Source: Candidatus Woesearchaeota archaeon (GTDB lineage: Archaea > Nanobdellota > Nanobdellia > Pacearchaeales > GW2011-AR1). Taken from it: a stretch of 64,000 bases of DNA. The notes below the pieces were generated by a model that was not told the DNA's origin, ran no database searches, and saw only the letters and a list, made by a program, of their open reading frames with translations. This document shows, in pieces, positions 1 to 64,000 of this stretch; the first letter of the stretch is position 1, and every line of letters begins with the position of its first letter. Both the position numbers and the translations under genes were made by a program. The DNA lies in contig CAYTHI010000001.1 in the NCBI GenBank assembly GCA_964437555.1, forward strand, positions 35,149-99,148. Reading direction: 5' to 3'.

Positions 1-490
1 TGAAATAGAGATAAAACCAGGGCAGGCTGTAAAAGAAGCAAATCAATTAAAATATAAAACTTTAAAGACAAAAATAAAAAAATTATACAGGGGCTCCTAC
101 GAAATACAGGAAATAACGCCCGGAGGAAGCTTGTCAATAGAAACGGAATTAGACATGGCTCTTGGTAAAAAAGACATGCTTTCAGGATGTGTTGTATCAA
201 TCGCAGGCAGTTTAGAGGAAATTACAACAAACATAAAAGTTAAATTCCAATTATTCAAAGAGCTTCCGGGCGTTTCACAGGCAACTATTATTCAGCAAAT
301 CAAGCCTTCTGAAACTTTGATGTTATCTGTAAACACAGCAACAACAGTAGGCGCAGTAAAAAGAATAAGCAAGGATGAAATTGAATTAAACTTAAGAATA
401 CCAATAGTTCCATTTAAAAAAGAAAATGTCGGTATTGCAAGAAACATAAACAATCACTGGAGACTTATTGGATACGGTGAAATCATCTAA
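1..490 (+). CDS. eif2g: translation initiation factor aIF-2 gamma subunit, C-terminal portion (5'-partial; frame open from window start)
   Basis: The frame is open from nt 2 with no stop. 'EIEIKPG' and the C-terminal 'HWRLIGYGEII' match the conserved eIF2-gamma domain II/III ending ('EIEIRPG...SRWRLIGYG'). Confidence 0.72.
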   Translation, partial: EIEIKPGQAVKEANQLKYKTLKTKIKKLYRGSYEIQEITPGGSLSIETELDMALGKKDMLSGCVVSIAGSLEEITTNIKVKFQLFKELPGVSQATIIQQIKPSETLMLSVNTATTVGAVKRISKDEIELNLRIPIVPFKKENVGIARNINNHWRLIGYGEII

Positions 491-785
491 AATGTACCTA
501 ACTCAACAGGAAATTAATAGAATCGCCGCTGGAGTTAGAGCAGTAAAATCTTATACTTCTGAACAAAAAATAGAAGTCTGGGAAAAAGCAATAGAGGTGC
601 ATGGAGATAATTCATTATTAAGAAGAATGCAAAGCAGGGAGTTCAAAATGGCAATTGGGCATAGCACAGATTTTTGCAGAAAAGCCGAAATTCCTTACAC
701 GAGAATGGATGAATATTGGGATTATATCAGGGCAGGTGCTGCTTACGCCAATGATATTGGAGCCAAAAAGAAGATTGCCGCATAA
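468..785 (+). CDS. hypothetical small protein (105 aa)
   Basis: ORF overlaps the aIF2-gamma end by 23 nt. No recognisable motif. Confidence 0.4.
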   Translation: MDTVKSSKMYLTQQEINRIAAGVRAVKSYTSEQKIEVWEKAIEVHGDNSLLRRMQSREFKMAIGHSTDFCRKAEIPYTRMDEYWDYIRAGAAYANDIGAKKKIAA

Positions 786-822
786 TCAAAAGCCTTTTAA
801 TCATCACATCCTAGAAAAATAA

Positions 823-3800
823 ATGATTGATAATCCAATCCAAAAAATAACTGGCCCATGCGTAATCCTCGCAGGCGCAGGAACAGGCAAAACATACACA
901 ATTGTAGAGAAAATAAAATATTTCATTGAAAACAAAACTTACAAGCCAGAAAGGATTGTCTGCATAACTTTCTCAAACGAAGCAGCTAATAACCTTATAT
1001 TAAGAACAGATAAAACCTTGGAGAATGAAGAAAAAAATAAGCCGATAATAAGGACATTTCATGGCTTTTCAGCAGACCTTTTAAGAATATACGGAGATAA
1101 AATAGGAATAAGCAAAGAATTCAAGATTCTTGATACAGACCAGGCAAAAGTTATCCTTCACAGAAATCTAAAAATAAATCCTGTTAATTGCCATAAATAC
1201 ATAAGCACAATAGGAACTGCAAAAGATTTAGGAATAAAACTGGAGGAATTTGAGCAATTCCTAAATGCAAAACTATTAACATATGAAAACATGGACATGG
1301 AAAAGAAACTGGAAAATATGAATTTTGAATTGCAAACATTGCATTTAAGCAAAAACAAAACAGACAAAAAAATTCTCGTCAATGAAATAAAAAAGCTAAG
1401 AAGAATAATTGAGCTAAGAAAATTCGTAAATGCATGGAGAGCTTATGAAAAGCTGAAAAGCAAAGGAAATTACCAGGACTATTCAGACTTAAACAAAAAT
1501 GCTCTCTGTTTGCTGGAAAAAAACCCAGAAATATCGAATGATTTTGATTATGTAATTGTAGACGAGTTTCAAGATACAAATAAGCTTCAGCTAGACTTCC
1601 TGATAAAGCTGGCATCTCATAATAATATAACAGTTGTGGGAGACATGAATCAGAGTATTTACAGATTTAGAGGAGCGTACAAGGAAAATCTCAATCTTTT
1701 CAAACAAGCTTTTGATGTAAAACAAGGCGACATCTTTAACTTATCAAAGTCCCATCGCTCGCCAAATAAGGTATTAAAAACAGCCCATAAATTAATACTA
1801 AACAACTATCAAAATCCTGCTGAATGTTTTTTTGTTGACAACATTTACAATAGAGAAGGCAATAAAGTTGAAGTCTACGAATTAAGCAATGCAAGGGAAG
1901 AAGCAAGAAAAGTCATAGAAATTATCCGGGAAGAAACAAAAAATGGCTGCCCGATAGAAGAAATATGCGTCATGTTCAGAACCCATCAGCAGGGAAGAAT
2001 AATAAAAAGATTTCTGGAGCAGGAAAAAATACCCTATTACGCTGTCTCAAAGTCCTCATTACTAAAGCAAAAGTCAGTCAAAACAATTCATTCTTATCTA
2101 AGTATAATAAACAAGCTAAAAAATAAAGAAAAAGGCGGCGAGGATTCTTGGTGGGGTCTTATTTACAACAGCAATTTCTCAAAAGATGATTTGATAAAAA
2201 TCGGAAAAGAAATAAAGAATTTCTCAAAAAGACACAATGGTAATGAAAGAGAAAGTATAGGAAGTCAGAACAAAGAAAACCAAAGCAAATCAAATTCAGA
2301 CAATAGCTCTAGCTATCCTAATCATCCAATGCCTTACCTTTCAACATATCTTTTAGAAAGTCTTGAAAAACTCCAGCTTTCAGGAGAGGGAAATCTCGGA
2401 GTAAAAATAATAATTGAGAAAATAAAAAAAATGATGGAATTCTCGCAAAAAGGAATATCAGAGCTTGTTAAAGAAGCATGCAGAATATCCGGCTTCATAA
2501 ACGAGCAGAGAACAAAAGAAGAAAAAGAAATAATGCTCAATTTAAACAAATTTTATGAGATAGCTAAGATGCATGAGGATTTCTATGATTCCGACTTATC
2601 CAATTTCCTTTATTATTTAGAAACGTTAGAAACTTTAGAGATAGAGATAGAAGCGTCAAGAATTGAGGAGCCAGGCGTAAGACTAATGACTTCTCACGCC
2701 ACAAAAGGCCTTGAATACAATAAAGTTATAATAACTAATCTGGCACATGGAAGATTTCCTATTGAAAAATATGCTAGCACTAATTTAATACCAACAGAAT
2801 TATTGCCTGAAGTAAAAAATGAAATCGCGGGATTAGACGATGAGCAAAAAGACAATTTTATTCTTTATTATGAAAAATACAATCAGCTTTTAGAAGAAAG
2901 GCGTCTTGCCTATGTTTCTTTCACGAGGGCAAAAGAAAATCTTTTTTTGACATATGCCCGAGAATATGCAGGGAAAAAACTACTGCCTTCCCAATTTCTC
3001 AATGAAATATCTTACAAAAATAATCCTGACATTGCCTTCATTATAGATTTAGAAACAAAATATTCAGAGCCCAAAGCTGAAATAAAGCCGGCATACGGCT
3101 TGCATCAGTTTTTAGATGCAAAAACTCTTGAAACAATCGAATTAAATCAGCCTAATGAGTTAAATAAAGAAAAAGAAGAGCACAAAAGATTCTCCCCTTC
3201 CGCTTTATTGCTATTTGATGAATGCCAGAAGCAGTTTGAATACAAATATGTGTTTAACATGCCTGAAAGAAAAGCTGTTTCATGGGAAGCAATGAGATTA
3301 GGGAGTTTTGTTCATATCGTTCTTGAGCAAGGAGTTAAACAGGCATTCAAGAAAATAGATGACTTCCTTGCTCTTGCAAAAGAAATGTCAATGGATGAAG
3401 ACTGGGAAAGCATTAATCTAAATGAAGCTGAAACCCTCCTGCGAGTTTTTTTTGAAAGAAATAAAGGAAAATACAATGAGGAGAGTGAGACAGAACAATA
3501 TCTTAATCTAAATTTATCAGGAATGAATTTCATAGGCTTCGCAGACAGAATTGACTTTGATGAAGGCGGAAGTGCATCAATAATTGATTACAAAACAGGC
3601 AAAAGCACTATTGCTGTAAAAGACAGGAACTGGCAGCTCGGCTTTTATGCGCTTGCTGCAAAAGAAAAATACAATTCTGTTAAGTGTGTTGTCCTAGACA
3701 TGCTAAAGCAGGACAAGCCGATTGAATTTGATATTGATGAGCAGGGAAATGCGATATGCAAAAGCTCTGACAGGATAGACGGATTTAATATTTATGATGT

Positions 3801-3918
3801 CAGATCAGAACTTATTGAAACAGGAAAGGCAATCCTGCAAGCTTACAAGCAGGGATTTAAGCCCTGTTCCCCTGAAAAAAATTGCGATTTTTGCAATGAA
3901 TTTGTTTGGAAAATATAA
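823..3918 (+). CDS. UvrD/PcrA-family SF1 helicase fused to a C-terminal RecB/Cas4-like PD-(D/E)XK nuclease domain with a Cys cluster
   Basis: Walker A 'AGAGTGKTY' and helicase motif II 'VIVDEFQDTN' are present. The C-terminal region carries 'IIDYKTGK' and the Cys motifs 'FDECQ...' and 'CSPEKNCDFCNEF', typical of Fe-S RecB-family nucleases. There is a low-complexity Ser/Asn insert. Confidence 0.75.
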   Translation: MIDNPIQKITGPCVILAGAGTGKTYTIVEKIKYFIENKTYKPERIVCITFSNEAANNLILRTDKTLENEEKNKPIIRTFHGFSADLLRIYGDKIGISKEFKILDTDQAKVILHRNLKINPVNCHKYISTIGTAKDLGIKLEEFEQFLNAKLLTYENMDMEKKLENMNFELQTLHLSKNKTDKKILVNEIKKLRRIIELRKFVNAWRAYEKLKSKGNYQDYSDLNKNALCLLEKNPEISNDFDYVIVDEFQDTNKLQLDFLIKLASHNNITVVGDMNQSIYRFRGAYKENLNLFKQAFDVKQGDIFNLSKSHRSPNKVLKTAHKLILNNYQNPAECFFVDNIYNREGNKVEVYELSNAREEARKVIEIIREETKNGCPIEEICVMFRTHQQGRIIKRFLEQEKIPYYAVSKSSLLKQKSVKTIHSYLSIINKLKNKEKGGEDSWWGLIYNSNFSKDDLIKIGKEIKNFSKRHNGNERESIGSQNKENQSKSNSDNSSSYPNHPMPYLSTYLLESLEKLQLSGEGNLGVKIIIEKIKKMMEFSQKGISELVKEACRISGFINEQRTKEEKEIMLNLNKFYEIAKMHEDFYDSDLSNFLYYLETLETLEIEIEASRIEEPGVRLMTSHATKGLEYNKVIITNLAHGRFPIEKYASTNLIPTELLPEVKNEIAGLDDEQKDNFILYYEKYNQLLEERRLAYVSFTRAKENLFLTYAREYAGKKLLPSQFLNEISYKNNPDIAFIIDLETKYSEPKAEIKPAYGLHQFLDAKTLETIELNQPNELNKEKEEHKRFSPSALLLFDECQKQFEYKYVFNMPERKAVSWEAMRLGSFVHIVLEQGVKQAFKKIDDFLALAKEMSMDEDWESINLNEAETLLRVFFERNKGKYNEESETEQYLNLNLSGMNFIGFADRIDFDEGGSASIIDYKTGKSTIAVKDRNWQLGFYALAAKEKYNSVKCVVLDMLKQDKPIEFDIDEQGNAICKSSDRIDGFNIYDVRSELIETGKAILQAYKQGFKPCSPEKNCDFCNEFVWKI

Positions 3919-3988
3919 AGTGCAACCTATATAACTTTTTATAGTAAACAGACTAAAAATTTATTAACTCAATTGGCTATTCTATACC

Positions 3989-4399
3989 ATGTCTTATGTC
4001 GCTCAACTTTGTCAAGAACGAGGATATCGCCCAGCGCATGATCTTAACCACGTAATGCCAAAAGAAAGAATTAATCGTGTTGCTAAGGGTATTATGCTGC
4101 CCGATTTGAATTCATTCGCAAGAGTTTTTATGCGTGAAGATTCCTCGGGAGGCATACGCATTGTCTACGATAGCAATCATGGCTTGAAGTTTTTCTATTT
4201 TCAGGATGATGCCGCAATTGCCCAAGCCGATAAGCTTACTCGTCGGAGAACAGATATGAGTTTTGAAGAAGAATTTCCAACACCAAAAGAAAAAAGAAGT
4301 TGGGTTATAGGGTATTTAAATTTAGAAGTACTAGAACCAGTTCATAGGAATGAGCGGGCACTTAGAGAATTACTGGATGAAAAAGTGAGGGCCGCATAA
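3989..4399 (+). CDS. hypothetical protein; locally GC-richer (~45%) than neighbours
   Basis: 136-aa ORF rich in Arg/Ala/Gly, with atypical composition for this genome. A TATA-like 'cctatataac' lies upstream. Confidence 0.45.
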   Translation: MSYVAQLCQERGYRPAHDLNHVMPKERINRVAKGIMLPDLNSFARVFMREDSSGGIRIVYDSNHGLKFFYFQDDAAIAQADKLTRRRTDMSFEEEFPTPKEKRSWVIGYLNLEVLEPVHRNERALRELLDEKVRAA

Positions 4400-4618
4400 A
4401 GTTGCATTCCTTAATCCCTTTGTTCTGAATATGAAAGTTTCAATCAAAGCGTCCCCTTCCTCTTCCCCTCGCCCCGCAATCCCGAGAAAAGAGGCATAGA
4501 AAGATTTATAAGAAAAGGGCAGCTAATTAAAATAGCAGTTTTACTACTGTGAGTATGATCCCCGGTGATCGCAAGGTTGCCGGATGATTTAACTTTTTGA
4601 TAATATTGGAGATTTCTC

Positions 4619-5215
4619 ATGACAGAAGATACCTTAATTTTTGTTGATGACGGTTTCTTTGGCTTGGTTAAAAAAAGTTTTCAGAAAAAAGACGGCAAGC
4701 CAAAAAAATATCTGCAAACTTTCAGAAATATTTGTGAAAAGGAGAATCTTAATATGAAACATCTTTTTATTTATACTGCCCCTCCTTATCAAAGCCCAAA
4801 ACCTACGGAGAAAGAAGGTTTTTTAATGAGTAGATATCAAAGCATGACAAAAATGCTAAGAAAGAAAAAATGGATTACTTTAAGAGAGGGAAGATGCCAA
4901 AAGATAGTTGATAAGCAGGGAAAAGAAAAGTTTTCTCAGAAAGGAATTGATGCATTAATTATCTTGGATATGTATGACATTAGGGAAAATTATCCAAACA
5001 TAAAGAAGATAATATTAATTGCCTCTGATTCTGATTTTGTGCCTGTTATTGAAAGAATGAAAGAAAAAGGTTTTGAGATTATCATTTATACTTATTTTGA
5101 TAGAAAAAGGCACTCTCAATTTTCAACATCTAATCATCTCTTGAAAGTTGCTTCAAGATGGGTAAAATTAAATGAGTCTCATTTTGAAGACGCAAAATTA
5201 ACAGAAATTTTATAG
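4619..5215 (+). CDS. NYN-domain (LabA-like, PIN-like) putative ribonuclease
   Basis: 'IFVDDGFF', 'IILDMYD' and '[17 protein letters not shown]' match NYN/LabA acidic motifs. Confidence 0.6.
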
Positions 5216-7744
5216 CGCGATTTTCGCCTCACCGCTAACGCCTTCAGGCACCGGCACTTTCACAGAAGCGGCAACTCTATCTCCTTCTTTCAAACGCACG
5301 ACGTGCACGCCCTGCGTGGCTCGTCCCATTACACGCAAATCTTTCATATTAACACGCAAAACCATTCCTTTTGTTGTTGTCACAATAACAGAATCTTTGT
5401 CATTAACTGAAAGAGAGGCAACAACTTTTCCTGTCTTGTCAGAAACACTCAAATTAATAACGCCCTTAGCTCCACGGGCTGTCTTCCTGTATTCTTCCAA
5501 TGATGAGCGCTTACCAAATCCTTTTTCAGTAATTGTTAATATTGTTGTTTTTCCGTCCTTTGGCATGCTTTCCATTGAAACAACTTCGTCATTCTTTCCT
5601 AATTCAGCTCCTTTAACTCCGTAGCTTGCTCGTCCCATAGACCTTACTTCATCTGTATTAAATCGTATTGCCTGTCCTTTAGCAGTGCATAACATTATTT
5701 CCTGTGCATCTTCAACTCTTCTGACATCAATTACAATATCGCTCCCATCAACAGGAAGATTAATTATTCTCACTCCTGTATTTCTTGGATTTGAAACATC
5801 TTTCAAAGGCAGTTTTTTTACAACTCCAAGTTTAGTCGCGAACATCAAATATCCTTCATTGAAATCTCGCAGAGCCATTACATTTGCTATGTTCTCATCT
5901 CTTAAGCTAAGAAGATTAACAAGTGCTTTTCCTTTGCTCTGCCTTTCTGAACTAGGAACATCATTTGCCTTAAGCCAGTACAATCTCCCTCGTGTTGTGA
6001 AAAACAATAAATAATCATGGGTTGAGCACGTGAGAATTTTCTTTACAAAGTCTTCTTCTTTCAAGTCAGCTCCTGTAACTCCAGAGCCCCCTCTTCTTTG
6101 CTCTTTGTAAGCAGAAACATCCATTCTCTTTATGTATCCTGTTTCTGTTAACAACACGACAACATCTTTCTTCTCAATCAAATCTTTTTCAGAAATCTCT
6201 GCAACTCTCTTCAAAACAGTTGTTCTTCTTTCATCCCCATACTGCCTCTTAATCTCCTGCACTTCTTTCTTTATTACAGAAAGTATTTCCTGCTCGCTTG
6301 ATAATATTTTTTTCAATTCGAGAATTGTATCTTTAAGCTCTTTTTCTTCATCTTTTAGCTTATCGCCTTCCAATCTTGTAAGCTGTGATAATCTCATCTC
6401 CAATATTGCTTTCACTTGCCTTGCCGTAAAATTAAACTTTTTAACTAAAGATTCAGAAGCTTCACTGGGACTGGCAGACTTCCTTATTATAGCAACAACA
6501 TTATCTATATCTTTTAATGCGATTAATAATCCGAGAACAATTTCTAATCTTTCTTCAGCTTTCTTAAGCTCAAACTGGCTTCTTTTTCTTACAACCCCTG
6601 CTCTATAACTGACATATTCTGAAACATACTCTTTCAAATTCAAAACTTTCGGCTTTCCCTTGACAAGCGCAAGAATATTAGCATCAAAAGAAGTCTGAAC
6701 ATTAGTTAACTGATACAATTTATTTAAAGTAAATTTGGGGTCAACTTCTTTCTTAAGCTCAATAACAACTCTTACCTGCCCCTTGGCAGACTCGTCTCTT
6801 AAATCAGAAACATCAGGCAGTTTTTTCTCTGTTGCTAATCTGGCTATGTCTTTAACAAGTTCTGCCTTATTAACCATATAAGGAACTTCTGTAATTATAA
6901 TGTAAGGCCTGCCTTTATGCTCTTCTATCTTTGTCCTTGCCCTCATTATTATTTTTCCCTTTCCTGTTCTGTACATGTCCTGTATGCCGCTGCCGCTTGC
7001 AAATCCGCCTGTCGGGAAATCAGGGCCAGTAACAATTTCCATAAGCTGCTCAATTGTGGTTTCCGGCTTGTTAATGTAAGAAATAATTGCTTCTGCTATT
7101 TCTGTTAAATTATGAGGAGGAATATTTGTTGCCATTCCAACTGCAATTCCTGTTGCTCCGTTCAATAATAGATTAGGAAGTTTAGCAGGCAGTGTCTCTG
7201 GCTCTTCAGTTGAATTATCAAAGTTAGGCCTCATCTTTACTGTTTCTTTTTCAATATCTGCCAATAACTCGCCGGCAATCTTGGCCAGCTTTACTTCTGT
7301 ATACCTCATTGCCGCAGCACTATCCGCATCAATTGAACCAAAATTTCCCTGTCCGTGAATCAATGGATACCTCAAAGAAAATTCCTGAGCCATACGAACA
7401 AGAGAATCATAAACAGCAACATCCCCATGAGGATGATATTTTCCTAAAACTTCTCCGACAACTGTTGCTGATTTTCTCGTCGGCTTGCTGCTATCAAGAC
7501 CTATATTATGCATCGCATACAAAATTCTTCTATGAACAGGCTTTAATCCGTCTTCAGCAGCAGGCAATGCTCTCTGGACAATAACAGACATGGCATAATC
7601 AATGTAAGATTTCTCCATCTCTTCAACAATTTCTTTTCCGCTAACGCCCAGCTCGTTTCCTATCTGATTCTTTGTCCTTCTTTCCTTTTCCTGGCTTTCA
7701 ATTTCTTCTTCTATCTTGTCTTCGTCCTGTGTTCTTGGCGTCAT
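5210..7744 (-). CDS. gyrA: DNA gyrase subunit A
   Basis: '[12 protein letters not shown]...[13 protein letters not shown]', '[10 protein letters not shown]' and 'YHPHGD' are GyrA hallmark motifs. Length is 844 aa. Confidence 0.92.
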
Positions 7745-7941
7745 TTTTTCCTTCCTAATTTGCTACTATTTCTGCCTTTACTTTGCTCTTTACTCTGTCC
7801 TTCCCTGCCGAGAATCGGCTTTTCAGGAAAAATACTTCCTAAATACCCGCAATTCCTGCACATCCAGCTTCCTGTTATTCCGCCAGCAACTAGTTCAACG
7901 TCATTGCTCCCGCAATTCGGGCAAAATTTCTTTGTTATCAT
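7741..7941 (-). CDS. small zinc-ribbon protein (CxxC...CxxC), translationally coupled to gyrA
   Basis: 'CPNCGSN...CRNCGY' four-Cys ribbon. Its stop overlaps the gyrA start (ATGA). Confidence 0.5.
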
Positions 7942-8246
7942 TTTAAAACTCCATTAATCCAGCCTAAATATTTATGATATCCTGTAAATCTAATTGCAAT
8001 AACTTCTGGCAGTTCATATTTATGATTATCAAGAATAAATCTCCCAAGTTTTTTATAATTATTAGATGAAGTTTTAATATCTAATCTAAACTCATTACTT
8101 GCTTCCAATTTTCCCTTCCAATTATAAAATCCTTTAATACTACTAATCTGCACACATGCTCCTAATCTTGCATTAACTATTTTTTTAGCTAACTCTTCTG
8201 CATCCTTTTTGCTTGCAACTGTTGTGGAAACTATCAAATATGCCAT
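7938..8246 (-). CDS. cutA: divalent-cation tolerance protein CutA1
   Basis: 'MAYLIVSTTVASKKDAEELAKKIVNARLGACVQI...YELPEVIAI' is typical CutA. The start is placed at an internal Met to avoid overlap with the gyrB end. Confidence 0.65.
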   Translation of the reverse strand: MAYLIVSTTVASKKDAEELAKKIVNARLGACVQISSIKGFYNWKGKLEASNEFRLDIKTSSNNYKKLGRFILDNHKYELPEVIAIRFTGYHKYLGWINGVLK

Positions 8247-8247
8247 C

Positions 8248-10593
8248 TTACAAATCAACCTCTGCCTCATGGGCTCTTTCCGCAATGAACTGCCTGCGGG
8301 GCTCAACATCATCACCCATTAATCTTGAAAATACAGAATCTGCTTTTACAGCATCTTCAATAAGAACTTTGTTTAACAGGCGATTTTTAGGATTCATTGT
8401 TGTTTCCCACAATTGTTCAGCATTCATTTCTCCAAGTCCCTTAAATCTCTGGACATTAAGGCTTCCGCCCAGCTTATGAAGAAGCGTTTTCAATTCGTCA
8501 TCAGAATAAACATAATGGTCTTTTTTCTTTCTTACTTTATACAATGGAGGAACAGCAATGTAAATATTGCCATTTTCAATCAAAGGCCTCATAAATCTGA
8601 AGAAAAATGTCAGCAATAAGGTTCTGATATGCGCTCCGTCAACATCAGCATCGGTCATAATAATAACCTTGCTGTATCTTATCTTATCAATATCAAATTG
8701 CTCCCCTACTCCTGTTCCTATGGCTGTTATAAGATTTGCAATTTCTTCGCTTGAAAATACTTTTGTCAAATTTGCTTTTTCAACATTCAATATTTTTCCT
8801 TTTAATGGAAGAATTGCCTGATAATCCTTGTTACGCGCTTGTTTTGCGCTATTATGAACAAATACCCCAGATGCCAAAGCAAAATTATGAGTATTGGGAA
8901 CTTCTATGTCATAAACAGCTATCTTTTTATTGAGATTGGTTTTACTTATAATTTTATGATTTCTCATAGGAACAATTGCAATTGTTTTTTCATAGAGGGG
9001 CATTAAAGAATCCTCATTAGTCAAGTATTTAGCTTCTTTATAACTTCCACCCCTTAACATGAAATTGTGGTCAGGGGTGCAAACAATTTCTTCGCCATTA
9101 TCCAAAATTATCTTAATTACTTCCGCACTTTTCTTGGTAATCCTCGGATTTTCTATTCTTTCTATGCCTATGCTTCCATCTTCTTTGATAGTGTAACAAA
9201 AGTTCTGCTTGCCCTGTTTACCTTCTTCTATTAATTCCTCAAAACTAAGATTTCTTCCGTCTGCAAGAGCGACTTTAGTATCGCCTGAAAAACATCCTCC
9301 GGCTGAATCGCCTTCAACAAGATATACTTCTGTTTCCTCGGTCTTATTGCTTGAGCAGTCAGCAAGCTTTCCAGGCAACCCCCCGACAGAAAATGCGTTT
9401 TTTCTTCTTACCAATTCTTTTGCTTTCTTAGCAGCATTTCTTGCCTGCTGCGCTTCCAACGCTTTTGCAACAATTCTTTTCGCAACATTAGGATTTTCTT
9501 CAAAAAATTCAGACATAGAAGACATAGAAGTGCTTTCAACAATTCCTTTTATTTCTGAATTTCCTAATTTTGTTTTTGTCTGCCCTTCAAACTGCGGCTC
9601 AGGAACTTTAACTGAAATAATAGCTGTAAGGCCTTCTCGAACATCATCTCCTGTCAAACTGCCATCCTTCTCTGACTTAAGCATCTTATTCTTTCTTGCA
9701 TAGTCATTTATCGCCCTTGTTAATGCTGCCTTAAAGCCGACAACATGAGTTCCGCCTTCAACAGTATTTATTGTGTTTACAAAACTCAAAACATTTTCCT
9801 GATAACCTGAATTATACTGGACAGCGCACTCAACAGTCACTCCGCTGTCAACTTTGTAATAATAAACCGGCTTTGCATGAATAGCATCTTTGGATTCATT
9901 AACCCATTTAACAAATTCTATCAGTCCGCCTTCATAATGGAAAGTTTCCTTCTTTCCAGAAATTTCATCATTAACAATTATTTTCAATCCTTTGTTAAGA
10001 AAGGCTATTTCTCTAAAACGAGTTTCCAAAACAGAATAATCAAATTTTGTTGTTGAGAATATCTCATCATCAGGCGTGAAAGTTACAATTGTTCCTGTTT
10101 CTTTTTTGTCGCACTCTCCTATAACCTTTACATCGTATAAGGGCTTTCCTATCTTGTATTCCTGCTGGTAGATTTTTCCGTCTCTTTTTACAACAACTTT
10201 CATATGTTTGGACAAAGCAGCAACAACACTTATTCCTACACCATGCAATCCGCCTGAAACAGCATAGCTTCCCTTGTCAAACTTGCCTCCAGCGTGCAAT
10301 TTAGTAACAACAATCTCCAAAGCCGGCTTTTTATACACAGGATGCACGTCAACAGGGATTCCTCTCCCGTTATCTTCAACAGTCACACTCCCATCCTTAT
10401 TTAGAGCGACTTTTATTGTGTCGCACTGCCCTGCCAATGCTTCGTCAACAGAGTTATCAACAACTTCCCATACCAAATGATGGAGCCCCTGCTTGCTCGT
10501 GCTGCCTATATACATAGCCGGTCTCTTCCGGACTGCTTCAAGGCCTTCCAAAACCTTGATATTTTCTGCTGAATAGTTTTTTTGATCTGTCAT
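8248..10593 (-). CDS. gyrB: DNA gyrase subunit B, interrupted by a mini-intein
   Basis: GHKL ATPase motifs ('VVDNSVDEA', 'DNGRGIP', 'GLHGVG'). The Toprim motif 'LVEGDSAGG' is separated from '[26 protein letters not shown]' by a 148-aa insertion. Confidence 0.9.
8851..9294 (-). other. mini-intein (no homing-endonuclease domain) inserted in the GyrB Toprim motif (GDSAGG^S)
   Basis: N-terminal block A '[13 protein letters not shown]', block B 'TPDHNF', and a C-terminal '...[15 protein letters not shown]' followed by extein +1 Ser. Removing it restores the canonical GyrB 'EGDSAGGSAKQ' sequence. Confidence 0.8.
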
Positions 10594-10703
10594 CTTAATT
10601 AAAATGAATTAATTCTTATAGAAAAATGAAACTTCCTTTATAAACCTTTATATGCATAAAATGAGTTTTATCGACGATAAAATGAAAATCTGCTATAACA
10701 AGA

Positions 10704-10988
10704 TTACTTTTGAATTTTTGCCGCTTTTTTCACAGCTTTCGGCTTTTCCACATCAGATTTTTCCGCCTGGCTTGCTTTTTCTCTCGCCAAATCAGCTTTC
10801 ACAATGCCTCTCGCTCTTGCCAAATGGAAAGCTTCTGTCCATTTCAGCTTTCTTCTGTCTCTTCCCAGCTTCAAATGGTTTTTTCTGCACTTGCTTGAGC
10901 AGTAATAAACAACAATCCCGTCATTCTTAATAAGAAAAACTCCCTTATAATCTGCTTGTTCCTTTCCGCAAAAGATACACTTTGCCAT
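10704..10988 (-). CDS. rpl24e: 50S ribosomal protein L24e
   Basis: 'CIFCGKE...FLIKNDG...YCSSKCRKN' L24e zinc-ribbon signature. Confidence 0.85.
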   Translation of the reverse strand: MAKCIFCGKEQADYKGVFLIKNDGIVVYYCSSKCRKNHLKLGRDRRKLKWTEAFHLARARGIVKADLAREKASQAEKSDVEKPKAVKKAAKIQK

Positions 10989-10989
10989 T

Positions 10990-11298
10990 TTATGCTGCCC
11001 CTCTTATAACAAAATCTTTCCTTGCATCAGCTCTGAAATAAAGTGCCCTGCCGTTTAATTTATGAGGCAAATCCATTCTCTCTACATAAACTCCTTTCCT
11101 CTTTAAAGAATCAATCATATTTTTAATACTGCTAGCATATCCAAAGGCATAGCCTTCAACAGTTCCTAAAACCTCTCTAAAAAAAACTACTGCCCCATTT
11201 AGTTTACCTACATGAAAATCTTCTAGGTCTTCTCCTTTATCTTTTATAAAATCAATAGCCGCATCAAGTGAAGAACAGCCTACCGGATTATTTGTCAT
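10990..11298 (-). CDS. hypothetical protein (102 aa) inserted between rps28e and rpl24e
   Basis: Clean ORF coupled to neighbours. No confident family assignment. Confidence 0.45.
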   Translation of the reverse strand: MTNNPVGCSSLDAAIDFIKDKGEDLEDFHVGKLNGAVVFFREVLGTVEGYAFGYASSIKNMIDSLKRKGVYVERMDLPHKLNGRALYFRADARKDFVIRGAA

Positions 11299-11299
11299 T

Positions 11300-11605
11300 T
11301 TAAACCTGCACCCCTTTTGTTATTTTTCCTCTGACTCTTCTGGCTTCAATTTCAGTTTCTCTCAATTTAAGATAATCTCCGACTCTGACAGGCCCTTTAA
11401 CATTTCTTCTCATTGTCTTTCCTTCATTCCTTCCTTCCAGAACTTTTACTTTTACTTGAGTTACTTCTCCTCTTGCCCCTGTCCTTGCATAAATCTCCTC
11501 AACTAATGCCAAAACAGGCTCTCCAACAGCCAAAGTATTCTTTAATGTGGTTGTCTGCTCGCCAGACTGGCTTTCCTTAACTCTTGGTTTTTTTCCGCCG
11601 CCCAT
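11300..11605 (-). CDS. rps28e: 30S ribosomal protein S28e (with N-terminal extension)
   Basis: '[47 protein letters not shown]' matches the S28e core. Confidence 0.85.
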
Positions 11606-11611
11606 GTTAAA

Positions 11612-11998
11612 TTACTTCTTAAGGTATGCAATGTCTTTCTCAGCATCGCCTGCCTCAATCACAGCAACTGCGGATGTAGGAACTGGAATGCCCACTGCAA
11701 TACCTAATTTTTGTTTAGAATCAACTTCCTGACAAGGGATTCCTTTTTCCTTGCATATGACTGGTATGTGCGCAACAATCTCTTTTGGAGAAACATCAGA
11801 AGCATAAGCAACAAACTTTGCAACACCCCTCTCTATCGCTTTGGTAACCTCGTTAGAACCTTTGTCTATCTTCCCAGTTTTGCGAGCTTTTTCAATAATA
11901 CCATAAACATCCATATTAACCTCCGCCGACACTAAAGCGTCATTGGTTAAGCTTTGATGAAAACTATGCTTTATAAACTTTGCCTTGAGATTTTGCAA
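11612..11998 (-). CDS. rpl7ae: 50S ribosomal protein L7Ae
   Basis: 'GVAKFVAYASDVSPKEIVAHIPVICKEKGIPCQEV' L7Ae/L30e fold signature. Confidence 0.88.
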   Translation of the reverse strand: MQNLKAKFIKHSFHQSLTNDALVSAEVNMDVYGIIEKARKTGKIDKGSNEVTKAIERGVAKFVAYASDVSPKEIVAHIPVICKEKGIPCQEVDSKQKLGIAVGIPVPTSAVAVIEAGDAEKDIAYLKK

Positions 11999-12212
11999 AG
12001 TTTATGCCAGAAAATAAAAATTTTCTAAGTATCAAAAAAACTTTAAGTTGTTAGTTTTTGGATGTCCAAGAAGTTGAGGAGACTTCTTGACATAAATCTT
12101 GCTCTGACAAAAATATTAAATTCTAATTGCGTTTAATTATTCAGGCTAAGCGGAGTTTCAGCGACAATTTTAACAAAAGAATATTTATAACATTGAAATA
12201 CTTATTTTTGGC

Positions 12213-12509
12213 ATGAACATACTATTTGAGGTCGTAGACAAAACAGGCCGAAATCTACGAATGACCGATTACAACTGGCAACATATTGTCAGAAGACATC
12301 CCGAGATAGCTTCTCAAAAAGAAAAGATAATAGAAACTCTCGAAAAACCAGATAAAATTACATATTCTCCAGATGACGAAGAAACTAAGTATTATTACAA
12401 ATACTACAAAAATCTGCCTTCTCCATGGATATTTGTGAGGGTAATAGCAAAATACTTAAACGGCGATGGATTTATAATATCATCACATTTTGTGAGAGCA
12501 ATACAATGA
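12213..12509 (+). CDS. putative toxin of a DUF4258-like family (TA pair with next gene)
   Basis: 98-aa protein. Its stop overlaps the start of the DUF2283-like partner (ATGA). Confidence 0.45.
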   Translation: MNILFEVVDKTGRNLRMTDYNWQHIVRRHPEIASQKEKIIETLEKPDKITYSPDDEETKYYYKYYKNLPSPWIFVRVIAKYLNGDGFIISSHFVRAIQ

Positions 12510-12763
12510 AAAATCAAGTAACATTTGATTTATATTATGATGAATTAGGAGATTTCTTAGAGATATCCTTCGGCCTTCCTCCTGAAACCGAATACACAGA
12601 AGACTTGGAAGAAGGCATTTTTGTAACTAAAGATAGAAAAACAAATGAGGTTAAAAGCATAGGAATAATTAGTTTCAAAAAAAGAGCTAAAGAAGCAATT
12701 TTGAAGAGAGTTCTGGAACGGCTCGGGATGTCTATTCCATTAGAAATAAGTATTTCTAAATAA
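12506..12763 (+). CDS. DUF2283-family putative antitoxin
   Basis: 'VTFDLYYDELGDFLEISFG' resembles the DUF2283 'Y-D-x-E-x-D-x-L-Y-I' pattern. The start is taken at an internal Met coupled to the upstream gene. Confidence 0.5.
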   Translation: MKNQVTFDLYYDELGDFLEISFGLPPETEYTEDLEEGIFVTKDRKTNEVKSIGIISFKKRAKEAILKRVLERLGMSIPLEISISK

Positions 12764-13007
12764 TAACTTGAAAGTTAGGCCAAATATCGTCTTTTACGAA
12801 AAAAGCTATTTGGAAAATTGAGATATTTGCCTTTTATTGGATATTAAGTGACTTTAGCACGAGCTGGCTGACGAAAAGCCCTCGTGTCTTGCAATTTGTT
12901 TGAAAATCGCCTTTGAGCGTGATTGACGGACTATCTTTGTATTTGGGAGGACTCGTTTTATGTTCTTACTTGATAAAGGTGACAATAGAAAGATTTGAAT
13001 AACCCTT

Positions 13008-13382
13008 ATGTTTGTAGAAAATATGACAAACGATAGAAACTCAGACAGAAGTGCAGAGGAAAGATTACTTTATAGTATGTTTCCAGAAATGAAGCCTTCT
13101 AAAGAAAGAATCCCTTATACTCCAGAACAATTAGAAAAAGCGAGAAGAAAAATAGGGAAAGTTTTGAGTACCTTGACGTATAGAGAAAGAGAAGTTCTTA
13201 AATTGCGTTATGGTTTAGGTGATGGATATGCATACACTTTAGGAGAAGTAGGAAAGACTTTCAACATAACTAGAGAAAGAATTAGACAAGTAGAGGCTAA
13301 AGCAATAAGAAAATTACAAAGTCCAGAAAGACGAGCAATATTAGAAAGTTTACTCGATGAACCTCCAAGTACTTCTCAATAA
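13008..13382 (+). CDS. standalone bacterial-type sigma-70 region 4 (4.1/4.2 HTH) domain protein
   Basis: '[63 protein letters not shown]' is near-colinear with RpoD region 4.2 ('LTxREAKVLRMRFGI...[28 protein letters not shown]...'). Regions 2 and 3 are absent. Confidence 0.7.
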
Positions 13383-13759
13383 ATATTTATTAATTCTATA
13401 TTAATTCCTTGCGAAGCAAGACAATTTGTTTTTCTTCAGAAAAACCAAGCCCTCCCAATCCATCCCGTCAATTACGTTTAAACATCATTAAACCCAATCA
13501 ACAGGGCTATTTATCCGTCCGTTTAAGCGTAGCGAAAAGGCGTATTTTCAAATTTATCGAAGATAAACCTCTAATTTAGAAATAAAAATAAGAGGCAAAT
13601 TGCAAGTTCATTTAATACTTCTTAACCGCCCTTTTCACATCGAAAAGGAGGGTAAAGCGTAGGGAACCTTGGTGCCCTCGCGCGCGTTCGGCGCTTCGCG
13701 CCTCACAAATAAAAACCCGCAACAAATTTCTTGGGCTATTTAAATAAGACCCAAAAAAA

Positions 13760-14125
13760 TTATTTGACAAATTCAACACCTTCAGTATCTGAAAATTCCT
13801 TGTCTCCCGTCAAAAACTTTATCCCAAGCTTCTTTGACATTATATACCCAATGCAATCTGTAATTGAAACTCCTCTGTTCTTCCATTTTAATCTGAAAAG
13901 CATCGCTTCTTCTATCCATTCCGGCTTGACAGAATTAATATAATTAGAATATTTCCTTAAATTTTCCTTAGCCGATTTATCCTTATCCCTATAGAGACAA
14001 TAGCATAATTCAGCAAAAATAAAATTATTGATTATTATCTCTGAATCCAGATATTTCTCATACTCTTTATTGCCTCCGATAATCTCAATTATCGCATAAG
14101 TATCAAAAAGATATTTAGAGGTCAT
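13760..14125 (-). CDS. vapC: PIN-domain toxin VapC
   Basis: PIN acidic residues are in place ('LFDTYAI', 'FAEL', 'ITDCIGY', 'LTGDKEF'). Overlaps the upstream antitoxin gene by 11 nt. Confidence 0.75.
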   Translation of the reverse strand: MTSKYLFDTYAIIEIIGGNKEYEKYLDSEIIINNFIFAELCYCLYRDKDKSAKENLRKYSNYINSVKPEWIEEAMLFRLKWKNRGVSITDCIGYIMSKKLGIKFLTGDKEFSDTEGVEFVK

Positions 14126-14336
14126 AAAGTTCCTTGTCAGATTCTTTCATTAGTTTTTTTGCAGATTTAGAGAATTTGTGGGAGCCAAAAGTCTCGCGGA
14201 GCACATTTCCTTTCTTAACAAGAATTGCATCTATCTCTTCGCCTTCTTTCATTCCCTTATCTCTCAAAACTTCATGGGGAATAATTATTCCGTAAGAATT
14301 TCCCCATTTCCTTATCTTTGTCGTAAGTTCTGTCAT
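14115..14336 (-). CDS. vapB: AbrB/SpoVT-MazE-type antitoxin (VapB-like)
   Basis: 'KIRKWGNSYGIIIPHEVL' swapped-hairpin AbrB motif. Confidence 0.7.
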   Translation of the reverse strand: MTELTTKIRKWGNSYGIIIPHEVLRDKGMKEGEEIDAILVKKGNVLRETFGSHKFSKSAKKLMKESDKELYDL

Positions 14337-14361
14337 GTATATACCGTATATACGAAGCTAT

Positions 14362-14598
14362 TTAAAACTTTCTCTTATTTGCTTTCAAAAGACCAAGCTT
14401 CCTTAAATAATCCCGCGCTTTCTCATTAAAATCCCCGCCGTCTCCGAACTTCTTTCTGAAAATCTGCCTGCTCGCAATAATCTGGCTGTCAATCAGCATC
14501 TTATGCTGCCTGAAAAATTTATTATTTTCTTTAAGAGAATTAGCATAAAATTCAACATAGTCGCTGTCATTAATCGGTTTTTTTATGCTTTTTTTCAT
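14362..14598 (-). CDS. small hypothetical protein (78 aa), overlaps the 3' end of the NTase gene
   Basis: Basic protein with 29-nt overlap; last gene of a four-gene minus-strand operon. Confidence 0.35.
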   Translation of the reverse strand: MKKSIKKPINDSDYVEFYANSLKENNKFFRQHKMLIDSQIIASRQIFRKKFGDGGDFNEKARDYLRKLGLLKANKRKF

Positions 14599-15190
14599 TT
14601 TTTACCTCACTAAATATAACCTCGCCGGATTGTTTAAATCTTTCCTCGCTCAAAATAGCTGAAAAGAAATTCCTTAAATGCCTCGCATCCTCCATATCTT
14701 TTCTGCCCGCGAGAACAATTTCTTTATATAAAATCTCAAATTCCAGCATAGGTATCTTAAATTCAAAATCGCCCACTCTGATTTTCTGAAAATGCTCAAA
14801 TTCATACTTCTTGGCTCTCTTGCTTTCATTAAATGGCACAAGTTCTATATTAGGAAAAAGCTCCTTATTTCTGGCAAATCTTAAGCTGGTCATCTGCTCT
14901 AAATAAGAATAGGCGTCATTAAAATCTTCTCCCTGATAACACCAAAATCCTGCCTTCTGCAAATCGCCGAATAAATCTCCAAATTTTTCTTTCTGTATTG
15001 AAGGAAATAAGATATCCACATCTTCAGTTGCTCTTGTTCTCCCTGTTGATATGCTGACGTATCCGCTTACAACAAGATAGTCGCTGTGCTTCTTTAAAAC
15101 TTCAAGAAAATCCTTCGCAAATAAATCGAGCTCGTTTAGGTCTCTTTCAATAATAATGACACCGTTAATTATTTTGTACCCTTTTTCCAT
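14570..15190 (-). CDS. nucleotidyltransferase-fold protein (pol-beta/MNT superfamily; possible AbiEii-like toxin)
   Basis: 'VVSGYVSISTGRTRATEDVDILF' matches the hG[GS]x9-13DxD NTase motif. Confidence 0.55.
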   Translation of the reverse strand: MEKGYKIINGVIIIERDLNELDLFAKDFLEVLKKHSDYLVVSGYVSISTGRTRATEDVDILFPSIQKEKFGDLFGDLQKAGFWCYQGEDFNDAYSYLEQMTSLRFARNKELFPNIELVPFNESKRAKKYEFEHFQKIRVGDFEFKIPMLEFEILYKEIVLAGRKDMEDARHLRNFFSAILSEERFKQSGEVIFSEVKNEKKHKKTD

Positions 15191-15271
15191 AAAATAATAT
15201 AATCAGGTAATATAAAAAGTTTTATCTCCATCCCGCATCAACGTCATCCGTTTTTTCCCTAAGAATTATAC

Positions 15272-15853
15272 CTATTTCAAAGCATTATTTACTTTCTTCT
15301 TAAATTTCTCCGGGTATCTTTTCAAATATTCTTTAAGCTTCTTTTTATCAATTTTTTCCCTGAAAGTATCAATAACTTCCCTGTCCAAAGGCTGCCTGAA
15401 ATAAATCATGTCAATAAATGTTTTTTCAACATCAGAATAAGGAAAATAGAAGTCCCCGTCTTTGTAGTATTCAAAACCAAAAATATATTTTTTGTCTATT
15501 CTCCTAATAAACACGTTCCTATCAAAAATCTTCCTTATTCCTTTTCTCAGATTTCTCGTTGTAACAACAATAGGGTTTGTTTCCTGCTCCCATAAATTAT
15601 GAAAGCTCATTGCATTTTGCAAACCCAGATAAGAAGGCTTAAAACAAAAAACAATCAAAGAAGGATCGTCATAAATGCTATAAAAACCCTTAGTTATTTT
15701 TCTAATTTCGCCTTTCTTCAGTAAATTATTAATAAGCAAGTAAATGTAATCTTTATTCTTTTTTTTAATAAATTTCTTTAACGATTGAATATCAACAACA
15801 GGGCTTTTTTTAAAAAATCTCCTGATATCATTAATATACTTTATTTTACCCAT
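15272..15853 (-). CDS. AbiEi-like type IV TA antitoxin / transcriptional regulator
   Basis: N-terminal wHTH 'LLKKGEIRKITKGFYSI' and C-terminal 'SYLGLQNAMSFHNL...NPIVVTT' resemble the AbiEi/COG5340 architecture. Confidence 0.55.
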   Translation of the reverse strand: MGKIKYINDIRRFFKKSPVVDIQSLKKFIKKKNKDYIYLLINNLLKKGEIRKITKGFYSIYDDPSLIVFCFKPSYLGLQNAMSFHNLWEQETNPIVVTTRNLRKGIRKIFDRNVFIRRIDKKYIFGFEYYKDGDFYFPYSDVEKTFIDMIYFRQPLDREVIDTFREKIDKKKLKEYLKRYPEKFKKKVNNALK

Positions 15854-16491
15854 CTTTTTATCCCCATTAAAAGCTCATTTGAGTTAGGAACAGCTCCAAT
15901 AATAATTATGCTTGATAAATTTGCTTCGTCTTTTGGCTTTTCATAATTTCTGATTAATTTATTTAAAGAAGCTTCAACTAATTTTCTGTTTTCCACATAG
16001 TTAAGCAAAAAATAAATATCATATAAATCTCTTATCTTTTTCCTTTTAAGATATGTTTCAACTTTTTCTAATACCAAGTCTTCTGGGCTTAAAGTATACA
16101 CGTTAATAAAAAAGCTTTCAGAAGTTTCATATTTTTTTGAGAAAGGTTTTTTGCTTTGAAAAGTTGCCTCAAATTTTGTTGCAATATTGTTAAAGTCTAA
16201 TTCAGAATAAATTGAATTTTCCTTTATTCTTTTTTTTATTATTTTAAATCCTTTTGCTTCCAGTGACTTAAAAAATTCTTCAATTTTATTCAAATCTCTG
16301 TTTATATAAACGTCAACATCTTCTGAAAACCTGTTTCCATTATAGCACCTCCATATGCCGGTTCCGCCGTGAATTATAGCATTAGGAAAGAACTTATAGA
16401 GTTCTCCGACAATTATATCCTGGGCATAAGCTATTTCTCTCTCTGATTTCTTTTTCAATTTTAAACTTAGAGGGATATTAACCATTTTCAA
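15841..16491 (-). CDS. AbiEii/DUF1814-like nucleotidyltransferase toxin
   Basis: 'IIHGGTGIWRCYNGNRFSEDVDVYI' matches the GGT...R.SeDiD NTase motif. Overlaps the AbiEi start by 13 nt. Confidence 0.6.
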   Translation of the reverse strand: MKMVNIPLSLKLKKKSEREIAYAQDIIVGELYKFFPNAIIHGGTGIWRCYNGNRFSEDVDVYINRDLNKIEEFFKSLEAKGFKIIKKRIKENSIYSELDFNNIATKFEATFQSKKPFSKKYETSESFFINVYTLSPEDLVLEKVETYLKRKKIRDLYDIYFLLNYVENRKLVEASLNKLIRNYEKPKDEANLSSIIIIGAVPNSNELLMGIKRWVK

Positions 16492-16571
16492 TAATCTACC
16501 AAAGTTATATATATCTATAAGTTGGGTAACTTATAAATCTTTCGCCCTAAGAGGATTAAGGACATTAAATC

Positions 16572-17558
16572 TCATCTCCAAGTCACAAGAACGTCATCCG
16601 TCCTCTCTCTCGGCTTAATATCCACTTTATATGCCTTCATCTTAATCCCCGCATTATACATTATCTCGCCAGTAAATGCAATCATTGCTGCATTATCCAA
16701 AAGGAATTCTTTAGCAGGACAAAAGCACTTTGCTCCTCTTTCCTCGCACATTATCCTGCACATTTCCTGCAATCTTGCGTTGCAAGCAACCCCTCCGCCT
16801 AAAACCAATTCGCACTTTCCTGTGTGCGCCAATGCCCGTTCAGCAGCTTCAACAAGCATTGCAAAAGCTGTTTCCTGAATTGAAAAAGACAAATCCTCAA
16901 TCCTTTTGCCTTTATCATACAATTGCTTTGTCTTTGTAAGCATGCCTGAAAAACTTACGTCCATGCCTTTTATTGAATACGGCAGTTCAATATAACGATT
17001 AGATTGCTTTGCTTTCTGTTCAATAACAAGCCCGCCTGGAAAAGGAATTCCGCAATGCCTTGCAAAAGTATCAATAAAATTTCCTATTCCTAAATCCAAG
17101 GTTTCTCCGAAAACCCGGTATTTGCCTGCGGCAAAAGCAATTATCTGCGTGTTTGCGCCGGAAGCATAAAGCAAAACAGGATCTTTGGCGCCCTCGTGTT
17201 GTCCGATTTCTAAATGCGCAATGCAGTGATTAACAGGTATTAGCGGAATCTTTAATTCTTCTGCTTTCTTCTTCGCAAATCTTAATCCTTCCAATAAACA
17301 TGGAGCTAATCCGGGCGCATTTGAAATTGCAATTGCATCAATATCTTTCTCGCTAACTTCTGCCTTTTCTAATGCTTCTTCATAGATAATTTCTGCGACA
17401 TCGCGATGATGCTTAGCAGAATCCATTGGGATAATTCCTCCCTTCAAAGGTTTATACATATCCCTTACATTTGCAAGAATCTTTCCCTTATTCACAATTC
17501 CAACTCCGAATGTGTGAGCAGTGCATTCTATGCCGAGTATCATTAAATAAAAAGACAA
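16572..17558 (-). CDS. kae1: tRNA N6-adenosine threonylcarbamoyltransferase Kae1
   Basis: 'ILGIECTAHTFGVGIV', 'HCIAHLE' and 'GGGVACNARL' are Kae1/TsaD motifs. Confidence 0.9.
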   Translation of the reverse strand: MSFYLMILGIECTAHTFGVGIVNKGKILANVRDMYKPLKGGIIPMDSAKHHRDVAEIIYEEALEKAEVSEKDIDAIAISNAPGLAPCLLEGLRFAKKKAEELKIPLIPVNHCIAHLEIGQHEGAKDPVLLYASGANTQIIAFAAGKYRVFGETLDLGIGNFIDTFARHCGIPFPGGLVIEQKAKQSNRYIELPYSIKGMDVSFSGMLTKTKQLYDKGKRIEDLSFSIQETAFAMLVEAAERALAHTGKCELVLGGGVACNARLQEMCRIMCEERGAKCFCPAKEFLLDNAAMIAFTGEIMYNAGIKMKAYKVDIKPRERTDDVLVTWR

Positions 17559-17841
17559 TTTGGGTATAAAAAACTAATCAAACTATTAATATTGATTATT
17601 TCTTTTTGCTTAAAAATCTAATAAACTTAGATTTTACAATTATGGATAATTCTGTTGATTAGAGCATAAATTTTCAGAATTATACATTAGAGAATTCTGG
17701 ACAAAAAGTATCATAATTATCAGAATTCTCTATAAGTATCATAAAATTATGACAAGCAGAGCAATACCTATCCTTTTCCACTTATCAATAATAGTCAAAT
17801 AAAACCCAATTAAAAATAAAAAAATAATAATATTCCTTTAA

Positions 17842-17991
17842 TTATCTTCTCTTGCGACGATGATGCTTGGATGCCTTCTTCTTCCTGCCGCCTCTGGCCA
17901 TTACTGCTTCACAAACATTGCCTTGCGAGTCAACGTAGTAAAGATATCCAGACTTCCTCTGCACAATATTCTTTGCAATTACTCTTCCCAT
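17842..17991 (-). CDS. small basic protein (49 aa), unannotated sub-threshold ORF
   Basis: MGRVIAKNIVQRKSGYLYYVDSQGNVCEAVMARGGRKKKASKHHRRKRR. It ends in a Lys/Arg tail and sits in an otherwise empty ~480-nt gap. Confidence 0.3.
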   Translation of the reverse strand: MGRVIAKNIVQRKSGYLYYVDSQGNVCEAVMARGGRKKKASKHHRRKRR

Positions 17992-18037
17992 TTTTTACCT
18001 CCTTTTTCCTGTTAATTAGTAAAATTCATCGACGTAT

Positions 18038-18406
18038 TTAAACTTTTCCATGTTTCCCGACGAAAAACTCAATAATTCTGACATTTTTGTCATTAATGGG
18101 AACTTCCAAAAACTTTCGGTATTTTTTCCCGTGATTAACAGAAAAAGTAAATGGCCTCACAATTTTATAATCCAATACTTTGTTTTTTTCATCAAGCCAC
18201 ACGATTAAAAAATCAAAAAAGACAAACAAAGAAGTTATTTTTATATTCACATCCTTACTAAATTCAAAAATTAAATTCTCCGTCTTCCTGGATTTAAACA
18301 TGAGCCCAAAAATCCTTGATATAAAAGAAACTTTTTTAGCGTCAATTCTAATCTTCTTTCCGCGATAATTTATAGGAAATTTCATAATCTTTTGAAAATA
18401 AGACAA
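18038..18406 (-). CDS. DUF192-family protein
   Basis: 'GLMF' motif and ~120-aa size. Confidence 0.5.
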   Translation of the reverse strand: MSYFQKIMKFPINYRGKKIRIDAKKVSFISRIFGLMFKSRKTENLIFEFSKDVNIKITSLFVFFDFLIVWLDEKNKVLDYKIVRPFTFSVNHGKKYRKFLEVPINDKNVRIIEFFVGKHGKV

Positions 18407-18409
18407 AAA

Positions 18410-18733
18410 TTAAATGTCAGCCATTTCAGATTTTATCTTTGAGACTTTATTCATCTTGTCAGCAACCCTGTCAATCTTTGTCTGCAAATTCTTCTTTCTC
18501 TGATTCAGCTGAGCTTCTTTCTCAATCAGGGCTGCAATCTTATTCTGAAGTTCTTTTTCCTTTTCCCTGTCAACATCTATTGCAGAGCCTGTGCTTTGTA
18601 TCTGCGACTTCAATTCAGACTTTTCCCTGGAAAGCTTTCCAATCTCAAGCTCCAAATCCCTCATAGCTCCCGACAAGGGAGACTTAGCAGGTCTCATGGA
18701 AGAACTTTTTTTGGCACCGCGCCTCTTTTTCAT
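18410..18733 (-). CDS. coiled-coil hypothetical protein
   Basis: Heptad-rich Lys/Glu sequence. Confidence 0.4.
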   Translation of the reverse strand: MKKRRGAKKSSSMRPAKSPLSGAMRDLELEIGKLSREKSELKSQIQSTGSAIDVDREKEKELQNKIAALIEKEAQLNQRKKNLQTKIDRVADKMNKVSKIKSEMADI

Positions 18734-18755
18734 TAACCCTCTAAATCATTATTAT

Positions 18756-19799
18756 TTATAAACGTTTCTTTAACTTTTTTATAAGGGCATTTATATCCTT
18801 AAGGTCACTGCGATAAGTCTGGCTCTTAATATATCCTTTGTCAAAAGCTTCCTTTAGCAGGGATTTTTGGTATTCAAGCTTATTAATTCTCTTATTTATT
18901 CCCTGATAATCAACATCCTTTATATTGCCGATTTTCTTACGCCAGTTTTTAGAGCTGATAATAAGCCTCCTTTTCCAGTAATAATTTACTATAACAAAAG
19001 AAACCATTAAAACAAATAAGATAATAATTGCAAAAAGCGTTATAGAACTGCCATATAACTCGTAAAATGCTTTATCAGTTATAAGAAATTCAGAAGAGCT
19101 TGTTCCTATGAATCCTGTAGCTTTATCGCTGACAAGAGCATAAGCAATATACTCTCCCTTACCAGCATTGTTCGGAATAACAAAGCTTTTCTTTACTTCT
19201 GCCTGCGTTTTGACAAACAAGTCCTGCTCTTCACTGAACAAAATTTTGCCTTCAAAATCCTTGACTTCAAAAAGCAAATGAACATCACCTTCTCTAAGGT
19301 TTAAATTTAATATTTTAATTTTCACCTCAAACTCGTCTCCTGACGGCACTCTTGCAAACCTTGGGGCAATCTCTGTTATTGCATCAAAATAAACACTCTG
19401 GCTTTCAACTTCAAAGATTACAGGAAGGATATAAGATTTATCAGAAGAAGATACATTGATTTCGCCCGTATAAACTCCCTCTGTCAAGTTCTGGCTGCTT
19501 AGAACAACATCAAAAGTCTTTTCCTCTCCGCCTTCTAAAAAGATATCCCTAATTCCTTCATCAATAAAATTGCCTTCCGAATAATAGGTTATAAAAAAAA
19601 TATCATCTCCTCCTGTATTTAATAAAGTTACCGGAAAAGTTACAGATTCTCCTGAATGGATTGAGCTCTTTATGCTGAGACTGCTAAGCTCAAACTCGCT
19701 TGCTCCCACAAAAGATGAAAGCATAAATACCAGCATGACAAATAAAAAACTTTTTAATGACAATTTATCTTCCTCTCTTATATTTAGTATATTTTCCAA
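18756..19799 (-). CDS. surface protein with N-terminal signal peptide and C-terminal TM anchor plus cytoplasmic tail
   Basis: N-terminal hydrophobic signal peptide, then a beta-rich ectodomain with NxS/T sequons. C-terminal 'LFAIIILFVLMVSFVIVNYYWKRRL' TM and a 70-aa basic tail. Confidence 0.55.
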   Translation of the reverse strand: MENILNIREEDKLSLKSFLFVMLVFMLSSFVGASEFELSSLSIKSSIHSGESVTFPVTLLNTGGDDIFFITYYSEGNFIDEGIRDIFLEGGEEKTFDVVLSSQNLTEGVYTGEINVSSSDKSYILPVIFEVESQSVYFDAITEIAPRFARVPSGDEFEVKIKILNLNLREGDVHLLFEVKDFEGKILFSEEQDLFVKTQAEVKKSFVIPNNAGKGEYIAYALVSDKATGFIGTSSSEFLITDKAFYELYGSSITLFAIIILFVLMVSFVIVNYYWKRRLIISSKNWRKKIGNIKDVDYQGINKRINKLEYQKSLLKEAFDKGYIKSQTYRSDLKDINALIKKLKKRL

Positions 19800-21087
19800 G
19801 CCTTTTATATCTTAATATTGAAATAATTGCAACTATTATTGCAGCAACAGAAACTCCTATAAGAATATAGAGAGGGCTAATTTCAAACTTATCAGACACT
19901 TCAAATCTTGCGCTGGAAGTCGCAAAACCTCCTGGATATGAAAACTCCAGAGATAGCAGATATTCTCCGATGGGAAGAGCAGAAGTGTCAAATTCTCTTG
20001 TAAAGCTCTTGCTTCTGTCAACAAAGAAAGTCTCGCTTTCACTCAAAAGAGTGTTGCCATCAAAGTCCTTTACATAATAATTAGCAGTGGCATCAACTTC
20101 AGCATTATCGCCAACCTGAACAAGAGAGATAAATGCCTTTATTGTCTGGCCAGGATGAATAGTTCTGTATATCTGAGGAAGATTCAATGAAACATCAAAA
20201 AGAGAAGAACTGCTCTGAACATTCAGAATAATAAATACTTCTTTACTTATGCCTCCTGCATCAAATAACAATCTGCCCGCATAGACTCCATAAGAATCTG
20301 ATTTCATTATTAATAAGACTGATTTTCTTTCCCCTGGAGATATTGTTAAATGATTTGTATCAGCACTTACCAAATCATTAAAGCCAGATAATGAGACATT
20401 TATGTCAAGCTTTGAAGTTCCTGTATTCTCAAGCGTAACTTCTCTCGTAACAATCTCTCCTAAAGCAAGAATAACATTAATTTCACTCTCAGAAACCAAA
20501 AAGGCCCTTGCAGGTCTTAAAGGAGGATTATATCCTCCGCGCCCGCCTCCTCCGCCTGTTGCTCCTCCTGTTTGCCCTCCGCCGGAAGAGATAGTAACAG
20601 TAAAAGCCACGCTGTCAGAGCCCTCATTGCCTGACGTATCATTGGCATATACTCTCCATGTATTGCTTCCTTCAGAACTCGTTATGCTTGTAACATTATC
20701 GCCGCAGGTTACAGAAGTATTAGTCACTCCGCTGTTTAAGCTATACCAGCAGCTGCCTATTGCCTGATTATCGCTTGCTGTATAATTAAGCGCGGTTACA
20801 TGAGAAGTATAAGTAGTTGCGTCAGGATATGCTATGGAAACAGCAGGAGATTCACTATCGGCCCCTTCTACGGACAGAGAAAGCTCTGCCTGGTTGCTCG
20901 CATATGACTTCGGAAAAAAAGAAAATCCTCCATAAACTACCGCATATAATCCGATAGAATAAATAACAAGAATGAAATTCAAAAATAAGAGCAAGAATAA
21001 TAAAACATGCCTCTTTTTCATCTCTATTGGAATAAAACCTCTATTAAATATTTTCCTACTTCTCGAGATAAACTCCGACATCAACAA
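19765..21087 (-). CDS. surface glycoprotein-like protein, N-terminal signal anchor and C-terminal TM anchor; paralog of the previous gene
   Basis: Gly-rich linker 'GGGQTGGATGGGGGRGG'. Many N-x-S/T sequons. C-terminal 'LYILIGVSVAAIIVAIISILRYKRL'. Confidence 0.55.
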   Translation of the reverse strand: MLMSEFISRSRKIFNRGFIPIEMKKRHVLLFLLLFLNFILVIYSIGLYAVVYGGFSFFPKSYASNQAELSLSVEGADSESPAVSIAYPDATTYTSHVTALNYTASDNQAIGSCWYSLNSGVTNTSVTCGDNVTSITSSEGSNTWRVYANDTSGNEGSDSVAFTVTISSGGGQTGGATGGGGGRGGYNPPLRPARAFLVSESEINVILALGEIVTREVTLENTGTSKLDINVSLSGFNDLVSADTNHLTISPGERKSVLLIMKSDSYGVYAGRLLFDAGGISKEVFIILNVQSSSSLFDVSLNLPQIYRTIHPGQTIKAFISLVQVGDNAEVDATANYYVKDFDGNTLLSESETFFVDRSKSFTREFDTSALPIGEYLLSLEFSYPGGFATSSARFEVSDKFEISPLYILIGVSVAAIIVAIISILRYKRLGKYTKYKRGR

Positions 21088-21466
21088 TTCCTGAATAAAA
21101 TCCTAAACTTGTATTTTCATGAGTAATAACGCTAAAAGGAATAGAAATAGACTCTCCTACCGCAACAGAGTAGCTTTTCTGAAAGACTAATAAATCTGCT
21201 ATATTGCCATTTGCTTCAAGATAAATAATGACTGGAACAGAATATCCGTTTGCAAAAAGCAGGTTTCTTGTTGCGCTTCCCCCTATTGCTATTTTCCCAA
21301 AAGTTAAGGCAGTTGAATTCAAATCAAATCCGCCTGTATTTTCAGTGACCTCAACACTGGCAAAAACTTTCTTAACCTCAACGGGGCGATAAGAAATAAA
21401 AAGAGAAAGTGAGATAATAAAGAGGATTAAAGAAAACCCAAAAAGAAAATAAGCTGCTTTTTTCAT
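21056..21466 (-). CDS. small secreted or membrane protein
   Basis: N-terminal hydrophobic segment. Confidence 0.4.
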   Translation of the reverse strand: MKKAAYFLFGFSLILFIISLSLFISYRPVEVKKVFASVEVTENTGGFDLNSTALTFGKIAIGGSATRNLLFANGYSVPVIIYLEANGNIADLLVFQKSYSVAVGESISIPFSVITHENTSLGFYSGIVDVGVYLEK

Positions 21467-22569
21467 TTTTTAATATTCTTTATCTTTTTTCTTATTATAA
21501 AGATTATTGTAGCAGTCACTATTAATATTGCTGCAATGCTTCCGATAATTATTAATAACAGCATATTAGACTCAAGAATGGCAAGAGTACCGTAAGCAAA
21601 AGATTTTTGCCGTTCATAAGATAAAATAATGCTCGCATTATATCTGCCTTCAAGCTCATCTGTATCTAAAAATCCTTCAATCGTCTTTTTTTCCCAAGGA
21701 TTCAGTATAGCAGAGGGCGTTCTGAAAGTAATGTTTTGAACGCCATTTGTAAGATTAACATCTGCAAAAACTTCTGAAACTTGGCTGTTCCACCCGCTTT
21801 CAATATCTATTAGATATTTCTGAATGCCTTTCTTCTTCAATTCTTTCGTAAAATCAGTTATGTTAACAAATAAAGAGCCGATTCTAAAGCTTTGATTGAG
21901 ATAAAAAATCTCTCCGCCATAATTTACCACTGAACTTGCAAGATAATTATCCGGCTTAAATCCGGTAGTATTAAGATATTTCCTGAAATACCTTTCTTCA
22001 GACGTATTAAGAAAAGCAGATTGAAAATTCATTCTTTCAACTTCATTCATTCCACTATCAAAAAAAAGTATTATCGGGCTAACTTCTATTGACTCTTTTC
22101 CTCTGTTGATAACATGAAGCTCAACAGGTATAACTTCATTAATGTTGCCGTCGCCGACATTTAACTGCACATCAACATATTTTCCCGGATAAGGAACATA
22201 AACATTTACTATCGCCCGAATATTGACAGATGTCGCGATAAACTCGTTCTCTCCCGGAATTTCTCTAACCCCGACAATTAATGTATTTTTTCCTGCTTTC
22301 TCTACTTCTGCCGGCAGGTTAAGAGTTACTTCGAAAGAGCCTCCTCCCCGAAGTTCTCTCTTATTAAGAGTGGCGTATTGCGAAAGGTCGCCTTCAACAT
22401 AAGCTTCTAATTCGCTATCTGGCTCATCGACAATTGCCTCAAATTTAAAAGTATACTGATGATTCGGTTCAAAATTAACTTCAAATTTAGCAGGGCTAAT
22501 TCCTAAGGATGCAGCTGAAATTTTAATAAATAAAACCAAAAGAAAAAATAAAACCACTGCTTTTTTCAT
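21463..22569 (-). CDS. surface protein (signal peptide + C-terminal TM + basic tail)
   Basis: Signal peptide 'MKKAVVLFFLLVLFIKISAASLGISPAKFEV'. C-terminal 'LLLIIIGSIAAILIVTATIIFIIRKKIKNIKK'. Paralogous to 23962..25167 (shared 'VPYPGKY'). Confidence 0.55.
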   Translation of the reverse strand: MKKAVVLFFLLVLFIKISAASLGISPAKFEVNFEPNHQYTFKFEAIVDEPDSELEAYVEGDLSQYATLNKRELRGGGSFEVTLNLPAEVEKAGKNTLIVGVREIPGENEFIATSVNIRAIVNVYVPYPGKYVDVQLNVGDGNINEVIPVELHVINRGKESIEVSPIILFFDSGMNEVERMNFQSAFLNTSEERYFRKYLNTTGFKPDNYLASSVVNYGGEIFYLNQSFRIGSLFVNITDFTKELKKKGIQKYLIDIESGWNSQVSEVFADVNLTNGVQNITFRTPSAILNPWEKKTIEGFLDTDELEGRYNASIILSYERQKSFAYGTLAILESNMLLLIIIGSIAAILIVTATIIFIIRKKIKNIKK

Positions 22570-22754
22570 ATAACAAATTAAAGAAACAAGTTTTTATATC
22601 TTTTCAAAAAGCATCCTTAATATGGCTGCAGCAATAAATTGACTAATAAACTGTATAGCAGATTATATAAATATGATAAAAACAAGTGCAGCAAGCATAA
22701 ATTAATATGTTAAGAACATGCATAAAGAATTCTAAAGTAACATAGAAAGTAAAG

Positions 22755-23423
22755 CTAAAGAGCTGTCACCGTAGCAGTAACGACATCGCCTAACGCTCCT
22801 GTCTGGGAGTTTTCAGGAATAGTAAGATTAAAATCTAATCTTAATAAATCATTTCCTGACTCAAATCTGAACACAGAGCATCCTAAGCCTCCATTCTGCT
22901 GGTAGGCTGTTGTATTGGCCTGAAAGAAGCGATTAAGCCTCAAGCCTTCAGTTCCTCCTGCCACTCCGCTATTGTTTAAGCAAGAATTAGCTTCAACAGC
23001 TGTTAAATTCCACTCATAAACCGGATTGCTTCCGCCTATAAATTCAGACGCATTCTTCCCAACAGATAAATTCAGGCTAACATTAACATTTCCTATATTC
23101 TCCAATCTCAATCCTCCTGCAGTTGTTAATGTCCAGTTTCCGCCTGTAACATTGTCTGTCGCAAATGTAGTCAGGGCAGCAGCGCTTGAAGCAGGATTAA
23201 CTCTTCCCGAGCCCCAGCTTATTGCTCTTGTTGTAAAATTAACATTTGCAAGCGTTTCAACAGTAAGATTTGCCTCTCCTGTTGAAGTGGCAAAAGTCGT
23301 AACTCTACTGACAAGATTAGCAACAGAATAATAAGTAACTCCTGCAGCAATCAAAGAAACAACTACTGCAATCAATGCGAAAACTATTATAACAGAATCA
23401 AAGCTGCTTGATTTATCCGCCAT
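22755..23423 (-). CDS. N-glycosylation-sequon-dense membrane-anchored protein
   Basis: At least 10 N-x-S/T sequons in ~220 aa. N-terminal TM 'VIIVFALIAVVVSLIAAG'. Start set at an internal Met. Confidence 0.45.
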   Translation of the reverse strand: MADKSSSFDSVIIVFALIAVVVSLIAAGVTYYSVANLVSRVTTFATSTGEANLTVETLANVNFTTRAISWGSGRVNPASSAAALTTFATDNVTGGNWTLTTAGGLRLENIGNVNVSLNLSVGKNASEFIGGSNPVYEWNLTAVEANSCLNNSGVAGGTEGLRLNRFFQANTTAYQQNGGLGCSVFRFESGNDLLRLDFNLTIPENSQTGALGDVVTATVTAL

Positions 23424-23616
23424 TTGAACCCTCTTCTGCTTCGCTTGTCTCAACAACAAAATCAATAGTTCCACTGCCTGCCCCGACAACATTCCCTGAA
23501 GTCTTGCCATAAGGAACATTCAGATTCAAAACCTGAAAGCTTACAAATGCTGAAATTGCAGAGAACAGAATAGCAAGAATAAGTAAAGCCAAAACAATTT
23601 TTTGTGTTTTATCCAT
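23413..23616 (-). CDS. small TM protein
   Basis: 'MDKTQKIVLALLILAILFSAISAFVSF'. Confidence 0.35.
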   Translation of the reverse strand: MDKTQKIVLALLILAILFSAISAFVSFQVLNLNVPYGKTSGNVVGAGSGTIDFVVETSEAEEGSNGG

Positions 23617-23961
23617 TCGCTCCTTGTCCATGAATAAAAAGAGCCGAATATTTAAACCTTTCTTCAATAAAACATATTGTTTGATAAAAATAGTTTAATG
23701 GTGATTAGCCAATTTTAGCACTAAAAAGGATTAAATTGAAATTGTAAGCAAACAAATTAATCAGAAAGTTATCTTTTATCTCCGATAGAAATTAATATTA
23801 TCCACTAATTAACTTGAGAAGTATTTAAAGTTCGTATTTTCTATTGCAAGACAGATTTTCTACCTTATTTATGTCAAGAAACATTAAAAAGTTGGTGCAT
23901 TAACTGACTAATCACCAGTTTAATTATTACTGATAGAATAAAACCCTGATTTTATTGCCGG

Positions 23962-25167
23962 CTATTTCCCCTTAACCTTCTTCCTTAGATAAATAAACCA
24001 TAATAAGTTAACCATTATAAGCAGTACAATTACAGCTACAAGAACAATAATCAATGGCTGTGAGAACCTGCCTGAACTTCTGCTTCCTCCAGATGAAATT
24101 ACATAGCCGACACCAACAACATTTATATCATTATCCGAAACTTCAAGCTCTAATTCTCTTTGCTCGGAATTTGCTCCATATTTCAGGAATAATGAAGACT
24201 TGTAAGTGCCTTCCCTAACGCCTTCAGTATCCCAAAACGCAATCATCAGTATTTTACTAAGAGACGGAATATCATAAGTGGCTGACTTAAAATCAGCCAT
24301 CACGGCTCCTTCAGTATTGAACACCTGCATCTGCGCATAAGCTCCGGAAATCTGTTGGCTCCACTTATTCTCAACTAAAATTTCAAATTTGGCTATATCT
24401 CCCAAAGAGAAATCATTTACCTCTACCCCGACAACATCAAGTACCTGATTGCCCAAATTAAACTGCGTTTCAAGAGTAGCAGTAGATTCATCATAAATCA
24501 AAGTCGCGACAGCCCTGTAAGGTCCTGGCGGCGCATCTGATTTCCAAACAGCAACAACATCTCTTCTTTGGCCGCTTGGAATCTCAACTTCATTCGTATT
24601 AATTGTTTCAATCTTTTCATTCAGAGAACTGTATATGTCAATTACAGCCCCAACTCTTACTAAATCAAGCTCGCCTCTGCTTATCACAGGAATAACAAAA
24701 GTAACACTTCCGTCATCGTCAGGCCCGATTACATTAAGAGAAGCCTCGGCATATTTTCCCGGATAAGGAACGAATAAATGTATTTGAGTTGCAACTCCTA
24801 AAGCAGCCCCTATAAAGGCCTGGCTTGTTTCTGCCTTCTTAGGCAGTTGTAATACAACAACTTCCGAAGTATGCAATCCGGGAGACAATCCATTAGGAAT
24901 ATCAACAATATACCTTAATTTCTTTTCTTTGTCTGCGGCTTTCATCGAAAAAGAAACTTCTGAAAGAGAAATGCTTCTGTTTAATTCTCCCTGAACAAAA
25001 ACAACAATATCCATATCCTGATTTTCTGAATTAACCACTGTAAACTCAACTTCTGTCTTTTGTCCGGGTTTGTAATCCAGAACCGTCCTGCCGGGAGTAA
25101 TTCCCAATGCTAAAGCGCCAGAAGACAATAAAACCAGAAGCAAAAGTATAGCCAATAATTTATCCAT
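23962..25167 (-). CDS. surface protein paralog (signal peptide + C-terminal TM anchor)
   Basis: Signal peptide 'MDKLLAILLLLVLLSSGALALGITPG'. C-terminal 'LIIVLVAVIVLLIMVNLLWFIYLRKKVKGK'. Confidence 0.55.
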   Translation of the reverse strand: MDKLLAILLLLVLLSSGALALGITPGRTVLDYKPGQKTEVEFTVVNSENQDMDIVVFVQGELNRSISLSEVSFSMKAADKEKKLRYIVDIPNGLSPGLHTSEVVVLQLPKKAETSQAFIGAALGVATQIHLFVPYPGKYAEASLNVIGPDDDGSVTFVIPVISRGELDLVRVGAVIDIYSSLNEKIETINTNEVEIPSGQRRDVVAVWKSDAPPGPYRAVATLIYDESTATLETQFNLGNQVLDVVGVEVNDFSLGDIAKFEILVENKWSQQISGAYAQMQVFNTEGAVMADFKSATYDIPSLSKILMIAFWDTEGVREGTYKSSLFLKYGANSEQRELELEVSDNDINVVGVGYVISSGGSRSSGRFSQPLIIVLVAVIVLLIMVNLLWFIYLRKKVKGK

Positions 25168-25657
25168 TTTCTCCCCCTATAAATTTAGTTCCTGCAACTT
25201 CCTTGCTTTCATCAACATCAAGAACAATGCTTCCTGTAAGATTTTCATTCTGATAAATATCAACATTAAGCAAGGTGTTTCCTGCATTAACAAGGTCATA
25301 CCTGCTGCCTTCACTTTTCTTCAGCTTCAATGCAACCTCTGAAATGATAGTAAGCTTTCTCACACTGCTTGGCAAAGCTCCCTGAACCTTCCAGTAATAA
25401 GTGCCTGGCTTCAGATTCACTATCAAATTATCTTCAACAAAAATCTCCTGCGGAGAACTAAACTCAAGATTATCATCTATCAGTATTTCATTCGCCTTTT
25501 CAAAACTAAATAGAACCGAATTGTTTGAAGTTGCATAGTCATCAAGAGGAGAGATAACTAATGGGCTTGCATATCCAAACACAAAAACAATCCAGATTAA
25601 TGTTCCGACTATCAAAAGAAAGTCAATTGCCAAGATGTATTTCTTCTCAAATTTCAT
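25160..25657 (-). CDS. N-terminally TM-anchored protein
   Basis: Coupled to neighbours (1-nt gap to the giant gene, 8-nt overlap downstream). Confidence 0.45.
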   Translation of the reverse strand: MKFEKKYILAIDFLLIVGTLIWIVFVFGYASPLVISPLDDYATSNNSVLFSFEKANEILIDDNLEFSSPQEIFVEDNLIVNLKPGTYYWKVQGALPSSVRKLTIISEVALKLKKSEGSRYDLVNAGNTLLNVDIYQNENLTGSIVLDVDESKEVAGTKFIGGENG

Positions 25658-25658
25658 T

Positions 25659-28600
25659 TTATTCTCCCAGACTCCCTGTAAACGTTACAGTGGAGTTTCT
25701 TGCTCCGGCAGCCTCCTGTAAAGGAACAGTTACATTAATGTCAATTTCAGCAGTATCTGTTGCATTTGTATAATTAAGCCGGGCAATTGCCAGAATAGGG
25801 GAAGCAGTAAGAGTAATATTTGTATAAGTAAACTTTGACAATACCCAGTTAAAAGAGCCATTCTCCAAAGTGTAATTATCAATCTTGAATTGATAGTTAG
25901 TGCTCGGATTTGCCTGGCTTCTCCACAAATCAGTTGCTCCTATTGTAACATTCACAAAAGAATTCCCGTCATTCTGGATTAAGAAAGGAAGAGGGGAATT
26001 GTCAGAAGTATCATTGGTTCCAAACTGCGATATCTGCCCAAAATTAATGCTGGAATTAGGCAGGCTCATCTGAATCAATGAAGAAATATTAACTCTGAAG
26101 AAATCTGTCCATGCAGAATAATCCTGCTCGTCATAAGCTCTTATAGACCAGTTATATTGGTAATTATTATCATACAAATACAATAAGTCTCCTGATAGTT
26201 TATGGCTTGTCAAGCCCAATGGAAAAGATATGTGCCTATTATCCTCTCCATATCCGCTGCATCCCCCGCCTAAAATGTTTCTGCATGTTAAATTCAATTC
26301 ATAAAATAATGAATCTCCGTCATCATCGCTGCCGGCAGTCCATACAAAGGTCGGCGTCCTGTCGGTTGTTGAGCTTCCGTCTGCCGGGCTTGACAATGTC
26401 GGAGTTCCTGGAGGTGTATTAATTATAGTAAGATTTGATGAATTTACCCAGTTGCTATACTCCAGGCCATCATATAATCTCATTGAGCAAGTCCAATTAT
26501 GATTTTTAGTAGTATTGCCTGAAAGAAGAGTGGCATTGAAAAAAGAATTATTAGCATAGCTATTATTAAAGTCAACAACAAGATGTGACAAAGAATTATT
26601 AATCCACATGACAGTTACATTAATCCTGTCTCCTTCAGGATCAATTAAAGTGTCAAAGCAATTCAGATTCTCATTTGTCCTGTTTGTTCCAAGAGTTGAA
26701 TTTATCTCCGGAGTGGGGGCTGCTGGGGCATTATTAGAATCCTGGATGCTATAATTGCTAAAGCCGCTTATATTGAATATAACTGTTCCTGCATTTAATG
26801 ATGTGAAATTATAGCAATCATTGCAGATAGCATTGTCCCGATACACTTTAGGATACCTGAAATTGCCCGGCATATTATAGAAAGTGATATTTGCAGTTTT
26901 GTTCAAATGACTGAATATTGTAGAATTTGCAAAAACAAAATTATTCCGTAATTCTGTATTTAGGCTTAGGTTTGTCAAATTAAGGGCAGAAGTTCCTGAA
27001 ATGAATTTTATTTCTCCTCCGGAAGTTGTTCCATTTATTAAAGTAATAGTGATATTATTCCCATAGCTTGAATTCAAGTCGGCAAACTGACCTGAATAAT
27101 TTATTATTAATCTTCCGTGTTTAAAAGTAGGAAAAGCGCTAAGATTAACAGCAATATTAGTAAGATTAATTAATCTTGTATCTTCTATATATGCTAAACC
27201 TCCCTCGCTCGTTGCAGAACCATCCCCTGCACCCATCGCAGCAGATATTTGCTTAGTTACATTTGTATTATAAAGATAAAAAGCTCCTCCTGGCCCTCCT
27301 GATCCTGCTGAAGCAATGCATGTCGCATCGCATATCTCTCCGTTATTCAAAAGCCCCTCTACTTCTGAATCTCTTATTGTAATATTTTTGCCTCCGTTTC
27401 CATTATTGCCTGTATATGTAACACCTATTGAATTGGTAAAGTCAGGAATAAATGTATTTTTTACTGTGAGATTTTCAGCAGGGTCCCGCAATTCAATCCC
27501 ATGAACAGTTCCTATTACGGGCCCTGTATGCTCAATAGTAAATCCCTCTCCTTCTAATGCAATATTTGAGGCATTTACAACCAGGCAGCTTGCTGTTGTA
27601 GATAATGTATTGTTAAGGAAATAGGTCTTTCCTGTTTCATGCAAAGTTGTACAGGCAGAAACAAGAGACACATTAAGACCGAAAGTAACATTAACAGTAA
27701 AATTATTATTGCCCAAAGTGTCATTGGCATAAACTCTGAATACATAAGTTCCTGTTAAAAGAGAATTATTTGAATGCGTAAAAGCAGTTCCAAACTTTCC
27801 TTCATTGCCATTCATTGAAATATTATCTACTCCGTTGTTCATAGAGTATGAAACGCTTCCGTTTTCATCCAAGCTGACATTGAAAGTGAAAGGCAAATCG
27901 CTGAAGGTATAGTTCGCACCCTTAGGGAAGTATACTGTAATATTGGGGGGAGCTGCATCCGCCGGGCTGTAAGTAAGAGTGAAGTTTGAAGTATTGAATG
28001 CCTGATTATGAGGAATTGCATTATCCATAGCAAGAAAATTCCAATAATATGCTCCACTGCCATTAAGCCCGATATTATGCGTAATGTTTCCTACTATGCT
28101 GCTGTTGCCTAATCCTGTAAAGTTCTGTGCTACTAAGTCATTAGTTGAATTGTAAACAAATAATGTTGCATTGCTTACATTAACATCATCGGTAAATAAA
28201 GCTCCGAATGCAGCAATGCCTGTTGTTGTTATAGTATTATTGCTCGGATTTATTAGCATTACTTGAGGAGAAGTCTTATCTGCTGCAGAAGTATCAATTG
28301 TTATATTTGCGAAATAAACATCTGTTGCCTGGTCAGTATAAACAAGCTCCAATTCACTGCTTCCAAGTTGATTGTTAGACGGATAATTGGAACATCTGAC
28401 AGAAGGGAATCTTAATGCTCCTGTATTATCAGAGATCTGCTCTTGAGCAGTGAAAAACCCTGTTGAGGTATATTTTATGTAATCAATAGCTGTATTATTT
28501 TCAAAGACAATATGAGCGTTGTTGTTCGCATCAAGGCATCCCTCGCTATCATTGAAAGTTCCTGCATACGTCGCATTGGAATAAACTATTCCATCACTGC

Positions 28601-31600
28601 TGTTAATCACAACTAAATCCTCGCTTGCCGCATCTATCGCTGTAATCAAAATTGTTGTTCCTCTTATGCTTAAATGCATATTTGAAACAGCTAATCCATA
28701 AGCTATTGTGGTCTGATTTGCTGTAAACGAACCAGAAGAATTAATTACAAGCAAGCTACTTGTGGCAGCATCATCTAAGGCAATATAAACATTTCCATTG
28801 CTGCTCATATCTAAAGAACAGCTTTCAGCAATTCCAGGTCCGCCTGCCGATGCTCGTGTAGTCCATGCCAGAGTAGCACCAAGATTAGTAAACGAAAAAT
28901 CCATGTCAAAATCATCATTATCCATGCTGCAGGCAAGAAACCTGCCGCTTGTTGTAGTGCCGTCAAAAGCAACATCCGGGCGATAATTGTCGTTAGTTCC
29001 TCCGGAAACATCAATGATAGCTCCTGAATTAGCAACATTGCAGTCAGCAGTCACATTGTAAATATAACTTATATCATTCTGACCTCCCGTATCATCAGTA
29101 AACATATAGATAATAGCAGAGCCATTAGTGGCAATAGCCATATCGCTATGAGTTCCAGTTAAAGAATCATAAGTATTCCAATTAACACCTTCATCTGAAG
29201 AATCTGAACAGGAGGCATCACTGCTTGCATCCTGCCACAATGCAATAAGTAAATCGGAATTTAACCTGACTATGTTTTTTCCTGCATTAAATCCGCCAGT
29301 AGTAGTTCCTGTTGCTGTTGTTGATGCGTCCGCATTAATCAGATAGTTAGTTGAAGGGTCAATAATATGGTCAAACTCCACACTGCCTCCTAAAATCCTT
29401 AAGTCAAAACTATCCTGCTCTCCTTCCAATCCTGTAAGAAATACTTTATTATATTCATTATCATTAATGCTTTCAAATTCTGCAATAGTCTTATTTTCAT
29501 TTATTTCATAGACTTCAATCCTCGGACTTCCGTTCACAGCTCTTGGATAAATGCTTATGTCCCTGTCGCTTGTCAAATTCCTCTCAAATTTAACTCTCAC
29601 ATAATGCTCTGCAGGAATAGTTTCACTCCAATTTCCGTCCAGTTTAGAAACTTCAGGATAAATGTCAGAGATAAATGTCCTGTTTGAATCAAGATGCTCT
29701 GCAGAAACAATTTCTATAATTAAATCAAACGTCTGATTGCTCAACTCCGGAATAATCCATTCAGCGTAATCATATATTCCATCTTCATCTAAATCAGAAA
29801 CATTTACAGGAACAACATACGCTTGTTTTTCTTCCCAGTATATTTTTAAATCATCTTTATCAATAAGATTATATGATTCATCTAAATTCGTGAAGGACAA
29901 AACATTCTCATAATGAATTTCATCAGGCCCTATAATCAAAACTTTCTTGCCTATTCGTCCATCAGTTAAATTTTCCTCTATCGCATAAGGAGCAGGAGTA
30001 TAATAACTCACTTTGGCTCCTTTCTCAAACTCGCTTAGCTCAATTAATATTTCTTTTCCTTCTTTTGCTTCTGCTTCTTCAGAAACTGCAAATCCGGTCA
30101 ATCTTAAAATATTTCTAAACCATTTTAAAATTCTGTTTTCCCTGTTCAAACTAAGGTCTGCTGTAACCGCTCCAGTGATTATGCTTCCTGTAATATCAGC
30201 ATTAATGGATTCTGGCTCATTATTAGCGGGCTCTGACACCTCAACATTCTCTTCAACATCGGCAACTTCATCTGTTCCTTCATTATCAAATTCCTTCTCT
30301 ATCTTGTCAATAGAAATATTTTCAGCGATTTCAGGGATAAAAATGCTGAAACTGGCAGGTCCATCAACATTATCAACTTTCTTAACCCATTTAACAGGCT
30401 CGTTAAGCTTTATTTCATCATGAACAAGCTCAACATTTATGGATAAATTAGGCTCAATTGTTTTATTAGGAGAAATTATGCTTTCATTAGAAGTTTTATT
30501 AATGCCAATTTCAGGAACAATTTCCTCATTTTTTTCATCAGATTTATTCAGATTTCCTGAAACTGATATGCCTTGAAATACTTCAACAATTGTTTGTCCT
30601 TCATAAGAAAGCTTAGCAGATAAAACGCCTTCATCAGCCCTAAAATTAAAATCTTCCAAATCAATAATTAAAGTAAGCTTATTATTTCCTAAATATTCTT
30701 TGCCGAATCCTTTTTCCTCTAAATAATAATCAGTTGAAACAATGACTTCATTTCTATTTATATCAACTTTGACATTTTCATCTCCAATTGCCTCTCCATT
30801 CGCAGTTACGCTTCCTGAAATTAATCTTGCACTCTGTCCTTCACTTAGCTCATGCACAAAATCTTGCCCATTAACCGCAGTTCCTGTAATTCCAGATGAA
30901 AATTCAGATATCGCTGCTCCTGTAATTCCCGGAGCAGGGCTTCCACCACCAGATTCACTTCCTCCTCCTGAACTTTCAGAATTACTATCAGAAGTTTCCT
31001 GCTTATTTTCTTCTGAATTTTCTTTAGATTCTGCAGGGGTTTCTTTCTTATCAGCATTCAAATCATCCTGCATCTGGGGCTCATCAATTTTAGAAGAGCC
31101 GCTTCCTGAAGAGCCAGAACCAAATTCTTTTACTATCTCCAATTCAAAACTCACAGAAGGATAAATTTCTCTTATGCCACTTATACCATACCCTTCGCCG
31201 CTTCCTGATAAATCCAAACCTTCCGCATAAAAATCTCCATTAACAGCCTGTTCTGTGATTAAATCTTTCAAAGCAATTTCTCTTTCAATACTATTAAGAC
31301 CAATAAGTACAACAGAATCAACAGGAATAAGTTCCCCCGCTTTCAAATTTAAAATCAAATTGCCTTCTATCTGCTCTCCAAGAACATATCGTGTCTTAAT
31401 ATCAAGCGTTGCATTCCCTGTTAAATTCGCTGAGATGAAAAAGAAAAGTAAGAGAACTCCTAAAACAAAAAAGAAAGCTGCAGGAAAAAGATATTTCTTT
31501 AAATTATTTCTGGATTTTGCATGCCCTAAGTATCTTGTAATTATCTTTCCATCAACTCTTTCTGTTTCATAAAGATATGGGCCAAATCTCTTCCCATTTT

Positions 31601-31625
31601 TATAAGTATATTTTTTATGTACCAC
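25659..31625 (-). CDS. giant (1988-aa) cell-surface protein with N-terminal signal anchor, Gly/Ser linkers, tandem beta-sandwich and beta-helix-like domains, and dense N-glycosylation sequons
   Basis: Basic cytoplasmic N-terminus then TM 'LFPAAFFFVLGVLLLFFFI'. 'GSGSSGSGSS...SGGGSESGGGS' linkers. '...TPTFVWTAGSDDDGDSLFYEL' Ig-like motif. A run of NxT/NxS sequons (e.g. 'NLTNLSLNTELRNNFVFANSTIFSHLNKTANITFYN'). Confidence 0.6.
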   Translation of the reverse strand: MVHKKYTYKNGKRFGPYLYETERVDGKIITRYLGHAKSRNNLKKYLFPAAFFFVLGVLLLFFFISANLTGNATLDIKTRYVLGEQIEGNLILNLKAGELIPVDSVVLIGLNSIEREIALKDLITEQAVNGDFYAEGLDLSGSGEGYGISGIREIYPSVSFELEIVKEFGSGSSGSGSSKIDEPQMQDDLNADKKETPAESKENSEENKQETSDSNSESSGGGSESGGGSPAPGITGAAISEFSSGITGTAVNGQDFVHELSEGQSARLISGSVTANGEAIGDENVKVDINRNEVIVSTDYYLEEKGFGKEYLGNNKLTLIIDLEDFNFRADEGVLSAKLSYEGQTIVEVFQGISVSGNLNKSDEKNEEIVPEIGINKTSNESIISPNKTIEPNLSINVELVHDEIKLNEPVKWVKKVDNVDGPASFSIFIPEIAENISIDKIEKEFDNEGTDEVADVEENVEVSEPANNEPESINADITGSIITGAVTADLSLNRENRILKWFRNILRLTGFAVSEEAEAKEGKEILIELSEFEKGAKVSYYTPAPYAIEENLTDGRIGKKVLIIGPDEIHYENVLSFTNLDESYNLIDKDDLKIYWEEKQAYVVPVNVSDLDEDGIYDYAEWIIPELSNQTFDLIIEIVSAEHLDSNRTFISDIYPEVSKLDGNWSETIPAEHYVRVKFERNLTSDRDISIYPRAVNGSPRIEVYEINENKTIAEFESINDNEYNKVFLTGLEGEQDSFDLRILGGSVEFDHIIDPSTNYLINADASTTATGTTTGGFNAGKNIVRLNSDLLIALWQDASSDASCSDSSDEGVNWNTYDSLTGTHSDMAIATNGSAIIYMFTDDTGGQNDISYIYNVTADCNVANSGAIIDVSGGTNDNYRPDVAFDGTTTSGRFLACSMDNDDFDMDFSFTNLGATLAWTTRASAGGPGIAESCSLDMSSNGNVYIALDDAATSSLLVINSSGSFTANQTTIAYGLAVSNMHLSIRGTTILITAIDAASEDLVVINSSDGIVYSNATYAGTFNDSEGCLDANNNAHIVFENNTAIDYIKYTSTGFFTAQEQISDNTGALRFPSVRCSNYPSNNQLGSSELELVYTDQATDVYFANITIDTSAADKTSPQVMLINPSNNTITTTGIAAFGALFTDDVNVSNATLFVYNSTNDLVAQNFTGLGNSSIVGNITHNIGLNGSGAYYWNFLAMDNAIPHNQAFNTSNFTLTYSPADAAPPNITVYFPKGANYTFSDLPFTFNVSLDENGSVSYSMNNGVDNISMNGNEGKFGTAFTHSNNSLLTGTYVFRVYANDTLGNNNFTVNVTFGLNVSLVSACTTLHETGKTYFLNNTLSTTASCLVVNASNIALEGEGFTIEHTGPVIGTVHGIELRDPAENLTVKNTFIPDFTNSIGVTYTGNNGNGGKNITIRDSEVEGLLNNGEICDATCIASAGSGGPGGAFYLYNTNVTKQISAAMGAGDGSATSEGGLAYIEDTRLINLTNIAVNLSAFPTFKHGRLIINYSGQFADLNSSYGNNITITLINGTTSGGEIKFISGTSALNLTNLSLNTELRNNFVFANSTIFSHLNKTANITFYNMPGNFRYPKVYRDNAICNDCYNFTSLNAGTVIFNISGFSNYSIQDSNNAPAAPTPEINSTLGTNRTNENLNCFDTLIDPEGDRINVTVMWINNSLSHLVVDFNNSYANNSFFNATLLSGNTTKNHNWTCSMRLYDGLEYSNWVNSSNLTIINTPPGTPTLSSPADGSSTTDRTPTFVWTAGSDDDGDSLFYELNLTCRNILGGGCSGYGEDNRHISFPLGLTSHKLSGDLLYLYDNNYQYNWSIRAYDEQDYSAWTDFFRVNISSLIQMSLPNSSINFGQISQFGTNDTSDNSPLPFLIQNDGNSFVNVTIGATDLWRSQANPSTNYQFKIDNYTLENGSFNWVLSKFTYTNITLTASPILAIARLNYTNATDTAEIDINVTVPLQEAAGARNSTVTFTGSLGE

Positions 31626-31734
31626 TATCCCTCTTTTGTAAGAGAACTGCTTTCAGCAGTTCAAATATACTAAAATACTGGTATTTATAAGTATTTCTTT
31701 ATTTTTCCTAAAAATAAATATAAGTTCTCTTACA

Positions 31735-33678
31735 TTATAATCCAACTTGAAATATCCAATTTGCGTCTTCACTGAATCCGCAGGGGTCTATTATTCCTGC
31801 GCTTTCATTATGGATTGTCGTTGCATTGCACGCTCCAAAATAAGACAAGGAGGAAAAGCAGTCTGGGTCTGAATCATCTGTAAACCCATCATAATCATTA
31901 TCCAACCCATCCCTGCATTGAAACAAGCTGGGAGTGGGAATATGTTGGGTTATATCAATATATTTATTATTCCCGAGTGATTTGAAATAAAAAATATTAT
32001 CTTCTTTTCTAACTGTGCTGAAGTTTTTAGATATAAAATTAATTTCTGTAAAATTCCCTATTGGAATCTGTAAAAGCCTCCCGCCCCGCCCTATAAGCCC
32101 GACTTGTCTGAAATTTGGCTGCAAACTTAGGGGAGGAAACCAGTGGCTTAATGTGATTGAATCAAATCCCGCATGCTGTGCAATTGCAATCCCTGATTTT
32201 ATTGAATATCCATAATAATCCTGGCTGAAATTATAAAATGCAGGCGAATATTCTGTTGAGCTTAATCCTTTTCCTGTTATTCCATTATCTCTCCATATTG
32301 CCCTTACAAGATTTGCTATATATTTTCCCTGCTGCGGAAATCCATGATACGTGTGAATATCAAGGTAATCATAATATGCCGAGCCATTAACAGCAACAGC
32401 TTTTAGAAATTCGTAAGTTACTCTTCCTTCCCGGTCTCCTAGAGTTACAATCTTGATTCCGGGGCGGCCATCGCTTGACCTATAATAAAATCCATCAATA
32501 ATATAACTGTCCTCATTAAATCCCGCATAAAGCGCGGCATTATCAACACCTGTTACTCCGAAAGTTAAAACAGGAAGCGATGGAGCAACTTCTTTTACAG
32601 CAAGATAAGAAATATTCATCAAACTTAATATCTGTACCTCTTTATCTGTTCCAAGCGGGCCATAATCGTAGCTGGCATTAACTTCAAATTGATGGCCCCA
32701 CTCATTGCCTATTTGCACCCCAACAAAATAATCTCTGTATACCGGATTGTTGTAATACCTGTCCGTTATGTTTTTTATATAATCTGTCCATTGCTGCTCG
32801 CTTTTCGGATAAGAGTCCGGCTCCTGAAGCCCTATCCCTCCCAAAGTAAATGAGACTGTTGAAAGGTCAGGATGATTTGACCTTACCGTGAGAAGAAATT
32901 TCATATTTGCATTCTTAAAGTTATTGGCTGCCGCATCTAATCCGGTGAAATTGTAGGTTAATGCTGTGCCATTTTGAACATTATACCAGTCTAATATAGA
33001 GCGATGATATTGCACTCCTGTTTGGTTTGTCTGGCTTAACGTAGCTGAAGATGAGCCTACCGAATGAAGTCCCAATACGGGCAGCGGAGTTATGCTTGGA
33101 TTTAGCAAGCCATTTCTTATTCTCGTGCATGTATCTAAATCAAAGTCAGATAGATTAATGATTTTATAGCTGCCGCATGCTCCAACCGGAGGGATATTGC
33201 CGCTGGAAGCCTGTTGCGTGCAAATTGCTTCAAGCCCTGAAAAATCACACAATCCCGAAGATAAAACTCCTGCAACATCAACTGACTCAACTGAAGCACC
33301 CCCTAAATCTAAATCCAAATTAAAATCATAAACTTCAAAGCCAAACTCGCCGGGAAAATTATTTGTTTCTGACAGGATTATGTTTCCGTTAGAAGTCTTA
33401 AATAAAAATTTAATTTCTCTTAGCTGCCCCTGACCTGCTCCTCTGCGAACACCGACTTCAATTCTGTTTCCATCAATAATCAAGTCACAATTCTCAGCTT
33501 TCAAATCCAAATCAAAACAGCTTAGCAGTCTGCCCTGCTCTCCGCTTCCTCCTTCTCCTGTTCCTAAAATCTTAGTTACCGGAGGCTGAACAAAAATCCA
33601 AACAATTGCAATAGCAACAAGTGCAATCAATATCACAAGAACAGTTGTAACAATGCTACTAATTCCTCTTTTTCGCAT
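31735..33678 (-). CDS. secreted protein with archaeal prepilin-like (class III-type) N-terminus and a conserved Cys-containing N-module; C-terminal region carries a glycoside-hydrolase-like 'GNEW' motif (tentative)
   Basis: 'MRKRG|ISSIVTTVLVILIALVAIAIVWIFVQP'. The N-module is homologous to that of 39146..41413. 'VGVQIGNEWGHQF' resembles a GH-A acid/base motif. Confidence 0.5.
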   Translation of the reverse strand: MRKRGISSIVTTVLVILIALVAIAIVWIFVQPPVTKILGTGEGGSGEQGRLLSCFDLDLKAENCDLIIDGNRIEVGVRRGAGQGQLREIKFLFKTSNGNIILSETNNFPGEFGFEVYDFNLDLDLGGASVESVDVAGVLSSGLCDFSGLEAICTQQASSGNIPPVGACGSYKIINLSDFDLDTCTRIRNGLLNPSITPLPVLGLHSVGSSSATLSQTNQTGVQYHRSILDWYNVQNGTALTYNFTGLDAAANNFKNANMKFLLTVRSNHPDLSTVSFTLGGIGLQEPDSYPKSEQQWTDYIKNITDRYYNNPVYRDYFVGVQIGNEWGHQFEVNASYDYGPLGTDKEVQILSLMNISYLAVKEVAPSLPVLTFGVTGVDNAALYAGFNEDSYIIDGFYYRSSDGRPGIKIVTLGDREGRVTYEFLKAVAVNGSAYYDYLDIHTYHGFPQQGKYIANLVRAIWRDNGITGKGLSSTEYSPAFYNFSQDYYGYSIKSGIAIAQHAGFDSITLSHWFPPLSLQPNFRQVGLIGRGGRLLQIPIGNFTEINFISKNFSTVRKEDNIFYFKSLGNNKYIDITQHIPTPSLFQCRDGLDNDYDGFTDDSDPDCFSSLSYFGACNATTIHNESAGIIDPCGFSEDANWIFQVGL

Positions 33679-33872
33679 GCCTAATATTAAACAGGCGCTT
33701 ATTTAAAATTAATCAAAGAAGGTTATTATTTTGATACTGAAAAAATTAAGTGGATTTTAATGAACTGCTTAAGATATAAATATGTGCTTTAATATGTCAG
33801 GATTTATTTTTTGCGTAAACTCCCAACTTTAGTTCGTGATGAAGCAAAAATCAAAACACGTTCTTAACAAAC

Positions 33873-35444
33873 TTACTGCGGTCTGTTCCTCGCCGGATTA
33901 GGAACATTGCATTCCTGATTATAATCCGACTGTGCAGAAACCGGAGAATTTAAGTTATTCGGCTGTGTTATAACTTTTGCAGTATTCTCTATATGAACAG
34001 AAGTCTGCCCCCATTCTATCTTCCTTGCGGCAACATCGTTTATAAAACCGATTAATGTATAAGAGCTCTGTCCGTTGTTCGGGCTAATCATCTCCGTAGT
34101 TTCTGCCGGACCTTTAAATCCATGAACTCTCTTTAAATCTCCTGTTCCTTTTTTGATAAAAAGCCAATCTGTCCAAACAAAAGTATCCTGCTCTTTGTTC
34201 CCATATTGGGCATATCTGTGTATTGTCTGGCAGAGAGCAAGTAATTTAGCTGGAAATTCAGGGGCATTCTGGTCTCCTAAACCCGAAACAGCAATTAAAT
34301 CTTCCTTATTAATTACTGGCAGGATTCTTAAATCCAGGTTTCCGAATCTTGAATGATAGTGTTCTGTTAAATCTAAAACATCAAGGCATTCATCTCCTCC
34401 GGAATAAGTAGCTCCGTTCTGTTCGCAGGGCTGTAAGACATTATAATTATCAAGTCGATTCTGCAAATCTGCCTTTTTTTGAGCATTTGTTACTATATCA
34501 TTCCCGTCCCATACTCTCGCTGTTGGAGAACCAGCCTGAGGAATTATAGTGAATTTTGCATTTGGCTTATTATAAATTAAATCTCCTATTCTCCACGCAT
34601 TATACCATACTCCGAATCCTCCTGCTGAACTGCCTGTCATTAGTATCTCTGCATTATTTAAGTTAAAGCCCGTTGGCTGTAATCTTTCAAAGACTTTATC
34701 TAATCCTAATTCAACATTTTTTGCTCCGTCATGCAATATATTAAAATAGACTTTCTCAACTTCAAACCTGCCATTAATGTTAGTGCCTTGAATTTCTAAT
34801 CCTTTTATTTGCGATTGTATTTCCTGTATTGTATTCCCCCTATTGTTGAGCAACGTCTCAATCTCCTGCACTATTTTCGTAACTTCTGAAAAATCATATC
34901 TCTTGGCTGATGTTTCTCTCCCTGAATGGAAATCCTGCGTGCAATAAGGTATAGTAACCCAGTTGGCATCTTTGACGAATAATTCATTGTCTGGATGGTC
35001 AATAAAAATAAATTGCTCAATTTCTAATGGCCCGCCTCTTTTTGGAGATGTTAATGCCCGCATTTCTTTCAGACTCCCTATGGCTGTATTCAGAGTTCCG
35101 TCTATATTTTTAGAAGTTGAGCCCCCGCCAGGAAACCAGATTACCAGACGATTGTTTGGCTTATTATTTAAAGAAGGTCCTTGCGAGAATAAGATTTGAT
35201 ATGGCTCTCCATTGCCGCATTTTGCGCCGTCAACTATTATTGTTTCCCATTCGCTTCTGTCTGTGAAGATAGGGAAGTTCGGGATTTCTTCCTCCTCTTC
35301 TTCTCCTCCCCCGGAGCCTCCTCCGCCTCCTTTTCCCCCTTTCTTAAAAATACCAAGCCGCGGAGCCAGCACAGCAAGTAAAAGCACGACTATTATAAGA
35401 GCAGCAATGATAATAATTATGGTTTTTTGCTGGCTTTTTTCCAT
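33873..35444 (-). CDS. membrane-anchored alpha/beta-hydrolase-fold esterase (GxSAGG nucleophile elbow)
   Basis: N-terminal TM then 'KKGGKGGGGGSGGGEEEEEE' linker. 'ILMTGSSAGGFGVW' and 'VIWFPGGGS' are esterase/pectin-acetylesterase-like motifs. Confidence 0.5.
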   Translation of the reverse strand: MEKSQQKTIIIIIAALIIVVLLLAVLAPRLGIFKKGGKGGGGGSGGGEEEEEEIPNFPIFTDRSEWETIIVDGAKCGNGEPYQILFSQGPSLNNKPNNRLVIWFPGGGSTSKNIDGTLNTAIGSLKEMRALTSPKRGGPLEIEQFIFIDHPDNELFVKDANWVTIPYCTQDFHSGRETSAKRYDFSEVTKIVQEIETLLNNRGNTIQEIQSQIKGLEIQGTNINGRFEVEKVYFNILHDGAKNVELGLDKVFERLQPTGFNLNNAEILMTGSSAGGFGVWYNAWRIGDLIYNKPNAKFTIIPQAGSPTARVWDGNDIVTNAQKKADLQNRLDNYNVLQPCEQNGATYSGGDECLDVLDLTEHYHSRFGNLDLRILPVINKEDLIAVSGLGDQNAPEFPAKLLALCQTIHRYAQYGNKEQDTFVWTDWLFIKKGTGDLKRVHGFKGPAETTEMISPNNGQSSYTLIGFINDVAARKIEWGQTSVHIENTAKVITQPNNLNSPVSAQSDYNQECNVPNPARNRPQ

Positions 35445-35648
35445 TCAATATTCAGGGAAAAATGTTATATAAAACTTTCCTCTTTGTTGGCTTTGTTTAA
35501 TAAGTAGTCGCTGTTTAAAAAGTCCTTAAAAAAAATTTAAGATTTTTTCTTTTTCTTTAATGCTTCTTAATTGAATAATGCAAAGAACTTATTCATCAGG
35601 CAAAGGAAATTGTTTATACAAAGAAAAGTAAAGGAATAGCATAAAAAC

Positions 35649-36074
35649 TTAATCAAAAATTTTTCCCTTTTTAAAACTCATAAATCTATCATGCAAGATT
35701 TCAACATTTCTGTCGCAGACAAAATCATGCTGCCTGAAGCCGCCGCCAAAGCTTTTTGGTATGTGCATCAGCTCATGAATAATTACTTTATCCTGTTCTT
35801 CTCTGCCTAATTTATCAAATTTTTCCAAGAACTCTATCGCATAATGGGCTTTTGTATTCATCGCTTTCTGCATAAGCTTTCCTATTGTGTGACAGCGGGC
35901 TAAAGTCCTTCTTGTTGAAGAGCCAAAACCTCTAAAGCATTTGACTCTGCTAACATCTATGTGAGCCATTTCCAGAACAGCAACAATCTCATTCATTCTT
36001 GCCTGCAAATCAGGCGCATGTTCATATTTCATCCAAGTTATTTTATCCTCTGCTTTATAATTTTTCCTGTGCAA
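35649..36074 (-). CDS. HExxH zinc-metallopeptidase-like protein (SprT/WLM-like minimal)
   Basis: 'VIIHELMHIP' HExxH motif in a 141-aa protein. Confidence 0.5.
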   Translation of the reverse strand: MHRKNYKAEDKITWMKYEHAPDLQARMNEIVAVLEMAHIDVSRVKCFRGFGSSTRRTLARCHTIGKLMQKAMNTKAHYAIEFLEKFDKLGREEQDKVIIHELMHIPKSFGGGFRQHDFVCDRNVEILHDRFMSFKKGKIFD

Positions 36075-36176
36075 GCTAATTTCTCAGTAAAAGAACATTA
36101 ACAATTTTCTTTTAATCTCCTCTTTTATTATAAGTATTTACCAATTAAGGGAAAAATGCCCAGAGATAGACTATTT

Positions 36177-36255
36177 GAAAAGCAGGAGCCTCGTCAAGAG
36201 GATCCCTGTCGCAGTAGAGGTTAAGCCTGTTGTCGTCGGCGTCGAACCTGACAGC
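36177..36255. repeat. GC-rich 79-bp direct repeat, copy 1 (decayed copy of the 3' end of gene 36574..37236)
   Basis: About 88% identical to 36591..36669; differences are mostly C>T. On the minus strand it encodes 'AVRFDADDNRLNLYCDRDPLDEAPAF', preceded by an in-frame TGA. Confidence 0.7.
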
Positions 36256-36573
36256 TCAATGTAGCCAATTAATCGCGTGAACTTCTTCACGTCGGGAATC
36301 TCGCCCGCACAAAGCAAATTAATTGCTCACTGGAACTTCTCGCAAGTCGCTCCTGAATTTTATGGCTTAAAATAAATTTCAACAATGCCCTGATTAACTG
36401 GCGTGTAGTCCATCCGGTTTTCTTCTTGTCTTCAGTTGCTCATGCTGAAATCCAGAGAAAGAAAACTTTCTGGGCGAAAAACAGAAGAAAGCTTGCTTTA
36501 AATTTTTTGCGGCGCGCAGTGCGCACATCATCACAAGAAAAAAATCAAACAAAAGCGAGCAAAACAGATTTAC

Positions 36574-37236
36574 TTAATCTGCCGATACCCGAAAAGCAGG
36601 AGCCCCGTCAAGAGGACCCCCGTCGCAGCAGAGGCCAAGCCCGTAGTCGCCGGCGTCGAACCTGACAGCCCTTTTTTCAAGTTGCACTGGTCTTAAACTT
36701 TCTCTCCAAAGATAAAAATCTGTCCCATTAATCCAGTTAGAAACTCTATTAATCTGCTGAATATCTTGTGTTCCAATAATTCTTTTCAAGACTTGCTTAT
36801 CTGGAATTTGAGCAATCCAGTCAACTGGGCCAACAATATTTCCTTTTAAAGCATATTGGTCTGAAACCCCAACATTATGCAAAACAGAGTCTCCTTCCGG
36901 AGAGTAATCTATTCCTGTTGAAGTATTTACCCAATTCCTAAAGGCGGCCCTAAGAACATCTCTAAGTCTCTCGCCTGCTTCAGTTGAACGAAGTTCATAA
37001 CCTCTTTGAGCAATAGCCCATACTTCTTGGGCATTTGCAGGGTAAGGATTTCCTGCCTGTCTTTCTCTCTCATGAAACTCGTTAAGCTGTTCTTGATTCA
37101 TCGCAGGAGTCATATTATCAAAAAGAGAATAAGTCTTTATGGCATCCCTATGAAAAACTCCTGGAACTACAAGTCTGCCTTCATTTCTCCAAGTAGTTAT
37201 ATATGGGGGGACGTATTTAATTCCTATTTCTGCCAT
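36574..37236 (-). CDS. hypothetical protein (220 aa) whose C-terminus is encoded by the GC-rich repeat
   Basis: ORF; composition atypical for the genome (Ala/Arg/Gly/Pro-richer). Confidence 0.45.
   Translation of the reverse strand: MAEIGIKYVPPYITTWRNEGRLVVPGVFHRDAIKTYSLFDNMTPAMNQEQLNEFHERERQAGNPYPANAQEVWAIAQRGYELRSTEAGERLRDVLRAAFRNWVNTSTGIDYSPEGDSVLHNVGVSDQYALKGNIVGPVDWIAQIPDKQVLKRIIGTQDIQQINRVSNWINGTDFYLWRESLRPVQLEKRAVRFDAGDYGLGLCCDGGPLDGAPAFRVSAD
36591..36669. repeat. GC-rich 79-bp direct repeat, copy 2 (forms the 3' coding end of gene 36574..37236)
   Basis: Encodes 'AVRFDAGDYGLGLCCDGGPLDGAPAF' on the minus strand. GC ~65% within a ~33% GC genome. Confidence 0.7.
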
Positions 37237-37430
37237 GTCTTTCCTAAAAAATAGGACTATTTAAATCTTTCTATTATGTTACCACTATTTAGAAATACCT
37301 TGATTTAAAGATGAGGGGATATTGCTCGAATAATTTATTTGCTCTTTGTAAATCAAAAATTAAATGCACAGGGCAGGATTAAGATTTTCTAATTGCCTGA
37401 TACTTTTTACTTATCCTTTATTTCTCTTTT

Positions 37431-37652
37431 TTATTTCTCTTTTATCTCAATTATCTTATTCCTGCTGGCAGGATTTTTAATCTTTATACTTTTCCAGCCA
37501 ACTCCAAGCTCTTTGGAAAGCAGATTAATTAATCTCCTATTTGCTTTCCCGTCTTCAGCAGGCTCTTTGACAGAAACATGGTATTCATTATCTCCAATTT
37601 TCTCAATTTTCTCCTCTTTCGCGCCTGGCTTTACTTTGACTTTTATTATCAT
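37431..37652 (-). CDS. DUF167 (YggU-like) protein
   Basis: 'KVKVKPGAKEEKI...DGKANRRLINLLSKELGV' matches the DUF167 pattern. Confidence 0.6.
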   Translation of the reverse strand: MIIKVKVKPGAKEEKIEKIGDNEYHVSVKEPAEDGKANRRLINLLSKELGVGWKSIKIKNPASRNKIIEIKEK

Positions 37653-37926
37653 AAAGTTAAAAGAACAATAAAGATTATAATCCTTGCTGAAAAAATTAAG
37701 GATAAAAATAATTAATCCTGGATATTAATCCCGCGATTCAATCTTGCTGGCTGAAGGCGGGGAAGGTTATGATTAATAATATCTATGTTTTCTATATAAG
37801 TTTCTCTAAAACCAGTTATGTAAAGTTATAATAAACTGCAAACAACCTAAAGATAAGGTTTCTTAATAAATTCCCTGCAAAAGTTAAAATGGAAAACTTT
37901 ATATACTTAGTTACTTAGTAACCAGT

Positions 37927-38178
37927 ATGGAATCAAAGGGCGTAAAAATAAGCGATGAGAATTACCGCTGGCTCGCAACTCTGGCTGCTGAATTGCAAAA
38001 GCAGAAGCAGCGTCCGATATCATTAGACGAAGCTCTTACGGAGATAAAAATGAAAAAATCAGATAAAAAAAACATATTGTCCTTTGCAGGAATGTGGAAA
38101 ATAAGCGACAAGGAAGCTGACAAATTAAAAAGCAAAGTCAGAGCAGGATGGGTTAAATGGAAAACAAAGCCTGCTTAG
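37927..38178 (+). CDS. putative antitoxin (VapB-like) of second VapBC pair
   Basis: 83-aa protein overlapping the downstream PIN gene by 22 nt. Confidence 0.45.
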   Translation: MESKGVKISDENYRWLATLAAELQKQKQRPISLDEALTEIKMKKSDKKNILSFAGMWKISDKEADKLKSKVRAGWVKWKTKPA

Positions 38179-38552
38179 ACACAGATTTCTTAATTGACTT
38201 TTTAAGAAATAAAAAAGAAAAAGTAGAATGGATAAAGAATAATTCAGAAGCAAGCTTAGCAACAACTATAATTAACGTGTTTGAATTGTATTATGGAGAA
38301 TATAAATTAGAATCAAGAAAAAATTTAGAAAAACTGGAAGATTTCCTGAATAGTTTTTATATTCTGAATTTAAATAATGAAATAGTAAAAAAAGCAGGGG
38401 AAGTTGCCGCCCAGCTTGAAAAGCAGGGTAATATGCTGGAATTTAGGGATATATTAATTGCAGTAACAGCATCACATAATAATTATTCATTAAAGACAAA
38501 TAACAAAAAGCATTTTGAAAGAATAAAAGATTTGAAGATACTGGATGACTAA
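38157..38552 (+). CDS. vapC: PIN-domain toxin VapC (second copy)
   Basis: 'LDTDFLIDFL', 'VFELYYG' and 'FRDILIAVTA' carry the PIN catalytic residues. Confidence 0.7.
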   Translation: MENKACLDTDFLIDFLRNKKEKVEWIKNNSEASLATTIINVFELYYGEYKLESRKNLEKLEDFLNSFYILNLNNEIVKKAGEVAAQLEKQGNMLEFRDILIAVTASHNNYSLKTNNKKHFERIKDLKILDD

Positions 38553-39130
38553 AACCCCAATTCCTTTTTTATACCATTCAAAGCACTAATAACAATCTCA
38601 AAATGCCCTTTCCTATTAACTCCCAACTCCTTAATCCCAAGTTCAATATCTTCCCGGCTAATCGCCTTGGCAAAATCCTTTTTCTTCATCGCTTTTTCAA
38701 CGCTTTCGCCAGTAATACTGGCAAAATTATCGGGCTTTACTTTAGCTAAAGCGACTATTAATCCGCATAATTCATCAACAGCAAAAAGAGTTTTTGCCAT
38801 CAAGCTATTTCTAGGCAAATGATGTGGATTATAATAATTGTGCCCTTTAATTGCCTCAATTATTTCAGCATCATATCCCTGCTTTTCTAATTCTTCACAT
38901 CCCGGGAAAGGATGCCTGTCCATTATAGGATATTTCTCCCAGTCAAAATCGTGCAATAATCCTGCAATAAACCATTTTTCTATTTCATTTTCGCTTAAAT
39001 TATTTTTAATAGCATAAGCTTCCATTGCAGAAGCAACAGCAAGGCAATGTCTTCTCAAACTTTCAGAAGAAACCCATTCTTTCAATAGTTGCAAAGCATC
39101 GCTGCGTGTTTTCATATCCCGCAGAAACAA
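38549..39130 (-). CDS. HD-domain phosphohydrolase
   Basis: 'HCLAVASAME...GLLHDFD' is the H...HD metal-binding motif. Confidence 0.65.
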   Translation of the reverse strand: MFLRDMKTRSDALQLLKEWVSSESLRRHCLAVASAMEAYAIKNNLSENEIEKWFIAGLLHDFDWEKYPIMDRHPFPGCEELEKQGYDAEIIEAIKGHNYYNPHHLPRNSLMAKTLFAVDELCGLIVALAKVKPDNFASITGESVEKAMKKKDFAKAISREDIELGIKELGVNRKGHFEIVISALNGIKKELGF

Positions 39131-39145
39131 ATTGGTTTTATAAAA

Positions 39146-41413
39146 CTAATTATCCGGCTTAATTTCCAATAAAGATGCTTCGCACAAAGGCTCATTAATC
39201 AAGAAGGTAGAAGTGGCAACACTCGCATCCTTATATTGCCCGCCTTTAACAGCTCTAACATAGCACCCTATATAATTATTAGCCCCTTCGGGCCAGCCAA
39301 CATCACTGATAGAATTAACATTCGCGCTATACCTGCCATTTCCTAAATCATCCATAGTTATGTTTTCCATGTAAGAATATCTTAAATCAGGAGCCACAGG
39401 ATTGAAATCAGTATCTTCGTTATTCAGGCTTGGGCAGGTAGGAGGGATATTCCTATTTCTTAAAGTTGGAGGCCATGCGTTTCTATTATTATTGAAAGGA
39501 GGATAATCATCTAAGTCTCCCTGTGTACACCATAGCTCAACTCTTACGTCACTGAAATCATTAGTTCCTGTAATTGTTGCGTTTACAATCTCATTTTCAA
39601 GATAATATTTAGCATCAACTTTTAAATAATCAGAATTTCCTGCCAATGTCTTATTAACAAGTGTCCTGAATAGGATAGCATGGTCAACAGTTCCGAATCC
39701 GTGCCCGTAATTAGGAACAGCAAGCAGTCTTAGATTAGAAGGCATGCTGTTTATAAATAAAGATTCAGCTCCTTCTGCATAAAAAGTATCTATGCTTCCA
39801 AAACTTCTTGCAACAATCTTTCCGTTCCAAAGATTAATGTCCCATTTTACAGGGTCGTAATAATCAAGCCATTTTTCTTTCCCCTGGGAAAAAACTAACT
39901 CATCCCGTTCACGTTTATAAACATCAGAAGGATAAGTATTTCCAAACAAAGAAATTCTTTGTGCTAGTAAATCCAAATAATTCCCTGCATTTGCATGCCC
40001 TATCAGTCCTGCCTTAACTCTCGGCTCTGCAACAATAAATTCCTCCATTGCACTGCCTCTCTTTGAGCCACCCATTGCAATCACATTATTGAAATTGAAA
40101 GAATAAATGTTGTCTTGGCTGTCTCTCCAATTCCCTTGGATAGCTGTCTGATTAAGCACAGCTTGAGAAACATCAATCAATCTGCTTGCAGCAACAGAAT
40201 AAAACAAAGTAGGATGCTGGTCAATATAAGGCCAACCATCATTATAATCCACAAAAGATAGCGTGTTCAAACACCCATGAACAATTGGTTCACTAGTTAA
40301 CTGGCCTGAACATTCATTATCGTCGCATAAAAAAGTCGGCGACCTCTCCTGTGCAAGTGCATTTAGTTTGCTCTGAATTGCGGGGGTGAACTGAATCCAT
40401 CTTCCGCTTCCTGCAGGAACAACACCATAAAATACCATTGGGACATTAAATTCTGCTACAACGGAGCCAAATGATTTCTGGAAATTGCCTTGTGTATCTG
40501 TTCCGGCATACCAAGAAGGAATTTCATTCGCGTTTCTCACTGGGTCTGTTCCCAGAGGACTGCCTCCCGAAGTGCCTGGCTGCATGCTTAATGCCAGTGT
40601 GTTTTTATTAATCTGCCTGATTGAAGGGTCAGGAACAAGTAAAACAGCCTCTGCTTCCCAATTAGAAGTAAATGGTGCATTATTATAAGACGGCTCAAAC
40701 GGCCTGAATCTAAAAGTAATAACTTTAACATTAACTCCATTGATATTTAAATCGCTAATCTGCGGAACACTCCTCACTCCAAGATTATTTCCGACAGGAT
40801 AAAGGGAATTCAATCTGGAATAAGCACCTAAAATACTTCTGTTATTTCCAGGAAGCAGCTCATCAGGAGCGCAGTAGCTTAATCCCTGCGTTCCTCCACC
40901 GCCTCCGCCTCCCCCATCGCCTCCGGCAGAGCACGCAGAAGCAAGCCCGCTAAATCCACATACAACTCCATCTCCGATTATGCTGGCGACATCAATGCTC
41001 TTTATCTCATCATCAGTAATGCCAGACAAATCAAATTTATATCTGACAGAGCCAAACTCTCTCGGAAAATCAGTGTTATTAGATAAAATAAATTCATCGT
41101 TCGCCGTCTTGAACTTAAAAACGATTTCCTTAAATTCAGTTTCTCCAGCCCCTCTTTCAACTAATATCTCATACATTCCATTATCAAGAGCATTGCAATC
41201 AGAGCTTTTCAGCTTCAGGTCAACGCACCCTATAAAATTTCTAACCTCTCCGCCTTCGTCCTTATCGCCGAAGGTTTTTGTTATTGACGGCTGGATAAAA
41301 ACCCAGAGGATTCCTATAAGGATAAGCACAATTAACATAATCAACACAATAGTAATTACTTCTGAAAGCCCTCTTTTATGCACAAGGATCTTTTCATTCC
41401 TCTTTTTATTCAT
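39146..41413 (-). CDS. large secreted protein with prepilin-like N-terminus, a conserved Cys N-module and an alpha/beta-hydrolase-like region
   Basis: 'HKRG|LSEVITIVLIMLIVLILIGILWVFIQP'. The N-terminal ~150 aa are homologous to 31735..33678 ('C.DL.LK..C...RGAG...FKT.N..ILS.N.FP.EFG'). Poly-Gly linker. 'NVIAMGGSKRGSAM'. Confidence 0.5.
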   Translation of the reverse strand: MNKKRNEKILVHKRGLSEVITIVLIMLIVLILIGILWVFIQPSITKTFGDKDEGGEVRNFIGCVDLKLKSSDCNALDNGMYEILVERGAGETEFKEIVFKFKTANDEFILSNNTDFPREFGSVRYKFDLSGITDDEIKSIDVASIIGDGVVCGFSGLASACSAGGDGGGGGGGGTQGLSYCAPDELLPGNNRSILGAYSRLNSLYPVGNNLGVRSVPQISDLNINGVNVKVITFRFRPFEPSYNNAPFTSNWEAEAVLLVPDPSIRQINKNTLALSMQPGTSGGSPLGTDPVRNANEIPSWYAGTDTQGNFQKSFGSVVAEFNVPMVFYGVVPAGSGRWIQFTPAIQSKLNALAQERSPTFLCDDNECSGQLTSEPIVHGCLNTLSFVDYNDGWPYIDQHPTLFYSVAASRLIDVSQAVLNQTAIQGNWRDSQDNIYSFNFNNVIAMGGSKRGSAMEEFIVAEPRVKAGLIGHANAGNYLDLLAQRISLFGNTYPSDVYKRERDELVFSQGKEKWLDYYDPVKWDINLWNGKIVARSFGSIDTFYAEGAESLFINSMPSNLRLLAVPNYGHGFGTVDHAILFRTLVNKTLAGNSDYLKVDAKYYLENEIVNATITGTNDFSDVRVELWCTQGDLDDYPPFNNNRNAWPPTLRNRNIPPTCPSLNNEDTDFNPVAPDLRYSYMENITMDDLGNGRYSANVNSISDVGWPEGANNYIGCYVRAVKGGQYKDASVATSTFLINEPLCEASLLEIKPDN

Positions 41414-41444
41414 CTAAAAATAAAAGAAAACACTTTATATAAAA

Positions 41445-42290
41445 TTATTGCACAGCAGCATCCGCGCTTACTGCTGGAACTTCTTCAACTTCAGAAGAAA
41501 AAGCACTCCACCACGGCTTATCAATATCAATAACTCCGTCATCAGCATCAATCTCTGCTCTCACTTCAGCTCTCTTCTCAAACAATCCAAATACTCTGAA
41601 TCTCTTTTCAGCCCTAATTTCATATCTCAATCTGCCGCTGTCATCAATTTCATCATCCTCAACTTCATCTGCAGAATCATCCTCTGCTTCATCATTAGCA
41701 TCGTCATCATCTCTGTCTCTTCCAACATCTTTTAGCACAATTGTGCAGTTATTTTCAGGAGAACAAGCATGCAATCTTAATGCTTCAAGAGCGCGGGCAG
41801 CCGCAACATCGGGCATAATTTTGATACTGGCATTCGTGCCATCCCTCAGCTTTACCCTTAATCTTGTTCGGTTCCTGTTAGAACTATCATCCCCAACCTC
41901 GTCTTCAACTTCTATCTCATCTTCCAATTCAACCTCAACTTCTTCATCTCTTACTTTAATCTTTATTATCTGCTCAATTCTTCCATCCTCTCTTTCCCTA
42001 TACTCAAATCTTATTTCTCTTTCAATTCCATCCTCACCAACAACTCTTATTCTTTCTCTTATCCTGAAAACATCTCTGCCGCTTCCGCTGCTATCATCAG
42101 AGTCATCATCTTCTCCAGAATCACTATCATCGTCTCCGTCATCGCCCCCATTTCCAGAGCCGCTACCGCTATTTCCATTTCTTCTGCCAGAACCTTCATC
42201 AGCGATAGTATAAGGAACACTTCCTATTACATAGAGTACAATAAACAAAAGAAGAAAAGCATTAATTATCTGCCTCTTTTTCATGCACAT
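41445..42290 (-). CDS. secreted, highly acidic (Asp/Glu-rich) protein with internal Arg/Glu repeats
   Basis: Signal peptide 'MKKRQIINAFLLLFIVLYVIGSV'. Asp/Glu/Ser tracts. Repeated 'R.RE.IR...E..IERE' units. Confidence 0.45.
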   Translation of the reverse strand: MCMKKRQIINAFLLLFIVLYVIGSVPYTIADEGSGRRNGNSGSGSGNGGDDGDDDSDSGEDDDSDDSSGSGRDVFRIRERIRVVGEDGIEREIRFEYREREDGRIEQIIKIKVRDEEVEVELEDEIEVEDEVGDDSSNRNRTRLRVKLRDGTNASIKIMPDVAAARALEALRLHACSPENNCTIVLKDVGRDRDDDDANDEAEDDSADEVEDDEIDDSGRLRYEIRAEKRFRVFGLFEKRAEVRAEIDADDGVIDIDKPWWSAFSSEVEEVPAVSADAAVQ

Positions 42291-42463
42291 AACAATAATT
42301 AAGAATATTTAAAGCTTAGCGGGGTATTAAGTCTAGTCCATAAGTTAACATTTTGTATAATAATTATTAATGGTAACGGTTCTTTTTAATTAATTTCTAG
42401 TTTATTATTGCGAATGATTGATGCTACTGCCCTAAGATTATATAATGTAAACTATGTTAAGTT

Positions 42464-42944
42464 AGAAGGTTTACTTTACACGGGGAGATTTATCAGGACA
42501 AAATTTACTATAATCCTCCGCCCTATCAATTCTATCAAATTCGGCCTTGCTTCTTTTAATAGCTATCTCAACTGCTTTTTCACTCTTTCTCGGTTTACGA
42601 GGAAAATAAAACTCCCTTATACAAGCATCATAACGATTTACCAGATAGCCTGTAAAAGGTTCTTCTACTCTAAATAAAGGAATTAATGCCCTGATTTTTT
42701 CTCCTGCTCTTACCGGAGAAGTCCCTTCAAAAGTCAGCTGTCTAATAGGTAAATCAGAATCAACTGGCTCAACCTACAGTTCCAATTGCCCTGTCATCCC
42801 TGCTTCATAGCTATTGCTTCCAACAACACCCTTAACAACAAATTCATGATAGGCAACCAGTTTTCTTAATGGTTTAAATATCTTTTTTAAAAGTTTAGTC
42901 TTTCTATCAATCTCTCTACGTATTGAATCCCTGTAATCCCGCAT
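42464..42944 (-). pseudogene. ~160-codon ORF interrupted by an in-frame TAG (42775..42777); unknown family
   Basis: The ATG at 42944 is followed by 55 codons ('...GMTGQLEL'), then TAG, then 103 more codons with no internal start, ending at a TAA. TAG serves as a genuine stop elsewhere in this window (the NYN gene ending at 5215). Confidence 0.4.
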
Positions 42945-42980
42945 ATTAAAAAAACCAGCTTAAAGTATTTAAAGATTTAG

Positions 42981-44156
42981 CTACCGCGTCATTATCTCCA
43001 GCCCGTCGCCATTCTTCAGCTTATAATCTTTCCCGACAGCCTTCTTTGTCTTGACATCAATTGCTTTTACAAAGTTATTTCCGATATCAGTATGCAGTCT
43101 ATAAGCAAAATCCAAAGCAGTTGAATTTGGAGGCATTAAAAAGCAATCAGGCAATATATTTCCCTTGCTATCAGACAATTTAGCACCCGCAGGATAAATT
43201 GCGACATATTTCAAAAGCTCAAAAATAGTTTTGTTCAACACGTCTTGCACTCCTGTTGAGCCAAATTCCTTAATTATTTTCTGAATATTGTCAAGCGCAT
43301 TCTTCTGTCCATCGTTTAGCTTCTTAACAACTTCAAATTTATTATCTCCTGGAATATATTCTATAAGCCCTGCCTTATCTGCCTCTCTCAAAGCTAATTC
43401 GCCCTCTGCAAAGCAGGGAATAATAGGATAATCAAATTCCTTTTTAACTCTCTCATAATTATTCTTTCCGTCAGACCTGTCAATTTTATTTGCCGCAATT
43501 ATCATGGGCTTTGTTGTTTTCCTTAATTCCTTGGCAAATTTAATCAAATTATCAGAACTCCATAAGCTTGGCTTTTCAGCATTTAAACCAGTTCTAAGCA
43601 AAACAGACTTAACATCATCTTCTGTTACCTTTAATCCTGAAAATTGCTTTGCAACTGCCTCTGCGAATTTTGATTTCTGCATTTCAACACTTCTTGCAAA
43701 CTTCTCCCATGTTTTTTTTAAAATACCAAGATACCACAAATCCAATTCCTTTTCTACTACTCTTAAATCTTTCCCGGGATAATAATTTTCTGTCGGCTTC
43801 CCTTCACTATCAAGTTCTCCGGACATATCAACAACATGAATAAATGCATCCGCAGAAGCCAAATCATTAAGAAATTCATTCCCTAATCCTTTTCCTTCAG
43901 AAGCCCCTTCAACTAAGCCAGCAACATCCATCAACTCAAATGGCACAAACCTCCAATCTTTCTTTACATAACCCTCACGAGGATTGCTATGCTTCCCGAA
44001 TTCAACAGCTAAATCCTTTATTTTCACATAAGCAATCGCATGATTTGGCTTTATTGTTGCGAATGGATAATTCGCAATTAACACGTCCATGAGCGTTGCC
44101 GCTTTAAAAAACGTTGATTTTCCTGCGTTTGGCTTGCCTAAGATGCCGACTAACAT
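42981..44156 (-). CDS. Obg/DRG/YchF-family GTPase with C-terminal TGS domain
   Basis: 'ILGKPNAGKSTFF' P-loop, 'DVAGL' G3, 'NKID' G4. C-terminal '...GDGLEIMTR' is TGS-like. Confidence 0.75.
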   Translation of the reverse strand: MLVGILGKPNAGKSTFFKAATLMDVLIANYPFATIKPNHAIAYVKIKDLAVEFGKHSNPREGYVKKDWRFVPFELMDVAGLVEGASEGKGLGNEFLNDLASADAFIHVVDMSGELDSEGKPTENYYPGKDLRVVEKELDLWYLGILKKTWEKFARSVEMQKSKFAEAVAKQFSGLKVTEDDVKSVLLRTGLNAEKPSLWSSDNLIKFAKELRKTTKPMIIAANKIDRSDGKNNYERVKKEFDYPIIPCFAEGELALREADKAGLIEYIPGDNKFEVVKKLNDGQKNALDNIQKIIKEFGSTGVQDVLNKTIFELLKYVAIYPAGAKLSDSKGNILPDCFLMPPNSTALDFAYRLHTDIGNNFVKAIDVKTKKAVGKDYKLKNGDGLEIMTR

Positions 44157-44206
44157 GCTTGAGAAAGAAATAAAGAGGTTTTAAATTTAAGGGTTTTTAA
44201 ATCGGT

Positions 44207-44695
44207 TCAAAAGAACCAGGCATATCCTTCAATAACAAGCTTAACAAGAACTGCAATCGCAAGGAAAGTGTAAGAATATCGCAGGTATTTGAATTTCTGC
44301 TCTATTATGACTGCCAAAGATTTTGTATTATTAAGGTAATCTGATATGACGTCGTCATTATTCCAACGCTTCATTTTAGTTAATAGTTTATTTGCATCTA
44401 TAGATAAAGTGTCTTTGAAATACAACAAAGAGTTTCTTCCGCTGGCCCTCATAGCTCTAGGATACAAAGTCAGGAATGCAAAATAACCTGAAACAAGAAA
44501 AGGAACAATTACTATAATAATAAGGGGCATTGAAAAAGTCGCAAAAGACCTGAAGAAATTAAAAAACAAGGATAAAATTACTCCAATTAAAACAAGAACA
44601 ATATTTGCCTTAGTATCAGCAAGCCTTATCAAATTCTGATTTTCAGAATAAGCTATTGTTAAATAATCGCTCAATAATTTCATATCAGTTTTCAT
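44207..44695 (-). CDS. 2-TM membrane protein with conserved N-terminal 'ADTKAN' motif (SLATT/2TM-effector-like, tentative)
   Basis: 'LIRLADTKANIVLVLIGVILSLFF' plus a second TM. Confidence 0.35.
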   Translation of the reverse strand: MKTDMKLLSDYLTIAYSENQNLIRLADTKANIVLVLIGVILSLFFNFFRSFATFSMPLIIIVIVPFLVSGYFAFLTLYPRAMRASGRNSLLYFKDTLSIDANKLLTKMKRWNNDDVISDYLNNTKSLAVIIEQKFKYLRYSYTFLAIAVLVKLVIEGYAWFF

Positions 44696-45028
44696 TATTA
44701 AAAATATGAATCTTGATATATAAATTTATCAGGTAAGCGACAAACGATTTATTAATGATTATATCCACTGATTTGAAAGAAGTTATCGAATTTTTTACTT
44801 CTGAAGTTATACCTGCATATTTGTGAACCTTCTATTTTATAGGGATAACTTATCTATTAATAATTTTTTATTTGGTATTTTAAGCAAGTTTGTTCAAAAG
44901 CTCTTCTCTCAAAATATCAGAATAAGAAAAATGCTCAAACCCTTTTTCCTGAAGAAAATTCATGAAAGACGTCGTGCCAGAGCACATCGGTCCAGTAACT
45001 CCGATTATCATTTAACTGGAAAAAACTT

Positions 45029-45038
45029 AAACTTTATA
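45029..45038 (+). promoter_or_regulatory. TATA-like box upstream of tRNA-Ile
   Basis: 'ctttatatat' lies at about -35..-26 relative to tRNA position 1 (45064). Confidence 0.3.
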
Positions 45039-45063
45039 TATGCTCTCCCTTTGATTTTATAAC

Positions 45064-45218
45064 GAGCCCATAGCTCAGCCCGGTTAGAGCACTGCTCTTA
45101 TAAGAGTGCGTCTCGCCAGAGACGTATCATTCGGCCTCTTAGGAGGTTGATGTTCAAGGAACCTAGGTTCCTTAACTAGGAAAGGCAGGGGTCCCAGGTT
45201 CAAATCCTGGTGGGCTCA
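45064..45218 (+). tRNA. tRNA-Ile (anticodon UAU) with ~80-nt intron at canonical 37/38 position
   Basis: Manual cloverleaf: acceptor GAGCCCA/TGGGCTC, D-arm GCTC...GAGC, anticodon stem CTGCT/GGCAG (one G-U pair), loop CTTATA^[intron 45103..45182]A, T-arm CCAGG-TTCAAAT-CCTGG, discriminator A. Confidence 0.6.
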
Positions 45219-45233
45219 TGTAATCATTAGGAT

Positions 45234-45575
45234 TTGAAAATGAATCAAATAGCACTTGATAATAGATTAACATATTTTGATATACCGCAAAAAGCAACAA
45301 ACATCGCAAGGTTAGTTGGGCTTATTTATATAGTAAGCACGATTTATTCACATAACCCTTTAGAAAATCAATTTGCAAATATATTAACTACAACAGCCGC
45401 AGCATTTGCAGCTTATTCCAGATTAGGCGTGAAAGCCGTGTTGGATATTTCAGGAGAAGCAGCAGGCATTTTAGTGGAAAAAAGCATAACCGGAACAAAC
45501 AGGGCAATAGAATCAATGCAAAACCTGGGAAGAACACTCATCAGAGGAACAATAATCCTTGAAGATTTAGTTTAA
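45234..45575 (+). CDS. hypothetical protein
   Basis: ORF only. Confidence 0.35.
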   Translation: MKMNQIALDNRLTYFDIPQKATNIARLVGLIYIVSTIYSHNPLENQFANILTTTAAAFAAYSRLGVKAVLDISGEAAGILVEKSITGTNRAIESMQNLGRTLIRGTIILEDLV

Positions 45576-45639
45576 TAATTATTTGTAAAGCAAATTCTCC
45601 GTGTAACGCGGGCTCATTATACATAATTTTTATTATTAG

Positions 45640-45960
45640 CTATGCACTTCCCAACAATCTCTTTCTCATAAAGTCTCGCCCCGAGGGGAGTGAATCTTAA
45701 GCGCAGGTCTTCCAACTCAACTAATTCTAATTGAACTAAGTGTCCAATTGCTACTGGATCAAATAAAGCAGGATGATACACAATAGATGCAGGATTAAAA
45801 TCTTATAATAAGGCCATCAAGCTTCTTTCAGAATCACTAAACATGTTATGGCTTCTTCTTTCTTTATGCACCACTTCAAAAAGATCCGGAGCTTTGCTTC
45901 TGTTATGTGCGGGCTCCTGCCCATTTTGCCCATTATGAATCATTGCAACCTTGAAATACA
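45640..45960 (-). pseudogene. possible frameshifted gene remnant downstream of the methyltransferase gene
   Basis: Two adjacent coding-like segments in different frames ('MIHNGQNGQEPAHNRSKAPDLFEVVHKERRSHNMF...' and 'DFNPASIVYHPALFDPVAIGHLVQLELVELEDLRLRFTPLGARLYEKEIVGK'), neither with a normal start/stop structure. Locally GC-richer. Confidence 0.25.
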
Positions 45961-45990
45961 GAATAGCGTATTTATATAATTATAGATAAA

Positions 45991-46947
45991 TCATTTCCTG
46001 CAGATATAAAGAGCATATTCTTTTCCTAAATCCTTTAATTGTTCTATGTCAGAGAAATATAAATCAAAAAATTCCTTCCATTCATTCTCAAAATATTTAT
46101 ATTGGCAGCCAACAATAACCTGGTCTCCTTTCTTAAAATTAATTTCATAGCGCTTATGATTTACTTTCTTATTCTTTTTTAGAATAAATCCGAATTCAAG
46201 CCTGCCATTCCTGAACCTTGGGGCATATCCAACTTCTGATTCTTTGAATCCGAGGCCTCTCATTACATGAATAAACCAATCATTAAACAGCTTGTGTTTA
46301 TACTTATCAAGCTCTACAAACCTTTCCCCTACTCTGTAGCCATTTCCAATAATAATCATATCGGACTTCCACATAGGGTCAGATAAATTATAGAGCAATT
46401 CGCTGACTTCATAGTGAGAAATAGTCTCTCCAAGGAACAAAATTACATTTCTCTGATAGTGCGGGCTTCTAACCATTCCGATTATATTTTCAAAATCCTT
46501 AAAATCAGAAAGAATCGGCTTTACTTCTATTTTTCTCGTCCTGCCAAGCTTCCTAACCTCGCCTTCTGCCTTCCTAAGAAAAAATTTACTGACATCGACA
46601 GGACAGTATCTTATCTTCACATTTTCAGGAATAGTTTTTATGAAAGCTGCTGCCTTCTTTCCATTTCCGCATCCCAAGTCAATTAAATTAAAGGGCTCAC
46701 TGCCAACATTTTTAGCTATCGTTTTCGCATTTTGATTAATAAGGTCAAATTCCGTATCTATGACCTTCATCCTATAAGGAAAATAATTCTCCAAATTGAG
46801 AAAACCTTCAGACAATTCAGGCGTGATGTACCAAACCTTAGACTCTGACATATCCCATACCTTATTCTCATTGGCAAGAGAATATCCTCTCTTAACTAAT
46901 TCTCTGAAGATTGAGTTGTCAATTTTCACAAAATTCTTAACATACAA
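45991..46947 (-). CDS. class I SAM-dependent methyltransferase (EgtD-like fold, tentative)
   Basis: Motif I 'LIDLGCGNGKKAAAF'. Length 318 aa. Confidence 0.55.
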   Translation of the reverse strand: MYVKNFVKIDNSIFRELVKRGYSLANENKVWDMSESKVWYITPELSEGFLNLENYFPYRMKVIDTEFDLINQNAKTIAKNVGSEPFNLIDLGCGNGKKAAAFIKTIPENVKIRYCPVDVSKFFLRKAEGEVRKLGRTRKIEVKPILSDFKDFENIIGMVRSPHYQRNVILFLGETISHYEVSELLYNLSDPMWKSDMIIIGNGYRVGERFVELDKYKHKLFNDWFIHVMRGLGFKESEVGYAPRFRNGRLEFGFILKKNKKVNHKRYEINFKKGDQVIVGCQYKYFENEWKEFFDLYFSDIEQLKDLGKEYALYICRK

Positions 46948-47042
46948 TCATTTTTATGTCTTGCTATTTCTCATTCATCCCAAGTCAATAGTAACTAAAA
47001 TAGGAAGGTTTAAAAGTAAATTTTTTTTAGTCACATTATTAA

Positions 47043-47115
47043 GCCCGAATAGTCTAGAGGCCAAGGACAGCGCCCTTTCGCGGCGCAAACCCGGGTTCGA
47101 ATCCCGGTTCGGGCA
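47043..47115 (+). tRNA. tRNA-Glu (anticodon UUC)
   Basis: Cloverleaf: GCCCGAA...TTCGGGC acceptor, anticodon loop CTTTCGC, T-arm CCGGG-TTCGAAT-CCCGG. Confidence 0.85.
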
Positions 47116-47252
47116 TTTTTCTATCTTTAAAAAAACCAAAAGAAAGTTTTATAAAGTTCATCAAGCCATATACCAATGATATATGCTCTGTATGGTCTTC
47201 GGGCAATACAGAGCCACTATATTCTCAATTAACAATTTTAGGCAATAACTTA

Positions 47253-47765
47253 TTAAGATGGATTGAACGATTTGCAAGCGTTTCTTAGATTAAAAGATGA
47301 ACCTGAACTAAACCATGCGTTCTCAATTTTCTTTCCCAGTTTTTTGACTCTATTAATAGGAGAGACAAAGTCTTCATCGCCGCTCACAATAATCGCAGTG
47401 TCGTAAAGATTTTCATACGCTTCGCCTACAAGATCACTTACTAAATGCGTATCATCGCCTTTCACTTCATACTCAATCTTACCATTCCTAGTAACCTTTC
47501 TTTGTTTACATAAAATTACTTCAAATTTAGGAATATTTCTTAAAATATTAAAGAACTTTTGCTGTTTCCAATAAATTGCTTGATTAACACTAATGTCCAA
47601 AGGAGAGTTGTAATAAAAAGCTTTAACAAACTCTCTGTTTCCAATTAGTTCATTAATCAACTTTTGAAAATTAACTTTATCGCTAATTTTCAATTTTTTC
47701 GAACTATGGTAAAAGTTACTGCCATCTATAAAGACAGCAACTCTCTCGGGTTTTTTCTTATCCAT
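47253..47765 (-). CDS. NYN-domain (LabA-like) protein, second paralog
   Basis: 'VAVFIDGSNF', 'KGDDTHLVSDLV' and 'AIIVSGDEDFVSPINRVKKLGKKI'. Confidence 0.6.
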   Translation of the reverse strand: MDKKKPERVAVFIDGSNFYHSSKKLKISDKVNFQKLINELIGNREFVKAFYYNSPLDISVNQAIYWKQQKFFNILRNIPKFEVILCKQRKVTRNGKIEYEVKGDDTHLVSDLVGEAYENLYDTAIIVSGDEDFVSPINRVKKLGKKIENAWFSSGSSFNLRNACKSFNPS

Positions 47766-47824
47766 TATAAAAAGAAACTTCAGAGCTTTAAGTATTTTAT
47801 CGGTTTATAAATAAAAAGCTGATT

Positions 47825-48457
47825 TCATCGCATCCAATTATCTTCCCATCTTCTGACAGAACTTTCATCAACATAAAATCTTTCTCTCTTGATGCCTTGA
47901 TGTCTCCAATCCCTGAAAAATAATCCAAATATTAATCCAACAATCATTCCCGAAAGATGAGCAAAATTCCCTGTGTTGCTTATAGGATTTCCTGTGAGGA
48001 AAGCAACAGCGCCTAAAGCATCTCCGGCACCCCATAAAATTCCAGCTATAAAAATAGGCATTGGTATTCCGAAGGCCCAGGCAGTCAGCATCGGTCTGAC
48101 AATTATCAAAGCTCCAATAATTCCGAATATTGCTCCTGAAGCTCCCAAAGATGAAAAATAAAAATTAACCGCTATGAGATTTGCTAATATTCCTGAAACA
48201 AAGAATATAAAAAGAAATTTCCTGGTCCTAACTAATCTTTCCAAAACACTTCCAAACAAAGTCAAAGCAAAAATATTGTATAAAAGATGTGCAATATCAC
48301 CATGCAAAAACATCGCAGTCAAAAATCTCCATGGCTGATACCATGAATCAGCATTTAGTAAAAAAAGCTCTGTGAAACCCGGAATTAAAAGCTGAAGCAA
48401 AAACACAATTACGCAAATTCCTGATAGCTTGAAAGCGTAATATTTGAATCTGTTCAT
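47825..48457 (-). CDS. rhomboid-family intramembrane serine protease
   Basis: 'GASGAIFGIIGA' GxSG motif and catalytic His in 'FAHLSGMIVG'. Multi-TM. Confidence 0.8.
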   Translation of the reverse strand: MNRFKYYAFKLSGICVIVFLLQLLIPGFTELFLLNADSWYQPWRFLTAMFLHGDIAHLLYNIFALTLFGSVLERLVRTRKFLFIFFVSGILANLIAVNFYFSSLGASGAIFGIIGALIIVRPMLTAWAFGIPMPIFIAGILWGAGDALGAVAFLTGNPISNTGNFAHLSGMIVGLIFGLFFRDWRHQGIKRERFYVDESSVRRWEDNWMR

Positions 48458-48542
48458 AAACTTATAAATTACTCATTTAATAAAAACCTACCTATAATCC
48501 GAATAAAAGTCTTTAAAAACTAATATCCTTGTATAATATCAT

Positions 48543-48614
48543 GGCGGTTGTAGTTTAACGGTAGAACGACGGACTGTGGCTCCGTAGACGAGGGTTCGAC
48601 TCCCTTCTTCCGCT
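48543..48614 (+). tRNA. tRNA-His-like (anticodon GUG) with possible G-1 and two U-U mismatches in the acceptor stem
   Basis: D-arm GTTT/GAAC, anticodon stem ACGGA/TCCGT with loop CTGTGGC, T-arm GAGGG-TTCGACT-CCCTT. The acceptor GCGGTTG vs CTTCCGC pairs only 5 of 7. Confidence 0.5.
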
Positions 48615-48639
48615 TTCGTAAAGACATTAAAGCGTAAAA

Positions 48640-49101
48640 ATGATGAAAATCAAAAAAACTTTAAGAAAAGCAGGAATTGAATATCTTGATATTATTTGTA
48701 AAATAGAATATGAAAGTGGTTATCCGATGGCTATGAAAAAAAAGAGATTTAAAGAACGCATGAAACATGACTTAAAAGACAAGAAAATCCATGCTTATAT
48801 TTTATGGACAAAGAATAAGCCAGCAGGCTATTTTTTGCTCTCAATCTCCCGTAAAGTCTCATATATGTGTTACTTTGCGATATCTAAAAGATATCAAAAA
48901 AAAGGACTTTCAAAAATTTTAATGAAAAAAGCAATTAAAGTCTCACGCACTAATAAATGCAAGAAAATAACCCTCAAGGTATGGGCTAAGAATTACTCCG
49001 CAATTGGCTTGTATAACAAATATGGATTTTGTGTTACTAAATACTATAAGAAGTTTTACCCAAATGGCGATGGAAAATTGGCTATGGAAAAAATGCTTTG
49101 A
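48640..49101 (+). CDS. GNAT-family N-acetyltransferase
   Basis: 'KRYQKKGLSKILMKKAI' (acetyl-CoA binding motif A-like) and 'AIGLYNKYGF'. Confidence 0.6.
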   Translation: MMKIKKTLRKAGIEYLDIICKIEYESGYPMAMKKKRFKERMKHDLKDKKIHAYILWTKNKPAGYFLLSISRKVSYMCYFAISKRYQKKGLSKILMKKAIKVSRTNKCKKITLKVWAKNYSAIGLYNKYGFCVTKYYKKFYPNGDGKLAMEKML

Positions 49102-49207
49102 GCCACATAAGAAAAATGACGCGATTTAATAAAAATAGACATTTTTGTTCAGAGTTGTTTTTCCCGCTTTTAATAAACTATAAAAACGCCAGTCTTCTTC
49201 TCACTTC

Positions 49208-50431
49208 ATGATAATAGAACCAGACGCAGTAAAAGGATTTCAGGACTTCTTGCCTCCGGAATCTCAGAAAAGAGATGCTGTGAGGAAGATAGTTGAGAAG
49301 AACTTCAGGGCATACGGATTTCTCCCAGTTGAAACTCCGACAATTGAATTGGATGAACTAATGCGCTCAGACACTTTGGGAGAAGAAGATGAAGCAATAT
49401 CAGACAGATTCAGGCTAAAGGACAAGGCAGGAAGGAATTTAGGAATAAGATATGAATTTACATTTCAGCTTGCAAGAATTTTCAAGCAAAATCCAAATAT
49501 AAAAACGCCTTTTAGGAGATATCAGATAGGGCAGAACTTCAGGGATGAGCCAACTTCAGCAGGAAGGTTCAAAGAATTCACTCAATGTGACCTAGATATA
49601 ATAGGAGATTCATCACAGGAATGTGAGGCAGAATGCCTTGCCTGCTTTTCAGATATTCTGAAAGAACTGAAAATAAAAGCAGAATTCCAGATAAACAGCA
49701 GAAAATTAATCAATGCAATTCTTGAAAGCGTAAAGATAAGAAGCAAGGAAGAAGCAATGCGCGAATTGGACAAAATAGACAAGATAGGAGAAGACCAGGT
49801 AAAATCAAACCTGAAAAAGCATGCAGATTCAATGCAGGTATTGACTTTGTTCAAGCTATTGGAAAAAAACCTTGATTTTTTCATAGAAAACCTGTTTGAC
49901 GGAGCTGAAGAAATAAGAAATCTTGAAAAACTGCTAAAAAACTATGGAGTAAAAATAAAATTTAATCCTTTCTTAATGCGCGGCTTATCATACTATACAG
50001 GAAACATTGTGGAAATAAGATTGCCAGGAGAGAAAAATTCAATAGGCGGAGGAGGAAGATATGATAAAGTAGTTGGAAAGTATTTGGGAAGAGAGGTTCC
50101 TGCATTTGGATTGTCCTGCGGGTTAGAAAGGCTTTCAAGTCTCGCGCAGGTAAATATGGATAATACAAAGGCAGTTATAATATCATTAGACCAGGAAAAA
50201 GTCTCAATAAAATTGATTCAAAAATTAAGAAAAGAAGGAATTTCATCAATAATTTTCTTCGGAAAGCCAGGAAAAGCATTGGAATATGCAGACTCTTACA
50301 AGATAAAATACGCAGTTTTCATAGGAGAGCAGGAAATAAAAAAGAACAAATTCAAGCTAAGAAACATGCAATCGGGCGATGAAAAAATGCTCTCTGAAAA
50401 ACAGATTATGAATGCATTAAAGAAAGATTAA
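49208..50431 (+). CDS. hisS: histidyl-tRNA synthetase
   Basis: 'GFQDFLPPE' motif 1 region, 'FRDEPTSAGRFKEFTQCDLDIIG' motif 2, 'GGGRYD' motif 3, and a C-terminal anticodon-binding domain. Confidence 0.88.
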   Translation: MIIEPDAVKGFQDFLPPESQKRDAVRKIVEKNFRAYGFLPVETPTIELDELMRSDTLGEEDEAISDRFRLKDKAGRNLGIRYEFTFQLARIFKQNPNIKTPFRRYQIGQNFRDEPTSAGRFKEFTQCDLDIIGDSSQECEAECLACFSDILKELKIKAEFQINSRKLINAILESVKIRSKEEAMRELDKIDKIGEDQVKSNLKKHADSMQVLTLFKLLEKNLDFFIENLFDGAEEIRNLEKLLKNYGVKIKFNPFLMRGLSYYTGNIVEIRLPGEKNSIGGGGRYDKVVGKYLGREVPAFGLSCGLERLSSLAQVNMDNTKAVIISLDQEKVSIKLIQKLRKEGISSIIFFGKPGKALEYADSYKIKYAVFIGEQEIKKNKFKLRNMQSGDEKMLSEKQIMNALKKD

Positions 50432-51264
50432 TCTTCAGCTTTCTCTTCCTCATCCATTTCTTTAAACTCATTTTCCATAAAATCATCAACTTCTTTCTTA
50501 AGCTGCTCAAATTTCTCCTTATTTTTTTCCATATAAATCCTTTTCAATAAAATCCAGATTTCATCAAAATGTTCTTCCTGCTCAAGCCATACTTTTTGCT
50601 GATTATCCAAGTGCAATAAAGAAACAAAAGCTCTGATTTTATCTTCCCTGCCTTCATGCTCAAGGCTTGAAAAAGCTACTTTTTCCTCGCCTTTATCCAA
50701 AACCCCTAATAGCTTTGAATATATCTCTCTAATCTTGCTCTCAAGAGAAAAAAAGCTCTTTGGAAGAGCAACTTGAGTTTCAAATTCCTGCTGCCTAAGG
50801 ACAAGAGTTCTCTTTATTCTTCTGCTCTCCGTCTTTATGGCTGTTCCGAGAGCATCCATAAGTTCCTGCAAAGTTACTTTCTTAAATCTTGGCAGAGGCG
50901 TGCGGGGAATTAAATTGGGAATCTCCTCATCAAGCTCAATTCTTTCCTGAACATATCTTCTTTCTTCTTTTTTTCCAAATAATATTTCATCAAGACCGGG
51001 TATATCTTGATGAAGTAAGATGTCAGATTTCATCCTCAAAAGAATTGAAGCGGCAAGCAAAACTTTGGAAGAAACATAGAAATTAGCTTCTTCTAATTCT
51101 CTCACTTTCACAAGATATTTGTCAACGAGCAAAGAAAGATTCACATCCCAAGGATCCAATTGCTCCGAATTAACAAGGTCATAAATAATGGCATGCCAGC
51201 TCAATTCTTCGCCGAAAAGCAAATCGTGTATTTGCTCCTGATTTACTTTTCCAATTTCTGTCAT
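50428..51264 (-). CDS. scpA: segregation and condensation protein A (kleisin ScpA)
   Basis: 'SWHAIIYDLVNSEQLDPWDVNLSLLVDKYL' N-terminal ScpA motif. Confidence 0.7.
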   Translation of the reverse strand: MTEIGKVNQEQIHDLLFGEELSWHAIIYDLVNSEQLDPWDVNLSLLVDKYLVKVRELEEANFYVSSKVLLAASILLRMKSDILLHQDIPGLDEILFGKKEERRYVQERIELDEEIPNLIPRTPLPRFKKVTLQELMDALGTAIKTESRRIKRTLVLRQQEFETQVALPKSFFSLESKIREIYSKLLGVLDKGEEKVAFSSLEHEGREDKIRAFVSLLHLDNQQKVWLEQEEHFDEIWILLKRIYMEKNKEKFEQLKKEVDDFMENEFKEMDEEEKAED

Positions 51265-51315
51265 CTTAAAGCATTAATGCTAAAACTTTAAATATCTACT
51301 CTTTATGAAAATTCC

Positions 51316-51831
51316 ATGAATTCAAAATACAGAGGGCTCACAATAAGAGCTGCATGCGGAATCTCAGCATTTTTAGCAGGAAGTTTAATGATGGGCCAAG
51401 GAGTCTCAATTACAATTAATGAGCAAAATGAACAAATCAGGACTTTTGAAGCAAATCCTATAGTGATTCAATACAGAAAAGCTTTCAATACAATGTATGA
51501 GCTGCAACAGCCAGGCGACCCAAATCCAGAATTTCTTACTTATGGGCCGACACATATCCGCCCCTCTATTGAGCAGACATTGGAAGGAAGTATAAAAGAA
51601 CAAGCATCAAATAGAGCTATTGAGCTAATACAATCAGATATTCAGGAGATAAGAAAACAGTATCCTGTAGAATATGTTTACGCTTCAGCAGGAAGGATAT
51701 TAGCAGAAAATGAAAATTCAGGTAATAACTTATGTTTAACAGGGTTATTGGTTTCAGTTTTAGGTATGGGATTTCTTGGAACAGCAGTAAGAGAGTTTAG
51801 TGATAAACTTAAGGAAAAAGAGTTCGGTTAA
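51316..51831 (+). CDS. secreted/membrane hypothetical protein
   Basis: N-terminal hydrophobic segment. Confidence 0.4.
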   Translation: MNSKYRGLTIRAACGISAFLAGSLMMGQGVSITINEQNEQIRTFEANPIVIQYRKAFNTMYELQQPGDPNPEFLTYGPTHIRPSIEQTLEGSIKEQASNRAIELIQSDIQEIRKQYPVEYVYASAGRILAENENSGNNLCLTGLLVSVLGMGFLGTAVREFSDKLKEKEFG

Positions 51832-52156
51832 CTAAAAAAGAGCACTCTGATTCTAAAAATAAGTTCGTTTTAATATATTATATCCAATAAAAGTGGTAAC
51901 GCCTCCTACCTATCAGAGAAAGACAACAAAAAAATAGCTGTTCCTATTAGAAAGTTACAACACACCGAAAGATTTAAATACCTAAATTCTATCTGAATAT
52001 TATCACCTCTTTTTCCCCAGGAGAGGACGTTTAGTCCATCTTTTTGAAGGATTAGGCCTCCTCTTCCAGGGTTTAATTAAATATTAAGTAAAAAAGAAAG
52101 AAAATATATTATTAATGGACTTATAACTTAATGCAAGAAGAGGTGAGGAATTCTAT

Positions 52157-52375
52157 TTATTTCATTGTAAATTCAGTATAATTGCATTTGCCACAATGCT
52201 TCCTGTTTTCCCTGTCAGCCAAAAATATTCCTGGCCCGCATCTCGGACAAAAAGATTTTCTTTTCACTTCGCCTCCGGAAATAGAATACATTGAATATTT
52301 CTTGCTTGCTGGCTTATTTTTATGCGGCTTTTTCCCCTTTCCTGTTTTAGCTGCTCCGCCTGCTCTTTCAGACAT
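52157..52375 (-). CDS. rps27ae: 30S ribosomal protein S27ae (S31e)
   Basis: 'CPRCGPGIFLADRENRKHCGKCNYTEF' zinc ribbon. Start set at an internal Met abutting the S24e stop. Confidence 0.85.
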   Translation of the reverse strand: MSERAGGAAKTGKGKKPHKNKPASKKYSMYSISGGEVKRKSFCPRCGPGIFLADRENRKHCGKCNYTEFTMK

Positions 52376-52376
52376 C

Positions 52377-52652
52377 TTAACTTGCTCCTCCAGCAACTTT
52401 CTTAACCTTGAGCTTCCTCTCAATTTTTTCCTTGGCTTCAGAAGAATTATAAAGCAAAGCACTTACATGAAATTTATTGCTTCCGAAATTGCCTCTGATA
52501 CCCTGAACAACTAATAAAGAACCATCAGCCTTCAACTTTTCAGAAAGTTTAGCAGAAGCTTCCTCAAAGGTCGGATTCTTCACAGATTCCATCTCAACAA
52601 GCAATTCCTTTCTGCTCAAAAGATCATTTTTAAAATTTTTTATTATGTTCAT
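52377..52652 (-). CDS. rps24e: 30S ribosomal protein S24e
   Basis: 'KNDLLSRKELLVEMESVKNPTFEEASAKLSEKLKADGSLLVVQGIRGNFGSNKFHVSALLYNSSE'. Confidence 0.82.
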   Translation of the reverse strand: MNIIKNFKNDLLSRKELLVEMESVKNPTFEEASAKLSEKLKADGSLLVVQGIRGNFGSNKFHVSALLYNSSEAKEKIERKLKVKKVAGGAS

Positions 52653-52837
52653 CTCAATCTCACAGCAAATTCTCCCTTGTCTTTTATTTTTAGATTGTTA
52701 GCAAGCTCGGACTGCTCGGAATTAAATACATGAATCTTACCCTTAAAGCTCTCTGTAAATTCAGCACTCCCGCATTTAGGGCATTTCGGACCTTCATAAA
52801 TTGTTCTGCACTGCTTGCATGCTTTTTCTTTTGCCAT
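52649..52837 (-). CDS. spt4: transcription elongation factor Spt4 (RpoE''-like)
   Basis: 'ACKQCRTIYEGPKCPKCGS...GKIHVFNSEQSELANNL'. Confidence 0.8.
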   Translation of the reverse strand: MAKEKACKQCRTIYEGPKCPKCGSAEFTESFKGKIHVFNSEQSELANNLKIKDKGEFAVRLR

Positions 52838-53428
52838 TTACTTCTTTCCTCCTTTCTTTCCGGGCTTCTTTTCAGACTTAGCAACATTACCTTTCTTTCT
52901 CCTTGCTTCCTCAAGCCACTCTATCTTTCCCAATCCTGGCTGTCTCATTGTCAAACCTATTTTTGGCTCTCCTGCCTTGAAACTTATCGCAACAATTCTT
53001 GCTAAACAATTGTCGCCCTTAGCGATGCTTCTCTTTGTATTTTTTCCTGATAAAGTTCCTGTCTTGCTCATGGAAACATAGTCTTCCATTGTCTGCGATA
53101 TGTGAATCATTCCCTGGATTATGCCCATGTCAATGAAAGCTCCAAAATTTGCAATTTCAGAGATTGTTCCGTAAACCAATTCATGCAATTCCGGTCTCCA
53201 TACTAATATTTTAAATATAGATTTATAATAAGCAGAGCCATCGCCAGGGATTATAACTCCGTCTATTACATCATCAACAGAAACAACACTTATCACATAT
53301 CCAAGCTCCTTATTAACTTTGTCAACATAGCTTTCATTTAGCTGTTTTTCTACAGCCTCACGAGTAAGCAAGCCAAAATGCTTGGGCTCCACTCTGACAT
53401 GATCCTCAACTTCAGCAAGATAGAACAT
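52838..53428 (-). CDS. rpoE: DNA-directed RNA polymerase subunit E' (Rpo7)
   Basis: 'MFYLAEVEDHVRVEPKHFG' N-terminal domain plus an S1 domain. Confidence 0.85.
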   Translation of the reverse strand: MFYLAEVEDHVRVEPKHFGLLTREAVEKQLNESYVDKVNKELGYVISVVSVDDVIDGVIIPGDGSAYYKSIFKILVWRPELHELVYGTISEIANFGAFIDMGIIQGMIHISQTMEDYVSMSKTGTLSGKNTKRSIAKGDNCLARIVAISFKAGEPKIGLTMRQPGLGKIEWLEEARRKKGNVAKSEKKPGKKGGKK

Positions 53429-53838
53429 TCTAATCTTTTAATAAAAACATGGTTTTTAAAGGTTTCTTTTAGCACAGGCTTAGTTGAAAAAGTCCTCAGG
53501 GTAAAGATTAATCTACCCTGAGAATGTGTATCTATTTGAGGTGATACACATGAAAAAGTCATGTAAACTAGTTAAAAAACTTAGCTCTTTGCTAAAACAA
53601 TTAAATTGCAGAAGTTATCTGCACCATTTTGGACCTAAAAAATATAAACTGCTTCAGCATTTGTTTGCCTTGCTGACAATGGCCATATGCAGACTTTCAT
53701 TTGCTTGAACTGCATTCCAAATGGCCAAGAAAAAAGGGCAGTCATCCACAGGCACCATACAGACCAAACACATACATGCTTGCAGAAATCAGAGAAACTG
53801 AAAAATTTGTGCAAGATCATCCTGAATCCTGCTCTTAA

Positions 53839-54285
53839 CTATCCTTTTTCAATACCGACACTACTCTTAGACTTGAGAATAACAACTGTTTTCGGAACTT
53901 TCCTTTTTATTTCCCTGTCAAGAGTAGCGATATAAGCTCCTTCCACGCCCTTTTTTATAAGAGAATCATCAACTTTTCCCTGTCCAAAACTTATTTTCTT
54001 TAATTTGCTGTTATCAATCATCTCCAAAGCAACCCCTAATGCAACTCTGTCTTCGTGGGATATTCTTCCCTTCTTTAATCCTCGTAATTCCTGCAAAACT
54101 TCTCTCGGAACAACAATCTTGAAGCCCTGCTCTTCAAGCTGAGATAAAAAGTCTATTTTATTTCTTATGCATGAGATTATAAAACTGCTGTCTAAAATAA
54201 CTTCCACAACAAAGGCAGGAAAAATAAGTATATTAACTTTTATATAGTTTGAAAAGTTATAGATTAAATGGAAGAAAAAGAGCAT
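53839..54285 (-). CDS. PIN-domain protein, Fcf1/Utp24-like (conserved partner of rpoE-spt4 cluster)
   Basis: 'VILDSSFII...KIVVPREVLQEL...YIATLDREIKRK'. Confidence 0.65.
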   Translation of the reverse strand: MLFFFHLIYNFSNYIKVNILIFPAFVVEVILDSSFIISCIRNKIDFLSQLEEQGFKIVVPREVLQELRGLKKGRISHEDRVALGVALEMIDNSKLKKISFGQGKVDDSLIKKGVEGAYIATLDREIKRKVPKTVVILKSKSSVGIEKG

Positions 54286-54825
54286 TTGATTTGGCTTTTA
54301 AGAGAAACAAAAAAAGCTCTTGAAACAGACAATGTTATAGAGTTGCAATCCCTCTCTGACCAAACGATCCATTCAGCTTCAACAGAACAGCATACGGATT
54401 ATATTCTTATAGCAATAATAATATACAGCATTGGAAAAATAGCTGCAAAAAGAGACTCATTAAAAATAAAAAATTGGCCTGAATTAGTAGCTAAAATAAA
54501 TAAGCGGCTTGAAGATGCAGTTACATCATTAGAGCAAAATAACATAGTTGCTTTCGGACAGGCACTAAAAGGAACAAGAAGGATTCTGACAGATAATCTT
54601 TCTCTTAAGCCGTTCATAGAAGATGTTCTAAAAAAAGCATCTATAAATAAAGCATCAAAAATATACGAGCATGGCATCTCCCTTTCACAAACAGCAAAAT
54701 TACTCGGGCTGTCCAAATGGGAGTTGGCTGAATATGTAGGGCAGAAAAACCTTGGAAAAGATGAATATAGCCAAACAATAGACATAAAAAAAAGGGCAAC
54801 AATTGCCCTGGAGTTTTTCTCTTAA
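54268..54825 (+). CDS. hypothetical protein with C-terminal HTH-like segment
   Basis: 'ISLSQTAKLLGLSKWELAEYVG'. Confidence 0.4.
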   Translation: MEEKEHLIWLLRETKKALETDNVIELQSLSDQTIHSASTEQHTDYILIAIIIYSIGKIAAKRDSLKIKNWPELVAKINKRLEDAVTSLEQNNIVAFGQALKGTRRILTDNLSLKPFIEDVLKKASINKASKIYEHGISLSQTAKLLGLSKWELAEYVGQKNLGKDEYSQTIDIKKRATIALEFFS

Positions 54826-55501
54826 AATGAAAATTCTTATCTTGGATTCTGGGCCTATAATAAACCTGTCAATGAACGGTCTGCTTTATTTATTTGAAGA
54901 AATAAAAAAATCAGGAAATATAAGAATAATCCTGACAGATTCTGTAAAAAAAGAAGTCATAGACAGACCGATGGACATACCTCGTTTTGAACTGGGAGCA
55001 ATAAGAGTTGACGAATTAATAAGTGAAAATATCTTTGAGATGTCTGACAAGATAGGGATAAGCAACAGCAGCATAATGGAAAGAACGCAAAAAATATTAA
55101 ACAAATTGAATTCAACAATAAAGGTAAATGGAAAATTCATCACAATTGTAAGCGAGGCAGAATGCTCCTGCCTTGCATTGAGCCAGATTCTGAACGAAAA
55201 AGGTATTGAAAATCTGATTGCAATAGATGAAAGAACAACAAGGGCAATATTTGAAAAGCCGGAAAATCTCATAAGGCTGATGCAGAAAAGGCTGCATAAA
55301 AAAGCCATAATAGAAAACAACGATTTCAGAAAGATAGGCCGTTTTAAATTTATAAGGTCTTCCGAAATCGTCTTTGTTGCGCATAAGAAAAATATGACTC
55401 ACATCAGAGGAAAAAAAGCTCTTGAAGCGCTGATTTATGCGACAAAATATAAGGGATGCGCAATCTCTGATGAAGAAATAAATCAGCTAAAAAAATTATG
55501 A
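54803..55501 (+). CDS. hypothetical protein (possible PIN-like N-terminus)
   Basis: 'MKILILDSGPIINL'. Confidence 0.35.
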   Translation: MPWSFSLKMKILILDSGPIINLSMNGLLYLFEEIKKSGNIRIILTDSVKKEVIDRPMDIPRFELGAIRVDELISENIFEMSDKIGISNSSIMERTQKILNKLNSTIKVNGKFITIVSEAECSCLALSQILNEKGIENLIAIDERTTRAIFEKPENLIRLMQKRLHKKAIIENNDFRKIGRFKFIRSSEIVFVAHKKNMTHIRGKKALEALIYATKYKGCAISDEEINQLKKL

Positions 55502-55502
55502 A

Positions 55503-55573
55503 TGGACCCGGAGGGAATCGAACCCCCGACCTCTGCTCTGGAGGCAGAAATTATGCCATTTAACTACGGGTCC
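55503..55573 (-). tRNA. tRNA-Trp (anticodon CCA), intronless
   Basis: The reverse complement folds as GGACCCG...CGGGTCC acceptor, anticodon stem TCTGC/GCAGA with loop CTCCAGA, T-arm GGGGG-TTCGATT-CCCTC. Confidence 0.8.
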
Positions 55574-55656
55574 TTGCTCATATCACAAGATTAGAGGTTT
55601 TAAGCTTTACCAATACACTTAGGAATCTTTATAAATATCCCAGCCCTAAAATAAAC

Positions 55657-56028
55657 ATGGCAAGAAAGAGGCAAAAATCCGCTGCTGGTTCTAAAAAAAT
55701 CGAGGACAAACTTATAGAAAACATGATAGAGCTACAGAAGCTTAATATAAGAATGGTTGAGAAATTTGAAATGCTTAATTCGCAGATAAGTGCATTGCTA
55801 AATTTGTTCGAATCGGCTGCAAAATCTTTTGCTCTGGCGCCTTCTACAGAGATGACATTTAAAGACAAAGAATTCCTGGATAAAGTGGACAGATTGCTTG
55901 AACAAAATAAAACTTTGGCAAAAGGATTAACTTTAATGGAACAAAGATTGAGGGGCAAAATTTACGGAGAAAATTCGCAGGAAGAGGCGTCTCATTCCTT
56001 TACAAGAAGATTAGAGCCTGAATTCTAA
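55657..56028 (+). CDS. coiled-coil hypothetical protein, coupled to the next gene
   Basis: ORF; its stop overlaps the downstream start. Confidence 0.4.
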   Translation: MARKRQKSAAGSKKIEDKLIENMIELQKLNIRMVEKFEMLNSQISALLNLFESAAKSFALAPSTEMTFKDKEFLDKVDRLLEQNKTLAKGLTLMEQRLRGKIYGENSQEEASHSFTRRLEPEF

Positions 56029-56615
56029 TGGCAAGACTAACTGAGGAAAAAAATAAGTTAAGATGGATTTTGATTAGAGAATTTACCAAGCATCTTATCA
56101 TAAATTCCAAAAAAGAAGAATTTATAAGAAAACCTATAATAGTTAGAAAAGAACAGCCTAAAAAAAAGCAATACGAAATAAAGCAGAATTTAATGATGGC
56201 TTCCCCAAGAACAAGGTTCAATGAAAACGTATTTCAGAATCTGGCTAAACAGGATGATTATCCAAAAAACATTAAGCCTGCAATAGGAGCTGTTAATCTT
56301 GGCAAACTTAATCTCCTGATATCCGATCCAAGAGTAAAAGAAATTGATTGCTACGGCCCAAATAGGGAGATGCTGGTTAAAATAGGAAATTCAACGCAGA
56401 AAACAAAAATCTCCTTAAGTCAGGAGGAAATAACCAGCATCATAAAAGACTTCTCAGAAAAGACACGCATTCCGTTAATGAAGGGCGTGTTTAAAGCCGC
56501 TCTGGGAAACATTATAATTACCGCATTTATCTCAGACTTTGTAGAAACCAAATTTACAATACAAAAAAGGACCCCGTTTGAGCCTCTCCTGCCTTCAGGA
56601 AAGGCTAATTCATAA
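56028..56615 (+). CDS. FlaI/VirB11/GspE-family secretion ATPase N-terminal domain only (ATPase domain absent; truncated gene)
   Basis: 'ISDPRVKEIDCYGPNREMLVKIGN...ALGNIIITAFISDFVETKFTIQKR' matches the pre-Walker-A 'dp.vtEI..ng...v...G...a.L.dGsR......TIRK' segment. The ORF ends 15 codons later, with no P-loop. Confidence 0.5.
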   Translation: MARLTEEKNKLRWILIREFTKHLIINSKKEEFIRKPIIVRKEQPKKKQYEIKQNLMMASPRTRFNENVFQNLAKQDDYPKNIKPAIGAVNLGKLNLLISDPRVKEIDCYGPNREMLVKIGNSTQKTKISLSQEEITSIIKDFSEKTRIPLMKGVFKAALGNIIITAFISDFVETKFTIQKRTPFEPLLPSGKANS

Positions 56616-57819
56616 AAGATATATCAACTCTGCTGACACGCCTGTCCGAAGTTTTCGCATCGATTTTAGCTATAAGCTCCTTTGAAGATTCATCGAAGAC
56701 CTGCAAGAAAATAGAATCCTCTTGTGCAGAATCTCTGACAACGACAATTTCCTTTTTTTGCTCACAGGCGTAAACTACTTTTTTGCTGGCACAAAGATTT
56801 GAGCATGTAACCACATTTACAAGGCCTTTCTTTATATTTCCTTGCAAAACCGCATCTGAATCAAAATTAGGGAGAACGCATTCCTGAATAGAGCACTTAG
56901 TCTCGCCGCAATTAGTTATCTGAGGTATTTGCTCCCTGCTTTTTCCAAAAAGAATTTCTCTTAGATTAGAATTTGGAGACGACTTAACAGATATCGGAAC
57001 ATAAATCTCCCCGCCTTCTTTAATCAAATTCTCTCCTTTATATTTTATAGATATGGCAATCTCTCCGAGCTTCGTTTTCGCCCCAAAAGAAGAAAGAGGT
57101 ATTTTCAACGCCTTTCCTTTTCCAAACCCCCTGACATTCTCCTTATAATCGCTCATAATGTTAACTTTATTTTCAGCTATATAATATCTTATTAAATCCA
57201 AAGAAACAGGAGTTCCATCATTTAGCTTAGCGCTCTTTATTACTACTTCTGTAATTATTGAATCTTCTTCAAAAGAGATAGTGCTGTCAGATTGAGAGCT
57301 TATAGTAGTGATGGTTACATGAGTCAAAATGCCTCCTCCAGAGCCACTCCCTGAACTTCCGCTGCCACTCCCTGTACTTTCCCCAGGGGAATCCGGAGAG
57401 TCAGCTGCAACAAATCCGCTTATAGAATTTCCTGAACCCCCACTATTTCCAGTCGGGCTTCGGACAAAAACCTCCATCTCAACCTTAACTTCAGGATATA
57501 TAGTAAGATCCGGCTCTATATTGCTCTTCTGCTCTTCATCCAATACAAAAAAAAGCGGCTTTTCAATAATCTGGTCACCGACTCTCAAAATAACAATTGA
57601 ATCTGAGGGTAACACGCCATCAGAAAGTATTCTTAGGGAGCCGGAAAGCGTTTCACCTTCAATTAATCTCTTCTGAAATATAAAATCTGCAGACACATTT
57701 CCCGTGACATTGCCTATATTTGAAAAAACAACTAAAAAGATGAAAATTCCCATCAAAAACACAAGGGCAAAATAACGCAGACCAATGTTAACATATTCTT
57801 CCATGACTAAAAAAGACAT
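56605..57819 (-). CDS. TM-anchored surface protein sharing the N-terminal module of the 1988-aa giant protein
   Basis: 'SNIGNVTGNVSADFIFQKRLIEGETLSGSLRILSDGVLPSDSIVILRVGDQIIEKPL' is homologous to the giant's 'SANLTGNATLDIKTRYVLGEQIEGNLILNLKAGELIPVDSVVLIGLNSIE'. Both are followed by a Gly/Ser linker. Confidence 0.5.
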   Translation of the reverse strand: MSFLVMEEYVNIGLRYFALVFLMGIFIFLVVFSNIGNVTGNVSADFIFQKRLIEGETLSGSLRILSDGVLPSDSIVILRVGDQIIEKPLFFVLDEEQKSNIEPDLTIYPEVKVEMEVFVRSPTGNSGGSGNSISGFVAADSPDSPGESTGSGSGSSGSGSGGGILTHVTITTISSQSDSTISFEEDSIITEVVIKSAKLNDGTPVSLDLIRYYIAENKVNIMSDYKENVRGFGKGKALKIPLSSFGAKTKLGEIAISIKYKGENLIKEGGEIYVPISVKSSPNSNLREILFGKSREQIPQITNCGETKCSIQECVLPNFDSDAVLQGNIKKGLVNVVTCSNLCASKKVVYACEQKKEIVVVRDSAQEDSIFLQVFDESSKELIAKIDAKTSDRRVSRVDISFMN

Positions 57820-57842
57820 TTGATATATATAAAAGTTCTTAG

Positions 57843-58424
57843 CTACTCATAATACCTGGAAGAAAAAGCCTGAATTGGAGCAAAAAAATCAGCATTAATC
57901 CTTTCAAAAATAAGCCTTATCCTCTTTTCATGCTTTAAAACAGGAACAATTGGAGAAGCAACCTGAACACCTGAATATTCCTGCCCCTGATAAATCTCCC
58001 TTGCATATCTAACATCAAAAAATTTCCTTGACTCGCCAAAAGTCTTTCTGTGCGCAGCCAACCTCCTCGGATCCATATGGGAAAAATGCTCTCTTAATCC
58101 ATGAACAAAATCAGGCGTCGCACTTTCAGGAATCGCAACAGCAAGAACAGAAACACCCAGGCGAGACCTCTCTTCCGGCAGCCTGTCAGGAAGTTGACCT
58201 CCCCTATAAAGCTCGTTATCCGGGCCAAAACTAATTAAAAATATTCTTGACAATCTGCCATACTCAACTTTTACAGAGCTGTCAAAGCATTCTAAGCTTA
58301 TATTCGGCATTTTTACTCTGCCTCCTGCCTGCATTATTCTTGAAGCAGAAAGCTGTATTCTCTTATCAAGCCAGCCAGAATACCTTTTAGCTAAGCCTGA
58401 AGCATCAACAGCCATGAAAATCAT
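57843..58424 (-). CDS. hypothetical protein
   Basis: ORF only. Confidence 0.4.
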   Translation of the reverse strand: MIFMAVDASGLAKRYSGWLDKRIQLSASRIMQAGGRVKMPNISLECFDSSVKVEYGRLSRIFLISFGPDNELYRGGQLPDRLPEERSRLGVSVLAVAIPESATPDFVHGLREHFSHMDPRRLAAHRKTFGESRKFFDVRYAREIYQGQEYSGVQVASPIVPVLKHEKRIRLIFERINADFFAPIQAFSSRYYE

Positions 58425-58506
58425 ATATAAGCCAGCTTAAAAAGAATTGGTATACTTGAAAATATCTGTTGAAACAATTTAAATAACTAATTTAACTTAA
58501 TCTTAA

Positions 58507-59193
58507 ATGAAAAAATTGGTCGTCATAAGCCTTGGTGGAAGCCTGATAGCTCCCAGAGAAGACAATCCTAATTACCTAAAAAAGCTGGAAAGAGTTTTAT
58601 CAAAGAATTTTAGCAGATACAAATTCATAATAGTCTGCGGGGGAGGAGCAATAGCAAGAACTTACATAAAAGCACTAAAAGAGCAAAACAAAAGCAAACT
58701 TGAGCAATCCCTCGCTGGGATAAAGGCAACAAGAATGAATGCTTCGCTTTTGATGCAAATCTTTGGAAAAACAGCCAATGATGTAATCCCGACCTCAATG
58801 AAAGACGTCAGGGATTATTTGGCAAAAAACAAGATAGTTATATGCGGAGCCTTGAGATATGCGGCCAATGAAACATCTGACAGCACTGCTGCAAAACTTT
58901 CCAATTACTTCAGGACAGATTTCATAAATATCACAAACGTAGACGGATTATACAGTTCAAATCCGTTAAAAAATAAAAATGCAAAGTTTATACCTTTTAT
59001 CAGCTGGAAAGACTTTGAAAAAATGGCTCTAAAAATAAAATTCAGGCCAGGCCAGCATTTTGTGCTTGACCAGGATGCAGCAAGAATAATAAAAAAGGAT
59101 AAAATAAAAACATATATTATCGGCCCAAAAACAAAAAACCTTGATAGTTTATTAAATAATAAAAAGTTCAAAGGAACAACAATTTATGGCTGA
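58507..59193 (+). CDS. pyrH: uridylate (UMP) kinase, archaeal type
   Basis: 'VVISLGGSLI', 'IIVCGGGAIARTY' and 'ICGALRYAANETSDSTAAKL' amino-acid-kinase family motifs. Confidence 0.8.
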   Translation: MKKLVVISLGGSLIAPREDNPNYLKKLERVLSKNFSRYKFIIVCGGGAIARTYIKALKEQNKSKLEQSLAGIKATRMNASLLMQIFGKTANDVIPTSMKDVRDYLAKNKIVICGALRYAANETSDSTAAKLSNYFRTDFINITNVDGLYSSNPLKNKNAKFIPFISWKDFEKMALKIKFRPGQHFVLDQDAARIIKKDKIKTYIIGPKTKNLDSLLNNKKFKGTTIYG

Positions 59194-59626
59194 AATAATC
59201 TCTGAAACCGGCATTGAAAAGACAAAAAAATTGATAAAATCCTCAAAAAAGCCAATAATAATTCTGGCTCAAGATGAAAATTATAACAGGAAAATGCTGG
59301 AATATGGAAATTTTGACATCCTCTTATCGCCTGAGATTATTACAGGAAAAAGCAGGGTAAAACAGGAAGATTCCGGCTTAAATCATGTTCTTGCAAAAAT
59401 AGCTGCAAAAAATAATATTAGTATCGGCATAGACATGGATAAAATATCAAAATTAGACAAAAAAGACAAAGCTATAAGGCTCGCAAAAATAAGGCAAAAT
59501 ATCAAAATCTGCAGAAGAGCCAAGACAAAGATAAAAATAATAAACTCTGGGAACAAGGAAGAAGCGAGAGCGTTCCTTCTCTCTCTTGGCGCATCAACGC
59601 AGCAGGCAAAGGAAGCAATTTCTTAA
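59186..59626 (+). CDS. rnp3: RNase P protein component 3 (Rpp30/Rnp3), short form
   Basis: 'GLNHVLAKIAAKNNISIGIDM' and C-terminal 'AKEAIS' resemble archaeal Rpp30 ('GIDHVLAKL..KKNVALGFSL...AKASIS'). Only 146 aa. Confidence 0.55.
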   Translation: MAEIISETGIEKTKKLIKSSKKPIIILAQDENYNRKMLEYGNFDILLSPEIITGKSRVKQEDSGLNHVLAKIAAKNNISIGIDMDKISKLDKKDKAIRLAKIRQNIKICRRAKTKIKIINSGNKEEARAFLLSLGASTQQAKEAIS

Positions 59627-59877
59627 TTACCTAAAATTAAAGCAACAAGAGTTTTATCAGCCCTTACCAGCAGGATTCCGGAATGTCTATTAGCCGGAAT
59701 GTAGCCGACAACTCTTACATCATCAGGCTTATCTCCCCTAAAGGGCTCATATCTCGAGTCAGATGGATCCCAAAAGATTCCTCCGATTCCTAACCTTATC
59801 TCCCCAACCTTCTCTTGTGTAATCTCAGAAGGGTCATATGATATCCCTCTTATTCCTAACCTATACGATTCAACCAT
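59623..59877 (-). CDS. hypothetical protein with internal duplication
   Basis: 'LGIRGISYDPSEITQEK' and 'LGIGGIFWDPSDSRYEP' repeat. Confidence 0.35.
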   Translation of the reverse strand: MVESYRLGIRGISYDPSEITQEKVGEIRLGIGGIFWDPSDSRYEPFRGDKPDDVRVVGYIPANRHSGILLVRADKTLVALILGN

Positions 59878-59960
59878 GAGGAATAATAGGCAAATATATA
59901 TTTAATCCTTTGTATCTGAATAAGCAATAACTTTTTAACGTCCCAAAGCGTGAAAATAAA

Positions 59961-61460
59961 ATGGACAATAATATAGAAAAAATAACAGAATCCCTCTCTC
60001 CACTAGAGCTAAAAGTCATTCCATTCCTTAACAGCAGCATTGAAGAAATAATCAAAAAAACAGGCCTTGACATGGTTTCTCTTTTAAGGGCATTCAAATT
60101 TCTTGAGGCAAAGGGTCTTCTAAAATTAAGCCAGGAGAAAAAGGAGGTTATAGACCTCGGAGTAAACGGACTATATTATAAAAAGAATAGCCTTCCGGAA
60201 AGAAAGCTGCTAACTTTGCTTGTAATGAACAAGCTATTGACTCTTCAGGAAGCTAAAAGCCTGTCAAAACTTTCAGACAATGAATTTAAAGTTTCTCTCG
60301 GCGTTCTTAAAAAAAGAGCAGCCATAGAAATAAAGGAAGGAAGAATAATCCTAAGAGCAACAAAGCAGGAAATAGTCAATAAAACTCCTGAAGAAAAGCT
60401 AATTGAATCCCTGCCTTTAAAGCTCCAGGAATTGAATGGAGAGCAAAAGCATTCGCTTGAAGAATTAAGGTCAAGAAAAGAGATAATAGAAATAAAAAAA
60501 GACACTGAAACACACATAGAGCTTACCGAACTTGGAAAAAAAATAGCTGGAAAAGAAATAAATCTTGATCTAATTGAGGAAGTCACTCCTGAAATAATAA
60601 AAGACCCCAATAACAAAAAGTTCAGAAGATATGACATAAAAGCTCCTGTTCCTAAAATAAAAGCTGGGAAGAGACATTTCGTAAACAAGGCAATCAAAGA
60701 CGGAAGAAAAATATGGACAGACATGGGATTCAAAGAAATGGAAGGCGATTATGCAGTTACATCTTTCTGGAACTTTGATGCATTATTTACTGCGCAGGAC
60801 CATCCTATAAGAGAGATGCATGATACTTTCTTCATAAAAAAACTCATCGGCTCCCTCCCTCAAAAAGAAATTGTTGAAAAAGTTAAAAAAGCCCATGAAT
60901 CAGGCGTTGAAGGAAGCAGGGGCTGGCAATATTCATGGAATGAAAAAGAAGCCAGAAAAGTTTTACTGCGAACGCACACTACCTGCTTATCAGCAAAAAC
61001 CCTTGCAAAAATAAAACCAGGATTTGCAGGAAAATATTTCGCAATAGGCAAAGTTTTCAGAAATGAAACAGTAGACTGGAGCCACGGATTTGAATTCAAC
61101 CAAAGCGAAGGAATAGTAATAGACCCTAACGCAAACTTCCGCCATCTAATCGGCTATTTAAAGCAATTCGCGGAGAAAATGGGATATAAAAAACTGAGGA
61201 TACAGCCGGCATATTTCCCTTATACAGAACCAAGCTTGGAAGGAGCAGCATGGAATGAAGAAAAACAAAAATGGGTTGAAGTCCTTGCTGCAGGAATATT
61301 CAGGCCCGAAGTAACTTATCCTTTGCTTGGAACAGCAATGCCTGTCCTTGCCTGGGGTCCTGGATTTGACAGGCTAATGATGCAAGCCCATAAAATCAAA
61401 GACCTGCGTGAATTGTACAGCAATGATATTAAAAATCTCAGGGAGAAGCCTGTAATCTAA
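59961..61460 (+). CDS. pheS: phenylalanyl-tRNA synthetase alpha subunit (archaeal type)
   Basis: 'HPIREMHDTFFI', 'FRNETVDWSHGFEFNQSEG' and the class II core. Confidence 0.88.
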   Translation: MDNNIEKITESLSPLELKVIPFLNSSIEEIIKKTGLDMVSLLRAFKFLEAKGLLKLSQEKKEVIDLGVNGLYYKKNSLPERKLLTLLVMNKLLTLQEAKSLSKLSDNEFKVSLGVLKKRAAIEIKEGRIILRATKQEIVNKTPEEKLIESLPLKLQELNGEQKHSLEELRSRKEIIEIKKDTETHIELTELGKKIAGKEINLDLIEEVTPEIIKDPNNKKFRRYDIKAPVPKIKAGKRHFVNKAIKDGRKIWTDMGFKEMEGDYAVTSFWNFDALFTAQDHPIREMHDTFFIKKLIGSLPQKEIVEKVKKAHESGVEGSRGWQYSWNEKEARKVLLRTHTTCLSAKTLAKIKPGFAGKYFAIGKVFRNETVDWSHGFEFNQSEGIVIDPNANFRHLIGYLKQFAEKMGYKKLRIQPAYFPYTEPSLEGAAWNEEKQKWVEVLAAGIFRPEVTYPLLGTAMPVLAWGPGFDRLMMQAHKIKDLRELYSNDIKNLREKPVI

Positions 61461-61461
61461 A

Positions 61462-63084
61462 ATGACAAACATAAAATTTCCAAGAAAAGAAATAGAAAAA
61501 CATCTGCATTTAACGGAGGAAACAATAGAGAAAATAAGCCTGTTTGGAACCCCTCTTGAAAGGATTGATTCAGATTCCTTAGAAATAGAAGTCTTCCCAA
61601 ATCGCCCTGACTTAATTTCAATGCATGGTTTCCTTAGAGGTTTCAAAGCATTCTTGGGCAAAGAAACAGGCATTAAAAAATACAAAGCAAGCGCTTCAGG
61701 AAATAAATTGATAATTGATAAATCTGTAAAAGATGTAAGGCCTTACGCTGTCTGCGCAATAATAAAAGATATCCATCTGGACGATGAAAGAATAAAAGAA
61801 ATAATAGACATGCAGGAAAAACTGCACATTACCTTGGGAAGAAACAGGGAAAAAGTGGCAATAGGCATATATCCTCTGGATAAAATAAAATTCCCCATAA
61901 CTTACACGGCAAAAAGCCCTGCCTCAATAACCTTCTGTCCTTTGGAAGAAAAAAAAGCTCTAAGTGCCTCGCAGATTCTGACAAAAAGCCCTGCGGGAAA
62001 AAAATACAGCTATTTACTAAAAGGAAAGAAAAAATACCCTGTATTCATGGATTCGGATAATAAAATACTTTCAATGCCTCCGATAATAAATAGTGAAGAC
62101 ACAGGCAGAGTAAGCGAATCAACAAAAGATATTTTTATTGAGTGCTCTGGAAACGATGAAAATGCATTAGATAAAACGCTTAATATAATAGTAACAGCAT
62201 TGGCAGAAATGGGTGGAAAAATATATTCAGTTGACATACACGATGCCAAAGCAAAAATAACTCCTAATCTTGCAAGCACAAGAATGAAAGTTTCTCTGGA
62301 AAATGCAAATAAATTGCTTGGATTAGATTTAAAGGAAAAAGACTTGCCTAAGCTTCTTTCCAGAATGGGATATGAATATAAGAACAAAAAAGTTTCTATT
62401 CCTGCATGGAGAACGGATGTATTGCATGAAGTGGATATAATTGAGGACATTGCAATATCCTATGGTTATAACAAAATAACTCCTGAAATACCTAACATAT
62501 CAACAATAGGAGAAGAGACAAAAGCAACCAAAATGAAAGACAACATTACAGAACTTCTGCTTGGCCTCGGCTTGCTAGAAATCTCCTCATATCATTTAAT
62601 AAAAAAAGAGGAAGCCGATACGATGAAATTAAAAAAAATTCTTGAGCTTGAAGACTCGAAGACAGAATACAAAATCTTAAGGCCAAATCTCCTAATCCCT
62701 TCATTAAGGATTATATCTGAGAACATTGACGCAGATTATCCGCAGAAAATATTTGAAATTGGAAGGACTTTTGTCAATAATCAAGAAAAAGAAACAGGTA
62801 TAGAAGAAAAAGATAATCTTATCATCTCCCTTACGCCGTCAAATTTCACAGAGGCAAAACAGCATCTGGATTACTTATTCTCAGCATTAAACCTGAAGTA
62901 TGAAATAGGCGATGATGAAATTCACGGATTGATTGAAGGCAGGACCGGCTCAATAAAATTAAGTGGCAAAAAAATAGGATACCTTGGTGAATTACATCCG
63001 AAAATGCTTAATGGCTGGAAAATTAAAATGCCTATCGCAGTAATAGAAATCTCCCTTAACGAAATATTTAATGCCTTAAATTAA
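61462..63084 (+). CDS. pheT: phenylalanyl-tRNA synthetase beta subunit (archaeal type)
   Basis: N-terminal 'LEIEVFPNRPDLISMHGFLRGF' B3/4 domain. 540 aa. Lies 1 nt downstream of pheS. Confidence 0.85.
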   Translation: MTNIKFPRKEIEKHLHLTEETIEKISLFGTPLERIDSDSLEIEVFPNRPDLISMHGFLRGFKAFLGKETGIKKYKASASGNKLIIDKSVKDVRPYAVCAIIKDIHLDDERIKEIIDMQEKLHITLGRNREKVAIGIYPLDKIKFPITYTAKSPASITFCPLEEKKALSASQILTKSPAGKKYSYLLKGKKKYPVFMDSDNKILSMPPIINSEDTGRVSESTKDIFIECSGNDENALDKTLNIIVTALAEMGGKIYSVDIHDAKAKITPNLASTRMKVSLENANKLLGLDLKEKDLPKLLSRMGYEYKNKKVSIPAWRTDVLHEVDIIEDIAISYGYNKITPEIPNISTIGEETKATKMKDNITELLLGLGLLEISSYHLIKKEEADTMKLKKILELEDSKTEYKILRPNLLIPSLRIISENIDADYPQKIFEIGRTFVNNQEKETGIEEKDNLIISLTPSNFTEAKQHLDYLFSALNLKYEIGDDEIHGLIEGRTGSIKLSGKKIGYLGELHPKMLNGWKIKMPIAVIEISLNEIFNALN

Positions 63085-63088
63085 CAAT

Positions 63089-63562
63089 TCATCCGAAATA
63101 ATCTTTCTCTTTTCTTAACGGCTTATCAGCATTCCACGAGGCCTCAAGAGCAGACATAACTTTTTTCATCTCTCCTTTAAGCTTGTTCCAAGTCTGATAA
63201 ATATCAATAATTATTGCAGATTCTTCATCCTCGCTGTAATCTACTTCTTTCTCCAAAGCTTTTAACTCAAGCTCTATGAATGTCTTGTAAATTTTCCGCA
63301 CAGATTCCTTAATTTCGTTGCTCATATCGATAGCCATGCTCATATAAGACAAGGGAGCTTGCGAAGGGTTAAGAAGCATCTCAGAAAATCTTATATAGCC
63401 GACAATTTTGTCCATCATAACTTTCCTCACCTGCCTTAACAACAAATCGCTTTCTTTTTCTATCCTCTCTATCTCAAAAATCTCATTCAATTCTTTGAAG
63501 GAAGGAAGCTTATGTTTCCTGCTTAATTTCTCATATTCCGCCTTTAATTCCGACAACTCCAT
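63089..63562 (-). CDS. hypothetical protein
   Basis: ORF only. Confidence 0.4.
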   Translation of the reverse strand: MELSELKAEYEKLSRKHKLPSFKELNEIFEIERIEKESDLLLRQVRKVMMDKIVGYIRFSEMLLNPSQAPLSYMSMAIDMSNEIKESVRKIYKTFIELELKALEKEVDYSEDEESAIIIDIYQTWNKLKGEMKKVMSALEASWNADKPLRKEKDYFG

Positions 63563-63604
63563 AAAAGGACAATAAAAAATTGATTTAAATACTTAACCTA
63601 TTTT

Positions 63605-63928
63605 CTAGCCGGAAGTTGAATTGACTCCCCAGTCATGGCTTACAGCATATCCTACAACATCCCTTGTGCCAGTAAAAAACTGCCCAAGCCATGAAAAATA
63701 GAGCTTGAAAAAAGCAAGAGAGCCATTAAAGCTACCTAAATCAGGCCTAACCTTTAGATAAACATAAATACCTGTGCCAGCAAAGAAAAGCAGAAAGCCG
63801 ATAATAATAAGGTTGAAAACATTGCCCTGAAAGCTCTGATACTTGTTCTGGTACTTATTAAAAAAATAAAATACTACAAGAATGACAATCACCCAAAATA
63901 TTATTCCTATCATGAAATACAAAAGCAT
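63605..63928 (-). CDS. small membrane protein
   Basis: Two hydrophobic helices. Confidence 0.4.
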   Translation of the reverse strand: MLLYFMIGIIFWVIVILVVFYFFNKYQNKYQSFQGNVFNLIIIGFLLFFAGTGIYVYLKVRPDLGSFNGSLAFFKLYFSWLGQFFTGTRDVVGYAVSHDWGVNSTSG

Positions 63929-63951
63929 GGATAATATAAAAAGTTATTGAA

Positions 63952-64000
63952 AGCCTCTGCCGAGGATTGAACTCGGGACCCCGTCCTTACCAAGGACGTA
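63952..64000 (-). tRNA. tRNA-Thr (anticodon GGU), 3' portion; 5' part beyond window end
   Basis: The reverse complement gives anticodon stem CGTCC/GGACG, loop TTGGTAA, T-arm CCGAG-TTCAATC-CTCGG, acceptor 3' strand CAGAGGC. Confidence 0.6.

Follow-up and report, generated by a model that had tools for sequence, protein, structure and literature searches.

Two probably independent, enzyme-first gene pairs at one archaeal locus: an AbiE cassette beside a resident MenT-like nucleotidyltransferase and its small basic partner

Here we describe four consecutive minus-strand genes in the window, the whole 64,000-nucleotide stretch of archaeal DNA analyzed in this work. The first, abiEii (ORF 1, 15841-16491), reads as 216 aa from a TTG codon, and its probable true start is a conserved ATG at 16485, giving a product of 214 aa. 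The second, abiEi (ORF 2, 15272-15853), encodes a predicted wHTH antitoxin/regulator of 193 aa and overlaps the first by 13 nt (15841-15853). After a gap of 81 nt (15191-15271) comes ORF C (ORF 3, 14570-15190), which encodes a 206-aa acidic nucleotidyltransferase (NTase) of an unnamed family with a predicted MenT1/DUF1814-like fold. It is overlapped by 29 nt (14570-14598) by ORF D (ORF 4, 14362-14598), the gene for its 78-aa basic, three-helix, DUF8150-related partner. The common strand, the 13-nt overlap and the 81-nt gap had been given in a preliminary description of this DNA and were all confirmed on the sequence, as were the two motifs quoted there, GGT...RFSEDVDV in the first NTase and SGYVSISTGRTRATEDVDIL in the second. 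All four ORFs are genuine genes and not chance reading frames, since ORFs 1 and 2 have profile matches and ORFs C and D have 555 and 573 homologues, respectively. A VapBC pair (13760..14336), also on the minus strand, adjoins the group: a VapB of the AbrB/MazE type (14115-14336; Pfam MazE_antitoxin, 2.7e-6) and a PIN-domain VapC (13760-14125; Pfam PIN, 6.2e-10). Relatives of this pair are found away from C-D in most loci; it is independent and lies outside both NTase modules.

The product of abiEii scored 69.8 bits in Pfam AbiEii (PF08843), where the cut-off is 22.5, with an E value of 4.5e-19, which bears out the earlier assignment of a DUF1814-like NTase; it also matched PADLOC AbiEii at 3.7e-19, with 22 PADLOC AbiEii models at E < 0.01. 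The motif set established for this family (I, hG[G/S]; II, R...DhD; III, K-x6-R; IV, +DxxD; PMC3985639) can be read as H41-G42-G43, R54-F-S56-E-D58-V-D60, K143VETYLKR150 and R154DLYD158, and motifs I-IV are invariant in an alignment with three orthologues (alignment A7). By profile and motif, then, abiEii encodes a predicted DUF1814 NTase of the AbiE toxin family. Its neighbor had been described as AbiEi-like, and the HMM check agreed: the product matched PADLOC AbiEi at 4.8e-20 over residues 16-180, while its scores in Pfam AbiEi_4 (0.0079) and NCBIfam TAA_AbiEi (0.0068) fell below the cut-offs.

The closest known system is AbiE of Lactococcus lactis and Streptococcus agalactiae, in which a DUF1814/COG2253 NTase toxin is paired with a COG5340 wHTH antitoxin (PMC3985639; bioRxiv 10.64898/2026.01.19.700257). 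The window pair resembles it in having an AbiEii above the Pfam cut-off with motifs I-IV, a partner matching an AbiEi profile, a bicistronic layout with overlapping genes and an inverted repeat in the promoter. Unlike canonical AbiE, where the antitoxin gene lies upstream, it carries the toxin first. We examined 80 metagenomic relatives (48-82% identity), 75 of them informative and the remaining 5 ending at a contig edge; abiEi stood immediately downstream of abiEii in 75/75, mostly with the same overlap, and upstream in 0/75. The toxin-first order is therefore the fixed architecture of this archaeal (DPANN-type) AbiE subfamily, rather than a defining catalytic feature, and the suggestion that it reflects a local rearrangement does not survive. 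Further differences from AbiE are that the promoter is archaeal, its palindrome separating the TATA box from the start codon, and that both proteins are short, at 214 and 193 aa, with an AbiEi below the Pfam AbiEi_4 and NCBIfam cut-offs.

Upstream of abiEii is a BRE/TATA-like promoter, 'gaaagATTTATAA' (16531..16545, minus strand), which is conserved in aligned upstream regions and marks the left edge of the DNA common to AbiE cassettes of other genomes. When over 35 cassettes from other genomic contexts were compared by blastn, homology started at 16536-16546 except in three truncated loci, and the shared DNA spans about 16545 to about 15291. An imperfect palindrome, ACCCAACTTATA-N6-TATAACTTTGGT (16498..16527), follows the TATA box and precedes the abiEii start, with half-sites at 16516-16527 (minus) and 16498-16509 (plus); it is kept in AbiE relatives in unrelated contexts, and it yields reverse-strand self-hits. 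Promoter inverted repeats are bound by AbiEi in the studied system (PMC3985639), and by analogy we predict that this palindrome is the AbiEi operator. Taken from its DNA sequence, the AbiE pair appears to be a discrete mobile cassette of about 1.25 kb with its own TATA box and palindromic operator.

The cassette sits between Kae1/TsaD (Pfam TsaD, 1.3e-74) and ORF C, and the flanking DNA carries what looks like the scar of its arrival. The 3' end of Kae1 (16572..16625, minus strand), encoding ...VDIKPRERTDDVLVTWR and the stop codon, is the first copy of a direct repeat; the second copy (15222..15271, minus strand), reading ...EKTDDVDAGWR and a stop, begins directly behind the stop codon of abiEi. 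The copies agree at 35/54 nt (alignment A4), and the repeat pattern occurs at only 2 sites in the 64 kb (16572-16601 and 15222-15251), with 0 expected by chance. Also, a tblastn search with Kae1 residues 310-328 matched 15225-15281. The relic is likewise present in locus L001. In L008, the closest species representative, the position of the relic is the real Kae1 3' end: Kae1 occupies 3975-4970 and ORF C starts at 5001, with nothing between. These comparisons indicate that the AbiE cassette inserted at the Kae1 3' end, leaving a degenerate copy of about 50 nt on the far side. An integrase is absent, a point against this reading.

ORF C had been described as a divergent NTase, and this stands on a fold match and intact carboxylates. 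The protein gave no Pfam, PADLOC or NCBIfam match at E values up to 1. Its 555 homologues (clusters at 90% identity) are about 60-65% identical and all annotated as 'hypothetical', and the wider superfamily comprises 490 clusters at 50% identity; 0/10 sampled relatives reached a Pfam gathering score, and one distant relative matched PF08843 at E 0.032, below the cut-off. The AF2 model (pLDDT 92.4) has the bilobed fold of the MenT type, with an NTase beta-sheet domain and a C-terminal helical bundle. In Foldseek searches, MenT1 was the best match (8an5_B first; 8an5/8an4), with an E value of 8.1e-6, TM scores of 0.55-0.60 and about 14% identity. Motif patterns of the DUF1814 type can be placed at S42-G43, R53-A-T55-E-D57-V-D59, K156-x6-R163 and K164-D-M-E-D168, and in the family alignment (A1) G43, R53, T55, E56, D57, K156, K164, D165 and D168 are invariant and D59 nearly so; the G-to-D spacing is x13, not x15. 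By motif pattern, T55 would occupy the position of the DUF1814-type phospho-acceptor. The profile link to DUF1814 is faint, at 11% probability in hhalign against the window AbiEii, and the HMM comparison with MenT1 gave E 0.71. We thus classify ORF C as an NTase by its modeled fold, with the DUF1814/MenT connection running through fold and short motifs only.

The same structural searches raise another substrate class. Later matches were LnuA, MenT3, ANT(2'')-Ia and TM1012, with LnuA and ANT(2'') close behind MenT1 (LnuA 4fo1: E 1.9e-4, target TM 0.65), and these enzymes share with ORF C a two-domain build of NTase plus helical domain, a similar size and a similar fold score. ORF C might accordingly be a small-molecule NTase that modifies an antibiotic or metabolite, with ORF D in an accessory or regulatory role that has nothing to do with RNA. 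We regard this as improbable: MenT1 chains occupy the four best structural ranks, and the obligate basic partner and the tRNA, aaRS and RNA-modification contexts described below better fit an RNA substrate. LnuA, ANT(2'')-Ia and TM1012 are not known to have a dedicated small partner gene. Moreover, ORF C differs from all three in carrying, by pattern, a +DxxD motif IV, described as specific to DUF1814 proteins (PMC3985639).

The 78-aa ORF D had been called basic, correctly so: its pI is 10.15 (family median 9.9), against 5.7 for ORF C. Proteins of the family are 61-78 aa long with three predicted helices, which the AF2 model of the window protein (pLDDT 83.7) places at residues 11-24, 27-51 and 55-68. 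HEPN domains are about 120 aa long, contain four or more helices and an Rx4-6H motif, and are detectable with a HEPN profile. A HEPN-like identity had been proposed for ORF D, to be checked by HMM and structure prediction, and is rejected: there are three helices, the Rx4-6H motif was not found in the sequence, there was no HEPN/HepT profile match, and the model had no structural match in the PDB, MenA1 chains included. A relationship was found elsewhere. In two hhalign comparisons the D family matched DUF8150-labelled partners (probability 91.8%, E 7.4e-7; and 60%, E 8.7e-5), which occupy the same slot downstream of homologous NTases. Through these labelled partners, ORF D appears to be related to DUF8150 (PF26477).

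C-D is an obligate pair, with ORF D directly downstream of ORF C in 87/87 loci, so that ORF D is a genuine partner gene, as had been supposed. A pattern-limited scan gave only 93 hits, so that core-gene status is no more than a possibility, and a patchy, TA-like distribution among Nanoarchaeota genomes is possible as well. Pairwise identities of the C and D proteins are correlated (r = 0.42; 0/2000 Mantel permutations as high), which suggests that the two co-evolve. Additionally, natural C-D fusions were detected that are probable but weakly supported (E 1.5e-4 and 0.019). From the co-occurrence, the correlated identities and these fusions, we infer that the two proteins interact physically.

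A TATA box, TTTTTATATTA (15208..15218, minus strand), precedes the ATG of ORF C by about 18-28 nt, and an equidistant TATA element was seen in most of 80 aligned ORF C upstream regions, whatever the upstream gene. No conserved palindrome was seen in the 80 aligned regions, and the AbiE operator half-site was not found in 15191-15271. The pair thus has its own promoter, of a leaderless type.

The genomic setting of the pair points to a long-term resident. The closest homologues of ORF C, in L001 (80%) and L008 (67%), have the same Kae1-side position. Each of 80 genome assemblies carries a single copy, and no complete locus has a broken C or D gene. Synteny is not conserved: the immediate neighbors vary and are for the most part housekeeping genes of diverse kinds; tRNA, aaRS and RNA-modification genes are among them, a tRNA gene standing directly upstream in L077. 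One distant relative of the pair lies between pheS and pheT, where the reading frames overlap, and relatives occur in haloarchaea and other lineages. In IMG/VR viral contigs neither the AbiE nor the C-D module was found. Judged from these comparisons, the C-D pair appears to be conserved across this archaeal group and resident at the locus, and it reads as a vertically inherited, two-subunit MenT-like NTase. As a separate observation, there are three separate arrangements (window/L001, L035 and L075) in which an AbiE pair of this subfamily is no more than about 1 kb away from C-D, which is above naive expectation.

Are the four genes one system? The preliminary description took them as a four-gene operon, in which a second NTase and its small partner had been added to AbiE. 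Read in that way, they would form a single expanded or rearranged AbiE system, with AbiEi controlling both NTases and the 78-aa protein as an extra component. The genes are indeed co-directional and tightly spaced, both NTases carry [ST]EDVD and +DxxD motifs, and AbiE recurs beside C-D in the three arrangements just mentioned. Nevertheless we consider a single system very unlikely. Neither ORF C nor ORF D was found in the available flanks of the 80 AbiE relatives, and 75/75 are complete as a two-gene unit; conversely, AbiE is near only 4/87 C-D loci (L001, L007, which is the window's own duplicate, L035 and L075) and absent from the other 83. Where it is near, its position and orientation differ, being upstream, downstream convergent or downstream co-directional. 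In L008 ORF C comes straight after Kae1, and in the window the AbiE pair is bracketed by the duplicated Kae1 3' end. Finally, each pair has its own conserved archaeal promoter, and the AbiE operator half-site is missing from that of C-D, so that neither the operon nor the expansion can be upheld. Since C-D adjacency is universal (87/87), AbiE loci with C-D number 0/80, and the L008 gene order and the Kae1 repeat agree, we hold it probable that the region consists of two independent, separately promoted, enzyme-first gene pairs, brought together by insertion of AbiE beside a resident C-D.

The first module (about 16545-15272) comprises the TATA box, the predicted palindromic operator, abiEii and abiEi. 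By analogy with the studied AbiE and MenT systems (PMC3985639, PMC10435456, PMC11375011, bioRxiv 10.64898/2026.01.19.700257), AbiEii would block translation by extending tRNA 3' ends, and AbiEi would both repress the operon at the palindrome and neutralize AbiEii, probably through induced autophosphorylation at S56. The second module (15218-14362) reads as a resident pair of genes, vertically inherited and served by a promoter of the leaderless type. Its C and D proteins would form a complex, in which ORF C would add nucleotides to the 3' end of an RNA, most likely a tRNA, and ORF D would supply an RNA-binding or regulatory surface. Every biochemical activity of the four proteins named here is one that we infer.

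For C-D, the nearest characterized relative in structure is MenAT1 (Rv0078B-Rv0078A) of Mycobacterium tuberculosis, composed of the tRNA NTase toxin MenT1 and the 68-aa antitoxin MenA1 (PMC10435456, PMC11375011). ORF C is of similar size (206 aa, against 196 in the PDB chain), has MenT1 as its best structural match, and shows, as pattern matches, the S/T-x-D catalytic/phospho-acceptor motif together with the K and +DxxD motifs; ORF D, like MenA1, is small (about 65-78 aa) and has no detectable DNA-binding domain. C-D could be a chromosomal toxin-antitoxin pair in the classical sense, working like MenAT1 and serving defence or addiction, in which ORF C is a growth-arresting tRNA NTase toxin and ORF D an antitoxin acting by active-site blockage or by inducing autophosphorylation at T55. 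Beyond the toxin fold and the DUF1814-type motifs, whose putative phospho-acceptor is an invariant Thr, such a reading is favored by the bicistronic layout with a partner of about 65 aa against 68 aa for MenA1 (PMC10435456), by the lack of conserved synteny, by the tRNA gene directly upstream in L077, and by the company that C-D keeps among TA modules: AbiE and VapBC in the window, and AbiEi, MNT-HEPN and PemK in L001.

We give this toxin-antitoxin reading a genuine but less than even chance, for several features run against it. ORF C is roughly as conserved as Kae1 (67% versus 64% between the window and L008). The pair is single-copy with both genes intact in every complete locus, its promoter has no conserved operator, its neighbors are mostly housekeeping genes, a relative is embedded with overlapping frames between pheS and pheT, probable fusions exist, and viral contigs did not yield it. 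RNA-targeting toxins and their antitoxins typically show the opposite charge pattern to that seen here, an acidic enzyme with a very basic partner. C-D also departs from MenAT1 itself: ORF C has no sequence-level DUF1814 family match, and in place of an upstream cognate antitoxin (COG5340, COG4861 or MenA1-like) the partner is downstream, DUF8150-related and of no detectable similarity to MenA1, its model matching neither MenA1 nor any other PDB entry. Further differences from MenAT1 are the pairing of an acidic NTase with a strongly basic protein, the high conservation, single copy and seemingly vertical descent of the pair, its lack of an operator, and relatives that are fused or lie in a pheS-pheT operon.

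The shared Kae1-side position, Kae1-like conservation, single copy, housekeeping neighbors, absence from the IMG/VR viral contigs, pheS-pheT relative, probable fusions and acidic-basic charge pattern together make up a vertical, housekeeping-like behavior, and on balance we lean slightly towards a domesticated or housekeeping role for C-D. More specifically, and only tentatively, C-D may be a domesticated MenT-like RNA 3'-end NTase holoenzyme, with an acidic catalytic subunit and a basic, DUF8150-type RNA-binding subunit, and with a housekeeping task in the tRNA metabolism of Nanoarchaeota, such as 3'-end repair, tagging or quality control. There is a precedent for the domestication of a TA-like NTase in the DPANN lineage, the MNT-HEPN fusion (cls.004259, NEQ050; Makarova et al. 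2019, PMC6393860), which like C-D is a TA-like NTase that is unusually conserved and found in housekeeping contexts; unlike that fusion, ORF C does not belong to the minimal NTase family and ORF D has no HEPN features.

The locus is instructive in that two NTase genes flanking an abiEi gene mimic an expanded defence system without being one. The AbiE pair of the window adds one ordinary, mobile example to a family whose enrichment in DPANN archaea was known before (PMC12988326); its consistent toxin-first order and conserved archaeal promoter and operator make it a compact model for archaeal AbiE regulation. The more interesting part is C-D, an unnamed NTase family with a DUF8150-like mini-protein, in which the enzyme has the predicted fold and motifs of the tRNA-modifying MenT/AbiEii toxins yet behaves as a vertically inherited gene in genomes of about 1 Mb. 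The pair thus bears on whether toxin-type tRNA NTases were domesticated in reduced archaea. If the holoenzyme reading is true, a conserved cellular enzyme would have been recruited from a 'toxin' fold, and DUF8150 would gain its first function.

All four minus-strand ORFs of the preliminary description were recovered exactly where it had placed them, and they fall into two overlapping pairs. The first, abiEii (15841-16491, 216 aa) and abiEi (15272-15853, 193 aa), overlaps by the 13 nt already reported. The 81-nt gap that follows likewise stands, and beyond it lie the nucleotidyltransferase (NTase) gene ORF C (14570-15190, 206 aa) and its small basic partner ORF D (14362-14598, 78 aa), which overlap by 29 nt. 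Kae1/TsaD (16572-17558; Pfam 1.3e-74) is directly upstream of the AbiE pair, and a VapB-VapC pair (13760-14336) directly downstream of ORF D. The surroundings, with a GC content of ~30-35%, identify a DPANN-type archaeon of the phylum Nanoarchaeota. All homologues bearing an organism name come from Woesearchaeota, Pacearchaeota or Nanoarchaeota MAGs, save a few bins under other labels that are probably mis-assigned.

The first module is a bona fide AbiE pair. Its 216-aa protein exceeds the Pfam AbiEii/DUF1814 cut-off (E 4.5e-19, 69.8 bits vs 22.5) and is matched by 22 PADLOC AbiEii models at E < 0.01. The four AbiEii motifs defined by Dy et al. (PMC3985639) appear as H41-G42-G43 (I), R54-F-S56-E-D58-V-D60 (II), K143-VETYL-K-R150 (III) and R154-D-L-Y-D158 (IV), and in alignment all four are invariant among orthologues at 46-53% identity. 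PADLOC AbiEi models cover most of the 193-aa protein (E 4.8e-20); Pfam AbiEi_4 and NCBIfam TAA_AbiEi match only its N-terminal winged helix-turn-helix (wHTH), under their cut-offs. By homology, AbiEii would be a tRNA-directed NTase toxin. On the available precedents (PMC3985639; bioRxiv 10.64898/2026.01.19.700257), AbiEi would bind AbiEii and induce its autophosphorylation at S56, leading to neutralisation, and the operon would be repressed at a palindrome in its promoter. A search of IMG/VR viral contigs for this AbiEii subfamily gave no match.

The position of the toxin gene ahead of the antitoxin gene had been taken for a rearrangement of AbiE. A metagenome scan run from an AbiEii alignment confirmed 472 relatives, and in 75 of the best 80 (48-82% identity) abiEi lies directly 3' of abiEii on the same strand, mostly with the 13-nt type of overlap seen in the window. 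The remaining five contigs stop where abiEi would follow, and in none of the 80 was abiEi upstream. Toxin-first order is thus the rule for this subfamily; our literature searches found no description of it. DNA-level homology to AbiE cassettes in unrelated contexts extends from ~16545 to ~15291, a span of ~1.25 kb in total that comprises promoter, abiEii and abiEi. The common upstream layout is 'gaaagATTTATAA', then the palindrome ACCAAACTTATA-N5/6-TATAAGTTTGGT, then ~10 nt and the ATG, with the half-sites at 16516-16527 and 16498-16509 in the window. We read this as a TATA box and a predicted dimer-type operator over the expected transcription start, a layout that would fit autorepression by AbiEi, as established for bacterial AbiE (PMC3985639). 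The mechanical abiEii ORF begins at TTG 16491, but the conserved N-terminus of the orthologues (M..IPL) and the conserved promoter spacing suggest that the true start is ATG 16485. The pair adds a member to a known family, from which it differs by a consistent variant of gene order; enrichment of AbiE in DPANN has already been published (PMC12988326).

Comparison with related loci separated the two modules. In L008, the closest species representative (ORF C 67% and Kae1 64% identical to those of the window), 30 nt, with a TATA box among them, separate the Kae1 stop codon from the ORF C start; AbiE is absent. In the window, the stop codon of abiEi leads straight into a degenerate duplicate of the final ~50 nt of Kae1. 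The genuine Kae1 3' end (16572-16625) encodes VDIKPRERTDDVLVTWR and a stop, and the relic (15222-15275) reads IGIILREKTDDVDAGWR and a stop; they agree at 35 of 54 nt, with an exact 12-nt core among these. This repeat, which a generic repeat finder had not listed, was spotted by eye and then followed up by pattern search and alignment: a 30-nt degenerate pattern fitting both copies has only these two sites in the 64 kb, against 0 expected from shuffles. The AbiE pair and the same relic are also present in L001, where ORF C is 80% identical. Taken with the AbiE-free L008, this makes Kae1 followed by C-D the ancestral arrangement and places the arrival of the AbiE cassette in the ancestor that L001 shares with the window genome. 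There is no integrase gene to account for the ~50-nt duplication, which could reflect att-like integration, all other parts of the element having since been lost, or recombination with foreign DNA bearing a Kae1 3' end.

The four genes are accordingly not the single expanded abortive-infection system that had been suggested, and the second NTase and its partner are not an extension of AbiE, since neither ORF C nor ORF D, and no C-D adjacency, occurs among the best 80 of the 472 AbiE relatives. AbiE pairs of the window's subfamily do lie within ~1 kb of C-D in three arrangements: upstream (the window and L001), downstream and convergent (L035:5881-7109), and downstream and co-directional (L075:5923-6405). 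For genomes of ~1 Mb, such adjacency seems more frequent than chance would give; an insertion-tolerant spot by a strong promoter may be the simplest reading. Co-regulation of C-D by AbiEi was also considered and set aside, the AbiE operator half-site being missing from the C-D promoter.

AbiE, VapBC and two overlapping small ORFs at 12213-12763 (+) make the 12.2-16.5 kb segment a small toxin-antitoxin (TA) accretion zone between ribosomal-protein genes and Kae1. These ORFs are probably a further TA pair, with weak profile matches to PBECR3/PBECR2 nuclease toxins (E 5e-4) for the first, of 98 aa, and to DUF2283 (E 0.007) for the second, of 112 aa. Also among the TA genes, in an otherwise archaeal segment, is a 124-aa protein (13008-13382, +) in which a Sigma-70 region 4 domain is clearly recognised (PF04545, E 4.4e-17); it could be an HTH regulator that acts by itself and came from bacteria. 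Between the stop of ORF D and the ATG of vapB there are only 25 nt (14337-14361, -), in which the self-complementary octamer GTATATAC occurs twice in tandem (14346-14353 and 14337-14344); this may be a VapB operator and TATA element. In L001, the closest relative, the place of VapBC after C-D is taken by an MNT-HEPN pair (HepT-like) together with a toxin of PemK type (L001:1715-2613 and 5228-5769); the TA genes downstream of C-D thus turn over quickly and C-D stays.

Sequence searches of Pfam, PADLOC, NCBIfam and the PDB gave nothing usable for either ORF C or ORF D, and neither has a characterised relative. The homologues of ORF C number 555 when clustered at 90% identity; their identity to it is 59-80%, their length ~196-206 aa, and every one is labelled hypothetical. 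In an exhaustive profile search this core family collapses to one 50%-identity cluster within a wider superfamily of ~200-aa proteins (490 clusters at E <= 1e-3, 294 at E <= 1e-10). None of ten sampled superfamily members reached a Pfam cut-off, with faint matches to DUF6036, DUF2204 and AbiEii, and IMG/VR viral contigs yielded no match to the ORF C family. Some superfamily members (P0265 and P0291, 241-251 aa) have a ~45-55-aa insertion midway through the NTase domain, following the 'FWC' motif. The AlphaFold model of ORF C (pLDDT 92.4, pTM 0.88) retrieved four MenT1 chains as the top Foldseek matches in the PDB (8an5/8an4; E 8e-6 to 7e-5, TM 0.53-0.60), followed by LnuA, phospho-MenT1, 5uvd (a fungal NTase-like antigen), MenT3/TglT, ANT(2'')-Ia and TM1012. 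The predicted fold thus points to a MenT1-like NTase of an unnamed family. The family invariants fit the DUF1814 motif scheme: S42-G43; R53-x-T55-E56-D57-x-D59; K156-x6-[R/K]163; and K164-D165-x-x-D168. By pattern matching, T55 would be equivalent to the S/T-x-D position of MenT1, where T39 is the phospho-acceptor (PMC10435456, PMC11375011); a sub-fragment query aimed at aligning the MenT1 catalytic residues returned only noise.

ORF D follows ORF C with great regularity. In 87 of 87 loci the gene directly 3' of the C homologue is a D homologue, which as a rule overlaps it or lies within ~40 nt; L015, which seemed from a tblastn screen to lack ORF D, does carry it according to its ORF list. 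A single-sequence search gave only 3 matches, owing to its word index, so a profile was built from locus-derived sequences; it recovered 573 members of 61-84 aa, a count that parallels that of the C family. In 77 genomes, the pairwise identities of C correlate with those of D (r = 0.42, reached by 0 of 2000 Mantel permutations), and their charges are complementary (median pI 9.9 and net ~+6 for D, 5.7 and ~-4 for C). The ORF D model has three helices (11-24, 27-51 and 55-68), and its pLDDT of 83.7 but pTM of only 0.48 suggests a fold that needs a partner. A fold search against the PDB gave no neighbour with E < 4, and the HEPN-like character proposed for the 78-aa ORF was dropped along with a MenA1-like identity.

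Distant relatives point to DUF8150. A haloarchaeal C relative has a 76-aa overlapping ORF downstream, labelled PF26477/DUF8150 in L093, and in another lineage the C relative is accompanied by a 52-aa DUF8150 protein that hhalign aligns to the D family (probability 91.8%, E 7.4e-7). An uncalled D homologue of ~59 aa also accompanies the distant C relative in a genome whose contig is 3.7 Mb long; the contigs of two further distant relatives are too short to show a partner. ORF D is thus predicted to be a conserved DUF8150-like partner, a domain of which the searched literature held no mention. Two C relatives of 272-276 aa have a D-like C-terminal extension (hhalign E 1.5e-4 over 59 columns for P0284, 0.019 for P0283) and are probably natural C-D fusions. 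In the haloarchaeal-type loci L091 (2353-3820) and L092, a 192-aa TrmB-type wHTH protein with DUF7437 lies 70 nt upstream of a GC-rich ORF C relative, a layout resembling the AbiEi-then-NTase order of canonical AbiE; a DUF8150-like ORF follows, with an Mrr-type nuclease and a MazE-like gene nearby.

A TATA box lies ~25-30 nt before the ORF C ATG in most of 80 aligned loci, irrespective of the upstream gene, and no conserved palindrome was found there. On this evidence C-D is a self-contained unit whose promoter is of the leaderless type and lacks a recognisable operator. The loci show no conserved synteny: even the commonest neighbour family occurs in just 9 of 81. Most of the genes next to C-D have housekeeping roles of various kinds (L3, TruD, TruB, RsmB, Kae1, DNA ligase, NDK, ThrRS, SAM synthetase, enolase), and a few are MNT, R-M or nuclease genes. 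As the 80 loci each come from a different assembly, there is one C-D copy per genome. The Kae1-side position shared by the two closest homologues argues for vertical descent; we saw no flanking repeats and abandoned the idea of a recently mobile cassette. In L077 a tRNA-Ser(tga) gene (4881-4962) ends 38 nt before the ORF C start, and tRNA-like 3' ends were seen by eye just upstream of the homologue in L073 and L078, where ARAGORN called none. In L096 (3-3511), and also L097 and L098, a distantly related pair, a 193-aa NTase and a 52-aa DUF8150 protein, is encoded between pheS (PheRS alpha) and pheT (PheRS beta); each gene overlaps the next in reading frame, a sign that the pair may be co-translated with the aminoacyl-tRNA synthetase operon.

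The fold, motifs, obligate co-evolving partner, complementary charges and fusions together support a C-D complex, in which the NTase would act on an RNA 3' end. By analogy, C-D would work like MenT systems with a small partner, but ORF C fails DUF1814 membership at the sequence level, and the partner differs in kind and in position. That likeness bears on a tentative but credible alternative, that ORF D inhibits ORF C as in a TA pair; set against it are conservation equal to that of Kae1, a single and always intact copy, the lack of an operator, the combination of an acidic enzyme with a basic partner, the housekeeping neighbours and the pheS-pheT embedding. On these grounds we lean, with some reserve, towards a housekeeping or domesticated enzyme in which ORF D serves as a subunit that binds RNA or activates ORF C. 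A precedent for such a role is the TA-like MNT-HEPN module that Makarova et al. (PMC6393860) found to be unusually conserved in DPANN archaea, in housekeeping contexts.

Follow-up and report, generated by a model that had tools for sequence, protein, structure and literature searches.

In the WxL clusters (Csc) of Gram-positive bacteria, known from Lactobacillales and Listeria, a strand of the WxLIP protein completes the WxL beta-sandwich in both the short and the long protein (PMC10599100); a role of Csc clusters in carbohydrate use was once proposed. In the donor-strand-exchange fibers of the cannula subunits and TLP-1, the donor strand is the N-terminal strand of the subunit, which is reported to be unstructured, with low confidence, in AF2 monomer models. 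Here we analyze a gene cluster of the tiny, symbiotic DPANN archaea that combines features of such systems; no published description of a cluster of this kind was found in the literature.

The analyzed stretch of DNA (hereafter, the window; 64,000 nucleotides) carries, at positions 18756-35444 of the minus strand, 10 open reading frames (ORFs) of 136-1988 aa and one 84-aa ORF (23413-23667); all coordinates of the genes g1-g10, g5b, d1 and d2 below refer to this strand. A sequence-only reading of the window had taken these ORFs for a single 17-kb, 11-gene unit. The same-strand cluster is indeed present in the ORF list, but its boundaries and several other details had to be revised: the conserved unit is a strictly conserved set of nine genes (18756-31625; order g8-g7-g6-g5b-g5-g4-g3-g2-g1), to which two variable hydrolase genes (g9 and g10) are adjoined. 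The tight coupling of the genes, reported as a 1-nt gap and overlaps of 4-35 nt, holds for the gap between g8 and g7 (1 nt) and for the overlaps of g7 with g6 (8 nt), g4 with g3 (4 nt) and g5b with g5 (11 nt), whereas the overlaps of g3 with g2 (32 nt) and g2 with g1 (35 nt) exist only if the most upstream TTG is the start codon. With g2 starting at MKKRH (21021), a 34-nt gap separates g3 from g2, consistent with the median of +41 nt at orthologous loci. As had been claimed, each product has an N-terminal signal or anchor: a hydrophobic N-terminal segment is present in all 11, compared to 8 of the 47 other ORFs in the window, and in 4 proteins (g1, g2, g4 and g6) a C-terminal transmembrane (TM) helix is followed by a basic tail. 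None of the products matches an intracellular enzyme family, and all are exported or membrane-anchored. No enzyme, ATPase or transporter gene was found in the conserved core (18756-31625), and genes for ATPases, sortases or peptidases were detected neither in the cluster nor in the rest of the window.

The closest relatives of the cluster are found in genomes of Pacearchaeota, Woesearchaeota and Nanoarchaeota, in agreement with the suspected DPANN affinity, with g6 relatives present in 151 species genomes. The g8-g7-g6 block is found in all 72 informative related loci from these groups, and g5, g4 and g2 come next in 38 of 50 loci; within tightly coupled sub-modules, the median gaps across loci range from -8 to +1 nt. 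The nine-gene set is a conserved operon of Nanoarchaeota-type DPANN archaea. For surface proteins, two of its products are unusually conserved: g6, with identity of 41-65% over the loci retrieved, and g5, with 49-87% among the homologs listed. Genes for Kae1 and ribosomal proteins are often located close to the cluster. Hypothetical surface proteins abound in the small genomes of DPANN archaea, and most of the proteins here lack a family assignment, so that a chance neighborhood of unrelated secreted proteins without a joint function had to be considered. However, the gene order is the same over the 72 loci, even though identity is as low as 20% (range 20-65%), there is overlap of start with stop codons inside the sub-modules, and internal paralogy connects g5, g5b and g8; g6, g4 and g3; and g2 and g1. 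Chance is effectively ruled out by synteny.

The giant protein g8 (1988 aa; 25659..31625) carries a conserved cytoplasmic motif at the N-terminus and a single TM helix (aa 46-64), which leads into an ectodomain rich in sequons; the C-terminal region is again conserved. Its orthologs vary in length from 1600 to 3170 aa and can be aligned just over the last 360-470 aa; conservation is limited to the two ends of the protein, the ectodomain being hypervariable. At the N-terminal end, the motif VHKKYTYK[ND]GK..GPYYYETKRV.GK.VTTYLG is found in 18 of the 22 full-length orthologs. A Pfam scan of g8, whole and in segments, yielded no family match, so the beta-helix-like segment suggested earlier gains no Pfam support, nor does any other domain; the putative Ig-like repeat PTFVWTAGSDDDGD occurs once and thus is not a repeat. 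An Asp-box motif is present in g8, and some of the orthologs contain lectin-like Laminin_G_3 domains.

The last ~145 aa of g8 are homologous to the small protein g5 (222 aa starting from MADK; 22755..23423, with the ORF extending to 23519). In hhalign comparisons, the g5 family and the g8 C-terminal family matched with a probability of 98.3% (E=1.6e-14, 138 columns; g8 aa ~1843-1985, 25671..26099), and an independent pair of alignments (A2 against A3) with a probability of 95.1% (E=3.4e-8, 150 columns). In g5, an N-terminal signal or anchor helix is directly followed by the highly conserved strand GEANLTVE and a beta-sandwich of ~165 aa with two invariant cysteines. None of its 196 homologs contains a Pfam domain; a profile search retrieved 1520 clusters at 50% identity. 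The AF2 model (pLDDT 85.8) includes a helix (7-42), an unstructured segment (43-60) and the beta-sandwich (61-221). Residues 43-60 are among the most conserved, yet are unstructured and of low confidence in the monomer, although the modeled sequence included the hydrophobic helix, which might have distorted this linker. The PDB matches of g5 in Foldseek are weak, with E values of 0.01-0.2 and not one as low as 0.001, but 19 of the top 50 are subunits of donor-strand-exchange fibers (CanX, CanA, TLP-1a, FimG/F, CsuA/B, PapE, CfaE), and the best fold match is the cannula protein CanX (9h8b; probability 0.98, TM 0.51). The g8 segment that aligns with the candidate donor strand of g5 is internal, directly following an fn3-like domain, and may simply open the domain's own sheet.

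Upstream of g5 lies the mini-gene g5b (23413..23667), which, with the probable start at 23616, encodes 67 aa, in which a hydrophobic helix at the N-terminus is connected through a linker to a conserved strand (G.V.L.VE), with a short acidic tail at the end. By its similarity to the first ~60 aa of g5 (hhalign probability 95%, E=3e-8), g5b is a mini-copy of the g5 N-terminus, comprising the anchor and one strand. In 57 gene pairs, g5b directly precedes g5, always within 10 nt (median -4), and the (g5b, g5) pair is duplicated in tandem in three loci (L013, L054 and L077).

The best-conserved protein of the cluster, g6 (401 aa; 23962..25167), for which 464 homologs were detected (the top 120 at 51-72% identity), starts with a signal peptide of the cleavable type, continues with three Ig-like domains in tandem and ends in a TM helix and basic tail. 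The AF2 model (pLDDT 87.9) shows three beta-sandwich domains and a terminal helix, and its Foldseek matches include Ig arrays of the ASH/hydin type, WxLIP structures (9i25_C, 9i1y; E about 1e-8 to 1e-7) and the chaperones FimC, DraB and YadV (E about 1e-6). Its paralog g4 (368 aa; 21463..22569; orthologs in 59 loci) has the architecture of g6, from the signal peptide through the three Ig-like domains to the TM helix at the C-terminus, and shares with it the VPYPGKY linker (BLASTP E=1e-21; hhalign 100%). The pairing of g4 with g6 had been noticed previously, as had that of g1 with g2, and both are recovered by BLASTP and hhalign. The N-terminally anchored g3 (136 aa; 21056..21466), with median gap of -4 nt from g4 and spacing of at most 10 nt in 98% of the pairs, contains a single Ig-like domain related to the first domain of g6 (residues 22-105; hhalign probability 93%, E=3e-7) and has weak matches to the ASH and choice-of-anchor-D families.

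In 26 of 55 g6 homologs, the WxLIP_HBD domain (PF11797) was detected with scores of 26-34 bits, around the gathering cut-off of 28.9 bits, which 2 of 8 rescanned homologs exceeded, so that the match could reflect generic Ig-fold similarity; PF06030 matched one homolog. Both g6 and g4 are similar to PapD and, at the borderline, to WxLIP. These matches, together with the WxLIP crystal structures among the g6 fold matches and the shared logic of a short and a long protein with a common C-terminal domain encoded beside an Ig protein whose C-terminus bears a TM helix (PMC10599100, PMC9772566), might indicate a true evolutionary counterpart of the Gram-positive WxL/Csc cluster, in which g6 and g4 would be WxLIP orthologs, and g5 and g8 the short and the long WxL protein, both highly diverged, with a cell wall polymer as their ligand. 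However, the WxL domain (PF13731) is absent from 48 g5 members (E<=1) and 16 g8 C-termini (E<=0.1), the W.L triplets of g5 (W97, W138) are not kept in the g8 domain, and g6 has three domains rather than two, the first of which is not recognized as DUF916. Furthermore, peptidoglycan is not expected in these archaea. We consider such orthology improbable.

Between g8 and g6, in all 72 loci, lies g7 (165 aa; 25160..25657; median gaps +1 nt from g8 and -8 nt to g6), in which an N-terminal anchor precedes a small, beta-rich domain marked by the motif PG.YYWK. Neither Pfam nor PDB yielded a relative of g7, and its profile is weakly similar to the fn3-like domain and the first strands of the g8 C-terminus (probability 52%, E=1.4e-4). 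At the other end of the operon, g2 (440 aa; 19765..21087, probable start 21021) has a variable N-terminal domain behind its signal peptide; a Gly-rich linker connects this domain to a pair of ASH/CARDB-like domains, and a TM helix with a basic tail forms the C-terminus. The protein weakly matches the Cep192_D3 and HYDIN Ig families, and its orthologs are 340-700 aa long. The paralogous g1 (347 aa; 18756..19799; BLASTP E=4e-10, hhalign 99.6%) also starts with a signal peptide, which is followed by two Ig-like domains; beyond its TM helix (aa 253-271), a helical tail of ~75 aa is cytoplasmic. In 28 loci, g1 is replaced by a sequon-rich version of 1250-1350 aa. After g1, in the 12 loci of the window's type, follow d1, a coiled coil of 107 aa that lacks a signal peptide, and d2 (122 aa, with a weak DUF192 match), at 18038..18733 in the window; their membership in the system is uncertain.

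The claim that all these proteins carry dense N-glycosylation sequons does not survive counting. Only g8 (88 sequons, concentrated in the C-terminal half; 4.4 per 100 aa, 2.4x the expectation from composition) and g5 (5.0 per 100 aa, 2.4x) are rich in sequons; g9 (2.0) and g4 (1.9) are moderately enriched, g1, g2, g3, g6 and g7 are near the window background of 0.57, and g10 and g5b have none. The division into glycan-rich proteins (g5, g8) and sequon-poor ones (g6, g7) holds across the ortholog families, with medians per 100 aa of 4.4 for g5 and 6.0 for the g8 C-terminus versus 0.45 for g6 and 0.61 for g7, which contradicts a uniform glycoprotein character; in the g5 family, sequons N52 and N62 are present in at least 80% of 63 sequences. 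Enrichment of this kind, as in archaeal S-layer glycoproteins, is compatible with an S-layer or envelope lattice that would have g8 and/or g5 as its glycosylated outer canopy and g6, g4, g2 and g1, the four proteins with a TM helix and basic tail, as its membrane stalks. Such a two-tier arrangement is that of SlaA and SlaB in Sulfolobales. All products are envelope proteins, as this lattice would have it, and both the housekeeping-like conservation and the frequent Kae1 and ribosomal-protein neighborhood are in line with it. The weak match of g1 and g2 to the NCBIfam putative S-layer protein model (E=3.6e-5) points in the same direction, but its 22.6 bits are far from the cut-off of 110. Hypervariability of the bulk of g8 in length and sequence would be unusual in a lattice-forming protein, S-layers are not known to involve subunits of ~18 kDa, strand-only mini-genes or tandem duplications like those of (g5b, g5), and no S-layer protein from PDB was among the sequence or fold matches. 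We regard a lattice as unlikely, albeit less so than WxL/Csc orthology.

The genes adjoining g8, namely g9 (647 aa) and g10 (523 aa; together, 31735..35444), do not belong to the conserved operon and are absent from most related loci. The g9 protein has a type IV pilin-type signal peptide (TIGR02537, 26.2 bits, cut-off 20) and an undefined middle region; g10 is pectinacetylesterase-like (PF03283, 32.9 bits, cut-off 26.6), with an N-terminal anchor. Both are predicted to be surface-anchored, hydrolase-like, variable neighbors. Their position directly upstream of the operon, the g9 homologs that precede g8 in two other loci (L002 and L006), and the Laminin_G_3 domains and Asp-box motif of the g8 family could hint at a surface complex for the capture or degradation of substrates instead of adhesion, in which the giant and Ig proteins would bind polymers together with the anchored hydrolases (g9, g10 and 39146-41413). 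But the hydrolase genes are missing at most related loci and neither an enzyme nor a transporter is encoded in the conserved core, which makes this possibility doubtful, on a par with WxL/Csc orthology.

With all products exported or anchored and relatives in Pace-, Woese- and Nanoarchaeota, the general interpretation as a cell-surface or adhesion apparatus of a DPANN archaeon stands, whereas the uniform glycoprotein character and the 11-gene unit do not. The conserved gene order, the domain common to g5 and the g8 C-terminus, the strand-only g5b and the PapD-like/WxLIP-like nature of g6 and g4 were missing from the sequence-only reading. Building on the observed gene order, homology relations, membrane topology and predicted folds, we propose a surface assembly held together by beta-strand complementation that displays a giant, variable, glycan-coated adhesin, and assign to it a probability of roughly 0.45; strand insertion is put forward by analogy, and adhesion is the putative function. 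Under this scheme, g5 and the last ~145 aa of g8 would be the same kind of beta-sandwich body, the strand GEANLTVE that follows the g5 anchor helix would be free in the monomer, as in the model, and g5b would be an anchor-plus-strand piece by itself. A membrane-fixed PapD-like/WxLIP-like platform would be formed by g6, g4 and the single-domain g3, with g2 and g1 as further membrane-anchored Ig proteins with variable outer ends. Export by Sec and cleavage of signal peptides would come first, and N-glycosylation of g5 and g8 second; then, the membrane-anchored Ig proteins would capture the g5-type bodies, and the N-terminal strand of g5 or g5b, or else a platform strand, would insert into the g5-type body of the next protein. 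By such insertion, g8 would be tied to the membrane via one or many g5 units, that is, through a putative short tether or fiber.

Compared to the chaperone-usher pili of Gram-negative bacteria, the DPANN cluster has neither an usher nor an outer membrane, its chaperone-like proteins are membrane-anchored and have three domains, and no membership is seen at the sequence level, with FimC as the sole sequence match (E=0.83). The two systems share tandem Ig-like proteins with the PapD-like fold, subunits of the FimG/F, CsuA/B and PapE type as fold matches of g5, and an adhesin with a subunit-type C-terminal domain; in g6, domain 1 ends with a conserved, poorly ordered loop (residues 109-123, modeled with low confidence), at the position where PapD carries its donor strand.

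The donor-strand-complemented fibers of archaea and monoderm bacteria, namely those of TasA, the AbpA bundling pili, the Sulfolobus threads and the Pyrodictium cannulae, resemble the proposed assembly in having a small, secreted, glycosylated beta-sandwich subunit (glycosylation of g5 being predicted) with a conserved N-terminal strand that is unstructured in the AF2 monomer, and a locus without an ATPase, in which accessory subunit-like genes adjoin the major subunit. Unlike the DPANN cluster, which always includes membrane-anchored PapD-like proteins, these fibers are described as chaperone-free; a giant protein ending in a subunit domain and a strand-only mini-gene are peculiar to the DPANN cluster, which also lacks an adjoining signal peptidase gene. 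Sequence comparison revealed no link to the families of TasA, AbpA, the threads, CanA or WxL.

From the WxL/WxLIP clusters, the DPANN cluster differs in the lack of the WxL domain and the dual WxL motif, in two three-domain partners (g6 and g4) instead of a single two-domain WxLIP, in the additional g5b, g7, g3, g2 and g1, in the heavy N-glycosylation potential and the archaeal host, and in the long protein, which is 2-3 times larger and carries the conserved N-terminal motif. Shared by both are a short and a long protein with one C-terminal beta-sandwich domain in common, variable binding domains of the long protein located N-terminal to that domain, and a partner whose Ig-like domains lie between a signal peptide and a C-terminal TM helix, and which in g6 homologs borders on WxLIP_HBD and in the model resembles WxLIP structures. 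Altogether, although a member of none of these families, the DPANN cluster follows a logic like that of the Gram-positive WxL/WxLIP clusters and of donor-strand-exchange fibers.

ORF calling in the 18756-35444 region yielded ten minus-strand ORFs of 136-1988 aa and an additional 84-aa ORF at 23413-23667; the genes are named in the order of transcription, g10, g9, g8, g7, g6, g5b, g5, g4, g3, g2 and g1. All 11 cluster proteins start with a hydrophobic segment, compared to 8 of the 47 other ORFs in the window, in agreement with the N-terminal signals or anchors proposed in the sequence-only reading, and the C-terminal transmembrane helix with a basic tail that had been ascribed to several of these proteins is present in g1, g2, g4 and g6. 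The two suggested pairs of paralogs, g4/g6 and g1/g2, were borne out as well. The proposed translational coupling stands in part: the 1-nt gap and the short overlaps are real, but the 32- and 35-nt overlaps hinge on the use of the most upstream TTG as the start codon. The purported Ig-like repeat motif PTFVWTAGSDDDGD occurs only once, and g9 and g10 (31735-35444, minus strand), which are absent from most of the related loci, do not belong to the core. The conserved unit extends from g8 to g1 (18756-31625, minus strand). The gene content of the window is archaeal (Kae1, YchF, gyrase, HisRS and PheRS), and its closest relatives are DPANN genomes; in the GyrB gene (8248-10593, minus strand), an intein (PF14890, Intein_splicing) sits between the GyrB and Toprim domains. 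Comparison of the cluster proteins with Pfam and NCBIfam yielded almost nothing above the cut-offs, the exceptions being g9 (TIGR02537) and g10 (PF03283), and sequence and profile searches of the PDB with g8, g6, g5 and the family alignments A1-A4 retrieved no significant relative.

The anchored three-Ig protein g6 has 464 homologs, the best 120 of which show 51-72% identity, and the named ones belong to Pacearchaeota, Woesearchaeota, Nanoarchaeota or Parvarchaeota; in a scan of one genome per species, g6 relatives were found in 151 genomes. Synteny was analyzed in a sample of 80 fetched loci using ORF calling and jackhmmer. The array of g8 (the 1988-aa giant), g7 (165 aa) and g6 is present in all 72 loci with enough upstream sequence, and g5 (a small, sequon-rich beta-sandwich protein), g4 and g2 were found in 38 of the 50 loci in which the downstream sequence extends for 4.5 kb or more. 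The gene order in the related loci, g8-g7-g6-(g5b-g5)-g4-g3-g2, is invariable. Within sub-modules, the median gaps are +1 nt (g8>g7), -8 nt (g7>g6) and -4 nt (g5b>g5, g4>g3 and g2>g1 each), with g5b and g5 spaced by at most 10 nt in 57 of 57 pairs; the sub-module boundaries are marked by wider gaps of 79, 39 and 41 nt. The downstream end comes in two variants. In the first one, shared by 12 loci including the window, the small ORFs d1 and d2 (18038-18733, minus strand) and Kae1 come after g2 (~350 aa) and g1 (~335 aa). In the second one (28 loci, L012, L033 and L064 among them), g2 reaches 660-700 aa and carries a Cys-rich C-terminal module, and the next gene encodes a sequon-rich protein of 1250-1350 aa with a g1-like end. 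In L013, L054 and L077, g5b and g5 have undergone tandem duplication together, as a unit, with up to four copies of g5. No enzyme, ATPase or polytopic membrane protein was identified among the conserved genes of the operon.

The two genes outside the core, g9 and g10, encode anchored hydrolases: the signal peptide of g9 is of the archaellin/type IV pilin type, and g10 resembles pectinacetylesterases and is anchored at its N-terminus. The N-terminal 160 aa of g9 (31735-33678, minus strand), that is, the class III pilin-type signal peptide and the adjoining domain, are 40% identical (E=6e-34) to the N-terminus of a 755-aa protein (39146-41413, minus strand) that contains a PhoPQ-related hydrolase domain; thus, this pilin-like module appears to have been joined to two distinct C-terminal regions, of which one is hydrolase-like. 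We rejected the possibility that the core operon encodes a type IV pilus: the class III signal peptide is found only in the non-conserved g9, and no gene for a pilus or archaellum assembly ATPase or platform was detected in the 64-kb window or in the Pfam-annotated related loci. The g10 protein (33873-35444, minus strand) lacks N-x-S/T sequons, against 4.5 expected from its composition, and the adjoining surface proteins are sequon-enriched. Farther upstream, at 35649-36074 (minus strand), a cytoplasmic HExxH protein of the PhageMetallopep family (PF18894) is encoded, separated from g8 by g9 and g10. A PF18894 gene lies immediately upstream of g8 in nine loci (L004, L008, L020, L023, L038, L042, L048, L051 and L070) and elsewhere in the locus in L046.

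The giant protein g8 has no match in Pfam, whether searched whole or as eight segments. Its orthologs, 1600-3170 aa in length, have in common only the last 360-470 aa and an N-terminal motif with the subsequent transmembrane helix. This motif, VHKKYTYK[ND]GK[RK][FY]GPYYYETKRV.GK.VTTYLG (31524-31622, minus strand), is cytoplasmic, precedes the transmembrane helix and is present in 18 of the 22 full-length orthologs; it has no match in NCBIfam and resembles KxYKxGKxW, a signal-peptide motif found in giant Gram-positive adhesins. We also considered whether g8 has an N-terminal donor strand, given that LTGNATLDIK, located after the transmembrane helix, resembles TGEANLTVE of g5 by eye; the hhalign probability of only 1-13% does not support this. 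A 12-bp inverted repeat, TGTAAGAGAACT (31637-31648) and AGTTCTCTTACA (31723-31734), flanks nearly all of the spacer that separates g9 from g8 and lies just 5' of the GTG start codon of g8. Between d2 and Kae1, a basic 49-aa ORF (MGRVIAKNIVQRKSGYLYYVDSQGNV...; 17842-17991, minus strand) contains a GYLYYVD..GNV stretch similar by eye to the g8 N-terminal motif, and small genes were called at the equivalent position in L002 and L004. A 404-aa protein without a Pfam match (56605-57819, minus strand) is a paralog of g8 residues 50-387 (23% identity, E=2e-5), which encompass the transmembrane helix, the domain following it and a Gly/Ser-rich linker.

Several proteins of the operon are related to one another. 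The C-terminal ~145 aa of the g8 family align with residues 51-220 of the g5 family with an hhalign probability of 98.3% (E=1.6e-14), and the same pairing of g5 with the conserved C-terminal region of g8 (g8C) was obtained with the independent alignments A2 and A3 (95.1%, E=3.4e-8). The similarity of the mini-protein g5b to g5 is confined to the ~60 N-terminal residues of the latter, namely, a hydrophobic helix, a linker and a strand (95%, E=3e-8). The g4 protein is a paralog of g6 along the full length, the single Ig-like domain protein g3 matches domain 1 of g6 (93%), and g1 and g2 have their C-terminal halves in common; g7 weakly resembles the fn3-like domain together with the first strands of the g8 C-terminus (52%). 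In a g5 profile search of a representative library, for which the best 150 of 1520 matches are listed, the 1066-aa protein P0300 contains two Laminin_G_3 domains and, at the C-terminus, a domain matching the profile (E=1.4e-46); therefore, the g5-type domain also terminates other, shorter lectin-like proteins.

The predicted structure of g6 (pLDDT 87.9) consists of three Ig-like beta-sandwich domains and a C-terminal helix, and includes a conserved segment of low model confidence at the end of domain 1 (residues 109-123); its fold neighbors are ASH/hydin-type Ig arrays, the WxLIP structures 9i25 and 9i1y, and PapD-family chaperones. In the g5 model (pLDDT 85.8), an N-terminal helix is followed by an unstructured stretch (residues 43-60) that includes the nearly invariant NLTV, and then by a beta-sandwich. 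The fold matches of g5 are weak (E>=0.013), the best one by probability being the cannula subunit CanX (probability 0.98, TM 0.51, E=0.015). Subunits of donor-strand-exchange fibers account for 19 of the top 50. According to the papers on cannulae and TLP-1, AF2 monomer models leave the donor strand of such subunits disordered.

The dense sequons that the sequence-only reading attributed to all cluster proteins are unevenly distributed. The background density in the window, 0.57 sequons per 100 aa, is the same as that expected from composition. The densities in g8 and g5 are 4.4 and 5.0, respectively, in both cases 2.4 times as many sequons as expected; the density is about 2 per 100 aa in g9 and g4, near the background in g1, g2, g3, g6 and g7, and zero in g10 and g5b. 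The split between g5/g8C and g6/g7 recurs across the orthologous families, with medians of 4.4 for g5, 6.0 for the g8 C-terminus, 0.45 for g6 and 0.61 for g7. This pattern fits a model in which g5 and g8 are exposed and coated with glycans, and g6 and g7 are buried or membrane-proximal.

The operon encodes a short and a giant protein with the same end domain, anchored tandem-Ig partners and a strand-only mini-gene, with no energy source, and we therefore propose assembly by strand complementation; judged by analogy, the operon logic matches that of systems in which a partner strand completes an incomplete beta-sandwich. Under this proposal, g8 would be linked through g5, either as a polymer or as a single link, to a membrane platform of g6, g4 and g3, presumably by strand insertion, and g5b might be a cap or anchor of the assembly. 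The g8 segment that aligns with the g5 strand may be the ordinary first strand of the domain because it lies inside the chain. The main rival reading is that the operon encodes an S-layer; among curated S-layer families, the best match, NF033506, scores 22.6 bits versus the cut-off of 110, and S-layer proteins are absent from the PDB sequence and fold matches. The proposed surface assembly is made of protein families that all currently lack annotation. At a probability of roughly one in five, it would be a chaperone-assisted donor-strand-exchange appendage in Archaea, in which membrane-anchored, PapD-like g6 and g4 hold g5-type subunits, the strand-only g5b caps and membrane-anchors the structure, and the hypervariable g8 is the adhesin. 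Such an appendage would be a host-attachment organelle of Pace- and Woesearchaeal DPANN and a missing link between chaperone-usher pili, Gram-positive WxL complexes and chaperone-free archaeal fibers.

Pacearchaeota and Woesearchaeota rank among the most widespread of the uncultured archaea, and the operon is a concrete, conserved candidate for the apparatus by which they contact hosts or surfaces. Host or substrate specificity would be reflected in the variable regions, located in the middle of g8 and at the outer ends of g2 and g1; the conserved g5, g6 and g7 offer targets for antibodies, for metaproteomics and for cryo-ET. Should strand complementation with anchored PapD-like proteins prove correct, the operon would show how strand-exchange assembly is anchored without an outer membrane, a question that also arises for archaeal threads and bundling pili (PMC9715654). 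The nanotubes described in a paper on DPANN (PMC11329633) come from the host, and so this paper is not relevant to the operon. Our literature searches, which extended to donor strands in DPANN and to WxL in archaea, found no description of this cluster.

Comparison with known systems shows where the parallels lie. The similarity of g6 to the chaperones FimC, DraB and YadV is apparent at the level of the fold (E about 1e-6, TM 0.41-0.45), with E=0.83 for the sequence comparison with FimC and no PapD-family Pfam match in the cluster proteins or in the g6 homologs scanned. All conserved genes are accounted for, and neither the cluster nor the related loci encode a large beta-barrel protein that could be an outer-membrane usher. 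In the WxL/WxLIP (Csc) systems, the partner protein consists of DUF916 (PF06030), DUF3324 (PF11797) and a C-terminal transmembrane helix; g6 shares such a helix but has three domains instead of two. WxLIP_HBD (PF11797) matches 26 of the 55 g6 homologs at E<=0.01, with 26-34 bits versus the cut-off of 28.9, which was exceeded in only two of the eight rescanned homologs; the g6 of the window has no match, and PF06030 matches one of the 55. As in the WxL cluster, the short protein (g5) and the long one (g8) have a C-terminal domain in common. The NWTL and WNL triplets of g5 prompted us to consider g5 and g8 as WxL proteins, and we rejected this assignment: the WxL domain (PF13731) is absent from 48 g5 members (E<=1) and 16 g8 C-termini (E<=0.1), and the W-x-L motifs are not common to the two proteins, W97-T-L of g5 aligning with a gap in g8 and W138 with Phe. 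Peptidoglycan, the target of non-covalent WxL binding, is not expected in these archaea. No TasA, AbpA, CanA or thread match was detected when profiles of the g5 and g8C alignments were compared with all PDB sequences and the individual family members with Pfam; the PDB includes solved donor-strand fibers, for example, 9h8b and 7uii. In gene content, the operon comes closest to the Gram-positive WxL/WxLIP cluster, in which the WxL domains of both a short and a long protein are completed by a WxLIP strand (PMC10599100), and the nearest parallel for g5 itself is found in the donor-strand fibers of archaea and monoderm bacteria.

Follow-up and report, generated by a model that had tools for sequence, protein, structure and literature searches.

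Modular pilins have been described in Streptococcus (S. sanguinis), where the pilins PilB and PilC carry a vWA module and a ConA-like lectin module, respectively (Raynaud et al. 2021, PMC8179133; PMC9934059). A modular pilin was defined as a pilin module joined through a linker to a non-pilus module (Raynaud et al. 2021), and the bacterial proteins consist of a class III signal, a complete small pilin module, a short linker and a module that is not specific to pili. In the Sulfolobus bindosome, functional proteins other than pilins also carry a prepilin-type signal and are displayed at the surface. The bindosome substrates are solute-binding proteins of ABC transporters, which possess only the signal and the helix. 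A third system is represented by the Epd-type “system 1” archaeal pili of M. maripaludis, which are encoded by genes for one ATPase, two platform proteins and several small pilins. Enzyme cargo on archaeal type IV or Epd-type pilins was not found described in the literature. In one table of a review of archaeal secretion (PMC3387779), the characterized secreted enzymes are placed under Sec or Tat signals and SPase I or II, and among the entries covered the only non-filament substrate of SPase III is a glucose-binding protein.

Two open reading frames organized like the bacterial modular pilins, A (31735..33678, 647 aa) and B (39146..41413, 755 aa), were found in the window, which is the whole 64-kb stretch of DNA analysed. 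Both ORFs, and all of their features given below, lie on the minus strand. ORF A encodes a modular pilin-like protein composed of a pilin module, a linker, a GH-A-like catalytic module and an acidic Cys-rich tail, whereas ORF B encodes a pilin module, a Gly linker and a PhoPQ-related alpha/beta-hydrolase-like module; the pilin module, linker and non-pilus module of the published definition are thus present in both. As in the bacteria, many architectures are found on one carrier, and ConA-like lectin/glucanase modules are frequent. Unlike the bacterial proteins, A and B have a pilin module of archaeal type (TIGR02537, Lys or Arg at position -2, beta-sandwich) with no sequence kinship to IPR012902, belong to a DPANN archaeon that is Pacearchaeota-like as judged from its homologues, and carry hydrolase-like rather than adhesin cargo.

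A and B are probably modular archaeal type IV pilin-like proteins that carry enzyme cargo and are loaded onto pili. This reading is drawn from the class III signals, the complete pilin module, the family members in pilus operons, the varied cargo carried by the same module in relatives, the GH-A-like module of A, the PF10142 match of B and the conservation of the locus in related Pacearchaeota. The initial annotation had reported both ORFs with their coordinates and N-termini, which were confirmed, and had interpreted them as pilus- or surface-displayed enzymes, which remains the best reading. Its class III signals and hydrolase-like cargo are upheld, whereas its separate Cys-rich module and its analogy with the bindosome are not.

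The shared pilin module

The similarity between A and B is restricted to the N-terminal ~155 aa, with 64/155 identities (41%) and an E value of 5e-28 in BLASTP; the remainders of the two proteins show no similarity in the same comparison. The shared region of about 150 aa and the unlike C-terminal parts had both been recognized from the start. Within the window, a prepilin-type N-terminus of this kind occurs only in A and B (six-frame motif scan), and the pilin-family HMM matches no other ORF. A 100% identical copy of B is present as P0005.

The leader of A, MRKRG (aa 1-5; 33664..33678), was assigned from TIGR02537, the family logo and published cleavage rules (PMC3387779). It is followed by a conserved hydrophobic alpha-1 helix (aa 6-31; 33586..33663), which is modelled by AF2 as helical over residues 6-30 with pLDDT 90-97 and ends at the conserved W27 and P32. 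The leader of B, MNKKRNEKILVHKRG (aa 1-15; 41369..41413), was assigned from TIGR02537, the DNA and the starts of homologues: an in-frame GTG start would yield M-HKRG, and homologues begin with MNKRG or MEKKG. TIGR02537, a model of the archaellin/type IV pilin N-terminus, scores 26.2 bits in A and 21.5 bits in B, both above its cutoff of 20; it also recognizes 58 of 97 family members. Among these 97 relatives the motif K-[KR]-G|[LI]-S is almost invariant, with Lys or Arg at -2 in 96, Gly at -1 in 95 and Leu, Ile or Val at +1 in 95. According to PMC3387779, cleavage by archaeal SPase III is decided by a positive charge at -2, by Gly or Ala at -1 and by hydrophobicity at +1. Cleavage by a prepilin peptidase is predicted after G5 in A (R-G|I) and after G15 in B (R-G|L).

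The AF2 model of residues 1-160 of A (pLDDT 87.4) contains a helix at residues 6-30 and then seven strands within residues 59-156. The globular part (aa 46-155; 33214..33543), delimited by this model, by the co-occurrence of cysteines and by a profile match to 8FK7, is a short helix with a seven-strand beta-sandwich. Its cysteines C54, C64, C144 and C153 are invariant in eight fused homologues, and the disulfides C54-C144 and C64-C153 are predicted. The mature pilin module of B (aa 16-163; 40925..41368) likewise consists of a hydrophobic helix and a beta-sandwich, with cysteines C63, C73, C152 and C161. The complete four-Cys pattern is found in 81 of the 97 family members, and eight show the pattern C.C. 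instead.

With a 153-position profile of the module and a threshold of E<=1e-3, 3720 cluster representatives were matched; the majority are 135-170 aa long and align with the module from end to end. The initial annotation had treated this region as a Cys-rich module distinct from the prepilin signal. A novel Cys-rich domain was rejected because the region can be aligned over its whole length with thousands of stand-alone proteins of pilin size (~150 aa); judged from these alignments and the structural model, the region and its helix together form a whole pilin belonging to a large DPANN-specific family. Homologues in other DPANN archaea were found in Pacearchaeota, Woesearchaeota and “Nanoarchaeota”, to which the family was limited in a contig scan using the narrower alignment A7; a contig scan using the module of A itself found no relative. 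The only significant PDB sequence match of the family profile was 8FK7, the filament-forming type IV pilus subunit of Pyrobaculum calidifontis (E 4.6e-5), a modest match that covers profile positions 4-92 and is driven mostly by the N-terminus. A Foldseek search of the PDB with the confident model of the module retrieved only antibody and other Ig-like sandwiches (E ~4e-3) and was uninformative.

The presence of a whole globular pilin domain bears directly on an alternative in which the class III signal would be processed without any extended pilus being formed, so that the enzymes would remain at the cell surface, either membrane-bound or in a short pseudopilus-like oligomer, as has been proposed for the sugar-binding proteins of Sulfolobus. 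Archaeal class III signals do serve non-filament surface proteins as well, according to passages in PMC4858521 and PMC3387779, and A and B show weak N-terminal similarity to the BasA, BasC and UpsA models. The cargo is also large, about 490 aa in A and 590 aa in B, and the window encodes neither a prepilin peptidase nor the ATPase or platform proteins of a pilus. However, A and B retain the full globular domain with its predicted disulfides, whereas the bindosome substrates have signal and helix only, and conservation of that domain is hard to explain if pilin-pilin packing is not needed. Membership in the bindosome itself was rejected: the cargo is hydrolase-like and matches no solute-binding-protein family in either protein, the BasA model reaches 14.8 bits where its cutoff is 230, and the window showed no Bas-like genes. 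Because A and B carry a complete pilin domain, the bindosome is not their closest analogue and the bacterial modular pilins are closer. Anchoring without an extended pilus is the strongest of the alternatives, and is nevertheless unlikely.

Cargo of the two proteins and of their relatives

In A, the pilin module is joined by a linker (aa ~156-170, QQASSGNIPPVGACG; 33169..33213) to a catalytic module (aa ~171-580; 31939..33168). Linkers differ among homologues, which have Gly-rich or DUF4215 Cys-rich spacers at the position of the A linker. Enzymes of clan GH-A carry an Asn-Glu acid/base at the end of beta-4 and a Glu nucleophile at the end of beta-7, together with R, N/H and H residues. The catalytic module of A resembles this clan (GH5, GH39) in its R...N...NE...H...E pattern and in its predicted alternating beta/alpha elements. 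The residues R226, N268, N325-E326, H442 and E476 are invariant in eight sequences with 34-43% identity to A in the catalytic domain. About a dozen homologues of this family were found, and all those with a named source are from Pacearchaeota.

The full-length protein matches no Pfam model and no GH family. Among PDB profiles, its best match is the GH5 mannanase 4awe (E 0.0028, weak), GH39 xylosidases are also matched weakly, and the NE of A aligns on the NEP motif of GH39. The weak GH5 and GH39 matches of the family are mutually consistent, and the homologue P0013 reaches 25.5 bits against a cutoff of 26 for GH39 and an E value of 8e-4 for GH5, both under the cutoff. AF2 prediction of full-length A from a 5-sequence alignment gave a model of low confidence (pLDDT 44.9), with alternating strands and helices and no confident barrel. 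The invariant residues and the weak matches point to a putative, divergent clan GH-A-like (beta/alpha)8 retaining glycosidase, in which E326 of N325-E326 (32701..32706) would be the acid/base catalyst and E476 of the motif SSTEY (32251..32253) the nucleophile. N325-E326 lies in the IGNEWGHQF motif, which had been picked out early as glycoside hydrolase-like and which is indeed present.

The catalytic module is followed by an acidic double-disulfide repeat (aa 584-608, CRDGLDNDYDGFTDDSDPDC; 31855..31929) that matches NF033662 with an E value of 4.3e-8. A similar stretch is found in the teneurin-4 chain of 7plp. A contains 13 N-glycosylation sequons where 5.8 are expected, whereas B contains six where 7.8 are expected and is not enriched. 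The enrichment in A hints at an extracellular location.

In B, a Gly-rich linker read from the sequence (AGGDGGGGGGGGTQ; 40883..40924) precedes the cargo, of which residues 438-580 (39674..40102) match PF10142, the family of PhoPQ-activated pathogenicity-related (PqaA-like) proteins. The core of the model is matched, including a nucleophile-type SKRG motif, but the match is marginal (21.6 bits, cutoff 20.3) and partial, spanning 143 of 367 profile positions. No relatives are known for the flanks, which measure ~260 aa N-terminal and ~175 aa C-terminal to the match. PF10142 is matched by three of the four B-family members, with a best E value of 2.4e-7; these proteins are 51-77% identical to B across their whole length. 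The motifs GGS450KRG and GH571G, the latter within NYGH571GF, lie inside the match and are invariant in the four sequences. No PDB profile was matched by the family even at E<=10, and it has no solved homologue. The cargo of B may be described as a putative PhoPQ-related alpha/beta-hydrolase, with S450 and H571 as predicted catalytic residues. The hydrolase-like character ascribed to both C-termini in the initial annotation is borne out to this extent, by resemblance to clan GH-A in A and by the PF10142 match in B.

Varied cargo was found behind the same pilin module in 40 long homologues and 38 GTDB ORFs. Laminin_G_3 domains are carried by 10 of the former and 12 of the latter, and further cargo includes beta-helix, GH56, GH39/GH5 and phosphodiesterase/sulfatase modules, propellers, PKD and dockerin. 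The A-type and B-type cargo are both found on the same pilin sub-cluster.

The cargo of most relatives is lectin- or adhesin-like (Laminin_G_3, PKD, propellers, dockerin), and neither A nor B strongly matches any curated enzyme family. The two modules could on these grounds be inactive adhesins descended from hydrolase folds, comparable to the modules of PilB and PilC in S. sanguinis. Such a loss of activity is improbable in view of the invariant residues of catalytic type, which are NE and E for the A family and, for the B family, GGSKRG and GHG. The invariance is less telling in the B family, because its members are less diverged than those of the A family.

Genomic context and pilus machinery

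A and B are situated outside any pilus operon, in a syntenic non-pilus locus that is kept in related Pacearchaeota with up to three such genes. In two related loci, L054 and L047, members of the family (E 6.6e-15 and 3.5e-19 against the family HMM, respectively) belong to arrays of small pilin genes that immediately precede the gene for a T2SSE ATPase. L054 contains two adjacent T2SSF platform genes, and L047 contains one, ~5 kb further on. The operon type of related Pacearchaeota, in which several small pilin genes accompany one ATPase gene and two platform genes, is similar to that of the Epd-type pili. A and B differ from Epd-type pilins in lying outside such an operon and in a taxonomically restricted module with its own four-Cys signature. 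The members in pilus operons are distant members of the family, and the close stand-alone members mostly do not adjoin pilus genes. A preprint stated that components of type IV pili are missing in DPANN genomes (10.1101/2020.05.14.094862). This statement is contradicted by L054 and L047 and by a TFF census (10.64898/2026.04.22.720090).

A motif-plus-TM scan and Pfam searches of multi-TM candidates detected no A24 peptidase, whether in the window or in the regions flanking 58 related loci. Ten multi-TM candidates were rejected, since Pfam identified them as UbiA-like, SSF, YdjM, MFS and PMT_2 proteins. An uncleaved type II signal anchor, with the helix as a Sec anchor, the beta-sandwich as a stalk and the likeness to pilins convergent, would agree with this result, with the plain signal anchor of the PAE-like enzyme encoded next to A (33873..35444) and with the Pfam model Pilin_N, which scores 17.1 bits in B (cutoff 25.2) and does not match A, but it is very improbable given the TIGR02537 scores of both proteins over the curated cutoff, the almost invariant cleavage motif, the profile match to the genuine type IV pilin 8FK7 and the family members inside pilus operons.

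For A and B as pilus-loaded modular pilins, the following route can be proposed. The precursor would be inserted into the membrane by Sec and cut after the Gly by a prepilin peptidase of the PibD/EppA type, after which the mature protein would remain anchored through its helix in the membrane. A type IV pilus machine with one ATPase and two platform proteins, as in related Pacearchaeota, would then load the protein into a filament, where it may be a low-abundance or tip subunit or part of a short pseudopilus. The enzyme would thereby be held off the cell, towards glycans of the host envelope or environmental polysaccharides. Cleavage, incorporation into a filament, enzyme activity and substrate are all predicted steps of this route. 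Cargo of 50-65 kDa is hard to fit along the body of a filament, which counts against the pilus reading.

Possible role in attachment and feeding

DPANN archaea such as Pacearchaeota have a minimal metabolism and appear to be tightly attached to their hosts (10.1101/2020.05.14.094862). The organization of A and B suggests enzymes mounted on pili or on the cell surface, and their target is probably the host envelope or polysaccharides. A wider and more speculative proposal is that Pacearchaeota and Woesearchaeota evolved a dedicated “carrier pilin” sub-family, which equips type IV pili with exchangeable enzymes and lectins; these would bind and locally digest the host envelope or surrounding polymers and provide a main route of attachment and feeding for these metabolically minimal episymbionts. 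The cargo range on which it draws comprises glycosidases, esterases, hyaluronidase-like GH56, phosphodiesterases, beta-helix proteins and ConA-like lectins; in this full form the proposal is possible but doubtful.

The analysis showed a large pilin family specific to DPANN archaea, with pilus operons among relatives and numerous members fused to hydrolases and lectins. If A and B are displayed on pili, the concept of modular pilins developed in bacteria would extend to archaea and to catalytic cargo. The two proteins would then represent concrete candidate factors of interaction with the host, and their cargo two uncharacterized hydrolase families worth study.

A pilin-sized module common to ORF A and ORF B

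Two open reading frames on the reverse strand, ORF A (31735..33678, 647 aa) and ORF B (39146..41413, 755 aa), lie in a window with a G+C content of about 36%, in which other ORFs look by eye like typical archaeal housekeeping genes (gyrase subunits, small ribosomal proteins and aminoacyl-tRNA synthetases). The N-termini quoted for both in the initial annotation were found exactly as given, and their likeness is far beyond chance. BLASTP aligned 155 residues with 41% identity (E = 5e-28) at the N-terminus only, and detected no relationship between A and B beyond it. A six-frame motif scan found this type of N-terminus in only these two ORFs of the window, and both were the sole matches when the window ORFs were searched with the family HMM.

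The prepilin-type character proposed for these N-termini was borne out. The NCBIfam model TIGR02537 (archaellin/type IV pilin N-terminal domain) scores 26.2 bits for A and 21.5 bits for B, both above the curated cutoff of 20; Pfam Pilin_N matches B below threshold (17.1 bits) and does not match A. Cleavage by archaeal SPase III is set by positions -2, -1 and +1, with a positive charge at -2 as the archaeal hallmark (Szabo & Pohlschroder, PMC3387779). The predicted sites, R-G↓I in A and R-G↓L in B, both fit this rule, and the motif is near-invariant in the family: the cleavage-site residues in a 97-sequence alignment are K in 85, K or R in 96, G in 95, L, I or V in 95, and S in 92. A hydrophobic stretch follows, up to W27 (92/97) and P32 (85/97). 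The leader of B has 15 residues when counted from the ATG; an alternative in-frame GTG would give M-HKRG, similar to the leaders of 4-5 residues in homologues. Class III processing of the N-terminus of A and B is considered likely.

A profile built from A, B and six fused homologues, over their N-terminal ~153 residues, was searched with HMMER against 1.84 billion cluster representatives. At E<=1e-3 it matched 3720 proteins, of which 398 reached E<=1e-10. The top ~20 matches are long (470-1040 aa); the remainder are mainly stand-alone proteins of 135-170 aa, aligned from profile position 1-2 to ~151. Because these match end to end, the signal, helix and Cys module form one complete pilin-sized protein. 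AlphaFold2 modelling of A residues 1-160 with an alignment of 95 family proteins (pLDDT 87.4) gave a helix (6-30), connected by a Gly-rich turn of poor order to a short second helix (46-56), with a beta-sandwich of seven strands after it; archaeal type IV pilins have this architecture. The four cysteines of the module vary together as two pairs, with CCCC present in 81 sequences and C.C. in 8, a pattern that implies C54-C144 and C64-C153 disulfides. The deep family profile has one significant match among PDB sequences, 8FK7 chain A (E = 4.6e-5, profile positions 4-92). A and B are thus very probably a complete pilin-family module joined to unrelated cargo. The Cys-rich N-module described in the initial annotation is indeed common to both, but it is not a separate domain, since the helix and the Cys part together are the pilin itself.

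Cargo of A and B and its variety within the family

About a dozen homologues share the cargo of A, and all those with a source name are from Pacearchaeota. Residues R226, N268, N325-E326 (in GNEWGHQF), H442 and E476 (in SSTEY) are invariant in eight sequences of this family (34-43% identity with A). In clan GH-A the acid/base follows beta-4 and the nucleophile follows beta-7; at the sequence level, the invariant residues are this signature. Searches of the family A profile against the PDB gave weak but mutually consistent matches to the GH5 mannanase 4awe (E = 0.0028) and the GH39 beta-xylosidases 6yyh and 1px8 (E = 0.04-0.08), in which "GNEW" aligns on "NEP". One homologue (P0013) scores 25.5 bits for Pfam GH39 (cutoff 26) and matches GH5 (E = 8e-4) over the region with the NE motif. 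Modelled at full length with AF2, A gives a poor structure (pLDDT 45) in which strands and helices nevertheless alternate over the catalytic region. The invariant residues, the consistent GH5/GH39 matches and the alternating elements together make A a probable divergent clan GH-A glycosidase, although it is a member of no curated GH family. Activity of this type is predicted with somewhat better than even confidence. The tail of A carries an acidic double-disulfide repeat, CxDGLDNDxDGxxDxxDxDC (aa 584-608; 31855..31929, reverse strand; NF033662, E = 4e-8), which is similar to a Cys-rich stretch of a teneurin-4 chain (7plp) and may bind Ca2+. MopE-type metal-binding motifs are carried by relatives.

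The cargo of B matches PF10142 (PhoPQ_related alpha/beta-hydrolase) at aa 438-580, just above the gathering score. This model is matched by three of the four family B members (best E = 2.4e-7), and the motifs GGS450KRG and NYGH571GF are invariant in all four. No solved homologue of family B was found in the PDB. The chance that B acts as an alpha/beta-hydrolase is put at about one in two.

The cargo varies widely behind the module. Laminin_G_3 (ConA-like lectin/glucanase) follows it in 10 of 40 long representatives, the others including GLUG, DUF4215, GH39/GH5, phosphodiesterase/sulfatase, NHL/SBBP/SGL propellers, PKD, dockerin and a GH56 hyaluronidase (E = 2e-50). The 38 GTDB-locus ORFs contain Laminin_G_3 (12) and NosD/beta-helix (3), together with MopE, dockerin, fn3, BACON and a sialidase N-terminal domain. 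The linkers are short, Gly-rich, or composed of at least one Cys-rich DUF4215 repeat. Clustering of the beta-sandwich placed the A-type (A, P0002, P0158) and B-type (B, P0006, P0007) modules in one cluster, which also contains further fused proteins and one protein of 189 aa; the majority of stand-alone pilins fall outside it. Such grouping suggests that there are carrier sub-families whose cargo has been exchanged.

Genomic setting and pilus machinery

Rather than a pilus operon, the A/B locus resembles a conserved island of cell-surface and hydrolase genes. This resemblance rests on the gene order kept in relatives, on a pectinacetylesterase-like secreted enzyme (PAE-like; 33873..35444, reverse strand; PF03283, 32.9 bits) between A and B, and on a giant surface protein of 1988 aa (25659..31625, reverse strand) that follows A. 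The PAE-like enzyme has an ordinary signal anchor, no prepilin-type N-terminus and no N-glycosylation sequons. The giant protein begins with the motif MVHKKYTYKNGKRFGPYLYE followed by a TM segment, and contains 88 N-x-S/T sequons vs ~36 in shuffles.

Synteny is kept in two related Pacearchaeota contigs, L001 and L004, in the order GTPase, DUF4349, acidic protein, B-like, HD, second A-like, PF1765-like, (NUDIX), PhageMetallopep, A-like, giant surface protein, and 166-aa and 400-aa proteins. L001 has three module-bearing genes; the last A-like gene is missing from L004. The giant-protein orthologue lies immediately downstream of the A-like gene in L001 (2906 aa, complete) and at the equivalent position in L004 (>1,800 aa, running off the contig end; Laminin_G_3 match). 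Seven secreted/TM proteins of 165-440 aa (18756..25657, reverse strand) match no Pfam family, apart from weak Ig-like matches in one. Two of them, the 165-aa and 401-aa proteins, are conserved as a pair behind the giant gene of L001, and the run may be a conserved surface-structure cluster. An extremely acidic (D/E/S-rich) secreted protein of 281 aa directly upstream of B (41445..42290, reverse strand) keeps its position in L001 and L004, where it adjoins the DUF4349 gene.

Two overlapping small ORFs of 83 and 131 aa (37927..38552, forward strand), with a toxin-antitoxin-like look, sit where related genomes have the second A-like modular pilin gene. A 162-aa membrane protein (44207..44695, reverse strand) matches the Pycsar effector TM domain PF18967 (42.8 bits), and no cyclase was seen next to it.

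Pattern scanning of GTDB, with each species represented by one genome, identified 58 loci, nearly all labelled Pacearchaeota, Woesearchaeota, Nanoarchaeota or Nanoarchaeia; a few labels are generic ("archaeon", "uncultured archaeon") and one (L053) is "bacterium". Among the ORFs of these loci, a local HMM search recovered ~90 module-bearing proteins, more than half of them >220 aa. Module genes often occur in tandem arrays of 2-4 in Woesearchaeota and Pacearchaeota (L033, 8395..13189; L034, 10001..12671; L037, 8258..12049; L021, 10001..13121), and the longest protein has the module first in 3028 aa (L042, 2992..12078).

The family is connected to pilus machinery by type IV pilus operons in two Pacearchaeota-like MAGs. 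L054 (Pacearchaeota SO_2017_GW1_51, 8204..15161) has five small pilin-like genes, and right after them genes for a T2SSE ATPase (PF00437, 104 bits) and two T2SSF platform proteins; its pilin at 9983-10516 matches the family HMM with E = 6.6e-15. In L047 (9402..20016) an orthologous ATPase lies directly downstream of the pilin array and one T2SSF homologue ~5 kb further, and a family member matches the HMM across the full module (E = 3.5e-19). The L054 operon shares the layout of archaeal TFF "system 1", one ATPase and two platform genes, which occurs in methanogens and DPANN according to a 2026 census (10.64898/2026.04.22.720090). These operons and the census contrast with a 2020 preprint that described DPANN without type IV pilus components (10.1101/2020.05.14.094862). 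No recognisable A24 prepilin peptidase was found in the 64-kb window or in any flank of the 58 loci.

A and B as probable modular pilins

A and B are best explained as archaeal modular pilins that carry enzymes. Their precursors would be inserted into the membrane by Sec and cut after K/R-G by a prepilin peptidase, after which the type IV pilus machine would display them, as minor or tip subunits. Alternatively, they would stay as membrane-anchored pseudopilus stubs. Incorporation into an extended pilus, rather than mere surface anchoring, is given slightly under even chances; either fate would hold a glycosidase (A) and an esterase-type hydrolase (B) outside the cell.

The reading of A and B in the initial annotation was largely right, apart from the domain assignment and the choice of analogue: the Sulfolobus bindosome is not the closest. 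Its substrates lack a globular pilin domain and its cargo is a solute-binding protein, unlike the hydrolase-like cargo of A and B, and Bas models do not match either ORF, all of which weakens the analogy. Bacterial modular pilins, whose small pilin module displays a grafted module of vWA or ConA-like lectin type, are the closest known system, with >1200 proteins in 264 architectures (PMC8179133). A class III protein that includes a binding domain has a precedent among archaea in the Epd cluster of M. maripaludis, according to the 2026 census (10.64898/2026.04.22.720090). The literature searched described neither pilin-hydrolase fusions in archaea nor this pilin family of DPANN, which does not prove that no such description exists. 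A and B are best seen as an archaeal, DPANN form, with catalytic cargo, of the modular type IV pilins and surface proteins with class III signals that are already known.

Follow-up and report, generated by a model that had tools for sequence, protein, structure and literature searches.

The closest described counterparts of the tRNA gene reported here come from the ARMAN lineages, in which ARMAN-2, -4 and -5 possess a tRNA-Ile(UAU) that carries an intron at position 37/38 and have lost both tRNA-Ile(CAU) and TiaS (Fujishima et al. 2011, PMC3239211). The pre-tRNA-Ile(UAU) of ARMAN-2 (Ca. Micrarchaeum), whose intron measures 25 nt, is cleaved in vitro by the epsilon2 endonuclease (PMC3239211), and DPANN endonucleases carry inserts and loops that have been linked to broad substrate specificity (PMC5829648). 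A UAU anticodon was further reported for two of 167 archaeal genomes, those of Korarchaeum cryptofilum and Nanoarchaeum equitans, where it is treated as a rare, species-specific ‘gain’ (PMC6000648). Roles of tRNA introns beyond their removal are known from other systems: the intron of yeast tRNA-Ile(UAU) is needed for Pus1-dependent formation of pseudouridine at positions 34 and 36 and blocks ncm5U34, and the intron of Haloferax volcanii tRNA-Trp encodes a box C/D guide RNA (PMC11408192).

In the window, i.e. the whole stretch of 64,000 nt of DNA analysed here, positions 45064..45218 (+) encode, with a probability that we put at about 90%, the precursor of an AUA-decoding tRNA-Ile(UAU) that is predicted to be spliced via a bulge-helix-bulge (BHB) motif and belongs to a DPANN archaeon of the Pacearchaeota/Nanoarchaeota type. 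The tRNA family model RF00005 aligns end to end (model positions 1-71) at 52.6 bits, with a gathering threshold of 29 and E = 1.9e-8 for the whole window, and the alignment contains an 81-nt insertion after A37 that corresponds to 80 intron nucleotides plus nucleotide 38. ARAGORN missed the gene at default settings because its intron search was off; with intron search the program returned identical coordinates and an 80-nt intron. The original prediction of a tRNA-Ile(UAU) gene at 45064-45218, which named a covariance-model score as one check, is thus borne out with respect to both the score and the ends of the gene.

The 5′ exon (45064..45102, +) covers tRNA positions 1-37, comprising the 5′ strand of the acceptor stem, the D arm, the 5′ strand of the anticodon stem and C32 U33 U34 A35 U36 A37, as delimited by the Rfam alignment, by our BHB scan and by the same exon in a close relative. 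Positions 38-73 lie in the 3′ exon (45183..45218, +), which provides A38, the 3′ strand GGCAG of the anticodon stem, a 5-nt variable loop (GGGUC), the T arm, the 3′ strand of the acceptor stem and the discriminator A73; CCA is not encoded at the 3′ end of the gene. The spliced tRNA is 75 nt long and every stem is intact. It carries U8, A14, G18 G19, U33, G53 U54 U55 C56, A58 and C61, which are the invariant or semi-invariant positions of tRNAs. Upstream, a TATA-box-like element, TTTATATA, can be read from the sequence at 45033..45040 (+), centred approximately 27 nt from the 5′ end of the tRNA; its composition and spacing presumably fit the archaeal TATA consensus.

An in-house scan for BHB geometries compatible with a 7-nt anticodon loop gave a single canonical solution, in which the 5-bp anticodon stem serves as outer helix and a central helix of 4 bp is flanked by two 3-nt bulges on opposite strands. 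The 5′ half of the motif (45097..45103, +) consists of CUUA (45097-45100) and the bulge U36 A37 A (45101-45103), and the 3′ half (45177..45183, +) of UAGG (45177-45180) and the bulge AAA (45181-45183), the last A being nucleotide 38. Cuts are predicted at 45102/45103 and 45182/45183 and delimit an 80-nt intron (45103..45182, +) at the canonical position 37/38, in agreement with the Rfam insertion and the intron length returned by ARAGORN. Its removal joins CUCUUAUA to AGGCAGGG at the predicted junction and produces the anticodon loop CUUAUAA, with the anticodon UAU (T-A-T in DNA) in positions 34-36 (45099..45101, +). Since each of the two sites lies next to A's, moving the junction by 1 nt in either direction would leave the mature RNA unchanged. 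The spliced product is identical in 75 of 75 positions to that of its closest relative among the matches listed (L003, Pacearchaeota UBA92), and 90.7% identical to an intronless homologue (L080) that shares its anticodon arm, CTGCT-CTTATAA-GGCAG. Hence, the TAT anticodon at positions 34-36 and the intron after position 37 that had been assigned by eye both stand, the approximate intron length of 80 nt turned out to be exact, and the BHB search that had been suggested as a further check led to the same anticodon.

The precursor folds with a minimum free energy of -66.8 kcal/mol (z = -4.8 compared to shuffled controls). In the unconstrained minimum free energy fold the anticodon stem is not formed; a fold constrained to cloverleaf and BHB reaches -66.3 kcal/mol and is thus separated from it by a gap of 0.5 kcal/mol. 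Of the inner helix (h′), a single G:C pair is present, which is unformed in the constrained fold, whereas a strict hBHBh′ motif has at least 2 bp in this helix. The geometry is that of a relaxed BHB, which is common in the tRNA-Ile(UAU) family and consistent with the endonuclease types of DPANN archaea. When 13 long introns of the family were analysed with RNAalifold, the anticodon stem and the central helix were recovered in the consensus. Within the intron, the BHB scan gave no convincing internal motif that would indicate a second, nested intron.

The distribution of the gene was addressed with a pattern scan for the D arm and the CUUAUA loop across contigs of one genome per species, which yielded at least 120 loci, nearly all of those listed belonging to DPANN (Woese-, Pace-, Nano-, Micr-, Iain- and Aenigmatarchaeota as well as Parvarchaeum). 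From the matches listed 102 genes were parsed; 23 of them lack an intron and 79 contain one, at position 37/38 in every case (79/79). The central helix is complete in 62 of these 79 homologues and has three of four pairs in a further 16, and the inner helix h′ is reduced to 0-1 bp in 23. Among the genes listed for Woese-, Pace- and Nanoarchaeota (NCBI labels), 53 of 54 contain an intron, with a median length of 47 nt and quartiles of 42.5 to 54.5 nt; five of the 54 introns measure 80 nt or more, and introns of up to 115 and 238 nt occur among the species-genome matches listed. A tRNA-Ile(UAU) interrupted at 37/38 by an intron is therefore the rule in DPANN of the Pacearchaeota/Nanoarchaeota type, and the gene in the window is a typical member of a kind that is already known. 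Two statements of the original prediction have to be qualified in this light. A genomically encoded UAU is rare among the classically studied archaea (2/167; PMC6000648) but the norm in DPANN; of the genes listed for Woese-, Pace- and Nanoarchaeota, 53 of 54 carry the intron as well. Likewise, the intron is long in the sense that it exceeds the 47-nt median and falls in the upper tail, but it is matched by other introns of at least 80 nt (5/54 listed), by 13 other introns of 80-88 nt (see below) and exceeded by introns of up to 238 nt. An encoded UAU thus emerges as the general way in which DPANN decode AUA, and no longer as an oddity limited to two or three organisms.

The same scan touched some genomes with other labels. 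Among bacteria, a Clostridiales MAG and members of the CPR (WWE3, Saccharibacteria and Parcubacteria) have intronless tRNA genes with a CUUAUA loop (loci L009, L024, L045, L058 and L088), and these lineages may also decode AUA with UAU. Six loci from species-representative MAGs that bear the label ‘bacterium’, Omnitrophota, Methanosarcinales or Methanobacteriota (L022, L026, L023, L033, L040 and L030) match the scan pattern. Three of them, L022, L026 and L030, hold intron-containing tRNA-Ile(UAU) genes of the DPANN type with introns of 46, 48 and 36 nt, respectively, and parsing of L023, L033 and L040 recovered no clear tRNA-Ile(UAU) gene. These matches point to contigs that were mis-binned or genomes that were mislabelled.

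Compared with the described systems, the gene in the window shares with ARMAN-2 the DPANN affiliation, the UAU anticodon and an intron at 37/38 embedded in a BHB, and for ARMAN-2 the genome context implies that AUA is decoded without TiaS; genes from Micrarchaeota are among the matches of the D-arm/anticodon-loop pattern scan. The two differ in that the 25-nt intron of ARMAN-2 forms a strict hBHBh′ motif with demonstrated cleavage, whereas the 80-nt intron in the window is predicted to feature a three-hairpin multiloop in place of h′. An encoded UAU is also shared with N. equitans and K. cryptofilum, and the Korarchaeum gene has an intron too (PMC6000648). In contrast to the species-specific ‘gains’ assumed for these two organisms, the gene in the window is one member of a conserved and very large family in DPANN. 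In eukaryotes, tRNA-Ile(UAU) likewise reads with UAU; its intron, also located at 37/38, pairs with the anticodon and is retained throughout the lineage. Its splice sites are defined by a ruler mechanism, however, and by a BHB in the window gene; the link between intron and modification is established for yeast.

In the fold of the intron (45103..45182), three hairpins are observed. Hairpin 1 (hp1; 45106..45127, +) has a 9-bp stem and the 4-nt loop GCCA with a closing C:G pair; it is the part of the intron that is conserved and covaries across the family, and occurs in short and long introns alike. Hairpin 2 (hp2; 45131..45150, +), with an 8-bp stem and the loop UUAG, is found in long introns of 80-88 nt only, as is hairpin 3 (hp3; 45152..45176, +), which contains the perfect 18-nt palindrome AAGGAACCTAGGTTCCTT at 45156-45173. 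When metagenomes were scanned for the junction between exon and intron in the window subtype, CTCTTATA in the exon followed by AGAG in the intron, at least 108 unique introns were returned. Besides that of the window, 13 further unique introns of 80-88 nt are among the matches listed, and each of them, folded separately, forms these three hairpins as well. The variation in hp3 consists mainly of double transitions from G-C to A-U. The intron of the closest relative is 71% identical to that of the window, beside exons that are 100% identical.

What is new here is that hp1 is conserved with strong covariation across the tRNA-Ile(UAU) intron family. In 111 sequences of the same register, 92% of the hp1 cells pair as compared to 70% in shuffles, and 277 cells are changed on both sides as compared to 72, a number that none of 500 shuffles reached; slid registers gave 34-53% pairing. 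These 111 rows had been picked by eye, and the test was rerun without selection on every unique intron that measured 40 nt or more, where a perfect hairpin of at least 7 bp within the first 30 nt was present in 71% of 151 introns and in 4.5% of shuffles. Across the family, the G in intron position 2 is invariant, and the A in position 3, the C:G closing pair and the A at the end of the loop are conserved to at least 90%; the loop follows a near-invariant RNYA pattern while the stem covaries freely. This hairpin is missing from the introns that other tRNAs, mainly tRNA-Glu, have in these loci, and the Micrarchaeota genes listed have either shorter, simple hairpins without the hp1 module or no intron.

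Stable hairpins in the intron are most simply explained as a scaffold, which would prevent wrong pairing between the exons and a long intron rich in A+U and draw the ends of the intron together. The conservation of the hp1 loop and the bases flanking it exceeds the needs of such a scaffold. Based on this conservation pattern and on the intron being present in 53 of 54 of the listed Woese-, Pace- and Nanoarchaeota genomes, and by analogy with yeast, we consider a more active role, speculative and on the whole rather unlikely: hp1 could support an intron-dependent maturation of the anticodon, either by recruiting or positioning a modifier of U34/U36 or by blocking a wrong modification of U34, such that UAU would read AUA but not AUG. 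Such a step would correspond, in archaea, to the intron- and Pus1-dependent pseudouridylation of the eukaryotic tRNA-Ile(UAU), and make the intron more than a passive insertion. In any case, hp1 provides an experimental lead on how archaeal tRNA-Ile(UAU) avoids misreading AUG.

Other functions of the intron were evaluated as well. Like the tRNA-Trp intron of H. volcanii, which has a role beyond its removal, the intron in the window is long, structured and in canonical position; unlike the former, it has no pair of C and D boxes (RUGAUGA/CUGA), CUGA being absent from the intron altogether, and the best Rfam match to a C/D family is on the opposite strand (23.7 bits compared to a threshold of 35). 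The free covariation of the hp1 stem argues against a sequence-specific guide role. No known RNA family in Rfam (C/D, H/ACA or other) matches the intron at threshold. A group I intron is excluded by size, 80 nt compared to a core of approximately 200 nt or more, and gave no Rfam match. A K-turn at the BHB was not found on reading the sequence, as position -7 is C and not part of the required GA. Three further candidates were rejected. An ‘exon mimic’, CUCUUAG, that would pair with the 3′ end of the intron instead of the BHB has a complement of at least six of seven nucleotides in 45% of introns and in 35% of shuffles, and the proposed pairing does not covary consistently. The palindrome of hp3 as a dispersed repeat or binding site was dismissed, since it occurs as a single copy in the window and its exact degenerate pattern is missing from other loci. 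Finally, an ORF of nine codons within the intron (ATG at 45150 to TAG at 45178, preceded by GGAGG) is attributed to chance; it is unconserved, and the closest relative has no ATG there. Separately, the 238-nt intron of a tRNA-Ile(UAU) gene from a Nanoarchaeota MAG (L086, 2610..2765) owes its length to a tandem duplication of 67 nt that is perfect (2.3 copies at 100% match). Introns of 115 nt (L068) and 136 nt (L239) share with it a GCTGGAT...AAAACCCGCAG(G)AGGTTTT module, possibly a small element for which the tRNA-Ile(UAU) intron is a site of insertion or expansion.

The assignment as tRNA-Ile(UAU) has to be weighed against the output of ARAGORN with intron search (-i), which reads the locus as tRNA-Ser(tga) with a non-canonical intron after position 34 (45100..45179) and the loop CUUGAAA. 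The original prediction had named a differing intron placement by a tRNA finder as evidence against UAU, and in formal terms this is such a case; judged by BHB, variable loop and homologues, however, it is an artefact. Tran­sfer RNAs for serine belong to class II with its long variable arm, whereas the variable loop is 5 nt here (GGGUC) and the discriminator is A73, and therefore the tRNA body is not that of a class II Ser tRNA. In addition, the cuts implied by ARAGORN land within the 4-bp central helix and outside the bulges, and the homologues without an intron show the CTTATAA loop directly. Over all fetched loci, ARAGORN assigns Ile(tat) to 167 members of the family and Ser(tga) to only 32 that contain an intron, and the Ser call is therefore a recurrent error of intron placement; on a few members the program put other labels (Tyr, Pro, Ala, Asn, Thr or Leu). 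Taken together, the BHB motif, the short variable loop, the intronless homologues and the label counts across the family leave a tRNA-Ser(UGA) gene barely conceivable, and this reading was rejected. The practical consequence is a pitfall: missed by default and in part mislabelled as Ser(UGA) with intron search, such genes can lead to false calls of a ‘missing tRNA-Ile’ or an ‘extra tRNA-Ser’ in DPANN genomes, and annotations made with ARAGORN in this way would be wrong for tRNA-Ile(UAU). For the tRNA-Ile(UAU) assignment itself, isoleucine identity, with putative charging by IleRS, is presumed from the anticodon and from A73, A37, A38, C4-G69 and U12-A23, features present in the tRNA body that correspond to Ile identity elements from studies in E. 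coli. Comparing isotypes by similarity across 241 fetched loci involved just two Ile(gat) calls, both of them dubious 84-nt predictions, and thus no genuine tRNA-Ile(GAU) comparator.

Even with the anticodon settled, the locus could in principle be a tRNA pseudogene, in decay or without function, from which the long insertion is never removed, given that the inner helix of the BHB is almost missing and the intron is unusually long within the family. A weak h′ is likewise seen in the 23 of 79 listed family members mentioned above, however, and 13 further unique long introns retain the same plan. All stems and invariant nucleotides of the tRNA are intact, and the exons have stayed identical to those of the closest relative although the introns diverged to 71%. 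Furthermore, among the Ile codons AUA is used most, and the window contains no second AUA decoder. Taken as a whole, these points make a pseudogene very improbable. In the 15 annotated genes of the window AUA accounts for 257 of 529 Ile codons (49%; 40 per 1000 codons), and therefore its decoder is expected to be a heavily used, essential tRNA. A different question is whether a functional tRNA-Ile(UAU) is the sole decoder or a redundant, supplementary one in a genome that also keeps TiaS and tRNA-Ile(CAU). Neither of the latter is encoded within the 64-kb window, which is a part of the genome only and hence uninformative in this respect, and a literature search on TiaS, agmatidine or tRNA introns in Woese- and Pacearchaeota returned nothing specific. 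We regard redundancy as quite unlikely: the ARMAN lineages have neither TiaS nor tRNA-Ile(CAU) (PMC3239211), an argument by analogy only, and the near-universal retention of the UAU gene among the Woese-, Pace- and Nanoarchaeota matches listed fits an essential sole decoder. By the same analogy with ARMAN, it is plausible that the UAU tRNA replaces the TiaS/agmatidine system. The commonest Ile codon of this organism would then be read by an encoded UAU anticodon, not by agmatidine-modified CAU.

For the preferred reading, a functional precursor of an AUA-decoding tRNA-Ile(UAU), we infer the following route of maturation. The precursor would probably be transcribed from the TATA box approximately 27 nt upstream and adopt the cloverleaf, in which the anticodon loop and the two ends of the intron make up the BHB motif. 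The archaeal splicing endonuclease is predicted to cleave in both 3-nt bulges, after 45102 and 45182, and ligation of the exons followed by CCA addition would complete the product with its 75 encoded nucleotides and the loop CUUAUAA. The three-hairpin multiloop presumably takes the place of the nearly absent inner helix h′, which implies that cleavage probably relies on a broad-specificity endonuclease of the DPANN type. Charging with isoleucine and the modification state of U34 would be the final parts of this route. Genes for a splicing endonuclease and for RtcB were sought, and neither is located within the 64-kb window.

Judged by its sequence, the window originates from a DPANN archaeon of the Pacearchaeota/Nanoarchaeota type. 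The neighbouring gene for an Obg/YchF-type GTPase (42981..44156, -) shows 73-79% identity to proteins from Pacearchaeota/Nanoarchaeota MAGs, and the G+C content of the window is 36%. The window encodes HisRS, PheRS alpha and beta, Rpo7, gyrase A, gyrase B with an intein, Kae1/TsaD and ScpA, a gene set that fits a small archaeal genome, and three further tRNAs (Glu-UUC, His-GUG and Trp-CCA). Kae1/TsaD (16572..17558, -; E = 1.3e-74) is the catalytic subunit for the formation of t6A37, and A37 of the tRNA-Ile is an expected substrate.

A number of minor observations concern other parts of the window. The gyrase B gene (8248..10593, -) is split by its intein, with an Intein_splicing domain at residues 442-581. 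Six consecutive ORFs on the same strand (21463..33678, -), among them ORFs of 1988 and 647 aa, gave zero Pfam matches. A full-length match to RT-16 RNA (RF03019) was found at 36256..36460 (-) with 78.3 bits compared to a gathering threshold of 50. The RT-16 motif is named after its association with reverse transcriptases; the adjoining 220-aa ORF (36574..37236, -) had no Pfam hit, no reverse transcriptase domain was detected nearby, and a literature search on RT-16 was unproductive. Between the GTPase and the tRNA gene lies a gene for PycTM, a Pycsar effector transmembrane protein (44207..44695, -; E = 7.7e-11), with no obvious cyclase gene adjoining. The GTPase gene is also present in identical form on a short Logan contig (SRR12113430), where the GTPase-PycTM pair recurs. 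Lastly, tRNA-Ile(UAU) and tRNA-Glu(UUC) are often linked: 86 such pairs were counted in 214 fetched loci, 69 of the 86 on the same strand, with tRNA-Glu at a median distance of approximately 0.6 kb downstream. In the window, tRNA-Glu(UUC) is located 1.8 kb downstream of tRNA-Ile(UAU), the pair spanning 45064..47115.
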